From contig NC_047019.1 of assembly GCF_902652985.1 (NCBI RefSeq), forward strand, positions 12,648,001 to 12,712,000: 64,000 nt of DNA, in the 5' to 3' direction. Shown one piece after another: positions 1 to 64,000 of the stretch. The notes below the pieces were generated by a model, which searched no databases, was not told the origin of the DNA, and saw only the letters and a program-made list of their open reading frames with translations. The DNA comes from Pecten maximus. Taxonomy: Eukaryota. Made by a program: the position numbers and the translations under genes. Numbering within the stretch: the stretch's first letter is position 1; each line of letters starts with the position of its first letter.

Positions 1-342
1 AAAGCAGATGGCCTATTGGATTTCCTCAAAAGACACGACGACCCCGTTTTAAAGTGGAACACACCAGGTGAATTGATGTACAAAGGAAACATAATAGAAG
101 GTTACCACATTATGGATATCATTAGGGACGCCGTGACCGCCCGCACAACACAGAGTCCACGTGGATATAAACAATTTTACAGTGGCCTGAGAGAACTACA
201 CACGCCCATTTCGTTTATCAACAACACTGACCTTAAATCAATCTTATTGGACGATATACCCCCATTCAACATGGTAATGGATATAAAGTCAAAGGACTAC
301 GAATGGAGCACCCCCGGGCCAACAAGTGTCAAAGAAAACTAA
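1..342 (+). mobile_element. 3' part of a Polinton/Maverick-type accessory ORF (runs off the left edge)
   Basis: Frame 1 is open from base 1 (KADGLLDFLK...LKWNTPGELMYKGNIIEG..I.D...PRGYKQF..GL...N). This W-N-x2-GEL-x-Y-x-G pattern is one I recognise from Maverick ORFs. It lies convergent with a pPolB remnant. Confidence 0.6.
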
Positions 343-1177
343 AAAGACAGACATCAAATAGATTGAATTTTAATGAACAATGATTAGTATATGTATTTGC
401 AATTAATTTCAAATATATAAAAAATATATCAATACAATTTTTATATAGTTTATATTCTTTAGAGCTGATAATTATCACCCCAGTATAGTATAGATGTGAA
501 CTCTCTGAGAGGCTGATACATTTACTGATAACAAACATATAGTGATTATGTTAACAAGGAAACTCCCAGACATAGAAAACATATATACACACAGTGGAAT
601 TACTGAATTTACTGGTTTTATCGTTACCAAAATGTACTAAAAATGCATACATGAACCGAAATTGTTACGTTGAGCTGTACAAAAAAACCATCGCATGAAT
701 AAGAAATGAAGATTTCTTTGTCGAAAAATCGGAACATGACATGAACAGCAATTTAATTTTGATATGTTACATATATAAAATAAAGAAGGTTATTTAAAAA
801 AAATCATTACACTTACAAGTGATTATTTTTTTGTTCATGAATCAAAAATGTTTTTTTTTCTGTAACAAAAGCGAGACACAAACACAATTCCTTTCGTAGA
901 ATTGCACGATAATTGTTTCGTGAACAAAATATGAACAACTCGTAAAAAAATCATATGATCAAAAGTTGTATGATATTTGATACGCTGGTACTATAAAATA
1001 AAGAGGGTTAATTTATAAAACAGTACACATATGTCTCATAAATGATTTATTTTTCTTCTTATCAAATCAAAATGGAAACGATCCGTTATAGCAAAAAAGG
1101 ACCATGAACAGTAAATGGTTCAAGGAGATTTACAACAATCTTTTGGTTTCTAATATCCCAAGGGTACATTTTAAAAG

Positions 1178-1518
1178 CTAATATCCAAAAGGTACAGTGT
1201 CAAGAGTATCCCACTGAATTACCCGTTTAGTATAAACAATTTTGTAGTGTTTTTCTTCTACCGAAGAAAAATGTTCCTTTTGCGTTGTTTTCTGGTGATT
1301 TTATTGGCGTTAACAATAGAAATAGAGCCGTTTGTCCAATTAGGCTCAATCAAATTCAGCATGGATTCAATATTCAGCAATTTGCAATTAGTATAATTCA
1401 AAGTAAAACCGCGAATTTTACATTCATGCTTCCGTTGGGCAGTTTTATATTCATACTGTTTTGGTCCTCCCGACACAAAATGTGCTATATAGTCATTGTC
1501 ATCCAGTTCGTCTGTCAA
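1178..1518 (-). mobile_element. Protein-primed family B DNA polymerase (Polinton/Maverick) C-terminal remnant, frameshifted
   Basis: TDELDDNDYIAHFVSGGPKQYEYKT...CKIRGFTLNY, then after a frameshift near 1260 EEKHYKIVYTKRVIQWDTLDTVPFGY* (stop at 1178-1180). These are the canonical pPolB C-terminal motifs. Confidence 0.85.
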
Positions 1519-1677
1519 CTGTACTGTGAGGAATTTTTATAATTTGTGTAAATTCGCATCCTTGTATGTAAATACATTGCGATCGAGGTATTCATATCAT
1601 CTAATAGACGACTTCCACAATGATCGTGTCAGTGTATCAGGCCGACCATCACTGCGCCATTGATACGTTCTTTTTAA

Positions 1678-2176
1678 GAACGCCGATGTAACGCAGCAGT
1701 ATAGGCTGCGGGTATTTCTGGCTAGGCACATTGTACACATATTACAAATATTCATCGAGTACAACTACGACAGGAAATTCAAATCTTTATCTTTACTCGC
1801 GATCTACGGCACCCAATCGCCTAGCCAGAATACGATTGTGTGCCGTAGATCGTGAGTTCGAGGCCCGGTTAGTGCACGAGTCATAAAGTTGTCCTCCTTC
1901 GTCAATTGTGTTACTATGTTATATATCAAATAATTAGCACAATGTATCATATGCACTATGTGTTGGTGATCCGAAGATAAAGATTTGAATTACCTGTCAT
2001 AGTTGTACTCCATCTTTATCTTCAGATCATCACCGCATAGTGCATATGAAAAATAACGCCGATGTGGTCATTTATGGCTAGGCGATTGGGTGCCGTATAT
2101 CGTGAGTTAGAGACCCGGTCAGGGCACGAGTCATAAAGTTGTCTTCCTTCGTCAATTGTGTTACTATGTTATATAT
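1678..2176 (+). mobile_element. Rearranged cluster of tRNA-derived SINE copies with nested inverted segments
   Basis: Two direct copies of aacgccgatgt...gtgccgtagatcgtgagttcgaggcccgg...gttatata, with a B-box-like GTTCGAGGCC. Same family as 12327-12559. Inverted fragments are inserted within it. Confidence 0.7.
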
Positions 2177-2657
2177 GTTATGCTTGATATACATCGATAA
2201 ATATTTTGTTTGACTACCCTTACAAGCAGGAATTCGGCAAACACGAACACATTTATATTAATTTAACCATCCGTAAATGTGCTAATGCAGCCAAACCATT
2301 ATGTGACACGCACTGATGCACTAGAATGCTTACACCGTACATACCCGCGGCATGTTATTGAATGTCAGAGCTATCGACTGAAAGAGGTCACAAATGAGGT
2401 CAGTATGGATGACGTAAACTAATGTTTATTAAAATGAGCTATCCAAGTCATGCTAAACATTATGCCCATCTTAAATAGACATACAGATAACACAACACAA
2501 CGTAGAATTTGATTATCATAACACGAAAGAGTACTATAGGCCTTTTACCGGTCTGGTGTTCCATAGGTTGATGTCTACATATTGTAAGCAAGCTCCGTCG
2601 ATGATTCATCCACACATGTCCAGCCAGAAAAGAAAAGCGTCAACGTTCTGAAACATA

Positions 2658-2953
2658 ATGTCATCTAAAGGTAAAAACAATATTACTACCATTTTCTGTA
2701 AACTGTGACAAATAAGAAATGTAAAAGAAGTGTATGGTAGAGTCAAACAACAGCAAGAAATGCACCGTCAAGATGGCGGGGGTATAAAGTTAGATTAGGT
2801 GGATGTGTGTTCACTCACTGTATGCTATGCTAAACATTATTTAATCTATAAATAACGCTTTCTTAATATAGCAGCCTAGTGTGGGATGTGAAAAGTATGT
2901 AAATGTATCGTGAATGTGCCAACATATATAGCTACCCTTAGCTTGTGAGGTTA

Positions 2954-2990
<37 letters not shown>

Positions 2991-5900
2991 GTTTTTTTTT
3001 TTTTTTTGGTGGGGGGGGGGGGGGGGGGGGGGGGGGGATTAAAAAGCCGATTAATGGTTTGCCAATGAGTCATATATACCTTTTTTTTTAGAATGTTTAC
3101 CAGTATTGATTAGCATATATATTTATAATGTTAATAAACTTCCATTTACCGTAGTTATCGTGGCGTGTCGATGACTACACTATTACCTTGATCAGATAAA
3201 TAACACGTGAAATGTATGCATATTCACTGAGGCCTGAAGTCTAGGAAATCATTATCATATCGGCATTATTACTTATTTGAATAATTACAGTAATATGTTG
3301 AAACAGACATATTCCTAGTCTTTTTTGTATCCCAAAGGATTGATTGAGCGCCTTGCAAATGGCGGACAAGTCCTCATTGCGGAAGGTTATCTGATAGAAT
3401 TGGAAAGAAGAGGTTATCTGCAGTCGGGAGGATTTATACCGGAAGTAGTTTTAGAACATCCGGAGATTGTCCGAGGACTACATCGAGAGTTTGTACATGC
3501 TGGCACCGATGTGGTAGAAGCATTTACAGTAAATATATACCTTATATACCGACTGCTCTGTGATACAATGTGCAATGTTCAGTTATCATACACATTAATT
3601 TTAAGTCTTTTCTATTTACTGAAACATTGTATTCGTGATTTGTGTTGCCATGGCATAAAGTTTTGCTTACTTAGCAGAATTTTCACTGAACATAAATTTT
3701 TGATACATTTCTTTTAATGCATGTATTTAGAATACATTTTGACTACCATTTTATTATTTAACGGGTGTTTTATTGCATTGTACTTGGTAAATAATACATG
3801 GTATATATTGTATATATAAGAATAAAGTGAGATAATACATGAAAGATCAAAAGCGAATAGCTGAAACATGCAATGTGAGAAAGAGACCTGTTTGAGGTTA
3901 CATGTTGTTGGGGCCGCGGTGGTCGAGTCTCTAGGTTGCGAGTTCGAAAACTACAAGGGGCAGTTGCCAGGTACTGACCGTAGGCCGGTGTTTTTTCTCC
4001 GGGTACTCCGGCTTTCCTCCACCTCCAAAACCTGGCACGTCCTTAAATGACCCTGGCTGTTAATAGGACGTTAAACAAAAACAAACCAAACTATTGTTAG
4101 CGAGATAAACAGGGCTCCAATAACTGGCGTTTCACAAGTGATACTTAGAGGGGGGTAACTCAACCTGATATTTTTGATAATAAGAAATAAATAAACATCT
4201 TTCAGTACTACGGTCATAGGGAGAAACTGCGAACAATTGGACGTGAGGATGACTTAGAGAGACTCAATAGGACTGCTCTTAAAATGGCTAGAGAAGTGGC
4301 AGACGAGGCTGGAGCTTTGATGGCTGGCAATATTTGCAACTCCAACCTATATGACAAAGACAATCGTGACGGAGATGAGAAAATAAGGGCAATGTTCAAG
4401 GTAAAGTCATCAAAGGAAACTCACTGAATTAAAGCTCATTATTGGATTATAAACAAAGAGAGATATGCCTGCTTGTAACTGAAACTATAATACTAACTCG
4501 ATAACAAAAAAGAAACCATTGCAAAAGTGCTATCGACCTGGCGTTCCAGAAGGCAAAGTAAGGAAAATTTCTCTACTTAATTGAACATTTTCTATCAGCA
4601 TTCGACATACTTAAGTCAAAATTATATACTTATTATAACCGATACCATGTAGACAATGTGTAATTAGAAAACATCTTAGTTTTATATTTGTGTTTATTGA
4701 GTTCTTGAAAAATATATTGTAAACTTTGAGATATATAACAAACAATATACCAGGTAAATCTATATTCTGACTTTCATTTCTTCGTCGTAGCCAATGTGAT
4801 GTATAAGTATGCATTTTAACATTTGTTTCTTAAATCTGGTCAATAAAGATCAGCTTCCTCTCTTGCGAAAAAAGGCTGATGGGTAACCTCTAAATGAACG
4901 ATGCTAATGTTTAAGTCTTTGCAATATTATGTACGACATCAATTCAGGAGCAAGTGGAGTGGGCAGTGGAGGAAGGGGCCGACTACATCATAGCTGAGAC
5001 AATAAGTAACTACGGAGAGGCTAAACTAGCGCTAGAGGCAATCCAAAAATACGGAAAAGGTAAAGGTTCCGATAGCCATTACTATGACATGTTGTGTGCA
5101 TGATACTAATGTAATCCTCTTATGAATGATTTAGTGGTGCCAATTCATTAGGTGTTTTGTTCTTCGTAGTTCCATCAGTTGGATTTAACTCAAACTTGCC
5201 TTAAATGATCTTGAGATGGTTCTGTCCAGGTGTGGTTGTTTTCTACAGTCATAATACCTCATAGAAAGTATCCGGATACTTTTTATCCTGTATAAAACTA
5301 CCCGGAATTATTATACCCCTACCAAAACGTACCTCCCTTGCATAAAGGTACCTCCCCTACCAAAAATCTTTTATTTTTACCTATTATGACTTAGGATCAA
5401 CATAGGAAGCCTCCAAACAAAAGACATTTTCCAACTTCCGGCTGCTTTTGATGGTTCGGTAAGAAAGGAAAAAAATTGGCCTCGTGGTGGGGAATTGGTG
5501 GGGTGGGGTCAGAAACATTTCAAATGTGTCGTCTATTCATATCTTCACTATATTAGATTGATCATGTTAAAATAAAACATTTTTGTAGGGGTCACTTCTT
5601 AAGCAAAGGGGAACATTTTATGCAGGAATAAAACGTATCTAAATACCTGGGTAAGGGTACATTTTATGCATGATACCCGGTTAGTGAAAATTACACTGAA
5701 GATGATCGAGTATTGTTATTTTCAAACTGATCCATAATCCATTTTATAACGTTATTGCATAATCACTGTTTTCGTTAAGTACCCATGTTAAAATTCTTCT
5801 TTAGTTGTAACAATAAACACGTCGGTTTCTTATTTCCATTCTGGCTTGGCGAAGAGTGTATGCAATACTGGATTTGAAGAAGAGTATACACGCAGGCATT

Positions 5901-8852
5901 ATATTATTTTCTATTCGAAATCCTCCTATATGTATATATGATTTGTATTGTGATGTGTGTACTTGAATGTTAATAAAGATATTGTTTAAACTCAATCCTC
6001 TTAGTATGGAAGCAGGATTAGTACAATGTATATGGCGTTATATATGTGTAGCGGAACTGGACTGGGTCGATCATCGGCGACCAGGTAGCTCAGTGGTAGA
6101 GTGTCCGTCTAGAGTTCGGAGGGTCCCGGGTTCGAACCCTGATCTGGCTGCTACATTTTCTCCTCTCCTGTTACATAATTGGCGAGCTTGCCTACCCTTG
6201 TTTAAAGCATTGGGAGTATGCTTAGCAAGGTGATGCCCGAACTTGTGGTCTTCGGGGGCGAAGACTTGAAAAAAGGGAGGGAGGAATGTAGCGGAACTGG
6301 ACTGGGTCGATCATCGGCGACCAGGTATCTCAGTAGTAGAGTGTCCGTCTAGAGTTCGAACCCTGGTCTGGCTGCTACATGTTTCCTCTCCTGTTACATA
6401 TGAACTGCGACGTAGGGATGACCATATCAGAAACTGACACAGTCAAAGAAAAATCATGACCTGTTTTCATTTTTTTTTTCTAAAATATAATCAAAATGAA
6501 TTTCCTTAATTATTTTAAGGTATTTAGTACCAGAACATTAATTTTCGTTAAATCTCAATATACTAAAACCCTTTGATTCACGTTTAATGAATCTCACTTA
6601 GGATGTTAAGTCAAGGCTGTTCTGATTGGTCGATGCTGTGCTATTGTGTATTCAAAAGTGAAGATTCTATTTTATGAATTTCAATATTAATATAGTAAAA
6701 TGTAATAAGTTTTGCTATTAATATTGTTTCTGTTATATAAAGGTGTCCCAGCTGTGATAACTATGGCAATTTATGTACCGGATAAGACGATGGATGGACT
6801 ACCGATAGCCGAGGCATGTCGTAAACTGGAGGAGGAGGGAGCGGCCGTGGTGGGTCTAAACTGTGGGCGTGGCCCCAGGACAATGTTACCTACAATCAGA
6901 GATATAAGGAAAGTATGCAAGGTAAGGAAAGGGTACGTCAATACATCTCAGTCTTTCAGGCCAGAGTAAAATTTATCCTTGCATTGTACGATACTAATTC
7001 TGTATCATGTTCATCTTAAAACCATTAATCATAAATATTATAAAGGACAAACATTGGATTCATTTACCTTTTTGCAAGCTGAAGCATGCGTTTGTTATGT
7101 CGCATAAGTAAACATCCATGGTAATTACAGTTTTCCTGTGCACAAAAAGTGCACTTAATGTAGCTTACGTTTTCTTATTAATGCAAAAAACGCGTACGTT
7201 CACACGTTTGTGAATGAAAACATTTCAACTAATTAAGCCATTTTCATTTACTTATATTAAGCATATAATGCAATACAGAACATGTTTTATTACCAAGTTA
7301 TAACAAATCCATAGTTTAGCTTTGTCTAAGATGACATGTCCGACAAAAAAAAATCAGATAAACTTTAAAGTAGTTGCGGTGTCAAACCTGGCTTACAAGA
7401 ATTAGTCAGCAATTGTTTTAGCCTATATCTGTTGTTGTTCTAAGATGGAAATATTAGATTCAGTGTTGTTCAAAATTGCTTACAAAATACATACTTTAAG
7501 TAAATTGTACAGTCTGGTTAAATGTAAACGATTACAAATGTCATGTTTTGTATTGAAGTCAGTACTATGCAGAATAATTCACTCTCGCAGTTCAATCGAC
7601 CTGCTTTATAAACTTATTCATATATGATATTTAAAACAGTGAAATATTGGAAGTGAATAAAAAACACATTCAATAAATGAATATTATCTAAATATATTAA
7701 ATAATATCAAATGAATAATTACAATAAGTAAACATTAAATAAGACAAGATTATCATTACGACAGAAGTGCATACTGTTGCTTTGTTTAAGTACAAACTTC
7801 CCCTTATCCATATGTTATTCTTCAGGGACCAATAGCTGCTCTTCCTGTGACATTCCGGACGACAGATAAGTGTCGCACATGGCTCTCCCTTAAAGATCCG
7901 GATACTGGTAAGTTCGGACTCCCGTAAATAAAATCCAAAACTCAGGTTAGTTGAGACTAAATTCTGGTTAATATACTGGCTTTTGAAATCCTCAATTTAT
8001 TCTCATATTATATATAATTTAAAAGAACACATCTTAAAACAATCCTAAAAAACATTTAAGCGAAACGGTCTGGTTTATCATTATAAAAATAAGGTTCAAA
8101 TTATACGTAGTATAACCATTAAGATATTTTGCAAAATGTGCTAACAAGTAATCAACAATAAAAACATTTTACTCAAAATGCAAGCTTAAGATTAGTGTCC
8201 AAAATCAGTATGACCCTCCTGTCATTATCCAATATCTCCCTCATGTCTTGTAATCATTAGTGCTCTCCTATCATGTAATAATTATTATTACCCCATTCTG
8301 TTATCAATACCACTCTCCTATTCTGTATGCGATATGACCCTCCTATTCTGTAATCAATATAACCCTATATAATCCTTGTATTCATATTACCCTGACATCC
8401 TGTAACAAATAGCATCCTAAAATCCTGTTTTGGTCCTGTTGGAAACGCAATTGTTTTCACTAAGTAAGAGCCCATCATAATTTGCAAGAAAGGCAAAAAT
8501 CACATACAAGCCGAATACTCATTACATATCTGATAAGATAAATTAAGAATGCGTAATATGTTGTAATTTTCTTATTGTAGGAAATGACGTGTATCCGGCA
8601 AACGTATCATGTGTTATGTGTAGTCGGGATGACATCAGACAATTTGCAGAGGAAGCGAAGGCGATTGGTGTAAATTACATCGGGCTTTGCTGCGGAAATG
8701 CACCATTCTTCTTCCGGGAGGTAGCGGAAGTGTATGGTCGGAAACCTGATGCGTGCAAATATGCACCAGATGTATCTGCTAATTCGGCTGTAGGCAAACA
8801 AACAGATCATTCGCAAAAAATGAAAGATATATCGAGAGTTGACAATGTTTAA
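2658..8852 (+). CDS. BHMT: Betaine-homocysteine S-methyltransferase-like, copy 1 (intact, 347 aa)
   Basis: Exons 2658-2670, 3338-3528, 4206-4400, 4948-5059, 6743-6921, 7826-7907, 8581-8852. All introns are GT-AG with compatible phases, total 1044 nt. Motifs [26 protein letters not shown], Zn ligands GLNC and GLCCG. Confidence 0.92.
2956..3037. repeat. Compound (GA)n / poly-T / poly-G microsatellite
   Basis: Directly visible in intron 1 of copy 1. Confidence 0.95.
3910..4093 (+). mobile_element. tRNA-derived SINE with V-domain-like core
   Basis: Head ggggccgcggtgg...gagttcgaaa, core ttctccgggtactccggctttcctccacc and an A/C-rich tail. It is flanked by TTGTT (3905-3909 and 4094-4098). The empty site is present in intron 2 of copies 3 and 6 (about 24230 and 53930). 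Confidence 0.8.
6047..6398 (+). mobile_element. Complete TRIM (miniature non-autonomous LTR retrotransposon) with tRNA-like sequence inside both LTRs (Helenus/Cassandra-like)
   Basis: LTR1 6047-6175 and LTR2 6287-6398 both run TG...CA. PBS TGGCGAGC starts at 6180. PPT gaaaaaagggagggaggaa at 6268-6286. TSD TATG at 6043-6046 and 6399-6402. tRNA-like segment 6079-6150 has an A box (TAGCTCAGTGG) and B box (GGTTCGAACCC). Confidence 0.9.
8205..8410. repeat. Degenerate ~25-bp minisatellite
   Basis: Recurring tcaatat-accctcctattctgtaa-like units in intron 6 of copy 1. Confidence 0.55.
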
Positions 8853-9948
8853 GGTTCGATATGCATTTATTAGATCATCTTAAATGTTTATTATTATCTA
8901 TTTTGAATTGCTACTTTCACACCTTTCACCGTTACTGCTCAAGAAAGTAGCGGCATAGATATTTCTAGGAAATTATCTCAACAAACTCACTACTACAGCA
9001 TACATTTATTTCAGAGTAACAGTGATTCCCGATAAAAAGTCTTGTTGAGAGACTTGAAAAAAAAAAGAATAAAAAGAAAGAAAAAGAAACAAGTGAAAAG
9101 CTGGTAGACTGAATGTCTCTAAACATATATTATGCATTTGTGACAATTTTTATGATTCAGTGTACTTATAACGTATTTTAATGCAAAAGAATACTGTTTT
9201 TATTCTGTTGTGCTTAAAAGGTATAAATATTTACAAATACTTCACATACTATCATTACATGTTCAAATATGGTTTGTAATTGTTTTATCTAAATACAAAT
9301 ATTCACTTTATAATAAAACTATTATACATCCTTTTGATTCAGTCAATCCATGGTTTCATTAACAAAAATAACAAATATTTAAAGATGGCGGGCAAAGTTG
9401 ACATTATTATACATTTTGAAAATATCTTCTATTTTCGAAAGTATTTAACAATCGATAGGCTTATTTAGACACTCATTAGCTTCTAGGGTGTGTCTCTTGA
9501 CCCCTTTGAGTGGTGTATTTAATCATTATTAGGATAGGTTAGACATTTATAAGCTTCCAAAGTGTGGCTCTTGACCTCTTTCGTTTATCTGTATTTTTTA
9601 TTACTGGTTAGATAAGAACCTTATAAACTTCTAGAGTGTGTCTCTTTGTTGCTTTGAGCTGTCTTAATTTCTTTTATCAAGGTATTTACCACTTGATTAT
9701 ATATAATGAGCGAAGGATAAGTGATCAAATTGAGTAGGGTGTCTCCTTTTAAACAAAAGTCAATACTGACAATATAAAGCTTATAGAGATGTATTGAAGC
9801 TGTGCCTTAGGAGACGGTATTGCACGCTACCAAAAACTACCAACTTATAACTGCAGTTTTTGTCACATCTTTTATATCTAGTTTATACCATTACAAAACT
9901 ATACAAAAACAAATTTATTTCAGAAATACATTAAATATGTCTGTATTT

Positions 9949-10067
9949 GAGCGGAGACGAATTATTCATAAATATTTACTCACCCGATATATACTGAAAT
10001 GTTCAAGTACTCTGACGTACGCAGTGTGGTGTTATGGAACATCAGAGATGTCTTTCATTTGACAAAT
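9949..10067 (+). promoter_or_regulatory. Conserved upstream non-coding block shared by BHMT-like paralogs
   Basis: Core cagtgtggtgttatggaac(a/c)tcagagatgtctttcatttgacaaat recurs ~400-480 bp upstream of the ATG of copies 2, 3 (21065-21152), 4 (35007-35125) and 6 (50705-50792). Confidence 0.5.
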
Positions 10068-10495
10068 TTAAAGTGAATACAGCACTGTCAAATACACATT
10101 GAAAGTTATAAACAGAGACAAATATATGGAATAGCGTCGCACATTTATTTCTATTTACAGTATATATATGAGCTAGTCAATTCGTCGTTATCAGATGAAA
10201 CACAAATTATTCATTCAGGTTTAGTCAACTGGAATCAAGGGGTCATCAGTGATGCCTAGAGACGACACATAAGGTGTTATCTTCATATATTTATCAACCT
10301 GATATCTAATACAAACACAAGCTTTACGGGGGAAAAAAAAATATATATACATATAATAATCATGTGATGGCATGAATGAGCATAGGACGAGGAAGAGATT
10401 AAAGATCGTTCCATAGATCATTGCCGTCGGGGCGCCACATTTTGCTGTTTACAAACACCAGACCAGTACAGAAGGATTCTACGTTCTAGAATAAA

Positions 10496-13400
10496 ATGCC
10501 ATCGAAAGGTATGTATTTATATTTGTTTACCACATCTATGTGTTTTCTGATAACATAACATAAACGGTTCGAAATACTTCGCCAGGAACGCTTGACGTAA
10601 ACAGAAGAGGATAAAAGTTTCCGCTGACCCAAACACCGTGCCAGAGCGCATTACCATATGAAAAAGTGAAATTCTCCGGCACTATTTGGTGCTTGGTGCA
10701 GACAAAATAAATCGGGCGTGGCATAGAACCTACCTTAGAAATATGGATAAATGTAATATTTATTTAACCTCAAAACACCCATTTAGTCCCATATCGATTT
10801 TTGTCCGTCCGTACCTATTCTCGTTTTACACTGGCCAAAATTTTACACATGACTCGACGCCATATTGCAAACTTAGTAGGACGCCGTAGTAGCACTATGT
10901 GTCGAAATGGAAAGATACAAGATCTATTTCTATATAGTTTACAATACCGATTATACTATGTGCACAAATGTACTCTTGCATTAGCTATCTCAGGTATTTG
11001 AAAATGATAAGCCTAGTTTTCTTGAATGAAACTATGTGAGAAGAAAACAAAATAAATGGTCTTTTCGAGTCATTGCGTTTCGATTCGGATGGTTTAGTAG
11101 CCCTTTCACTAAAAAAAATGCGGGTTAACATACCCGCATCATCTGAATCGGAACGCAATGACCCGAAAAGACCATTTATTTTGTATTCTTCTCATATGGT
11201 ATTAAATTTGAACAGGGGAAAATGTGAATATAGTAATGTATAATAATATATATTAGCGAAAAAGAAACTAAAGTCTATTTTCGATAGTTATCATTTTACA
11301 TGATTCTTGATGATGTGTTCATGGTGTGGGTTTCTCGATTATTTCATCATTACTGAATACCATTTGATGATTTTTACTCTCATATCACAGACGATATTTG
11401 CATTTATACGGTTAAAATAAGAGTACCCTACGTTGTTTCCTAATCCAAATCAGTAGCATGCGTGACCACCCCGATATCAGTCGCTGCTCTTACTCTCCTT
11501 AACATTGACCACATCAAGGTGTTTATTGCCCTTTGAGGGATACTATTCCACTCCTGTATAAGGGCCTGCTTGAGTTTAGCGACTTTATATGGGACGCTTC
11601 ATAACCCTTCTGTCTAAGTCGTCCCTCAAATGCTTGATTGGGGACGTATCTGGACTGTCTGGTGGTGGCAAATTAAGAACCGGAACCGTGTTTTGAGCCA
11701 TAAAGTCCCGACAAACCTTAGCAACATAGGGCCTTGCGTTGTCCTGTTCCAACGTAATGTTACATTGATGGATACGAGGAGGAAGTGTGGTCTCAATACC
11801 TGATCGACTTCACTCCATCGCGGCATTTTGCTGTAGAAATGTACATGTATTGTAACTGATCTGTACTGTTCCAATGTTCGATTTGAAATGATGTATAAGC
11901 AAATATGATGCAAGAGTACCACTGGTGAACGCTTTCTTAAAAAGTCTGCTGAAAGCATGCAGCATCGACCGGGCCAAGATCAACTGAATTTTTACTACAG
12001 AACATTTCAAAGTAAACGGAGGTAGCGCTGTGTGAAATTCAGTTGAATAATCACAGTATCAGGTGTATTTGTCTTATCTATGTGTAAGAAGGTCCATTAA
12101 AAATACGTACTATAAATCTTAATCTATTCACAACTTATATATATACAAGGGTCATTATTGACAAGTGATCTCCTTTATGTTAAGGATTTTATAGAAACTA
12201 ATGTAGTATATGTCTATTTTATGACATCATGATTAGTATATATACACATGCCAAGCTGGGCGGAGAAGTGCACAGATACATGTGTATGCAGCATTTACAA
12301 ATAAAGTATACGGAATGTAAATATGTTGATGGTCTCAAACAAGGGACTTTAACAACCTGAAAAAATAGCCACTTGACAATACACGTGTGTGCTGTAAGTG
12401 CATGTGTATTATATATATAACTTAGCAACACAAATGACGAAGGAAGACAACTTTTTGACTCGTGCCCTGACCGGGCCTCGAACTCACGATCTACGGCACC
12501 CAATCCCCTAGCCAGAAATATCCGCAGCTTATGCCGCTGCGCCACATCGGCGTTCTAACAATATGTACATCATATATATGTTCCATCCTTCAATTAAGGT
12601 GAGTTAGGGGGGAAAAGTTTGCTAATTAAAAGGGAATGTGAGAGAAATCTTGTCTTTCTATACAAATGTAAATATTAGAAATTGTCCGGAAAATAAAAAA
12701 GATAATGATGAATCTTAAATGATGTAATTATAAAGATAGGGAGCCACCCTGTCATGGAAGTGATCATGGTATTGAACCTCCTGTTGATATACAATAGTAA
12801 GGTTCCATTCCCTATTCAACGCCAAAATATACTGAGTAACATCTTTTGGAGCGTTCGGCCTATGTCGTCTCCTTCTGTCCAACTCGTCCTATAAATGTTC
12901 TGTCGGTAGTTGGTCAACCTGAAATTTAACGTCGATACTAAACGTCAATTGATGAAATTTTCACAACAACGTTATTACATTCTATAACATCCTTTTTGTT
13001 TTCCACAAACCTGGCGTTTTTTTTTTATTACTACACGGTACATTAAAGGGACGCTTTACTCCAAAGTATAGCCCTTTGATTTGTTTATGACACGAAGAGG
13101 GAAAATAAGACAAACTCCTAGGGATGTCAAGTGATGTTCTTGGAAATTCAATTTCGCATGCAAATTTACAACAACTGATGTAGAACACCTTCTTTGCGGA
13201 CTAAATAAACTGTTGTAGAATTACAATGATTAATCTCGCTATTACTATATTCTTCGGCAAATAACGTTAGAGTTAACTCTGAATGACAAGTAAATTGAAT
13301 CAAATACCGGCCATTTTTCGATGACTACAGTGATGAAGAGGCCCTCCTAAAGAACCCGACCGATTTAATTTGCATATACGAAGACATGTTCCGATAAAAG

Positions 13401-16400
13401 AAGACATCCCCATTCCGACACCCTAATGCAAATAACACGGAATTAAAGAAAATATAAAGAATACACTATGTTTAAATATTGATCTTATTCCACAAATATG
13501 CGAGGTGTGTGGTACAATCTAATGAACTTTGGATCACTTTAAATGCGCAAACAGAAATAAAGTATAAAAAAAAAAAAAAAAAAAACAGTCTAAAATAAGA
13601 TTACTGTCGTATTACTCCGATACAGCAATCCGAATTGACGGGTTTTAGTTTTAGTATGTAAACCTATGAACTTCATGATCAGCCAATCGTAACCGTAAAC
13701 CCAAAACCTTATGGGGAAACTTCGCAAGCTCATTCACGTTTACTCGTTACCGGTCAGTCAATGAATTTCTGTTCAAAATATATCATTATCTATTTGTACA
13801 ATACGAGAAATGTACCCCAATAAACAAATTTCTTATTCTTACTCTTATCTGAAAGGATTGTTGGAGCGTCTTGCAAATGGCGGACAAGTTCTCATTGCGG
13901 AAGGATATGTAATAGAACTGGAGAGAAGAGGTTATCTGCAGTCCGGAGGTTTTATACCGGAAGTAGTTTTAGAACATCCGGAGATTGTCCGAGGACTACA
14001 TCGAGAGTTTGTACATGCTGGCACCGATGTGGTAGAAGCATTTACAGTAAGTTTATATCTTTTTTACCAGCCGCTGTAGTGCATAAGTACCATGTTTGAA
14101 TTATCATCGGCAAGTTATACATGTAACCAACCGCTTTAGTGAATAAGTACCATATTTAAATTATCACCAGCATGCAGTGCATTGATATCAGCTGTTGTAG
14201 GGAACTGGTGTGTAGCTTAGGCTTTCTTGCAATCAAATAATTATATCTAGTTTTGTATGAACGAGCATTTATTTCATTAAAAGAGATGAACGAGCATTTA
14301 TTTCATTAAAGAGAAAATGAATTAATTATGTTTTTTATGTATTCTTATAGAATTAGTAATATCATTTGATGACCGTTTTCTGTTCCTATCACAGTCCTTA
14401 TGGTTGTGCATATTACATGTATGAGAATGAATGTATGAATTAATGGTTGGAAAATGAAAATAATTCAAAATGAGAAAAATATTTCTCTCAACCTGGACAG
14501 GGATATCCGCATTTTTACCGGAGTAAGATTTTCTTATCTCACCCTAGGGATAAGACAATATGCACGTGCTCTTTCAACATGTTCTTGTTCTCGATAAGGT
14601 GACGTCACTATTACTTACGACCCGGAACGTTTTAATGCTAAATATCAATATTATTCACAAAAGAAATCAAAATAAGTATTAATTATCAGAGTTAAGTGAG
14701 TGTTTGATATTCTTTTTGACAAGCTAATCGGAACTATATTTTGTATGAAATCAACATCGTAAGATGTAAAACCTCTGCTGCAGTCTTATCACAACTGTCA
14801 CCCGCCGTCCACGTGTTGTTGTTTACATACGTTTGAATTTGCTTCACACTTTGTTTTGAAAACAGGATAAGAAAAAAATAATCATTCACCCCTTTTTGGG
14901 ATGAGATGGGGGATCCCAACTCTCGAAGGTAGATTGTTAAGATCCAAAACACTCGGCAAGCCTCGGGTTTGGGTATTCAACAATCCCCCTCATCGGGTTG
15001 AGATCTTCCTATCTTACCCGAAAAGGGATGAACGATTCCATTACTCCTTTCAAAGATTAGTGAGTTGAATATATGGCTCCAAACCCTGGCATTTATCATA
15101 TTCACACCATGATATATGTAAGGTATATTTCAGTACTACGGTCATAGGGAGAAACTGCGAACAATCGGACGTGAGGACGACTTAGAGAGGCTAAATAGAA
15201 CAGCTCTTAAGATCGCGCGAGAAGTGGCAGACGAGACTGGAACTTTGATGGCTGGCGGACTTTGTAACACTAACATATATGACAAAGATGATGTTACTAC
15301 ACATGACCAAGTCAAGGAGATGTTTAAGGTGAAGTAATTATGGATTACAAATAAGGCCATCGATGCAAATTACCTTAAAACATATCAATAATGAAAAAAA
15401 AAAATGCATAAACATGTTGTATGATATATTTTTTACCCTGAAGATGACGCAATGTATGAATCAATACCGTAGTTACTCATAATATGAATTCAAGCCAGAA
15501 ACATTGCCTTTAATGGAGAATCTATATGTACATGACCTGCAGGAAAATGTGTCATGCATGCATGCGCAAACTGAAGAATGGTGGACAGGCGATCAATGCC
15601 ACGCATCAGAGACCCAACGTTCATCAGACAGACTGGTTGCGGCAGCGAAGGTAATGAAAAGGATATCGGAAAATCAGGACATCATCTACGACTAACAGAG
15701 TCAACACGAGTCTGTTGGATGAAAATCAAAGATAGACTAAATGTGAAAAGACATCACGATTTGGCTGTGAAAGGTCTCAGCATTTGAAAAATAATGCCAT
15801 GCTTTCTTTTCATCTGGGGGAAGAGATAACTCATTGCACGCAGGGCCGGTTTACCATCTATTATTAGATGTATATTACTTTCTTCGGAACTTATGAATTG
15901 TTCACGGAACTGAACAGGTTTGACGGCAATAAAATCAATATACAACAATAGGGAGATTATATAATTTGATTTGGTAGTTCTATATCTATAAACAAAAATG
16001 ATTGTGTTCTTACAATCATCTAGGTTTAATATGTACAAGAATAATTCTGTGTTACCCTTTTTTTTTCTTGAATAAGACACACTTTAATAAGTTCAATCTC
16101 CAGATGTTAAGTTTAAGATGTGTATTATTCACATATCAAACGCTCATTACATTTTTATTACATTTTCATTTCGTATGACCACAGGAACAGGTAGAGTGGG
16201 CGGTGGAGGAGGGGGTGGACTACATCATAGCGGAGACAATGAGCTACTACGGGGAGGCTAAACTAGCGCTGGAGGCAATAAAACAGTATGGGAAAGGTAG
16301 ACGTAGCAATACCCATCATTGTGTTTGAGAGTCCATTTCTTATTTATTGAATGATAGAATTTTATTACTATAGGGATGTTTTAGCTGTAAAATAAATCAT

Positions 16401-16599
16401 TCTTCGTTATTTCATGAACAAATCTAGTTAACGCTATGATGATTTGTTGATTAATTTTGTGCTTCTTTTTATGGAATTATATATTTCAAAGTATCAGAAA
16501 CAGAGAAAACCGACAAGCAGTTAAAGCATAATTTGGACGTCAAAACTGAACAAGGGCAAATATGAACTTTTAGATCTGTATCGATACCGATGAAAAAGT

Positions 16600-16637
<38 letters not shown>

Positions 16638-19257
16638 ATACCATTATCTTCACCATCAAAACATGACGTTAAGAAGCTGATATTTAAGATTTCATGTTTC
16701 ATTGCAGTCTGAGAAAGGGGGGGGGGGGGAGGGGGGGATTTAAAAAAAAATTCTTATAGTCTACTTGATAAAACTCGATTCGATTTTTTGTTTTATCTTT
16801 ACAGAATCTAGTGAACGTGGAATTCTCACGTTTTTATCTATAAAATGTGTGAAATCAATTCCTACGGAAAGAAACCGTATCTCAGCTACACTTGTTGCTT
16901 ATCAAACTTGTTCTATTACAGCTTTGTTCTGATGAATATTGCATACCATACGAGTTATTATAGGACATAATAAAAATCATGTCTATGGAAGGGAAACATG
17001 TGGTGTTATTTAACACAAAAGGAGACACTGTGTAATTTTGCCTGTTAAACATTTAAGAATCAAGATAAGATAGCTAAATTATACACACACGCACACACAA
17101 AATTATGAAATGGCAACACTTAAGCTTGATTTCTCTATCTGTCATGACTTCTAAAATTTGTTTAAAATAAAGGTGTCCCAGCCGTGATAACTATGTCAAT
17201 TCATGTACCGGAAAAGACGGTGGATGGACTACCAATAGCTGAGGCATGTCGTAAACTAGAGGAGGAGGGAGCGGCCGTAGTGGGTCTAAACTGTGGGCGT
17301 GGCCCAAGGACAATGTTACCTACAATCAGAGATATAAGGAAAGTATGCAAGGTAAGTGGTATAGCGGGCCAATCATCACATTAGACGAGTATATAAACAG
17401 AAAAAAATATATAAAAGTTTTAAAGTAAATGTGAGGGTTAGGATAAGACGGCTGCAACTGAATCATATAATCTCATCTTATTATCTCTACAAAGAGGGAT
17501 TACACATGTTTGTACATTAAAAACTACAATACTACGATTTCTACAACAATGAGAAATTGCAGATGTATGTCTTTTAAATTAGCTGTAGCTTCAAAAATAG
17601 AACAGTCGCAAGGTATTGGTATTAACGAACAAGACCCTTCATATTGATTTACAATCAGTGCTTAATTGGGCAATATTTTCTGTGATATATTCAGTATAAA
17701 TTTGCCTAAAGAAAATTGTTTCAGTAAGAATGAATCACTCAACATATACATCTCTATTATCATTTTAACATTTTAGGTAAAGAATACAGTCAAGTTAAAC
17801 CTACACTTTTACGATCGAAAGCATGTTGTATTTATGTCAGTTTGGAAAGAATAATTCCTCATCTTACAATCTGTTTTACAGATTTGACTAACCACTATGT
17901 AAGCATGATATCTTTTCGCTGTCAATACACACACAGCATAACTCAACACAATGGAATCGAGAAACAATTTAGACGAGAGAAAAGTTTGCCTTTAAATCCA
18001 TTACACATGTATTAATTACCATTTCTAGATAGTAACATTCCTCTTACTACGGTAATTCATATGTCCAAATTGATTCGATATTCAAACACGCTCCCTATTT
18101 TCAGTATTTCCGTGACAAATATTGACTACTGAGGTAGCAGTGTACAGTAAAAATGGTCAACTCTGAAAAATAAGGCACCTGATTTAGATATGTAGAAATT
18201 CCAAGTTAACCCTACTTATTACTTACACTAAAGTATATATCTGTATGATATACAGCATTTTTAATTTTGATACAGTTGTTAAGGAAAGGATTATTTTTTT
18301 TCCATATTTTCAGACCTGTGAATACCATGGCAACCACATCAAAAACAAACTTTGCAAATGCAAAATATCATGATATTTGACAAAAAGCCACAATTCCCGA
18401 CACTTTTTTTTCCTGAAACCTATATGAAATTAAACATCATATCTCTATTCCACATTTGGAATATTTTGCTTAATAAAAATAAATAAAATAAAAGCAAATC
18501 ACCAATCTGTTCTACTGTAGTGTAATACCTACAATAAAAACAGCAATACAACCTTCCGGGAAACATCTGTTTTTAAATGCCCTTTTATTGTGATGGACAT
18601 CATGATCTTATCTGCAAATATTCTTATAAGCATCTCGTTGCACGCTTTCATTTTTTGTGCAAAAAAATATATTTTTTGTTCGTGTGTTGCCCTCGTTTTA
18701 CCTTGAAGCTGCAAATATTGATGTATTTTTTACAGGGTCCGATAGCCGCCCTTCCCGTGACATTTCGGACTACAGATAAATATCCCTCGTGGATCGCTTT
18801 AAAAGATCCGGATACAGGTATATTAGTTCAGACTCCATGCTGTAAACAAAACTACACTACCATCATGAGCTAAATTTTGTCATTTAGAAATAGCAACAAA
18901 TATTGCAATCTTATTCCAATATAAGGTATACACCTCAAATATGAGAAATTCAACAAGCTAAGATATGTTATAATTGTCTTTGCAGAAAAGGACGTGTATC
19001 CGACGAATTTGTCCTGTGTTGCATGTAGCCGGGATGACATCAGACAATTTGCAGAAGAAGCGAAGGCGATTGGTGTCAATTACGTCGGACTTTGCTGCGG
19101 AAATGCTCCATTCTTCTTCCGGGAGCTAGCGGAAGTGTATGGTCGGAAACCTGATGCGTGCAAATATTCTCCCGATGTATCTGCAAACGTGATTGTTGGC
19201 AAGCATACAAAACATTCACAAAAAATGAAGGAAATTGTAACAGCTGACAATATTTAA
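10496..19257 (+). CDS. BHMT: BHMT-like copy 2 (intact, 347 aa)
   Basis: Exons 10496-10508, 13856-14046, 15134-15328, 16185-16296, 17173-17351, 18736-18817, 18986-19257. Exon lengths equal copy 1, introns are GT-AG, no internal stops were seen, and GLNC and GLCCG are present. Confidence 0.9.
11034..11197. repeat. Imperfect long inverted repeat (MITE-like), ~57-bp arms
   Basis: atgtgagaagaaaacaaaataaatggtcttttcgagtcattgcg... pairs with ...cgcaatgacccgaaaagaccatttattttgtattcttctcatat. A homologue lies at ~35990-36131. Confidence 0.75.
11450..11810 (-). mobile_element. Tc1/mariner transposase C-terminal remnant
   Basis: Minus-strand translation [49 protein letters not shown] / [24 protein letters not shown] matches a degenerate Tc1 DD34E region. 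Confidence 0.8.
12327..12559 (-). mobile_element. tRNA-derived SINE
   Basis: Minus strand gccgatgTGGCGCAGCGG...GTTCGAGGCC (A/B boxes). Flanked by the direct repeat AATATGT (12320-12326 and 12560-12566). Same family as 1678-2176. Confidence 0.75.
14482..15043. mobile_element. Non-autonomous insertion with a long subterminal hairpin (14880-15038)
   Basis: Absent from the homologous intron 2 of copy 4 (~39520). Contains an imperfect palindrome centred on actcggcaagcctcg. Confidence 0.6.
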
Positions 19258-21557
19258 AGGTCCGACTAATTGGTTTTACTCACTGGAATTTCTACTTCGA
19301 CAAGTTTACTCGGGATAATGATCATTAAAGAACAAAACGACGTCGATATTTCAGGAAATTAACACAGCGAACTTATCTTACAATCACAGACCATTTTCAA
19401 CTATTTCAAAGCTGAAACTTCTCGCATAACAATAATTCCACAGCGGACATTTTCTACTAACTTAAACTATACTACAAAATGCATGTTCACATAATATACT
19501 AATAAAACAAGTCAGAAATTTAGTAAATCAACGCAGAAATTAATTAGGAGTTTGTTGCTGTATTATATTGTTAATTTCTAAAAATCGCCAGTTAGACTAA
19601 AAGAAGAGGTATAATTTACTGAAACTGCATTTTTTGTTTTTTAGTGGTTTGTTTAAATTGATGAGATATAACAAAACAATATTAACAACACGATGTACGA
19701 ATAAAGTTTTACGAAAAAAAAACAAGCCAGGTTTAAGACTTCTACTTTCACATTGTCATCGCATTCCTGATCGTAATTGGCATATGCTGTTATGGCAACG
19801 ATGAAGATCGTGGTTTTGCCATGATATTGCATTTACCTACTTTTACTTATAGTTGACAATATACTACACGATACATTCTGTCTGAAATTATCAGCATAAC
19901 CAATCAAATAAATTATAGTCCGTTGCATTCGTGTTTAAATTTTGATCGTTTTTGTGCAATCTTTCGATACTGAAAAACTGAGTTCAAAAATCGCACCATA
20001 AACATTAACATCGAAAGCTATTTTTTCCTAAGTACAACCATGTTTCCAACATGCAAAATGATAAAAAAAAAAAAGGTTTTTGGTTACGATATTGTGTATT
20101 GTTTTACTTTTAATGTGTATTTAACACATACAACATTGAAAACAGAGAAATAAAGACAAGAAAGTACTGGTGTTGTAATTAATGTGTCTTAATAATGTAG
20201 GACAACAATAACAGTGATACGTAATCCATCACATTCATCATATTGGATAATGACGCAAATTGTAATGTAATGCAGATATAGCACTAGTGTCGTGGTAGAG
20301 AACACACTTTGTTCTTGAAAGTTCTTGAATTGTATTGCAACAGAGAAACCGTGCAACATCAAGAAAACGTACCCATACGCTCTCATGCGTGTGAATTGGC
20401 AAGGCATTTGCATAATAGTTAGAACAGCGGTATGATTATATTACATATATATATAGCTAAATCTATATACATATCATACAAACTACAGCACTATAATGTA
20501 ATTAGATACTGAGAACGGCTGTCGCCAATGTAATCAACTTGTAGAAGATTTGCATAGATACAGTGTTAAAGTAAATATATAGAAAATACTGAGACCATGA
20601 TGTTTCTCACGAAGCGCTAAGTAACGCAGACCTGCGGCCTTGGGCCACTGATTCTTAAAGGAACCACGGAACCGATTGATTTCCTATAGCCGTTAATGTT
20701 AACGTTTATCACTGTCCTGCTTGAATGGATTTTTAACACTAGACCATTAGTCTCGTACACCTATAAATAGAACATTTAAAACTTCTACCAATCTGGGTAG
20801 GGGTGTGGTTGAGGTGTGGTTGGGCGAGGTTGGGGTGGGGTGGGGTTGGGGTTGGATTGGGTTAAGGGTGGGATGCAAAAGCCCCAATATTCAATATTAT
20901 AGTTTTCAATATTGATTTCTTTCATATGCCTCGACATAGATGCTAATGTCTTTTTTAACCATCCATGACATATTAATGATGTTTTTTGTGTCCTTTAGCT
21001 CCATTTTGATAAAAGAGCTTTCTATATACAATATATATTACAGCTGTTCAATATGTTTTTATTAGAGCAGACACGAATTACTCATAAATGTTTACTCACC
21101 AGATACCAGTGTGGTGTTATGGAACCTCAGAGATGTCTTTCATTTGACAAATGAAGTAAATCTCGATGGCGACAATGTTAATTAACACGGATTGTACAAA
21201 AGATAAACAAGATATTTCATCACCTTTAAATACAAATTGGAGCGTTAGATACAGTACAGCCAAAATTAAAAATAACTAATGCAATATGCAGCTGTTTTGT
21301 CTTTTTAGGGAGATGCCATACAGTAATGCCTATGATTTAAGTGTCGATACGTAATGAATTGTCTTCGTCATAAACCTGCATCGTTACTTAAATACCCGCG
21401 AAAAAACATACAAAAATTGATGGCACAAAATGAGTGTACTACGAAGAAACCCTATATACCCCTTCAGACGTTCCATATATTTTTGCCCATGTGTTGCCAC
21501 CGTTGGCTGTTCGCATACACCAGACAGATAAAGAGGGATTCCGCGTTCTAGAACAAA

Positions 21558-24500
21558 ATGTCATCAAAAGGTATGTACATGTTTTGACATTTTATTACTT
21601 TAATTTTATTCACGATATAATACGGCATAGTGTATTATTTTAAGGACATAAAAACCGTTCAAAGTACTCAATCAGGACTGCTTGATGTTAACAGAAGATA
21701 ATAGTTTGCCGAACTTTCTGTCGACTTGTACATACTTGTGGGATATATCTATTTTATAAAATTATGGTTCAAATATATATGCATTAATCACGCTTTGATG
21801 GGAAGTGTAGATATATTCACCCTTTAAAGAGAAGGTTTACGTAATGTATATCTTATCAATTATCTCAAATAAGGTACTGTTACGACACAGGGATAATAGC
21901 CACCTTAAAAGCACATACATTTTATTTTGAAAACGCCTATTTTCACAGCTGAAAAGAAGTACAGTATATCGTTTTGCCTGCATTAAAATCTGACTCCAAA
22001 AACAAAACATTAAAAAGATAAATAAATGACTAAAGCAAAAATAAATAAATAAAAATAATGCAAGACATGTAAATATCCTTTTACACATATGTTGCATTGT
22101 TGCATCATGCTATTCAGCAATGCTTATGGGATCAAATGTATGGCCATTCCACAGGGATATTGGGGAAATGCAAACTAAAGTTACTTAAAACTACCAAGAC
22201 TAACTAAACAAATCAAAGAGGTTAAAAGAAAAGGTAATGCGACATTCGCGATTGTCGTGCGCAAGCGACGAAGAGTGTCAGCTTGTGTTAGCTATTGAAA
22301 TGCCCTGTGTGTATGCAAAGATAAGATAAATCAATCTGAACAAAAAAATCATGTGACCTTCACTAGGTCAATGCGAGTTGTTGAAGGTCAAAAACCTGCG
22401 TTTCACGTGACGAAATGGTGTATATATGTAATACCGGTGTGAGTTTCTGTTTAACATGATAAGAAATACTCATAAAAATCTATCTCCTGAGAAAATTAGT
22501 TCAAAGCAAACGTCAGATCTACATGTACGTTTGAGTACAGCTTGTAATAGTTTTCCTCCTGTGAGTGTTGACACATATTAGATGTAGCCAGAAGATTTGT
22601 TGGTGGTGTCACCAGAAAAAAACACAGAGCAAAGCAATGAGCTATATGGGGACGGAGGGTATGTGATATCACGATCAAAAGAAAAACCACAATAATATCA
22701 TGTGGGTTTGTATTCCCAGGGTGAGGTAATGTTTTTATTATTTCATAATGTTCTGTTTGTCATAAATCATCACTACAAGAAAAATTATATAACTTTATTT
22801 ATCACAAAAGCGCTAGACCATACCCCCAAAATAAATTCTTACTTGAAGGTAACGTTTCTTAACTACGATTCTCCCTGTAGCCACTAAAGATTGACAGAAA
22901 ATTGCAGCGTTTTTCATCCTTGTTTTGAAAAAAAAATTGTTTCCAAAAAGTCTAGATTTCGGGAAAATTAACAGGAAAAATTATAGTTATATTTTCCAAC
23001 AAATCAACTGATGGCGAAAAGATCAATCACAGCAATTTTCATGAAAATCGGTTCATTAATTTCTGATTATGTCATATCTCATTAAGTTAATTTGTGAATA
23101 GCGGTTTCGTCTCAGAATACAATAATTCAATTAGGTAATATCCAGAAAATATAACAAAAATAATAATAATAAAACAGATTAACAAAAAACTAAAAAAAAT
23201 TGAATTCTAAAAATATAATTATGGAGTTAAGGCACCCACTCATCCATAATTCGGACACCCGTTTTGAATATTATTGATTGGTTACCTCACTTCGGGATTT
23301 TTCACAAACTTAGCCCTTCACATCACTGATGAGTCCAATACAATGTGAAATTTGAAAAAAATAACACAACATATTCGAATATCAAATCGCTCTTTTATCA
23401 CTCCGAGACATCTAGCGACATTTTGGGCTTGACGCTGACACCGACATGGAAGCTTGTGGAAACATCAAGAGATTATGTACGGTTACTCGTTGCAATTAAT
23501 TTAATGAGCGTGTGTTTGAATATATAATTATCTATTACATATAAAGAGAAATGTATCTCCATTGAATATATCTCTTGATCTCTTTTTTAATTAATAAGGA
23601 TTGATTGAGCGTCTAGAAAATGGCGGACAAGTCCTCATTGCGGAAGGATATCTAATGGAATTGGAGAGAAGAGGTTATCTGCAGTCTGGGGGATTTATAC
23701 CGGAAGTGGTTTTAGAACATCCGGAGGTAGTCCGAGAACTACATCGAGAGTTTGTACATGCTGGCACCGATGTGGTAGAAGCATTCACAGTAAATATATA
23801 CCTTATTTACCAGTCGCTGTAGTGAATTAAAATCTTGCTTAAATTATTACCAGCAATCAGTGCATTATATACCAGCTGTTGTATGGAATATATTTGTAGC
23901 TTAAGTTATTATCCACGACCAAATCAGTATACATGTATATAGTGGAATTAATTTAGTTCTATATGAATAAGGATTTCTATCGATGAAGATATTTAATCAT
24001 TGTTTGCTACCTTAGCATTTAGGTTTCATTTGTGAAGCAGCATTTTGACAAAACAATTATTTTTAAGTTTATAGAATAAGCCATGGTATTTCATATCGGA
24101 CCGGCGTTTAATATTCCCCTTGCAGTTTTATTGTTTTACATATTGCATGTATGAGAATGAATTACTGAAAGTAAAGCGAGTACATAAGTGAGAAGCGAGT
24201 GAGAAGGAGACTTCCTGTCTGAGGCTACATTTTGTTAGTGAGATAAATCAAGAGATCCCAAAATAGGCATTTCACAAGTAATACTGCGGGAATAAAGCAA
24301 CTGAACCCTATCTTATAGATATGAGAAATTAATGTAAATCTTGCTGTATCTAAGTTGTATTTCAGTATTATGGTCATAGAGAGAAATTGCGAACAATCGG
24401 ACGCGAGGGCGACCTAGAGAGACTCAATAGAACAGCTCTTAAGATCGCGCGGGAAGTGGCAGACGAGACCGGAATTTTAATGGCTGGCGGACTTTGCAAC

Positions 24501-26570
24501 ACCAACATATATGACAAAGATGATGTTACTACACATAACCAAGTCAAGGCTATGTTTAAGGTGAAGTAATCACGGATTAGAAATAAGACCATGGATTCAT
24601 TGACTTCACATTAATCGAATTTATTTCAAACTTACAGCTTGTTTTTTTAGAAAAAAATCATCTGTACGATATGTTAAATAAAAAAAATTGTATGAATTTT
24701 GGAAATAAGACACAATGTATTCGATTTTATCGGATCTCCAGGTTAAAACTACAAAATATCAACGATATGTTTTTCACATGTTGAACACAACATTTTTGTT
24801 TCGTACGACCACAGGAGCAGGTAGAGTGGGCGGTGGAGGAAGGGGCGGACTACATCATAGCGGAGACAATAAGCTACTACGGGGAGGCTAAACTAGCGCT
24901 AGAGGCAATACAGAAATACGGAAGAGGTAGAAGACCTAATAGTCATTATTGTGAGAGTCCTTGTCGGATGAATGATGATATCTTATTGATATACGGTAGT
25001 TATAACTACTAGTTATAGAGTTTGTCGTTTTTTTTGTTTGTTTGTTGTTTGGTTGGTTTTTTTTTTTTTTTTTTTTTTCACAATCAGAGAAAGAAGACAG
25101 ACAAGCAAACCCTTTCTAACGTAAAAATCAACTGAAATAGCTAAAAATGTGAACAATACATTTGCAGGGATACCGATTAAAACAAAAGTTGATAAATCTT
25201 CGATTTGATTCCTATTGATATCATTGAATGCTGTTTTCAATGTTTCGTTTCATTGATATTGATGAAAACCTAACTGAAACTTTCAAAACTAATTACAAGT
25301 ATTTAAAAAGTAATTCAATTCCGCAAGCTTGCTGTTCTCATATCAATACTATTTATGTGTATCATAATCTTTCAATAGATCTTTAAAATTTATATTCGAT
25401 ACATATAATTCCTGCGGTTTGTTTATGACAAAAGGGAGAAAATTTTGTAAGCTTTCAAGGACAGATAATTGGACATATCTATATCATTGGTGACGTCACA
25501 AATTTGTTGCGTCATCCAGCAAAAATGAGGCCCTAACCAACAAAGCTCTGCTAGCTGTTTGCATGTGTGAACATAACATTATGTATGTTAGGGCAGTTAT
25601 TTATGATTACGTAAAGGTGCCCCAGCAGTGATAACTATAGCATGCTATGTACCGGACAAGACGCTTGAGGGGCTACCGATAGCCGAAGCATGTCGTAAAT
25701 TGGAGGAGGATGGAGCGGCCGTGGTGGGTCTAAACTGTGGACGTGGTCCAAGGACAATGTTACCTACAATCAGAAAAATAAGGAAAGTTTGTAAGGTAAG
25801 GGGCATACTAAGCTTTATACATCTCTGTATAGAGAAGTCAGACGGAGAAACACAACAACATGGCAAACATCTGCCACCATGCATTTGCATTGATACTACT
25901 GTATTTATCATATATATAAGTTTATTCTGAATAGATACATTTCATATATATTTGTCACGCTTAAAGAAAATAAATAACATGAACAATCAAACAACAGAAT
26001 AATGTAATTCTAAGATTTAGATGTGAAAATTGATATTTAAAAGAAAATTATACATGTGTCAAATTAGAAATATTTTTACTTTGTATGCTAGATGTTACAT
26101 GGCAGACTGGCTGTGTGGATACAGAACAAGATATTTATGCTTTCTTGAGAGAAATATCCCTTGCCTAGAAAGTTCCTTCGTTGTTGTTCAGTGAAAAATT
26201 AAAGCAGTCCTGAATTGTAACTTTGTAAAGTTAAATAATGCACCTGCACCCTCACCTTAACAACAGCAAATATGTATATAACTACATTGTTAACAAGTAC
26301 TATAGGCGCCTCAACAACACTGTATATTCCAGATAAGTATAGTTACTAATGCTTCCTCCAGAAGGTTCATTATATAGGGCAGGTTTGTAAAGATTGTAAC
26401 CAAAGTACAAAGAGAGACTTTTCCGAAGAAGAGGTGTGCATAATAGCTGAATTGAACAAGTTCTATTGCATAATAATTAATCTTACAGGGACCGATAGCC
26501 GCCATTCCCGTGGCATTCAAGTCTACGGATAAGTGTCCCACGTGGATCATTTTGAAAGATCCGGACACAG
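21558..26570 (+). pseudogene. BHMT-like copy 3, exons 1-6 intact, exon 7 missing
   Basis: Exons 21558-21570, 23599-23789, 24366-24560, 24815-24926, 25617-25795, 26489-26570. Intron 6 homology to copy 6 stops at 27376, and no GLCCG exon follows before copy 4. Confidence 0.8.
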
Positions 26571-26625
26571 GTAAGTCAGTCCTTAAACAGGTACGACTAG
26601 GCATGGGTAAATCTAGGATGGACAC

Positions 26626-26992
26626 GGGGATAACCAAACACGAAACTGATGAGTCTAAACATGGGGTTACTTCACAGTAGACTTGGGGATATCCAAACCC
26701 GAAACTGGTGAGTCTAGACATAGGGTTACTTCACAGCAGACTTGGGGATATCCAAACTAGACACTGGTCAGTCTAAACATAGGGTTAGTTCACAGCAGAC
26801 TTGGGGATATCCAGACCAGAAACTGGTGAGTCTAGACATAGGGTTAATTCACAGCAGACTTGGGGATATCCAAACCCGAAACTGATGAGTAGTCTAAACA
26901 TAGGGTTAGTTCACAGCAGACTTGTGGATATCCAGACCCGAAACTGGTGAGTCTAGACATAGTTTAGTTCATAGCAGACTTGGGGATATCCA
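26626..26992. repeat. 59-bp minisatellite (~6 units)
   Basis: Unit gagtctagacatagggttagttcacagcagacttggggatatccaaacccgaaactggt. Confidence 0.9.
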
Positions 26993-27100
26993 GGTATTCC
27001 TAGACATAGGTACTTTCAGAGCAGTCTCAGAGAAATGCGAACCAGAAACGGGTGAGTCTAGTCTCGGGTAAATCCAGAATAAAGTCGAGGAAATCTAGAT

Positions 27101-27217
27101 CTGGGCTGAGTTTTACTAAGCATCTTAAGTAACGGAGTTTGGTAGGACGGAGATTTAACGTAACTTAAGGTTACGATACAAATCGTAACTTAAGATGCTG
27201 AGTTAAACTCAGTCCAG
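27101..27217. mobile_element. Small MITE-like element with ~30-bp TIRs
   Basis: ctgggctgagttttactaagcatcttaagt ... acttaagatgctgagttaaactcagtccag. A second copy lies at 56568-56684. Confidence 0.65.
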
Positions 27218-27599
27218 GAACTGGTGAGTCTAGACATGTTAACGTAAGTTCAAAGCAGCCTCAGGTAGGTCAACACCATATACTATTTCACTTCGTGGCC
27301 TGCCTAGTCTCAGCTATATTCCGACCTCAGGTTTTATTGCCATCCTTCTCCATCTGAGGTCGTCCGCTGAGTGTTGTGAATTGTGATGACATCACATTGT
27401 TTACAGCGCTTCGTTGTGTCTGCACTACCTGACGTGAAGTCTGCATTTTGTGTGTTCAGTGTTCTTGTTGGAATTAATTATAGTAAAACAATATTATTTA
27501 TCAATACCTTGTATGAAAAAAGCTTTTTTATTTTTTATTTTAACAAAAAAAAACAATAAAAAAAAAACAACAACAAACAAACAAAAAACCCAACAGCCG

Positions 27600-29650
27600 A
27601 CAAGTTATGCATAAAAACTAAGTTCATCAGCAGTAAGGATCAGCTTCTATTTCAACGATGGAGACTGTGGTTTTACCATGATACACACAACAATATAGGA
27701 AATTATACATCTTGTTTGTTTAACTTAAAGGAACCTGATTTTACTATCCCTGGGTTTTGATGTTATAGCTGGATGATTTATTTTTGCTGTCAACTGCCAT
27801 GAATTTACATTTCGTGAGCTTCAACTTCATAAGCCAGTTTTCTGACCATTTCACAGTCAAGTCAATATTTTTTGTATTTCCTGGTTTTTCGTGGTTTTCA
27901 CAGGTTTCTAGAAGATGTTGGTGTCGTCCACGAATAATTTAACTAGGTAGAATACCACTTCTTGTGTGTCGTTCACATAGATGAGTAAAAGTGTTGGTCC
28001 GAGGATACTTCCCTGATGAACACCGCTTGTTCCTGAGACACTGTTGGAACACTGTCCATCAATAAATACCATGGCATTGCAGACAAGAGGTTCTTGATCT
28101 ATCAGAAGATTTCATTTAACTCCTTATTGCTCAATTTGGTGAAGTCGAAGACTGTGGCAGACTTTGTCAGATGCTCTACTAGAATCTAATTTAATAACAT
28201 CAGTAGTGCAGCCTACATTCATTGCGATGATCCAGTCCTCTAGGGATTCGAGGGAATGAGTGGCAGAGGATCGCATAAATCGGAATCCGTGTTGTTACTT
28301 TGTGAAGAGATTACTCTCATCAATATGTTTAACCAGGTCATCCATAAATATCCTCTGTAAGATCTTATTTGGGAATGAAGTCAGGATAATCTTATAGGTC
28401 GATAATTTCCTGGATATTTTCCTGAACCCTTTTTTAAATGGGATACCTTTTTTCATGTGTCTGTGAGCTTTCTTTCCTTAATTGTATTGTAAAAAAGATA
28501 ATAGAGATGATTCTTTTTATTTCATTGGCGGTTTTAATTATAAGTAGCTGGTGGATGTTGTCAGGGTCAGGAGATTTGTTAGGATTAACCTTCAAGATGA
28601 CCTTCAAGACAAGGCTTTCTGTTATATGGATTTGGTTATTTATATCGTCTCTCGACAAGGGAAGATCTGGCATTCTTAGCATTTTCGTTGACGAAGACAC
28701 TGACTGATAAGTAATTCATAATGTTGGCTATGTCTTCAGGTAATGATGGTATTTCACCTGATCTGATGGTTAAGTAATAACGCTGACTGTTGGTACTGGT
28801 TGGATCCTGGAGCGGACATATTTCCAAAAAGGTTTGGGATTGTTTTATTTTATCAGCTAAATATTGCTTATAGTGATTTTTAGAGTGTCTAATAGCATTA
28901 GTAGCCCAATTTCTCGCAGGCCCAAAAATTGCCCATAGTTGATTTTTGCATCTAATAATTTTCTTTTTGAAGTAAGGTTTGCGGTATTTATTTGCCGTCC
29001 TTTATACATTGGCATGTTTTCATCTATTTCTTTACGGAGGTGTTCCTTAAACATCTAATACATTGGAGCAGTTTACTATTTCCTCAGATTACTACGCATG
29101 GCTGTATAGTTTCCCATGTGAAAGTTCGGTCTATGATATTACCAGATGATCGACAATCCCTTCCTAGTTGGTAAAAATAAGGTCTAGGGTGTTGCTTTGT
29201 TGACCTGCTCTGTATATGTTTGTCTCTAAAACATGTTGTAAGAAGTAGCATTCTTTGATCTGGTAGTCCGGGTGGTTGTGTTCAAGTGCCAGTTTCATTA
29301 AAGTTTTACAGCTATACATATCCCCGTTAGATAACTGATACTCTTATTCACTTCATTCCCGGAAATTTACTTCCCCTCTCCAGTGTATTGCATTGATTTC
29401 AAAAATCTCATGGAAAACAGATCCAAATGATAGCCATTGCAGCCATCTTATATATCTGACTATAATTATTTTAACTGCCCTGTTGGACAACTGTCTTGAT
29501 GTACATAATGAATTTAACTTGCCTGAAAGACATAATGGTTTTAATTCATCTTCAAGTGTTTCAAACAAACTTTCCCTTAAGTGTTTAGTGCATTTGTTGA
29601 ATGCTTGACTAGGTCGTGTCTAACTTTAGACTTGAACATTGTAAACGTTA
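27600..29650 (-). mobile_element. Decayed non-LTR retrotransposon (CR1/L2-like) ORF2: endonuclease and RT remnants
   Basis: Minus-strand motifs GEVNF, NTLDL, NPNKSPDPDNIH, QHGFR, TSGVHQGSILGP and FVDDT, with many stops and frameshifts. Confidence 0.8.
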
Positions 29651-29703
29651 CTGCAGGTATACACTTTTAACACGTGTATCATTAGGAGTAGTGTTATCGG
29701 TCC

Positions 29704-29962
29704 TATCCATGTCGGATGTTTAATCTATCATGTTCTGTTGTTTTTAGATATGCGATGAAGACTGCCTCTGCTCTGATAAATTAAAAGTCTGCTTTGTGAT
29801 GACTAGACCGGCGATGGTGACGTCATTGTCTTTATGTTGGGGTGAAGTGAAATGGCGGGAAACATGTTTGAATTGGTCTCCGGCTCTGATACCGGTTAGG
29901 TGTCCGCTGAATCTAACTCGGATGGAGTAAACAAACTAGTCGCACTTTGAACAGAAAATCTT
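29704..29962 (-). mobile_element. Penelope-like GIY-YIG endonuclease C-terminal remnant
   Basis: Minus strand CSKC.../SIRVRFSGHLTGIRAGDQFKHVSRHFTSPQHKDNDVTIAGL.../RAEAVFIAYL..TE.DRLN fits the RFxxH...VxxHF...H...E..I..L.T...LN pattern. Confidence 0.6.
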
Positions 29963-30321
29963 ACCTGCAAAATGTGTGCGCCAGTGAACAAGGAACCAAG
30001 CCAAACTTTAGATTGGTTTTAGGAACCAACTGTTCTACTTATAAATTATTAACTCTGTCATACGTACTGTATCGATAAAGTTTTCTGAAACATAAGTGTA
30101 AATATATGCTACCGCATTTGATACGTTATACCTGCATTTTCAATTTGTTTTGATAACGATATTCCCTGTGTCGAAACTAGTCGACATTTGGATTAAAGCC
30201 GGGAAACCAAGCTAGACATTGTTATGGTCATCTTTTATTTCTTTCATTTCTATATGTAATCTATAGTTACATATTTAATCCTTAAATGTTTCAAACCAAC
30301 TCTAAATTATCGTTTTAATTT

Positions 30322-31253
30322 TTCCTGTCCTAATGTACATCATGGTTTTAAATGTCTTAGTGTAAGTAAAGTGTTAATTGTCCCAATGAACATACCATAT
30401 GGTACATGTAATGGTTTTAACTGTCCTGATGTACATAAAGGTTTTAACTATCCTAATGTACATAATGGTTTTAACTCTCCTAATGTCCATAATGGTTTTA
30501 ACTATCCTAATGTACATAATGGTTTTAACTGTCCTGATGTCCATAATGGTTTTAACTGTCCTGATGTACGTAATGGTTTTAACTGTCCTGATGTACGTAA
30601 TGGTTTTAACTGTCCTGATGTACGTAATGGTTTTAACTGTCCTGATGTACGTAATGGTTTTAACTATCCTAATGTACATAATAGTTTAAATCTGCCCTGT
30701 TGTGCATAATGGCTTTGACTGTCCTGGTGTACATAATGGTTTTTACTGTCTCGATGTTCATAATGGTTTTAACTGTCCTGATGTACATAATGGTTTTAAC
30801 TGTCTCGATGTTCATAATGGTTTTAACTGTCCTGGTGTACATAATAATTTTAAATGTCCTGATGTACATGATGGTTTTAATCTTCCCTGATGTGCATAAT
30901 AATTTCAACTGTCCTGATGTGCATGATGGTTTTAATCTGCCCTGATGTACATAATGGTTTTAACTGTCCCGATGTACATAATGGTTTTAACTGTCTCGAT
31001 GTTCATAATGGTTTTAACTGTCCTGGTGTACATAATAATTTTAACCGTCCCCATTTACATTATGGTTTTAACAGTCCCAATGTACATATTGTATAAAATG
31101 TCGTGATGTACATAATGGTTTTAACTGCCCTGATATGCTTTTCTACGTAATGGTTTTTAATTGTTGTGACGTACATACTGGTTTTAGCTGGCGTTATGCA
31201 TATAATGGTTTTAACCGGCCTGATGTACATTAAGGTTTTGACTGGTCTGATTT
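30322..31253. repeat. 27-bp tandem satellite (~30 units)
   Basis: Unit cataatggttttaactgtcctgatgta. Confidence 0.95.
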
Positions 31254-31782
31254 ACGCAGTGGGTTATAAATGAAAATGATTATAAATAAGGTATATGTGC
31301 TCATAATAATAGAAGCAAACAGTAATCATTTTTGTTGGAAAATCAATTTTTCAGTTTGAAAATCCTAAAATTATCAGTTTTTAAAATCTTAAAAACAATT
31401 GTAAGGGGAGGGGGATGGGGGTTGGTGGGTGACGGTGTTGATGATGGGAGTGTATTGCTAATATGGGATAAAAGTCATGTATCTACCATTTACTATTAGA
31501 GTAATAGACTATTATTATGGGCGAGGAGGACATATTCCTAGACATTATAAAGGATTCAATATATGATGTATATTTAATTGCAATTTGAATTATGGTCTGA
31601 TTTAAGATTTAAAAAAAGATGAAGAAACATGCTGATGGAGTGATCCATTTATTTGCCAGTGATCTTACGGACATAGAGAGTGATTGTTTATGTAATCAGA
31701 TACGAATAAAGCATTTTCAAAAGAAGATACAACGAAGACAGGTATGTTTAAACGTAATTCATGCCAAAAGATCGTATCAGTA

Positions 31783-32556
31783 AACAAGGGACCATTGGAG
31801 GGTCACAACATACGCCCGACGTAATATTTGACACTTGGAAGGGTGTAGTGTCACAGGTTGTAATACTCCGGCTCATCAAGATGTTTATCTATGTCAAGTA
31901 TAGAGCCTGGGTCGAGTAGTATAAGGGAGTAAGGGGCATGATTTTGGTATGCGACACTCCGGCTGACAAGATGTATATTTGTGTCAAGCATGGAGAGCCT
32001 GGGTCGAGTAGTACTGACGTTATGGTCCGGACAATTAAAATAATCAAAGGAGAATCACTCCGCAAATACGGGGGGTGAGGGGCATGATTTTAGTATGCAA
32101 CACTCCGGCTCATCAAGATGTATATTTGTGTCAAGTATGGAGAGCCTGGGTCGAGTAGTACTGGAGTTATGGTCCGGACAAGTAAAATCACCAAAAGGGG
32201 AATAACTCCGCAAATTTGGAAGTAAGGTGTATGATTTTAGTATGCGACACGACGGCTCATCAATATGTGTATTTGTGTCAAGGATGGAGAGCCTGGGTCG
32301 AGTAGTACTGGAGTTATGGTCCGGACAAGTAAAATCACCAAAAGGGAAATAACTCCACAAATACGAGGGTAAGGGGCATGATTTTGGTATGCGACACTCC
32401 GGCTCATTAATATGTATATTTGTGTCAAGTATGGAGAGCCTGGGTCGAGTAGTACTGGGGTTATGGTCCGGACACCATATGTACCCGCCAACCCGCCCGC
32501 CCGCCCGCCCGCCATGATAACATAACACTTATCGTCATTCGTCGGGCGTATAAAAA
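31783..32556. mobile_element. Helentron-associated non-autonomous element (HINE/pearl-like) with internal ~147-bp tandem repeats
   Basis: Subterminal 12-bp inverted repeats atacgcccgacg (31810-31821) and cgtcgggcgtat (32540-32551). Core repeats start at 31955, 32101, 32248 and 32395. A (GCCC)n microsatellite and A-rich ends are present. Confidence 0.8.
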
Positions 32557-33334
32557 TAAATCTAGCATAACAAATGAGAATGAGTTTGATTACACAATGA
32601 TTATTTATTTGCAATTAATTTTCACTTTACGGCTATCACAGCACTACCTATCTTTGTGGATATCACATGGTTGCTTTCAGTAGAAGACTGGTAAAGAATG
32701 TACAATGTGTATTTGATGACAAATGTCAAAAGTAGACTATATCAAAATCAATGAGATTCTATGAAGGTAGATACTCCGTGAGAGAAACAAAGGTAACACT
32801 CAAGTAAGATGAATGAAACAGACTACCGTTCTCACAACATTACTGCCTAAATGCTAAAACATCATAACACATAAGCTAGAGAAAGGAGAGAGAAAAAAAA
32901 AAAAAAAGCTTGACACACAACCTAGACAGTTTATTTGATTTTACATGAAGGTAAATGAGCGTTTTTATCATGAAAATTATCAATTATCAAAAGAACAATA
33001 TTTTGATCTTTCGAACAAAACAAAACAAAAAAGTCCGACACGACGGAAAAATTCTAATGAACTGATATTTTCGGAACTGAAAAAAAGCTCTCTGAAATTG
33101 TCTCATTCATATAATTGATATGGAAATGTCTGCTTTTAATGTCCTCGTATCTCCTTACAAGTACATGTATACCACATCAAAGCATTTTTGGAGGGGTCAT
33201 CACTGATAACAAACCGTTTAGTTATTTCTCAAATCTGATCCTGCACAATTGTACTGAATCCCCTTGAACTGGACACGTAAGTGACACACATACATCACGT
33301 GATGGCAAAAAATTATGAAACCAGGAAGAAGAGA

Positions 33335-33456
33335 TATAAAGAACCGTTTTGACGTTTTATATCGATCGTTGCCTACGAGGGGCCACATTTGGGTGTTTGC
33401 AAACACAGGAAAAGTACAGACGGATTCTACGTTCTGGAAGAAAATGTCTTGGAAAG
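33335..33456 (+). promoter_or_regulatory. Orphan BHMT-like core promoter and first exon (ATG TCT TGG AAA G|gt, 33444-33456)
   Basis: Homologous to the exon-1 regions at 10410-10508 and 35440-35532 (ggattctacgttctggaa.aaaatg). TATAAA at 33335 with an Inr-like site ~31 bp downstream. Confidence 0.65.
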
Positions 33457-34499
33457 GTCTGCATTGATATTTTCCCAGTCCTATAACCCAAGTTTCCTCT
33501 GAACCTGACACAATGTCTAGTGTGGGAACCCCACATATGATGTAAGGCCAAGAGGAAACCCCGACTACTTTTTTTGGTACTTTCAATCGTGCAAATAACT
33601 TTTCAATTTTGTATTTGTATTAGTTCCTTCATTAAATAAACGCGACTTGGTTTTGAGCGAGATCAGTTTAAAGTGATTCTGGTTATTTTTAGTAACAACG
33701 CTATATACCTTAATTGGCTAATAATAGGTAAGTTTGCGTAGGCGTATTTCATACGCAAGTTGGCGGTTTCCGCCAACCTGTCATGCGATATCCCAGAACA
33801 CAAAGAAACTATAGAAAATAAAAAGATAAAGAGCATCTAAGTCAATGCATATGCAAGACTGCCACTCAGCATTTAGCATGACCTGCAAGCCTCTATATCT
33901 AACCACGAACTCGGCAAACTTACGGTTTCAGCCATAGGCATTTGTATCTATAAGATACAAGAAATTTTATTTTCGTCAAATACACATGTAAAAGGTGCAT
34001 TATTTCACCTTGAAATATAATATCCAGGTTCGGTGTTCTTTGGTCCGTCAGGTTATTATATCATTACATCCTAAGTTGTAGTTTGTAAGTAAAGTCTGGT
34101 AAATAAACACAAACTAAAGATATATAAAGTTGGGCAGTTCTATTAAAATATCAAATATTACCATATAATAAAGGACAGAACTATTGACACAAATATACAA
34201 TACGCTAAAGGACGCCACGTGACTTATTATAAATACCAGAGCGTGCGTTATAAAATAATGGCTACATGTATGATAGACGAGCGTGTATTAATTTCAAACT
34301 CCTATATGTCTATACTAGTACATACGGGCGCCATGATTTACCCACATCTACCAAAATCTACTTAAACCCACCAAAGTCTTACCCAAATCTAATCTAAACA
34401 ATTACTCTGGTTCCTAGCCCTTTCACTGTGTAACGGATTTGCAGACACTTCCAACTTATAACTGGATCCAGTTTTTGTCACATCTTTTATATCTAGTTC

Positions 34500-34940
34500 T
34501 ACCACAATACCCTTCAACTCTCAGACCATCAGTTAATAATTACAGCTGTTGATTAACAATCTGTTTATACCATTTGATTGGCTAACACGATGAACTTTGA
34601 CCCAAGCTGCAATTGTTATTGGCGTCATCAATAATCTAATGACGTCACATCACCGGGTCCCGGACGTCACCGGTACACTTTATTTGCATACGCGAAATTA
34701 TACTTGGCCACGTTTCCCTTTGATTCAAGCCGATATTATTGTGGTGGAAACAGGTCACACGACTCGAAATTGTCGGATATGGAATTAATTTCACACTCGT
34801 AAGTTATTTCTTAAAAGTTGCAAAAAACACTCGCTAAAGCTACACGAGCTTTAGCGAGTGTTTTTTGCAACTTTTAAAAAGTAACTTACTCGTGTGAAAT
34901 TAATTCCATATCTAACAACCACTAATTGTGTAACCTCTAT
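34500..34940. mobile_element. Non-autonomous insertion with near-perfect ~66-bp-arm palindrome (34776-34912)
   Basis: Absent at the homologous site upstream of copy 2 (~9880). gatatggaattaatttcacac...gctaaagct acacg agctttagc...gtgtgaaattaattccatatc. Confidence 0.7.
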
Positions 34941-35519
34941 TTATAACACGACAAAACTATACAAAAACAAATTTATTTCAGAAATACATTGAATGTGTCT
35001 GTATTTGAGCAGAGACGAATTATTCTTAAATGTTTAATCACCTGATATATACTGAAATGTTCAAGCACTCCGACGTGCGCAATGTGGTGTTATGGAACAT
35101 CAGAGATGCCTTTCATTTGACATATTTAAGGTAAATCTCGATGATAACAATGCTAATGTACACGGATTTAAATACACAAGTTATATAGAGACAAATATAT
35201 GGGATAGCGTCGCACAATTATTTCTATAAACAATATATATATAATGCATCTTTATCAGATCAAACACGAATTATTCATACAGGTTTAGTCAACTGGACTA
35301 TAGGATTCATCAGTGATGCCTAGAGTCGATACATAGAGTGTTATCTTTATATATTTACCAACCTGATATATAATACAAACACAAGGTTTATGGGGATAAA
35401 ACTAAACAAACAAACAAAAAAGATTACAGATCTTTCCATAGATCATTGGTATCGGACGCCACCTTTTACTGTTTGCAAACACCAGAGAAGTACGGAAGGA
35501 TTCTACGTTCTGGAATAAA

Positions 35520-38500
35520 ATGTCATCGAAAGGTATGTATTAATATTTTATTACTCTATTTAAGTGTTTTCTGATAACATTTCGTGATACAAAACGACGT
35601 AGAGTACATTTAGAGACATAAATGGTTCGAAATACTGCGCCAGGACCGCTTGACGTAAACAGAAGAGGATAAAAGTTTCCTCTGACCAAGACACCGTGCC
35701 AGAGCGCGTTACCATATGAAAAAGTGAAATTCTCTGGCACTATTTGGTGCTTGGTGAAGACAAAATAAATCGGGCGTGACATAGAACCCACCTTACAGTT
35801 ATGGATAGATGTAATATTTATTTAACCCCCAAACCACCCATTTAGTCCCATATCGATTTTTTTCCGTCCGTACATAACCTCGTTTTACACTGGTCAAAAT
35901 TCCACACACGACCCGACGCCATATTGCAAACTATGTATGTCGCCGTAGGAACACGGTGGGTCGAATTAACCTAGTTTTCTTGATTGAAAATATGAGAAGA
36001 AAACCAAATAAATTTTTTTCGGGTCATTGCGTTTCGATTAGGATGGTTTAATTGCCCTTTAACTAAAGAAAATGCGAGTTAACAGACGCAATGACCAGAA
36101 AAGACCATTTATTTTGTTTTCTTCTCACATAGTATTAAATTCAAACAGGGGAAAGAAAGAGGCTACACGGANNNNNNNNNNNNNNNNNNNNNNNNNNNNN
36201 NNNNNNNNNNNNNNNNNNNNNNNNNNNNNNNNNNNNNNNNNNNNNNNNNNNNNNNNNNNNNNNNNNNNNNNNNNNNNNNNNNNNNNNNNNNNNNNNNNNN
36301 NNNNNNNNNNNNNTTTTTGATTTATTTTTTTTTTTTTTTTTTTTTGCGGGGGGCAAACAGATATCCCATTTTTCGATATAAGTAAGATAGATTTTCTTTT
36401 ATTCCAATTTTCGTGTAGTAATGCACTTTGCTTCTACACAAGAATTGGCGTTAGGGACAAAGGAAACAATGGCCCATACCAGATATAGTGTCAGGGACAG
36501 AGGAAACAATGGCCCATACCAGATATAGTGTTAGGGATAGAGGGGAAAATGGCCTATACTAGATATAGTGTCAGGAACAGAGGGAAAAATGGCCTATACC
36601 AGATAAAGTGTCAGGGATAGAGGGGAAAATGGCCTATACCAGATATAGTTTCAGGGATAGAGGGGAAAATGGCCTATACCAGATATAGTGTCAGGAACAG
36701 AGGGAAAATGGCCTATACCAGATATAGTGTCAGGAACAGAGGGAAAATGGCCTATACCAGATATAGTGTCAGGGACAGAGGAAAAATGGCCTATACCAGA
36801 TATAGTGTCAGGGACAGAGGAAAAATGGCCTATACAAGATATAGTGTCAGGGACAAAGGAAACTCGGTCTACACCAGACATGGTGTCTGGGCCAGAGAAA
36901 ACTCGGTCTTCATCAGTTATGGTGTGGGGCCAGGGGAAACTCAGCCTACACCAATCATGGTATCAAAGCCACAAGGACACAAAGTACTTATACATATGAA
37001 TTAGACAATTACATAGACATCAATCCTTACTCATAAATGTATATATAATTGTAAATTAATAATTATTCACACACCAGCACAGGCTCCAGCACATATACAT
37101 CCTACTTGCCTACATCATTCATGGTTTCATAGTTTCGACGAGAGAGAAATAATTCAGATCTAAAGGTGAAGGAAAAGATATTTCAAACATGGCTGCCCCT
37201 ACCGGGGGCGCGAGAATATTCCCGTGGGACACGATTTCAAAGTTCAAAGGTAGGATTGGTTGGAAATATAGCTGGCGTGCTATGTTTAGGAGAGCTTTAT
37301 TCACATTCCCTTCGGTCGTGTTGAGCTGCGCTCTTATAAAACTACCACTCAGCACCAAACATGACCTACAAGTACCTATACCTGACCACGGATCCGGCAA
37401 ACAGTGGTTTAAGCTTACAGTGACATGCGACACTCAAGCGGCTTTACCATATATTACAAACCGGAAGTACATATATGAATAAGGAATTTACAAATGTTTG
37501 ATTATCCAGATCACCAACTCAATATATACATTCAAATTAAATACTGAAGAAAAAATCAAATGTAGCTATTTCTAAGTTATTGAATTGCGAAAATAGGACT
37601 AGTCACATTGAATGTGAATATAGTAATGTATTATAATATATATATTAGCGGGAAAATAGAATTCAAGTCTATTTTCGATAGTTAACATTTTACATCATTC
37701 TTTGATGAGTATTCATGGTGTGAGTTTCTCGATTATTGCATCATTACTGAATTCATTTTGGTGATTTTTTACTGTCATATCACAGGCGATGTTTGCATTA
37801 ATACCGTTAAAACAAGAGTATCCTACGCTGTTTCCTGATCCAAATCAGAAGCATGTGTGACCAACCCTGGCATCAGTCGCTGCTCTTTGACCACATCAAT
37901 GTGTTTATTGCCCTTTAAGGGATATTATTCCACTCCTCTATAAGGGACTGCGTGAGTTTAGCGACTTTATATGTGACGTTAACACGGTTCCTACATAGGG
38001 CCTTGCCTTGTCCTGCTGCAAAGTAATGTTACATTGATGGATACGAGGAAGAAGTGTGGTCTCAATACCTGATCGACTTCACTCCATCGCGGCATTTTGC
38101 TGTAGAAATGTACATGTATTGTAACTGATCTGTACTGTTCCAATGTTCGATTTGAAATGATGTATAAGCACGTATGGTGCAAGAGTACCCCTGGTGGACG
38201 CTTTCTTAAAAAAAATCTGCTGAAAGCATGCAGCATCGACCGGGCCAGGATCGACTGAATTTTAACTAAAGATCATTTTGAAAGTACACGGCGCTGTGTG
38301 TAATTCAGTTGAATTTCGACCACGTGTCCAAACGTTATGTTACCAAAGCCAAACTTGTGTTTCTGTTCCCCGCTAGTATATTTAAACTCTAATGCACATG
38401 GATAGATATCAAAGGCATACAACACCATGTAAGTTTTTTTTAAATCACAGTATCAGGTGTATTCTTCTTATCTATGTGTAAGAAGGTCCATTAAAAATAC

Positions 38501-41500
38501 CTACTATGAATCCTAATCTATTCACAACTTATATATCTGCAAGGGTCATCATGAACAAGTTATCTCCTTAGTGGTCAGGATATTATAGAAACTAATGTAG
38601 TATATGTCTATTTTATAACATTATTATTAGTATATATACACATGCCAAGCTTGGTTGAGAAGTACAGAGATACATTTGTATTTCAGCATTTACAAATAAA
38701 GCATACGTAATGCAATAGAAAGATAATGATGAATATTTAATGATGTAATTAAATAGATAGGGAACCACCCTGTCATGGAAGTGATCATGGTATTGAAAAC
38801 GCAAAACCTTACGGGGAAACATCGCAAGCTCATTCACTTTCACTCCTACCGGTTAGTCAATGAATGTCTGTTAAAATATATCATTATCTATTTGTACAAT
38901 ACGAGAAATGTACCCCCAATAAACAAATTTCTTATTCTTTCTCTTTTCTGAAAGGATTGTTAGAGCGTCTCGCAAATGGCGGACAAGTTCTCATTGCGGA
39001 AGGATATGTGATAGAATTGGAGAGAAGAGGTTATCTGCAGTCGGGAGGATTTATACCGGAAGTAGTTTTAGAACATCCGGAGATTGTCCGAGGACTACAT
39101 CGAGAGTTTGTACATGCTGGCACCGATGTGGTAGAAGCATTTACAGTAAGTTTATACCGTTTTTACCAGTCGTTGAAGTGCATAAGTATCCCGTTTAAAT
39201 TATTATCAGCAAGCAATGCATATATTCCAGCCGCTGTAGTAAATAAGTACAATGTTTAGTTTGGCTTTTCCGCAATCAACTAATCATGTATAGTGGATAT
39301 AATGTAGTTCTATATAAACAAGCATTTCTATCATTTAAAAATTTCTTCTTGATACATTTGCTTTTTATGTATGCTTATAGAATGAGTTATGTCATTTGAT
39401 GGGCGTTTACTGTTTCTTTTACAGTCCTATTGTTTTGCAAATTGCATACATGAAAATGATTGTGGGAATAAATGAATTAATTAATGGCTGCAAAATGAAA
39501 AGAGTGCAAGATGAGAAAAATATCTCCTTTCCGAGATTAGTGAGTTGAATATGTGGCTCCAAATCCTAGCATTTATCATATTCACATAGCAATACCAAGA
39601 TATATGTAAGGTATATTTCAGTACTACGGTCATAGGGAGAAACTGCGAACAATCGGACGTGAGGACGACTTAGAGAGACTCAATAGAACAGCTCTTAAGA
39701 TCGCGCGAGAAGTGGCAGATGAAACCGGAACTTTGATGGCTGGCGGACTTTGTAACACCAACATATATGACAAAGATGATGTTACTACACATGACCAAGT
39801 CAAGGCGATGTTTAAGGTGAATTAATTATGGATTACAAATAAGACCATTGATGCAAGTTACCTTAAAATATCTCTATTTTTTCGTAACATATGAATAATG
39901 AAAAAATTGCATCAAAATGTTGAATGATAGATTATATACCCTAATGATGACGCAATGTATGAATCAATACCGTAGTTCTTCATAATTGCAATTAAAACCA
40001 TGAACCTTACCTTTAATTACTGAGAATCGCCACTCTCTATATGTAAATGAACTGCGGAAAATGTGTCCTGCACGCATGCGCAAACTGAAGGATGCCGGAC
40101 AGGCGATCAATGCCACGCTGACCCAAAGTCCATCAGACGGACTGGTTGCTGCTGCGAAGGTAATGAAAAGGATTTCGGAAAATAATGACATCATCTACTA
40201 AAGTCAACGTGAGTCTGTTGGATGAAAATCAAAGATAGATTAAATGTGAAAAGGCATCACGAATAGGCTGTGAAATGTCTCAGCATTTGAAAAATAAACC
40301 CATGCTTTTCTTTTATCAGCGCGCGCAGGGCCGGTTTACTATCTTTTATTATATGTATATTACTTTCTTTACTTAAGAACTTATGAAGTGTTCACGGTAC
40401 TAAACAGGTTTGACGGCAATAAAGGGGATTATGCAATTTAATTCGGTAAGGTTTTTATCTGTAAACAAAAACAAAGAGTCTTTTACATAAATCAGTTTTA
40501 AATCAATCTCAATGATTGTGTTCTTACAATCAGCTCTGTTTAATATATAAAATAATATTTTTGTGGTTTTGTGGGATTTTTTTTTTTTTTTTTTTAGGAA
40601 TAAGACGCACTTTAATTGTATTCTTATAATCAGCTCTGTTTAATACGTAAAATAATATTTTTGTGGGTTTTTTTTTTCTTTCTTTTTGAGGAATAAGACA
40701 CACTTTAATAAGTTCAATCGGGTCTCCAGATGTTAAGTATACAACTATATAGTATTAACATATTAAACTTTCATTACATTTTAGTTTTTTATGATCACAG
40801 GAGCAGGTGGAGTGGGCGGTAGAGGAGGGGGCGGACTACATCATAGCGGAGACATTGAGCGACTACGGAGAGGCTAAACTAGCGCTAGAGGCAATAAACC
40901 AGTATGGGAAAGGTAGACGTCGCAATGCTTAACATTGTGTTTGAGAGTCCATTTTGTATAAATCTATTGAATGGTAGAAGTTTATTACTGTAGGTTAGTT
41001 TTAGCTTAAAAAAGCATTCTTCGTTATTTTATGTAAAAACGTTGTTAACACTATTTTGATATATTGATTATTTGTGTGCCTCTTTTTATGGAATTTCTCA
41101 TGTTATAGTATGAGAAACAGAGAAAACCGACCAGCAGTTAAACCATAATTCTGACGTCAAAATCAACTGACATTGAAGACTTAAAGGCGGTCTGAGAAAA
41201 AAAATATTAAAACTTCATTTTTTATTTATATGATAATCTGTAGTACTCAATGTTTCAAATTCTTAACACATTGCTAGACTTCGAGTCCAAATTTCCGTTT
41301 TTTGTCAATTACGTGAATTCCTATTCAATACCAACCCAATATCTCAGCTACACTGTTTACTTATGAAACTTGCTCTTTTACAGCTTTATTGTGATAAATA
41401 CGACATTCTTTAATACAATACGAGTTAGTATAGGATATATTGTAAATCCCCCCTCCAAATATACTGCGGCTTTTTATCGGCGAGATTATGGAAGGGAAAC

Positions 41501-43792
41501 GAACATTTGGTGCTAACTGACACAAAGGGAGACAATGTATAACTTTGCCTTTTAAACATTCAAAAAAAGATTAAATTCTACCAAACAATTTTGAAATATG
41601 AAATTGCAATACTTTAGCTCGAGTTCTCTATCACTGTTAACGTCACAATGCTGCTGACGTCATGAAGCAACATGAGGCCCGTATTCCCGATCGCAGCTAT
41701 GCTCGGTGTTTATTACATGTGAACATATAACATTTTGCTATGACTTCTATTTCTTTTTCTCAACATACAGGTGTCCCAGCTGTGATAACTATGTCACTTC
41801 ATGTATCGGAAAAAACCGTAGACGGACTGCCAATAGCTGAGGCATGTCGTAAACTGGAAGAGGAGGGAGCGGCCGTGGTGGGTCTAAACTGTGGGCGTGG
41901 TCCAAGGACAATGTTACCTACAATCAGAGAAATAAGAAAAATATGCAAGGTAAGCGGTATAGCGGGCCTATCATTACATCAAACGAGTATATAAACAGCG
42001 AAAATATTATATTAAACTTTTAAAGTAAAGGCGAGGCGAAGGAAAGACGACTGAATCATATTATCTTATCTTATTATTTCTACAAAGAGCGATTGTAAAT
42101 TAAAAACTACAAAACTACGATTTCTATAACAATGAGAAATTGCAGGTGAAACGAACATGTTTAAATCGATTGGTATTTGTCCAAAATGACATGACTTTTA
42201 AAGTAGTTGTAGCCTCAAAAATAGAGCAAGCGCATGATATTGGTATTAATGAACGAAACCATACATATTGAATTACAAATCACTGCTTAATTGGGCAATT
42301 ATTTTCTGTGATATAGTCAGTATAAACATGCCTAAAGAAAATTGTTTCAGTATGAATGAATCATTTTATACATACATAGATATATCTAATATCATTTTAA
42401 CGTTTGAGGTAAAGACTACAGTCAAGTTAAACCTATACTTTTACAATCGAAGCATGTTGTATTTATGTCAGTTTGTAAAGAAAGAATTCCTCATCTTACA
42501 ATCCGTTTTACATATGTGACTAACCACTTAATAAACCAACTTAATCAATATGTATACAATCACAGCATAATTCCACACAATTGAATCGGGAAACAATTTA
42601 GAAGAGAGAAAATTTTGCCTTTAAATCCATTACACATTTATAACTTACCATTTCTAGATAGTAAAATTACTCTTACTGCGGTAATTCACGTGTCCAAATT
42701 GATTCGATATCCAAGGACCTTCCCTATTATCAGTATTTCCGTGACAAATATCGACTACTGGGGTAGCAGTGTACAGTAAAAATGGCCAACTCTGAAAAAT
42801 AAGGCACCTGTTTTAGATATGTAGAAATACCAAGTTAACCCTACTTATTACTTACACTAAAGTATATATATTTGTAATCTATCCAACATTTTCAATTTTG
42901 ATACAGTTATGAAGGATAAGAAAACTTATTCTTTTCCATGTTTTTCAGACCTGTGAATACCATGGCAACCACTTCAAAAAAAAACTTTACAAATGCAAAA
43001 TATCATGATATTTGACAAAATGACACAATTCCCGACACATTTTTTTTCCTGAAACCTATATGAAATTAAACATCATATCTCTATTCCAAAGTTGGAATTG
43101 TTTAGCTTAATAAAAATAAATAAGATCAAAAGCAAATCACCAAGCTGTCCTACTGTAGTGTGATACCTGAAATAAAAACAACAATACAAGCTTTCGAGAG
43201 ATATAGGTTGTTAAATACCATTTCAATGTGGTGGACATCATGATCTTATTTGCAAATATCATTAATTTATGAGCAACTCGATGCACGTTTTCAAATTTTA
43301 CCTTGAAGCTTGAAGCCGCAAATATTGATGTTATTTTTTCAGGGACCGATAGCCGCTCTTCCCGTGACGTTTCGGACTACAGATAAATATCCCTCGTGGT
43401 TCGCTTTAAAAGATCCGGATACAGGTGAGTCAGATCAGACTCATTGTGCTGTGAACAATGTCGCTCTCCCAACATGAGCTAGATTAATCATGCTAAGATA
43501 TGTTATAATTGTCTTTGCAGAAAAGGACGTGTATCCGACAAATTTGTCCTGTGTTGCATGTAGCCGGGATGACATCAGACAATTTGCAGAAGAAGCGAAG
43601 GCGATTGGTGTAAATTACGTCGGACTTTGCTGCGGAAATGCTCCATTCTTCTTCCGGGAGCTAGCGGAAGTGTATGGTCGGAAACCTGATGCGTGCAAAT
43701 ATTCTCCTGATGTATCTGCAAACGTGATTGTTGGCAAGCATACAAAACATTCACAAAAAATGAAGGAAATTGTAACGGCTGACAAGATTTAA
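35520..43792 (+). CDS. BHMT: BHMT-like copy 4 (intact, 347 aa; assembly gap in intron 1)
   Basis: Exons 35520-35532, 38955-39145, 39622-39816, 40801-40912, 41771-41949, 43343-43424, 43521-43792. GT-AG introns, same exon lengths, Zn-ligand motifs intact. Confidence 0.88.
36172..36313. other. Assembly gap (142 N)
   Basis: Run of N inside a ~1.45-kb insertion (36155-37612) relative to copy 2 intron 1. Confidence 1.
36454..36885. repeat. 39-40-bp minisatellite (~10 units)
   Basis: Unit aatggcctataccagatatagtgtcagggacagagggaa. Confidence 0.92.
37840..38080 (-). mobile_element. Tc1 remnant, paralogous to 11450-11810 and further deleted
   Basis: Colinear high similarity to the copy 2 intron 1 Tc1 fragment (QQDKARPYV motif). 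Confidence 0.65.
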
Positions 43793-44689
43793 AGGTCCGA
43801 CGAATTGGTTTTACTCACTGGAATTTCTACTCAGACAAGTTTACTCGGGATAATGTCCGTTCAAGGACAAAACGACGTCGATATTTCTGGAAATATTATT
43901 ACACGCCACAAATGTATTTTTCACATGATATATCAATGAAAAATGTTAGAATTTTTGTAAATCAACGCAGACATCAAACAGGAGTTCATTGCTGTATTAT
44001 GTGGTTAATTTCTGAAATTAAGAATTATCAGTTAGACTAAAAGAAGAGAAAAATATCATGAAACTTATATTTCTATTCAAGTTACAATAAAATATATTCA
44101 TTACATCTTTGATCATTGTGACTGATGAGTTTTCCATTGTTATGAAAACCGACATCATGCCATGTGTAGTGAACCATTATCTAATATTTTTATGATGTCA
44201 TATTTTCATAATTCCTAAAACTAGAACATGAAATCAGACGTGATCGATATTTGGTTTGATATGCCCGGTAGTTTCGTTTCTATCACCGCAGTTCTCATTT
44301 TGAGATTGTGACTTAACCAACATTTTACCTAAAAGCTGAAGACCTATATTTTTTGAAGCACATGGTCTTACAAATCGTAGATGCGCTTGATATGTTTACG
44401 CTTTCGACTCTGTTGAATAACATATCGGCAAAATACAAAACAAAAAAACATACATTGTTGTGAATTGTGATGACATCACAGTGTTTACAGCGCTTCGTTG
44501 TGTCTGCACTACCTGACATGAAGTCTGCATTTTGTGTGTTTAGTGTTCTTGTTGGAATTAATTATAGTAAAACAATATTATTCATCAATACCCTGTATGA
44601 AAACAGCTTCTTTATTTTTTTTATTTTTACAAAAAAATAAAATAAAAACAAAACAAAAAACAAACAAACTAACTAACAAAAAACCAAAA

Positions 44690-45330
44690 GCCGACAAGTT
44701 ATGCATAAACACTAAGTTCATTAGCAGTAAGGATCCGCTTTTATTTCAACGATGGAGACTGTGGTTTTACCATGATATTGAATACACAGAACATCGTAAT
44801 ATAGGAAATTACACATCTTGTTTGTTTAACTTAAAGGAACCTGATTTCACTATCCCTGGGTTTTGATGTTACAGCTGGACGATTTATTTTTGCTGTCATC
44901 TGCCATGAATTCACATTTCGTGAGATTCAACTTCATAAGCCAGTTTTCTGACCATTTCACAGTCAAGTCAATATTTTTTGTAGTTCTTGGTTTTTCGTGG
45001 TTTTCACAGGTTTCTAGAAGAGGTTGGTGTCGTCCACGAATAATTTCACTAGGTAGAATACCACTTCTTGTGTGTCGTTCACATAGATGAGTAAAAGTGT
45101 TGGTCCGAGGATACTTCCCTGACGAACACCGCTTGCTACAGAGATGATACTAAGACACTGTTGGAACACTGTCCATCAATAAATGCCATGCCATTCAAGT
45201 CAAGAGGTTCTTGATCTATCAGAAGATTTCATTGAACTCCTTATCATAGGTGTCCGCTGAATCTAACTCGGATGGAGTATACAAACTAGTCGCACTTTCA
45301 ACAGAAAATCTTACCTGCAAAATGTGTGCG
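44690..45330 (-). mobile_element. Duplicated CR1-like/Penelope remnant with ~1.7-kb internal deletion
   Basis: Matches 27596-28127, then jumps (at ~45245) to the sequence of ~29897. Confidence 0.75.
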
Positions 45331-45829
45331 CCAGTGAACAAGGAACCAAGCCAAACTTTAGATTGGTTTTAGGAACCAACTGTTCTACTTATAAATTATT
45401 AACTCTGTCATACGTACTGTTTCGATAAGGTTTAAGGCAAGTGTAAATATATGCTATTCTATTAGGTTTATTTTGTGCATAAATGGTAGTATATTTTACT
45501 CTGCATTAACGAGCTCACAACATTTAGATATTTTCCCCGCCACCAGTGTTTACTATTTTTTTGATGACGCCATTTGACTGTTATCTATGTATTATGTCGT
45601 TCATAATAAGTTGTCGTTATTGTTAAAAGGCTAAGTACCGCATTTGATAAGTTATACCTGAATTTTGAATTTGTTTTGATAACCATATTCCCTAGTGCTG
45701 AAACTAGTCGACATCTGGATTAACGCCGGGAAACCAAGCTAGACGTTGTTATATATTTAATCCTTGAACGTTTCGAACCAACTGTAAATTATCGTTTTAA
45801 TTTTCCCGATATACATAACACATTAAGAC

Positions 45830-47140
45830 ATACTGATAGGCATACTGGTTTTACCTGTCCTAATGTACATCATGGTTTTAAATGTCTTAGTGTAAATAAA
45901 GTGTTAATTGTCCTAATGAACATACCATATGGTACATGTAATGGTTTATACTGCCCTGATGTACATAAAGGTTTTAACTATCCTAATGTACATAATGGTT
46001 TTAACTCTCCTAATGTCCATAATGGTTTTAACTGTCCTGATGTACGTAATGGTTTTAACTGTCCTAATGTCCATAATGGTTTTAACTGTCCTGATGTACA
46101 TAAGGGTTTTAATATGCCCTGATGTACATAAAGGTTTTAACTATCCTAATGTATATTTTGGTTTTAACTGTCCTAATGTCCATAATGATTTTAACTGTTC
46201 TAAAGTCCATAATGGGTTTAACTCTCCTAATGTTCATAATGGTTTTAACTGTCCTGATGTACGTAATAATTTTAACTATCCTAATGTACATAATAGATTA
46301 AATTTGCCCTGTTGTGCATAATGGTTTTAACTGTCTCGATATTCATAATGGTTTTAACTTCCTGATGTACATAATGGTTTTAACTTCCTGATGTACATAA
46401 TGGTTTTAACTGTCTCGATGTTCATAATGGTTTTAACTGTCCTGATGTACATAATGTTTTTAACTGTCTCGATGTTCATAATGGTTTAAACTGTCCTGGT
46501 GTATATAATAATTTAACTGTCCTGATGTACATGACGGTTTTAATCTTCCCTGATGTGCATAATGGTTTTAACTATCCTGATGTACATTATTGTTTTAACT
46601 GTCCTGATGTATATAATGGTTTTAACGGTCTCGATGTGCATAATGGTTTAAACTGTCCTGATGTACATAATGGTTTTAACTGTCCTGATGTTCATCATGG
46701 TTTAACTGTCTCGATGTACCTCATGGTTTTAACTGTCCTGATGTACCTACTGGTTTTAACTATCCCGATATACACTGTGGTTTTAAATGTCCCAATTTAC
46801 AAAATGATTTTAACTGTCCCCATTTACATAATGATTTTAACTGTCCCAATGCACATATTGTTTAAAATGTCGTGATGTACATAATGGTTTTAACTGTCCT
46901 GATGTGGTTTTGTACGTAATGGTTTTTAACTGTTGTGACGTACATAATGGTTTTAGCTGTCGTTATGTATATAATGGTTTTAACCAGCCTGGTGTACATA
47001 ACGGTTTTAACTGCCCCGATGTACTTTTGTACGTAATGGTTTTTAACTTTATGATGTACATATTGGTTTTAACTGTCGTGATGTATATAATGGTTTTAAC
47101 CGGCCTGGTGTACATAAAGGTTTTGACTGGCCTGATTTAC
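45830..47140. repeat. 27-bp tandem satellite, second and longer array
   Basis: Same unit and flanks as 30322-31253. Confidence 0.95.
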
Positions 47141-48401
47141 GCAGTGGGTTATAAATGAAAATTATCATAAATCAGGTATATGTGCTCATAATAATACCAG
47201 CAAATTTTTGTTGGAAAATCAATTTTTCAGTTTGGAAATCCTCAAATTGTGACAAAACCACTAAATATTGAACCACATAACTAAATGTTGGCTTTTAAGA
47301 ACCATCCTTATGGGCAGTTAAAGAGTGAGTGTCCAAATTAAAAAGAAAAACATGAATTCAGACAATATATTGATTGAAATCAGACTTCAGTTGATACCTA
47401 TTCTAAAAATTATTTTTATGCGATGTTAGGCATATTGTTGGTGTTACCACACAAAGTCATTTGTATTTAGGAACAAAACTCTTTCTTTCTAATTGCTTAA
47501 TTAGACAATTATTTTCTGTTTATATCCGTGATTAGTTAAGTATAAAAATTGTTTCAGTGAAACTGACTCACTTTATATATACGTATATATCAACAATTGA
47601 GATAAAGAATAGCCAGGATAAATGTCTATATTATTATCAATTAAGGTAAAGAACTCAACCAAGATAAATCTACAATTTTGAAATCGACGTATGTTGTATT
47701 CATGTCAGTTTGTACAGAATAATTCCTCATGGTACCATCTGTTTTGCAGATGTGACTTATCAGTTTATCAAATCAACTTAATAAATAGATATGTAAATTT
47801 TATTTCTTTTCATTGTCAATAAACGTACAGCATTACAGCAATTAAATCGGGTAACTGTAGCAGAAGAGGCCCAATGGAAGAAAAACATTTGTTTGCAAAT
47901 CCGTTACACATTTGTTAATCAACCCTGTTGATACGGTATATTAATGTCGATATTCGAGGACGCTCTCCATTATCATGATTTAACAACATAATGTTTCTAG
48001 ATATGTAAAAAATTGTAGGTTGATAAAGACCATGTTAAAGTGGTAGACATATTATGATTTAATCTATTTCCTTGTGTAATCTGAAGTCAGACATCTTTGA
48101 GGCTTATTGATATTCCAAATGGCTACGTTGTGACCAACCTATTTCATTTTTTGAAAATGTATCTGAAACCGGAATGGACCTGGATTGGTATGACGGTATC
48201 CTCAGTAATTCAGAAAACGCTTACTTTTTCGGAGCATCTGGTCATATTCTCCCTGTCCTTTTCAAAGGTCTCCATGCAAAAATTTATTTGCTGATATGTT
48301 GCCCTCGTTTTATTTATCAACCTCTATCTACGACTTCGTTCATATTCTCTGTTGCTTCTCGTATATACATGAAGTCGCCAATATTGACGTTATTTTCACA
48401 G

Positions 48402-48918
48402 GGACCGTTAGCCGCCCTTCCCATGACATTTCGAACTACCGATCAATATCCCTCGTTGATCGCTTTAAAAGATCCGGATACAGGTAAGTCAGATCAGACT
48501 CAGTGCTGTAAACAAAGCTACTCTCTCACCATGAGTTAAATTTTGTCATTAGAAAGAGCGACAAACAGTGGAGCCAAATTTTAAATCTTAAGTATAAACC
48601 TCAAATTTGATAAATGTGCTTCATTATGCTATAATTAATTCTGTATGGAATGACGTGTATCCGACAAATTTGGCATGTTTTACATGTAGTCGGGATGAAA
48701 TAAGACAATTTGCAGAGGAAGCAAAGGAGATTGGTGTAAATTACATCGGGCTTTGCTGCGGAAATGCACCATTCTTCTTCCGAGAGCTAGCGGAAGTGTA
48801 TGGTCGGAAACCTGCTGCGTGCAAATATTCTCCTGGTGTATCTGCAAATGTGATTGTAGGCAAGCATACAAAATATTTACAAACAATAATGGAAATTGTA
48901 ACGGCTAACAATATTTAA
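48402..48918 (+). pseudogene. BHMT-like copy 5, 3' remnant (exons 6-7 only)
   Basis: Exon 6 at 48402-48483. Exon 7 at 48647-48918 is preceded by AT instead of AG. Intron-5-like sequence starts at ~47490 and there are no upstream exons. Confidence 0.85.
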
Positions 48919-51198
48919 AGGTCCAACGTATTGGTTTTACTCACTGGAAATTCTACTAAGACAAGTTTACTCGGGATAATGATCGTTAAAGGACAAAACG
49001 ACGTCGATATTTCAGGAAATTAACACAGCGAACTTATTTTAGAGTCACAGACCATTTTCAACCATTTCAAAGCTCAAACTTCTCGCATAACAATAATTCC
49101 ACGGCGGACATTTTCTACTAACTTAAACTATACTACAAAATGCATGTTCACATGATATACTAATAAAACAAGTTAGAAATTTAGTAAATCAACGCAGAAA
49201 TTATATAGGAGTTTGTTGCTGTATTATATTGTTAATTTCTAAAAATCGCCAGTTAGACTAAAAGAAGAGGTATAATTTACTGAAACTGCATTTTTTGTTT
49301 TTAGTGGTTTGTTTGAATTGATGAGATATAGTAAAACAATATTAACAACATGATGTACGAATAAAGTTTTACGGAAAAAAACAAGTCACGTTTAAGACCT
49401 CTACTTTCGCATTGTCATCGCATTCCTGATCGTAATTAGCATATGCTGGCAACGATGAAGATTGTGGTTTTACCATGATATTGCATTTACCTACTTTTAT
49501 TTATAGTTGACAATGTACTACACGATACATTCTGTCTGAAATTATCAGCATAACCAATCAAATAAATTATAGTCCGTTGCATTCATGTTTAAATTTTGAT
49601 CGTTTTTGTGCAATCTTTCGATACTGAAAAACTGAGTTCAAAAATCACACCATAAACATTAACATCGAAAGCTATTTTTTCCTAAGTACAACCATGTTTC
49701 CAACATGAAAAATGATAAAAAAAAAAAGGTTTTTGGTTACGATATTGTGTATTGTTTTACTTTCAATATGTATTTAACACATACAACATTGAAAACATGG
49801 AAATAAAGACAAGAAAGTACTGGTGTTGTAATAAATGTGTCTTAATAATGTAGGACAACAATAACAGTGATACGTAATCCATCACATTCATCATATTAGA
49901 TAATGACGCAAATTGTAATGTAATGCAGATATAGCACTAGTGTCGTGGTAGAGAACACACTTTGTTCTTGAAAGTTCTTGAATTGTATTGCAACAGAGAA
50001 ACCTTGCAACATCAAGAAAACGCACCCATACGCTTTCATGCGTGTGAATTGGCAAGGCATTTGCATAATAGTTAGAACAGCGGTATGATTATATTACATA
50101 TATATATAGCTAAATCTATATACATATCATACAAACTACAGCACTTTAATGTAATTAGATACTGAGAACGGCTGTTGCCAATGTAATCAACTTGTACAAG
50201 ATTTGCATAGATACAGTGTTAAAGTATATATATAGAAAATACTGATACCATGATGTTTCTCACGAAGCGCTAATTAACGCAGACCTGCGGCCTTGGGCCG
50301 CTGATTCTTACAGGAACCACGGAACCGATTGATTTCCTATAGCCGTTAATGTTAACGTTTATCACTGTCCTACTTGAATGGATTTTCAACACTAGACCAT
50401 TAGTCTCGTACACCTATAAATAGAACATTTAAAACTTCTACCAATCTGGGTAGGGGTGTGGTTGAGGTGTGGTTGGGCGAGGTTGGGGTGGGGTTGGGTT
50501 GGGGTTGGATGGGGTAGGGGTGGGATGCAAAAGCTCCAATATTCAATATTATAGTTTTCTTTCATATGCCTCGACATAGATGCTAATGTCTTTTTTAACC
50601 ATCCATGACATATTAATGATGTTTTTTGTGTCCTTTAGCTCCATTTTGATAAAAGAGCTTTCTATATACAATATATATTACAGCTGTTCAATATGTTTTT
50701 ATTAGAGCAGACACGAATTACTCCTAAATGTTTACTCACCCGATACCAGTGTGGTGTTATGGAACCTCAGAGATGTCTTTCATTTGACAAATGAAGTAAA
50801 TCTCGATGGCGACAATGTTAATTAACACGGATTGTACAAAAGATAAACACGATATTTCATCACCTTTAAATACAAATTGGAGCGTTAGATACAGTACAGC
50901 CAAAATTAAAAATAACTAATGCAATATGCAGCTGTTTTGTCTTTTTAGGGAGATGCCATACAGTAATGCCTATGGCTTTAAGTGTCGATACGTAATGAAT
51001 TGTCTTCGTCATAAACCTGCATCGTTACTTAAATACCCGCGAAAAAACATACAAAAATTGATGGCACAAAATGAGTGTACTACGAAGAAACCCTATATAC
51101 CCCTTAAGACGTTCCATATATTTTTGCCCATGTGTTGCCACCGTTGGCTGTTCGCATACACCAGACAGGTAAAGAGGGATTCCGCGTTCTAGAACAAA

Positions 51199-54100
51199 AT
51201 GTCATCAAAAGGTATGTACATGTTTTGACATTTTATTACTTTAATTTTATTCACGATATAATACGGCATAGTGTATTATTTTAGAGACATAAAAACCGTT
51301 CAAAGTACTCAATCAGGACTGCTTGATGTTAACAGAAGATAATAGTTTGCCGAACTTTCTGTCGACTTGTACATACTTGTGGGATATATCTATTTTATAA
51401 AATTATGGTTCAAATATATATGCATTAATCACGCTTTGATGGGAAGTGTAGATATATTCACCCTTTAAAGAGAAGGTTTACGTAATGTATATCTTATCAA
51501 TTATCTCAAATAAGGTACTGTTACGACACAGGGATAATAGCCACCTTAAAAGCACATACATTTTATTTTGAAAACGCCTATTTTCACAGCTGAAAAGAAG
51601 TACAGTATATCGTTTTGCCTGCATTAAAATCTGACTCCAAAAACAAAACATTAAAAAGATAAATAAATGACTAAAGCAAAAATAAATAAATAAAAAGAAT
51701 GCAAGACATGTAAATATCCTTTTACACATATGTTGCATTGTTGCATCATGCTATTCAGCAATGCTTATGGGATCAAATGTATGGCCATTCCACAGGGATA
51801 TTGGGGAAATGCAAACTAAAGTTACTTAAAACTACCAAGACTAACTAAACAAATCAAAGAGGTTAAAAGAAAAGGTAATGCGACATTCGCGATTGTCGTG
51901 CGCAAGCGACGAAGAGTGTCAGCTTGTGTTAGCTATTGAAATGTCCTGTGTGTATGCAATGATAAGATAAATCAATCTGAACAAAAAAATCCTGTGACCT
52001 TCACTAGGTCAATGCGAGTTGTTGAAGGTCAAAAACCTGCGTTTCACGTGACGAAATGGTGTATATATGTAATACCGGTGTGAGTTTCTGTTTAACATGA
52101 TAAGAAATACTCATAAAAATCTATCTCCTGAGAAAATTAGTTCAAAGCAAACGTCAGATCTACATGTACGTTTGAGTACAGCTTGTAATAGTTTTCCTCC
52201 TGTGAGTGTTGACACATATTAGATGTAGCCAGAAGATTTGTTGGTGGTGTCACCAGAAAAAACACAGAGCAAAGCAATGAGCTATATGGGGACGGAGGGT
52301 ATGTGATATCATGATCAAAAGAAAAACCACAATAATATCATGTGGGTTTGTATTCCCAGGGTGAGGTAATGTTTTTATTATTTCATAATATCTGTTTGTC
52401 ATAAATCATCACTACAAGAAAAATTATATAACTTTATTTATCACAAAAGCGCTAGACCATACCCCCAAAATAAATTCTTACTTGAAGGTAACGTTTCTTA
52501 ACTACGATTCTCCCTGTAGCCACTAAAGATTGACAGAAAATTGCAGCGTTTTTCATCCTTGTTTTGAAAAAAAATTGTTTCCAAAAAGTCTAGATTTCGG
52601 GAAAATTAACAGGAAAAATTATAGTTATATTTTCCAACAAATCAACTGATGGCGAAAAGATCAATCACAGCAATTTTCATGAAAATCGGTTCATTAATTT
52701 CTGATTATGTCATATCTCATTAAGTTAATTTGTGAATAGCGGTTTCGTCTCAGAATACAATAATTCAATTAGGTAATATCCAGAAAATATAACAAAAATA
52801 ATAATAATAAAACAGATTAACAAAAAAAAATTGAATTCTAAAAATATAATTATGGAGTTAAGGCACCCACTCATCCATAATTCGGACACCCGTTTTGAAT
52901 ATTATTGATTGGTTACCTCACTTTCACAAACTTAGCCCTTCACATCACTGATGAGTCCAATACAATGTGAAATTTGAAAAAAATAACACAACATATTCGA
53001 ATATCAAATCGCTCTTTTATCACTCCGAGACATCTAGCGAAAAGGGAATGTTTGGGATGTATACTTATGGACTTACTTATGTACTTCATTATAAGCCATT
53101 CAAAACCGTAACCCCAACATTTTGGGCTTGACGCTGACACCGACATGGAAGCTTGTGGAAACATCAAGAGATTATGTACGGTTACTCGTTGCAATTAATT
53201 TAATGAGCGTGTGTTTGAATATATAATTATCTATTACATATAAAGAGAAATGTATCTCCATTGAATATATCTCTTGATCTCTTTTTTAATTAATAAGGAT
53301 TGATTGAGCGTCTAGAAAATGGCGGACAAGTCCTCATTGCGGAAGGATATCTAATGGAATTGGAGAGAAGAGGTTATCTGCAGTCTGGGGGATTTATACC
53401 GGAAGTGGTTTTAGAACATCCGGAGGTAGTCCGAGAACTACATCGAGAGTTTGTACATGCTGGCACCGATGTGGTAGAAGCATTCACAGTAAATATATAC
53501 CTTATTTACCAGTCGCTGTAGTGAATTAAAATCTTGCTTAAATTATTACCAGCAATCAGTGCATTATATACCAGCTGTTGTATGGAATATATTTGTAGCT
53601 TAAGTTATTATCCACGACCAAATCAGTATACATGTATATAGTGGAATTAATTTAGTTCTATATGAATAAGGATTTCTATCGATGAAGATATTTAATCATT
53701 GTTTGCTACCTTAGCATTTAGGTTTCATTTGTGAAGCAGCATTTTGACAAAACAATTATTTTTAAGTTTATAGAATAAGCTATGGTATTTCATATCGGAC
53801 CGGCGTTTAATATTCCCCTTGCAGTTTTATTGTTTTACATATTGCATGTATGAGAATGAATTACTGAAAGTAAAGCGAGTACAGAAGTGAGAAGCGAGTG
53901 AGAAGGAGACTTCCTGTCTGAGGCTACATTTTGTTAGTGAGATAAATCAAGAGATCCCAAAATAGGCATTTCACAAGTAATACTGCGGGAATAAAGCAAC
54001 TGAACCCTATCTTATAGATATGAGAAATTAATGTAAATCTTGCTGTATCTAAGTTGTATTTCAGTATTATGGTCATAGAGAGAAATTGCGAACAATCGGA

Positions 54101-57100
54101 CGCGAGGGCGACCCAGAGAGACTCAATAGAACAGCTCTTAAGATCGCGCGGGAAGTGGCAGACGAGACCGGAATTTTAATGGCTGGCGGACTTTGCAACA
54201 CCAACATATATGACAAAGATGATGTTACTACACATGACCAAGTCAAGGCTATGTTTAAGGTGAAGTAATCACGGATAACAAATAAGATGCATTGACTGAA
54301 CATTAATCGGATTTAATTTAAACTTACAGCTTGTTTTCGAAAGAAAAATCATCTGTTCGATATGTTAAATAAAAAAAATTGTATGAATTTTGGAAATAAG
54401 ACACAATTTATTCGATTTTATCGGATCTCCAGATTTAAAGTATAAAATATCAACTATATGTTTTTCACATGTTGAACGCAACATTTTTGTTTCGTACGAC
54501 CACAGGAGCAGGTAGAGTGGGCAGTGGAGGAGGGGACGGACTACATCATAGCGGAGACAATAAGCTACTACGGGGAGGCTAAACTAGCACTAGAGGCAAT
54601 ACAGACATACGGAAAAGGTAGAAGACCTAATAGTCATTATTGTGAGAGTTCTTGTCGGATGAATGATGATATCTACTAGTTATAGAGTTTGTCGGGTTTT
54701 TTTTGTTTTTGTTTTTTTTGTTTTTTTTGTTTTTTGTTTTTTTTTCACAATCAGAGAAAGAAGCCAAACAAGCAAACTCTTTCTAACGTAAAAATCAACT
54801 GAAATAGCTAAAATGTGAACAATACATTTGCAGGGATACCGATTAAAACAAAAGTTGATAAATATTCGATTTGATTCCTATTGATATCATTGAATGCTGT
54901 TTTCAATGTTTCGTTTCATTGAAATTGATGAAAAAAAGTATTCAAAAAGTAAAAAGTAATTCAATTCCGCAAGCTTGCTGTTCTCATATCAATACCATTA
55001 TGTGTATCATAATATTTCAATAGATCTTTAAAATTTATATTCGATACATATAATTCCTTCGGATTGTTTATGACATAAGGGAGAACATTTTGTAAGCTTT
55101 CAAGGACAGATAATTTGACATATCTATATCTATATCATTGGTGACGTCACAAATTTGTTGCGTCATGCAGCAAAAATTAGGCCCTAACCAACAAAGCTCT
55201 GCTAGCTGTTTGCATGTGTGAACATAACATTATGTATGTTAGAGCAGTTATTTATGATTACATAAAGTGTCCCAGCAGTGATAACTATAACATGCTATGT
55301 ACCGGACAAGACGCTTGAGGGACTACCGATAGCCTATGCATGTCGTAAATTGGAGGAGGATGGAGCGGCCGTGGTGGGTCTAAATTGTGGGCGTGGTCCA
55401 AGGACAATGTTACCTACAATCAGAAAAATAAGGAAGTTTGTAAGGTAAGGGGCATACTAAGCTTTATACATCTCTGTATAGAGAAGTCAGACGGAGAAAC
55501 ACAACAACATGGCAAACATCTGCCACCGTGCATTTGCATTGATACTACAGTATTTGTCATAAATATAAGTTCATTCTGAATAGATACATTTCATATATAT
55601 TTGTCACGCTTAAAGAAAATAAATAACATGAACAGTCAAAAAACAGAGTAATGTAATTCTAAGATTTAGATGTGAAATTGATATTGTGTCAAATTAAAAA
55701 TATTTTTACTTTGTATGCTAGATGTTACATGGCAGACTGGCTGTGTGGATACAGAACAAGATATTTATGCTTTCTGGAGAGAAATATCCCTTGCCTAGAA
55801 AGTTCCTTCGTTGTTGTTCAGTGAAAAATTAAAGCAGTCCTGAATTGTAACTTTGTAAAGTTAATAATGCACTTGCACCCTCACCTTAGCAACAGCAAAC
55901 ATGTATGTAACTACATTGTTAATAAGTATATTCAAGATTAGTATAGTTACTAATGCTTCTTCCGGAAGGTTCATATTATGTAGGGCAGGTTTGTAAAGAT
56001 TGTAACAAAAGTACAAAGAGAAACTTTTCCGAAGAAGAGGTGTGGATGATTGCTGAATTGAACAAGTTCTGTTGCATAATGATTAATCTTACAGGGACTA
56101 ATAGCCGCCATTCCCGTGGCATTCAGGACAACGGATAGGTGTCCCACGTGGATCATTTTGAAAGATCCGGACACAGGTAAGTCATTCCTTAAACAGGAAC
56201 GACTAGGCATGGGTAAATCCAGAATGGACACGGGGATAACCAAACCCGAAACTAGTGAGTCTAAACATAGGGTTAGTTCACAGCAGACTTGGGGATATCC
56301 AAACCCGAAACTGATGAGTCTAAACATAGGGTTAGTTCACAGCAGACTTGTGGATAGCCAGACCAGAAACTGGTGAGTCTAAACATAGGGTTAGTTCACA
56401 GCAGACTTGGGGATATCCAGACCTGAAACTAGTGAGTCTAGCCATAGGGGATATTTCCAGGTATCCCTAGACATAGGTACTTTCAGAGCAGTCTTAGAGA
56501 AATGCGAACCAGAAACGGGTGCGTCTGGACTCAGGTAAATCCAGAATAAAGTCGAGGAAATCTCGATCTGGGCTGAGTTTTACTAAGCATCTTAAGTAAC
56601 GGAGTTTGGTAGGACAGAGATTTAACGTAACTTAAATTTACGATACGAATCGTAACTTAAGATGCTGAGTTAAACTCAGTCCAGGAACTGGTGAGTCTAG
56701 ACATGTTGACGTAAGTTCAAAGCAGACTCAGGTAGGTCCAGACCAGATACTATTTCTCTTCGTGCCCTTCCTAGTCTCAGCTATATTTCGACCTCAGGTT
56801 TTATTGCCATCCTCCTTCTCCATCTGAGGTCGTCCGCTGAGTGTTGCTCGCCGTCCGTACAATTTCGAACCTAAGTTCTACCATTTGTAATCAGCTCTTT
56901 CTTGCCTGCACTATTCCCGAGATGGTCTTCACTAAGTGATGGTATTTTCTGGGTCGATCAGAAATCCAAAATAGTCAACATGACCAAGATAATTAGAGTA
57001 TTACACTATTGTCCTCAGTGCAATTATACTGTTACTGAGTATATAGCACTGAGGTCTTTTAAGTCAGGTCCTTAAGTTTCTTGTTTATTTTGTTTATATA

Positions 57101-57503
57101 TGCCAGCGTATAGTATATTTCTACTACTGAACGATAAGCATTATGTGCTTTATTCCATTAATTGCTTTGTTCCGCTGCAACTCTCTGACATGTCCAAGTA
57201 AATATGTTAACAAGTCCTGTATTTTTTGTAGGAAATGATGCATATCCGACGAATTTGTCATGTGTCACGTGTAGCCGAGATGACATCAGGCAATTTGCAG
57301 AGGAAGCGAAGGCGATTGGTGTTAATTACGTCGGACTTTGCTGCGGAAATGCTCCATTCTTCTTCCGGGAGTTAGCGGAAGTGTATGGCCGAAAACCTGC
57401 TGCATGCAGATATTCCCCTGATGTATCTGCAAATGCAATTGTAGGCACATCAACAAAGCATACACAAATAATAAAAGAGTTTACGAGTGTTGACAGCATT
57501 TAA
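51199..57503 (+). pseudogene. BHMT-like copy 6, all seven exons present but exon 5 frameshifted
   Basis: Exons 51199-51211, 53298-53488, 54065-54259, 54506-54617, 55268-55444 (177 nt instead of 179; two 1-nt deletions giving an early TGA), 56095-56176, 57232-57503. Confidence 0.75.
56231..56445. repeat. 59-bp minisatellite (~3.5 units), paralogous to 26626-26992
   Basis: Same unit, fewer copies. Confidence 0.85.
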
Positions 57504-59056
57504 AGGCGAACACTTAGCCAACTGTTTCATGTAATTTAAATGACTGCTTTCAAAGCTTCAGAAATGCAGGTCAAAATATTTATGTTGTAGCTATATTCCG
57601 GATTTAAAATTATTTTTATTTGATATAAGCTATGTGAATAAAATGTTTAATTATGTATCCTTCAAAAGCAATAAAATGCCTTGTGACTTGCAGTTATTGT
57701 GTTTTCATATCTTTGTTCTGTTAATACAGATTACCTACGATACTCCAACCGAACGTCATTCCTATTTTTAAATAACCCCCACCCCGCCCTCCCGGAAAAA
57801 AATCTTACAGTTTCTCAACTAAAAAAGTATTCTGCCTGTAAACACTAAACGTTTATAGAAAACTTTTTTTTAATTGCAAGTTCTCCAAAAACTCTAGGTA
57901 TTGAGAAAATAAGCATGAAAGACATATATGATTTTTGTAACAAAGCAAAATGTGGCGCAAAATGTCACTTGTGTCAATTTTCATGACTATCGATTCACTG
58001 TTTTGTCGTATCCCCTTAACCTTGATTTAATCTTCAAGCAGATCGAGGCTTACCTTTACTTGCAGAAATGCATCGTCCCATTCTTCTTAAACACTTTAAC
58101 ATTCTTCATGTGCATTTATCTTTTTCCCACGTTATATTTTGGCATTCTCGTTTGACTTCTAGAATGGTTTACCAAACCATCATTCATCATAACCTAATAA
58201 TGATTCCCTACTTCGCTACACGATAGTATTACATATTTCGCTTTTTTTCGTTTGATTTCCAGCTGTTATTCTCCAGTTTTGTCCTGTTGTGTTATTGCTG
58301 CAATACTTTACTTGGTATTCCATTCAAAATTAATGCTACTGTGACAACATCAAACAATCGACCACCCAACTAATGATAATTTAATTTCGTGAAGTCATTA
58401 ACATCATGTAATACAGTGTTAAATTTTGGAACCCCCTTATCTTGCATGATTTATCGTAATGATGAGATATTGATGACGACATCAACATAAAATAATCATG
58501 AAAACAACATGATAGCTATAACTATAAGATTCTATAAAAGTAGTCCAGGGTTAATGTGGATGAAACATCTATGATTCTTTCTTTAAAGGTCATAGGTCAA
58601 ACTGTTTAACTATCATTCTCTTATCTTTTCACGATATATCAAAACTCATAGGACTTATTGTGCAGCAAAATTGATGAAAGAAATGCATCGATAGCCGTAA
58701 CATTTCAAAAACAATCTTGTCTGAAAATCCCTAACGATTTTCAAAAATAGCATCCGCACTATTTGTGTAAATTCGATTAGAAAACTGCAGTCGTACTACA
58801 TCTAGGTTCGGTAAATGCTAGTGGATCATAGTTTGTGTGAAGTACAATTTAAAATAACCCGTGACCTAGAATAGAGTGAAACTACTAGACAATGACTTAC
58901 TCCTCAAAGCGAAATTTTGTTGACCTCTGACTCAACTGTTATCTAGAAAGCACATGTGCTCTACACAACTAGCGTTATACGTATGTCTGCAGTGAAGCTG
59001 TGTATGTTTGTGTATATCAGTCGAGTAGTACTGGCGGGCCTATCTGTGCTGACACA

Positions 59057-62000
59057 ATGCCATCAAAAGGTAAAGATTCATGATATCAACTATGAAACAC
59101 TAGTCTGTGTATATCTTTCTTACCGAAATTGTTTTTCAATCATATGATTCAACGCTGCTAACCTTGAACTTATTATTCCCAACAATAGCCCGAGTTTCCT
59201 CTGGCCCTGAAATAGTGTCAGGGCTAGAAACGCGGGCTATCCCCACATATGTCGTTTAACTTTACATGAGATATTCACTTGTATAACATAGAGCTATTTA
59301 CCACACGTGTTTTCTTTAAATGGTTATTCACCACACGTGTGTCGTCCTTTAACCCTGAACTTATTATTCACCACACATGTGACGTCACTTAACCTTGAAC
59401 ATATTATCCACACCTTGTGTCGTTTGACCTTGAGCTAATTGTTCACCACACGTGTGTCATTTAAACATAAACTTATAATCAACCACGTGTGTCGTTTGAC
59501 TTTAAAATAACTGTTTATAACGCTTGTGTTGTCTTTAAACTTATACTAATTGTTCACCACAGGTGTCTCATTTAATCTTGAACTAATTATTCACCGCACG
59601 CGTGACGTTCACTATCACTGGCATGCTTAATCTAGATCATTTTCAAATTCCTCTAGAATTGTTCATGATTTGTAATAATTCACGTCCTTTAATGTCTGTT
59701 ATAAGCATTCAGTCAGTGCACTGTCATACATAGTAATGTACAGTATACTTTTTGTTTCTAAAAGTTACATTTAATATTCCGTAAATTCTTGGTTGCGACA
59801 GGCGAAAATATGAAATAACTAAAATAATATAACTTAGTGATGACTTCACAGACTAATTTGGCTACAAAATGTTATGCATTAGCAATATATCACAGTTAAT
59901 GGTGCCTGATTACGGGGCATATATATTAACCATCTCAGGATGCTATATAGAGTTTCCTGTATCATGATGGTTAGTACTGCTTTATACACAAATGTTTGAT
60001 GTCGTATGATCAGACTGTTACCGGATTCTAGTATGCCCAGTGAATAACTCTTGTTTTTTATCGTTTACTGGAGTGTAAACTGCATTTTTACGGATACTTT
60101 TAATGACACCATGTTGAAATATCTGTGAAATACAGTTTACTCACCAATAAACGATAATGATAATAAAAATCAAGAATAATTCATTAGATTTACATTCTAA
60201 TCTGAGTTTTTATCTAGTGTTATCAAAAAAAAAAAATGAAATCGGCATTCTTTTTTCGGTGTTATACGAAAAGGCGTAACACCCGGACACTTATTTGAAT
60301 CGCTAAACAGCCGATTCCTTTTTGACGGGAAATGCTGTCAACTTCAGGAATGAACAAACTAAAGTTCCGCAGTAACATCGTTTTTATTTTTTCATCGATA
60401 CAATGTATATTTCAGTTAAATAAACCATATTCCATTCATATTGTATTGGGGTATTGGGGTATTGTTGTAAAAACGAAAACAGTCGATGCGCATTCACACT
60501 AATTGCGCATGTGTGCACAGCTTCGGCTATGAGCAATGTATTCCTAAGCGTCAAATTTGATGTTTACACACTTGTAAACGATATCTCCGTTAGTTAGGTG
60601 ATATAACGAATGCAATTTTGATGACAGATGACTAGAATGTTGCCCGATAAAACGGCACGATCATTTATCTGTCATCCAATTTATATATATATACCGCCGA
60701 CTGTATACTACAGTGCCAAAAATATATGTCCCAAAGGAAAATGGCGGCGCGCTAGTTTCTCTGAGCGTAGAGACATCGGAACACTTTCCCAATATTGATC
60801 TGTTTATTCCGAGTATTTTTCTTATATCTTCAACTCTCTCTTGCATACCCTAATATTTCAATTTCTACTCAAGTTGGACTCGATGAAACTACCAAACTTA
60901 ATCTGTTTCATTTGCTCATGAATTTGACCAGATTAACACTGATCAGTGCGTATGAATACATGGTTAAAATCCTTCCGCGGAACTATTTCACTTTTTCTAC
61001 ATTGTTGTTATAAACATGGATTAATTATTAAAATTATTCTTGTATTCTTGTATTTGATGAAAGACCAGATATGCTGGATACTTTTTTTTGACAAAATAAT
61101 GCTGATTTTAATCCTAAAATTGCGGACTATTTTACTCGACCGACAAGACATGCACAATCCGGAACTCCTCGGACTTTTCCGCATTTAGACTTGCACAAGC
61201 TACAAGATATTAATATCTAGACCGACTTTTTTATTCGAAAAAAAAAAAACAATTGAAATATAAGGATTGAATCTAGATTTGGTCGATTTCATGGGGTCAT
61301 GAATTGAGTTGCTCTTGAGACAAATTCAACATGAACTGCTTCGCAGTTCATTAAATTTGTCTCAAGAGCAACTCAATTCATGACCCCATGAAGTCGACCA
61401 AATCAAGATTCAATCCTTAATTACACTCTGTGCAATGACGTCACTATACCGGAAATGAAAGTGTCGTCTGTCACTAATGTAAACGTTTTGAAGAGGTCTG
61501 TAGAAATGGCACAAAAGACCGGGAGCTGTCACCCAGCACAACGAAACAAAACTTTTCTTTGACACAAGGTGACCAGAAAGTCGGAGAAATAAGTAAGATC
61601 CTCGGCATAAACAGATCAATAGTAGGGGAAATGATCCAGGAAAATAACAGCTATGGTGAACATGAAAATCGGCAAAGAAGTGAGGGGAAGAAAAGTTTGA
61701 CAGATCGCAATCAAAGGAAACTGCAGGTTGGTGAATAATGATAGACGTTCCCTTTTGGACGATTTCACAAAACAATTTATATTAATTAACATGCTCCTCC
61801 AAAAGTATCCAGGAAAACAGGAGAAATTACGTGAATGGAAACGTATTGAAATCGGGGAGGTGAAAAGAAGATAGCGCCTTGCCGGGTGTTTGGCTCGTCG
61901 CATCAACGATGTGAACGACTACTGGAAAAGCTTTACTTTTTTTAATGAAATTGTAGTGGTTTGGATACCCGAAGGCGAAATTAAGATGTGGAGAAAAATC

Positions 62001-64000
62001 CCGAAAGATAGAAACCAGAATGTCTCGGTTATATGAGTGGAACTGGTCAACAGATGATCTTAAAAGGAATATAATACCTATGAAAGGGTGGGAACACATG
62101 TCGATGGAAACATGAGAAGTACATTAAGGTCCTTGAAAATAATTTAAGGAATGTGATTGTGAAATATGTCAGTGACAAACCTTACCCGTTCCAGGAAGAT
62201 AATGCTCCCTGTCACAAGTCGCGATTGTGTGTGACCCGGAAGACTGATAACGGTCTACCTGTGTTACAATGGCCAGCTCAGAGTCTTGACTTAAGTCAAA
62301 TCGAAAATAATTGGTTTCTCATGAAGAACGCTTTAATACTGAGGCAAGTGATCATCCGAAAGGGCAGTATATCAAAGCACTAGGGACCTCCGATATTTCC
62401 GACAGAAATGATTTAGTTCTTTGTGTTATAGACAACTTATCTCTTTAATTGTTTTACAAAAGTGTGATTTGTCAAACTTTTTTTTTTTTGTAGTTTTTTT
62501 ATATTTTTTTTTTAATTTGGAATAAAAACTGTTATTGCGCAGTGATAAATTTGATGAGGCGGAATTTAAAATAATTTCAGAAGAAAATCTCCTCTGAAAT
62601 TGTAAACGAAAGTCACCCGGTCAGTAGGTGACAAATTCAGATTCCATGTCTAATCGCTCAGATCAGTGTCGCTTGGAGGTCAACTGTGAACTACCGCGGA
62701 GTGAACTGGTTTTATCAACACTCTCATTCACACTTTCACGCTTTCTTAAATATTCAAAACCTAATTTACATATACCGCACCAACAACACTAAATACGGAT
62801 AAATAAAAACGACCAACAGACCTTGCGGTGCACAATACGGATAGGACACAACACTAAACTATAAATAATAAAAAGGTAGTTTTCACATCACGATAAACAA
62901 ATAACAAGATACTTATAAACAATATATATATTCAAATTATATTGTAAATAGCTTAATACATTTACCAAATTAGGAAAGCTTATTTTATTGATACCGAATG
63001 TGCCTGGCGGCTATATTAGGCTATCTCTAGTTTCCCAGCTACAATCAAGTGTGGAAACATATCCGCAAATTAAACTTTTTAGAACCCCGGTCTTTGGCTC
63101 GTGTTAACAACACCATCCGTATCGAAGTGGATCTACATCTATCTATATTCTTACACTGACCGAATCACTACGAATTGTAGTATACGTCTCATATATATAC
63201 AATTGGGTTTACAATCAAATGCAACACAGAGAGTAGATATATTGCATATGAAGGGGTTTTAAACAAAATCTTTCGTTCGTTTCACTAACAGGTTTACTAG
63301 AACGCCTTAACAACAGTGAACATGTTCTTGTCGCGGAAGGATACATGCTGGAAACCGAACGAAGAGGTTACCTAAAGTTCGGCTCATTTGCACCCGAAGT
63401 GGTTTTAGATAATCCAGACATGGTTCGAAGCATGCATCGGGAGTTTGTTCACGCCGGTTCTGATGTAGTGGAAGCTTTCACGGTAATATAAGCTTAACTA
63501 ATAGTCCCTCGTTGTTGACAGAAAGCTTTTTTTTTTACAAACATAGTTTAATCACACACAAATACTTCCCAATGTTTTCATACAGTAATTAAACGACAAT
63601 ACTACACAGATTACGCTCATTTTCGTTCTCTCTAATCCTGTTGTATTTCATCGAAGCAACTATCTAAATGGTCTACATGAAAACTGCACAAGTTGCTACG
63701 TTGATAACTAAATTCAAAGCTTGTCAATACGTGCATCAAATCCATAAGATGGCGGTGACTCAGCCTTCTGTTTTGTTACCACATATCGCAGCGATGCAGA
63801 AAGCGAAATTAAACGTAAATCTGGAGTATCCAGGATGAAAATAATCATATACATATACTTATACAAAAACAAATATTTTCCTCGTGTGTTTGACGCACGT
63901 GTGACGTTGTTTGGTCACATAATTTTTGTGTTGTTTAGTATTACGGACACAGGGAGAGACTAAAGCTGATTGGACGAGAGGACAACCTCGAGAAACTCAA
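59057..64000 (+). CDS. BHMT: Divergent BHMT-like copy 7 (5' part; runs off the right edge)
   Basis: Putative exon 1 59057-59069 (MPSK-G|gtaaag). Exon 2 63292-63482 ([64 protein letters not shown], 191 nt). Exon 3 from 63939 ([20 protein letters not shown]). Confidence 0.85.
59160..59610. repeat. Degenerate ~40-bp tandem repeat containing CACGTG palindromes
   Basis: Units like ttaaccttgaacttattattcaccacacgtgtgtcgt in intron 1 of copy 7. Confidence 0.7.
61261..61419. repeat. Near-perfect long palindrome (~75-bp arms)
   Basis: taaggattgaatctagatttggtcga...gaactgc ttc gcagttc...tcgaccaaatcaagattcaatcctta. Confidence 0.9.
61500..62340 (+). mobile_element. Decayed Tc1-like transposase
   Basis: HTH-like [13 protein letters not shown] near 61585 and DD34E-region [11 protein letters not shown]...[20 protein letters not shown] at 62190-62315, with multiple frameshifts and stops. 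Confidence 0.85.

What the first reader, a model, noticed from the sequence alone, without database searches (positions are those of the whole stretch)
2658..64000. Expanded tandem array of bacterial-type BHMT-like methyltransferases with intron-rich genes
Seen: at least seven head-to-tail copies (three intact, three damaged, one divergent and incomplete in the window). The spliced protein has LIAEGYxx[44 protein letters not shown] and YSPDVS. From my knowledge of the family, these resemble BhmT-like proteins of marine alphaproteobacteria and Firmicutes (AEGxLFELERRGY...YNGHREK.R.IG) more than vertebrate BHMT (GDGGFVFALEKRGY, IAEYF). At 347 aa it also lacks the long vertebrate C-terminal tail. 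Inference: this is a lineage distinct from vertebrate BHMT (ancient transfer or hidden paralogy) that was amplified locally, possibly as an osmolyte methyl-scavenging system using glycine betaine, DMSP/thetins or S-methylmethionine.
Basis: partly seen in the sequence, partly recalled or inferred. Interest (0 to 1): 0.72.

Follow-up and report, generated by a model that had tools for sequence, protein, structure and literature searches.

The report
Scallop array of bacterial-type betaine methyltransferases
A scallop carries ten tandem copies, six of them intact, of a methionine-making enzyme gene from an old second animal family that groups with bacterial enzymes rather than with the vertebrate one; no vertebrate-type gene was found in its genome, so these copies likely do that job, probably with the osmolyte glycine betaine or a related compound as methyl donor.

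Summary
The array is real and extends past the window: 10 head-to-tail loci over about 108 kb (7 in the window), 6 intact, plus 6 more loci elsewhere. Copy 1 is spliced at all six introns in 4 of 4 runs laid. The proteins are 50-59% identical to bacterial proteins and 30-35% to canonical (vertebrate-type) BHMT; a tree uniting the two animal types is rejected (p-AU 0.002). The family is not scallop-specific: it occurs in chitons, snails, bivalves, a bryozoan, a sea urchin and amphioxus, and amphioxus shares two intron positions with the scallop genes, so it predates the protostome-deuterostome split. Canonical BHMT was not found in this genome with four queries; a chiton has both types. Zinc and homocysteine residues are kept, and bacterial relatives often sit beside betaine-uptake or demethylation genes (25 of 80), so betaine is the likely donor; untested. 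The array's mollusc subclade has lost an arm histidine that is constant in the bacterial members, a hint of changed specificity. Transfer from bacteria is possible, not shown. The scan earlier noted only bacterial members of this family. Verdict: known chemistry, apparently undescribed animal subfamily.

The parts
2658..8852 (+). Copy 1, intact, 347 aa. Exons 2658-2670, 3338-3528, 4206-4400, 4948-5059, 6743-6921, 7826-7907, 8581-8852
   Evidence: identical to P0001; all six introns bridged by contigs in 4 of 4 runs
10496..19257 (+). Copy 2, intact, 347 aa. Exons 10496-10508, 13856-14046, 15134-15328, 16185-16296, 17173-17351, 18736-18817, 18986-19257
   Evidence: matches P0121; two splice joints at depth 4-5 in 1 of 4 runs
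21558..26570 (+). Copy 3, exons 1-6 only; last exon (with two of the three zinc cysteines) missing
   Evidence: NCBI model P0003 reads through intron 6
35520..43792 (+). Copy 4, intact, 347 aa; the 142-N stretch (36172-36313) lies in its intron 1
   Evidence: identical to P0002
48402..48918 (+). Copy 5, fragment: exons 6-7, exon 7 acceptor lost
51199..57503 (+). Copy 6, seven exons, frame broken at the exon 5 acceptor and near the end of exon 5
   Evidence: none of three DNA runs restores the acceptor; one run lacks the second lesion
59057..64000 (+). Copy 7, divergent (72-73% to copies 1, 2, 4); exons 1-3 in the window, intact when completed to G000:C5:12714034
   Evidence: matches P0407
48350..56449 (+). 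Recent segmental duplicate of 18685-26843 (end of copy 2 plus copy 3), which made copies 5 and 6
   Evidence: 95.5% over 4.7 kb and 93.3% over 3.4 kb; dS copy 3 vs 6 = 0.047

Best explanation
[quoted passage not shown] Shown: array, splicing of copy 1, purifying selection, separate clade, presence across bilaterians, shared introns with amphioxus. Inferred from known BHMT chemistry: Cys211/294/295 bind zinc and activate the homocysteine thiol, Glu20 and Glu150 hold its amino group, Phe37 and Tyr70 line the onium site, products are methionine and dimethylglycine. Predicted: a homodimer whose short arm (317-329) caps the partner's active-site loop. Inferred role: B12-independent remethylation and disposal of betaine when salinity falls. 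The array grew by birth and death: three old lineages shared with other scallops plus recent duplicates, some already broken.
For: Array and gene models. Splicing. dN/dS 0.05-0.21 among intact copies. Identity of copy 1: 49.7-58.7% to 79 of 80 bacterial loci, 29.7-35.2% to 15 canonical rows. Trees: AEGY clade 100/100, animal AEGY 100/98, canonical 100/100; the two animal types as one clade rejected, p-AU 0.0023. Range: chiton, gastropods, bivalves, amphioxus, sea urchin and bryozoan. The tail of amphioxus P0257 is exon 7 read one frame over, starting exactly at the scallop exon 5/6 border: 44 of 63 positions fit, shuffled mean 13.5, max 25 of 10,000. Canonical queries hit only the 16 AEGY loci; two canonical motifs give 0 matches. 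Model pLDDT 95.6; best fold match human BHMT 1lt8, Z 43.1, rmsd 1.8 A over 306 residues, ahead of MetH (37.4) and MmuM (30.6). C211, C295 and E150 are invariant and C294 is kept in 124 of 125 AEGY rows counted. 25 of 80 bacterial loci have a DMG-dehydrogenase-like, sarcosine oxidase, GcvT-like or ProV-type gene within 3 kb. Homodimer score 0.88, best control 0.00, runs agree in at least 85% of contacts, pLDDT at least 91; the mark was met by 21 of 30 solved microbial homo-pairs and 0 of 23 single chains, by 7 of 16 animal pairs, and may come from likeness to solved BHMT. Oyster 'BHMT' qPCR primers (PMC11849188) translate to peptides found in AEGY proteins P0437 and P0454.
Against: No member of this subfamily has been assayed in what I read; PMC12478193 calls SAR11 BhmT 'not experimentally validated'. 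Human Tyr160 and Gln247 are not kept (Thr151, Leu236), Asp26 is Glu, and the betaine-linked 86-94 loop is four residues shorter. The array's clade lacks the arm histidine that all 37 bacterial-like rows of A2 and all 26 named bacterial rows keep. 55 of 80 bacterial loci show no confidently named betaine gene within the flank, and I ran no control for that count. No clear DMG dehydrogenase orthologue was identified in G000. Absence of canonical BHMT rests on one assembly. Only copy 1 has solid transcript support, and the runs were found with copy 1.
Confidence: 0.62

Rival explanations
1. Same enzyme class, but the array's subclade has moved to another methyl donor, such as dietary DMSP or another sulfonium or betaine, while the His-keeping paralogues on C7 do the betaine job.
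For: 37 of 38 rows of a starred gastropod-plus-bivalve clade lack His325; 4 of the 5 C7 paralogues, the chiton, sea urchin and named bacterial rows keep it. The arm that carries it packs on the partner's loop 27-37 in the predicted dimer. Positions 152-154, 178-181 and 246-250 vary among array copies. PMC12366255 (passages) states that mammalian BHMT homologues and Phaeobacter Bmt use DMSP.
Against: No assay. The human equivalent of His325 is unsettled: the profile alignment gives the KH motif near 328, the structural range would allow 338. Phe37 and Tyr70 are kept in most copies. An oyster gene studied as betaine-linked BHMT belongs, by its primer peptides, with His-less proteins.
Confidence: 0.25
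2. The enzymes use S-methylmethionine, like BHMT2 or MmuM.
For: Short length, ET instead of EY at 150-151 as in MmuM and MetH, shorter 86-94 loop; NCBI names a few mollusc members BHMT2-like.
Against: MmuM is the weakest of the three fold matches and scores about 70 bits against a cut-off of 215; G000 has a separate MmuM-type gene at C14:21.44 Mb; bacterial neighbours point to betaine.
Confidence: 0.07
3. On origin only: the animal subfamily was not transferred into early animals but is an older eukaryotic or pre-eukaryotic paralogue, kept patchily.
For: Bacterial AEGY proteins as one clade, sister to the animal ones, are not rejected (p-AU 0.576); unnamed transcript-like AEGY rows fall outside the animal clade and could be protists.
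Against: Best trees place the animal clade inside bacteria, next to a Kiloniellaceae protein, but only at 93/82; every named eukaryote hit is a bilaterian, though only the best 120 hits and 30 looked-up clusters carried names.
Confidence: 0.45
4. The array is an assembly artefact of unmerged haplotypes.
For: Copies 3 and 6 differ by dS 0.047 and lie on either side of an N stretch.
Against: At most the copy 3/6 block is in doubt.
Confidence: 0.03

Closest known systems
Canonical animal BHMT (human/rat, EC 2.1.1.5; PDB 1lt8, 4m3p, 1umy, 8d45)
   Same: Barrel fold (Z 43.1, rmsd 1.8 A), three zinc cysteines, Glu159, Tyr77, aromatic at Trp44, first part of the dimer arm.
   Different: 30-35% identity; AEGY for GDGG; Tyr160 and Gln247 not kept; HTKPW arm motif in 119 of 120 canonical and 0 of 109 AEGY rows; median 351 vs 398 aa; different introns in the part compared; separate clade.
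Bacterial BhmT-like proteins of Actinomycetota, Alphaproteobacteria, Chloroflexota (and, by recall and earlier AI notes only, SAR11 BhmT and Oceanobacillus BhmT)
   Same: 50-59% identity over the full length, same motifs and length, one clade at 100/100.
   Different: Six spliceosomal introns; array clade lacks His325; Asn for Ala after CCG. That SAR11_1173 belongs to this clade was not tested here.
Sinorhizobium/Roseobacter Bmt (MtgE; NCBIfam NF005718)
   Same: Pfam PF02574 domain; same annotation name.
   Different: Scores 82-100 bits against a cut-off of 338; PMC12478193 reads Bmt as a module of split methionine synthase.
Mammalian BHMT2 and MmuM/HMT
   Same: Short, tail-less homocysteine methyltransferases.
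   Different: BHMT2 is a mammal-only duplicate of canonical BHMT (PMC4516251, passages); MmuM is 18-21% identical and has its own gene in G000.

Membership tests
Homocysteine S-methyltransferase domain (PF02574) | Pfam score above the curated cut-off | tested here: met
   146 bits vs 22
Homocysteine S-methyltransferase domain (PF02574) | Three zinc cysteines (NC...CC) and homocysteine-binding Glu | tested here: met
   C211, C294, C295, E150 in all 13 G000 models aligned; roles recalled, numbering
Homocysteine S-methyltransferase domain (PF02574) | (beta/alpha)8 barrel like BHMT/MetH | tested here: met
   (predicted model)
Canonical animal BHMT | Nests with vertebrate BHMT orthologues | tested here: not met
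   p-AU 0.0023
Canonical animal BHMT | GDGG loop, Tyr160, Gln247 | tested here: not met
   AEGY, Thr151, Leu236; residue roles recalled
Canonical animal BHMT | Trp44 and Tyr77 at the betaine site | tested here: inconclusive
   Phe37 in most rows, Tyr70 in 77 of 88 animal rows: Tyr kept, Trp replaced by another aromatic
Canonical animal BHMT | Full oligomerisation domain, residues 319-406 (PMC4516251), giving a tetramer | tested here: not met
   Model aligns only to residue 345; HTKPW absent in 109 of 109; only a dimer was modelled
Canonical animal BHMT | Uses glycine betaine as methyl donor | not testable with these tools
   needs an assay; indirect support
Bacterial-type (AEGY) BhmT subfamily | One clade with bacterial AEGY proteins | tested here: met
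   100/100
Bacterial-type (AEGY) BhmT subfamily | AEGY..E.ERRG, YY.HR, ET motifs | tested here: met
Bacterial-type (AEGY) BhmT subfamily | Arm histidine (DMSKH), constant in the bacterial rows | tested here: not met
   Asn or Ser in all 7 array models; His in 4 of 5 C7 paralogues. The feature is my own, from these alignments
Bmt/MtgE (NF005718) | NCBIfam cut-off 338 bits | tested here: not met
   82-100 bits
MmuM/HMT (NF007020) | NCBIfam cut-off 215 bits | tested here: not met
   69-73 bits
Horizontally acquired gene | Animal clade nested within one bacterial group with strong support | tested here: inconclusive
   93/82; bacterial monophyly not rejected

The most novel reading that the evidence does not exclude
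Early bilaterians took a second BHMT from bacteria; in scallops it displaced the canonical enzyme, and a His-less gastropod/bivalve branch, amplified here into a ten-gene array, became a set of methyltransferases for dietary DMSP or other algal onium compounds, giving filter feeders a direct, B12-free route from algal osmolytes to methionine.
Probability: 0.12. Interest if true: 0.78.

Novelty: new variant of a known kind. Interest (0 to 1): 0.48.

Why it matters
Databases label these proteins 'BHMT1-like' or 'BHMT2-like', and shellfish studies treat them as the vertebrate enzyme. They are a separate, unassayed subfamily that shared an ancestor with bacterial proteins, was present before protostomes and deuterostomes split, and is the only BHMT type found in this scallop (16 loci). 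Salinity and betaine data on oyster 'BHMT' therefore concern this subfamily. An animal member is also an easy route to the first biochemistry of the clade to which the unvalidated marine bacterial BhmT probably belongs. The chemistry itself is of a known kind, and tandem expansion of metabolic genes is common in bivalves.

Tried and rejected
Scallop- or mollusc-specific transfer: rejected (amphioxus, sea urchin, bryozoan members; shared introns). Copy 6 lesions as mere long-read errors: not supported for the acceptor, since two DNA runs match the assembly there and the third has an extra A that still leaves the AG one base off; the second lesion is absent in that third run and uncovered in the other two. 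The extra base in the downstream locus was not checked with reads. RNA-like run X10 gave no cover of copies 5-7, and DNA run X5 had almost none over 50076-52067: no proof of silence or deletion. Contig depth was not used as copy number. Plasmid and phage collections: among the 40 of 185 and 10 of 20 records listed, none above 30% identity, so no named cultured member was obtained. Rfam on 20 of 80 bacterial loci: one cobalamin riboswitch, no SAM riboswitch. Search for a DMG dehydrogenase in G000 with one bacterial query: a four-gene DMGDH/PDPR-family cluster of unsettled subfamily and two unrelated hits. First test of the amphioxus tail by aligning shifted translations was weak; the codon-compatibility test replaced it. 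The 48-row careful tree did not finish; a 33-row one did. Trees used 120, 48, 33 and 30 chosen rows, not all hits; bacterial rows are the nearest to copy 1, so sampling is biased, and the outgroup rows are unnamed. Ten literature searches showed no paper describing two animal BHMT types or this array; subscription journals are mostly not held. PMC11136095 was not held; PMC12421898 has no BHMT passage. Figure S2 of PMC12478193 and of PMC5069961, which bear on the residues and tree of SAR11 BhmT, could not be read as text.
Full report
Observation. A six-frame scan and exon mapping confirm seven head-to-tail, + strand loci in the window. Copies 1, 2 and 4 give open 347-aa frames from seven exons. 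Copy 3 lacks the last exon. Copy 5 is only exons 6-7 and arose, with copy 6, from a recent duplication of the block holding the end of copy 2 and copy 3 (93-95% identity). Copy 6 has a broken exon 5; none of three DNA runs restores its acceptor. Copy 7 is intact once completed from the next stretch. My models of copies 1 and 4 equal proteins that NCBI names 'betaine--homocysteine S-methyltransferase 1-like [Pecten maximus]', so the window is scallop DNA and the genes are annotated.

Extent. The window is G000:C5:12648001-12712000. Two intact copies lie upstream (C5:12612592-12626306) and one locus with an extra base in exon 3 lies downstream (to C5:12720650), making ten loci in about 108 kb, six intact. 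Six more loci lie at C5:13.83 Mb and C7:0.3, 7.88 (two), 11.24 and 23.45 Mb. All ten loci modelled and the window copies share the same intron positions for exons 2-7. Contigs from 4 of 4 RNA-like runs (four studies) bridge all six introns of copy 1; copy 2 shows two joints at low depth in one run. The runs were found with copy 1, so this does not rank the copies. Among intact copies dN/dS is 0.05-0.21; copies 3 vs 6 give 0.49. It cannot collapse to one or two loci.

What family. Copy 1 is 49.7-58.7% identical to the proteins of 79 of 80 bacterial loci and 29.7-35.2% to 15 canonical BHMT rows. The 80 named bacteria are mostly Actinomycetota and Alphaproteobacteria; none is Bacillota. In a 33-row mixture-model tree the AEGY proteins form a clade (100/100), the animal ones a clade within or beside the bacteria (100/98), and canonical BHMT a separate clade (100/100) next to unnamed short GDGG proteins. 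Forcing both animal types together is rejected (p-AU 0.0023). Forcing the bacterial AEGY rows together is not (p-AU 0.576), so the direction of any transfer is open. No NCBIfam model reaches its cut-off.

How old. Named AEGY proteins come from a chiton, many gastropods and bivalves, amphioxus, a sea urchin and a bryozoan. The amphioxus protein P0257 is an isoform whose tail, from the scallop exon 5/6 border on, is exon 7 read one frame over: 44 of 63 positions fit in exact register, against a shuffled mean of 13.5 and a maximum of 25 in 10,000. That is what skipping the 82-nt exon 6 gives, so amphioxus shares introns 5 and 6 with the scallop. Canonical genes in nine metagenome fragments instead have an intron after HPEA, and three show a phase-0 acceptor directly before the first Gly. 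The intron-bearing AEGY gene thus predates the protostome-deuterostome split. The chiton Liolophura and amphioxus have both types.

Canonical BHMT in this genome. A canonical protein from a metagenome contig and the chiton's canonical protein hit only the 16 AEGY loci (37 and 44 matches, best exon 56% and 52%), and two canonical motif patterns found nothing. The other PF02574 genes found are methionine synthase (C3) and an MmuM-type gene (C14). This is one assembly; no bivalve or gastropod name appears among the best 120 canonical hits, which is only a hint.

How it likely works. The model (pLDDT 95.6) matches human BHMT best: Z 43.1, rmsd 1.8 A over 306 residues, ahead of MetH and MmuM. Using the numbering and recalled residue roles, the zinc cysteines (211, 294, 295), Glu150 (human 159) and Tyr70 (77) are kept, Trp44 is Phe37, Asp26 is Glu20 in a loop one residue shorter, and Tyr160 and Gln247 are not kept. 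The tail is about 50 residues shorter and lacks HTKPW in 109 of 109 rows; PMC4516251 (passages) assigns human 319-406 to oligomerisation and 86-94 to betaine recognition, a loop four residues shorter here. A homodimer is predicted (0.88, best control 0.00; agreement at least 85%, pLDDT at least 91; mark met by 21 of 30 microbial homo-pairs, 0 of 23 single chains, 7 of 16 animal pairs; possibly from likeness to solved BHMT), with residues 317-329 on the partner's loop 27-37. For the donor, 25 of 80 bacterial loci have DMG-dehydrogenase-like, sarcosine oxidase, GcvT-like or ProV-type genes within 3 kb, and 7 more have an unassigned flavoprotein; there is no control for this count. PMC3160333 and PMC5069961 (passages) place SAR11 bhmT in betaine demethylation by prediction, and PMC12478193 (passages) says it is not experimentally validated; that it belongs to this clade I did not test. 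The oyster BHMT primers of PMC11849188 (passages) translate to VLAFTYC and MIEWAV, found 213 nt apart in AEGY proteins P0437 and P0454; PMC6381741 (passages) cites raised BHMT transcription in Pacific oyster at low salinity. I put glycine betaine as donor at about 0.7 for the subfamily and 0.6 for the array copies.

A caveat that may be the interesting part. A histidine in the arm (DMSKH, position 325) is present in 37 of 37 bacterial-like rows of alignment A2 and 26 of 26 named bacterial rows, in the chiton and sea urchin rows and in 4 of 5 C7 paralogues, but is Asn or Ser in 37 of the 38 rows of the starred gastropod-plus-bivalve clade that holds the array. Its human equivalent is unsettled. 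PMC12366255 (passages) notes that related enzymes accept DMSP. A shift of donor in this clade is possible (0.25) and directly testable.

Comparison and verdict. It works like BHMT but fails membership of the canonical family on tree, motifs and tail, and fails the Bmt and MmuM cut-offs. It is a member of a bacterial-type subfamily. PMC4516251 and PMC4303824 (passages) treat animal BHMT as one lineage in the passages I saw; PMC7240134, PMC4239095 and PMC9321204 (passages) showed no split either. Ten searches found no description of two animal types. Earlier notes of this scan concern bacterial members only. New variant of a known kind; interest 0.48.

Noticed in passing
L006:7737-9106 and window 1-339 (just upstream of copy 1): Decayed open frames, one with a weak Pox_A32 packaging-ATPase hit (E 1.6e-4, under cut-off): looks like a Polinton/Maverick-type remnant between u2 and copy 1 (label recalled). 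Observed only.
   Followed up: partly
window 6079-6151, second copy about 6310-6400: tRNA-Ser-like element in intron 4 of copy 1, duplicated nearby; probably a tRNA-derived SINE.
   Followed up: partly
window about 3900-4090: High-copy repeat in intron 2 of copy 1, with very deep cover and many loose ends in all four RNA-like runs.
   Followed up: no
window 34752-34936 and 61261-61419: Two long inverted repeats; the second lies in a very high-copy region, MITE-like.
   Followed up: no
window 30409-31255 and 45939-47140; 26626-26992 and 56232-56449; 31921-32474; 36453-36953: Minisatellites of 27, 59, 147 and 40 bp; the 27- and 59-bp arrays were carried along in the gene duplications.
   Followed up: partly
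window 18986-19257 vs 43521-43792: Exon 7 of copies 2 and 4 is 98.8% identical while their introns are about 81%, and copy 1 matches copy 2 far better in exons 2 and 5 than in 3 and 6: signs of gene conversion.
   Followed up: partly
G000:C11:32.42-32.50 Mb (L240-L249): Four tandem genes of the dimethylglycine dehydrogenase / PDPR family, one inverted; PDPR-like by recall, subfamily not settled.
   Followed up: partly
G000:C7:11.24 Mb (L106-L108): One paralogue has a 13.5-kb intron 5 and a GC donor after exon 6.
   Followed up: no
L117, L121, L129, L136: Intron-free canonical-type BHMT genes (375 aa) on marine metagenome contigs of up to 8.6 kb, nested among animal canonical rows; could be prokaryotic or viral carriers.
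   Followed up: no
L042, L044, L049, L050, L057, L093: Recurrent alphaproteobacterial block: hydantoinase/caprolactamase-like gene, PhyH/ectoine-hydroxylase-like gene, AEGY methyltransferase, DMG-dehydrogenase-like gene; may degrade a cyclic betaine.
   Followed up: no
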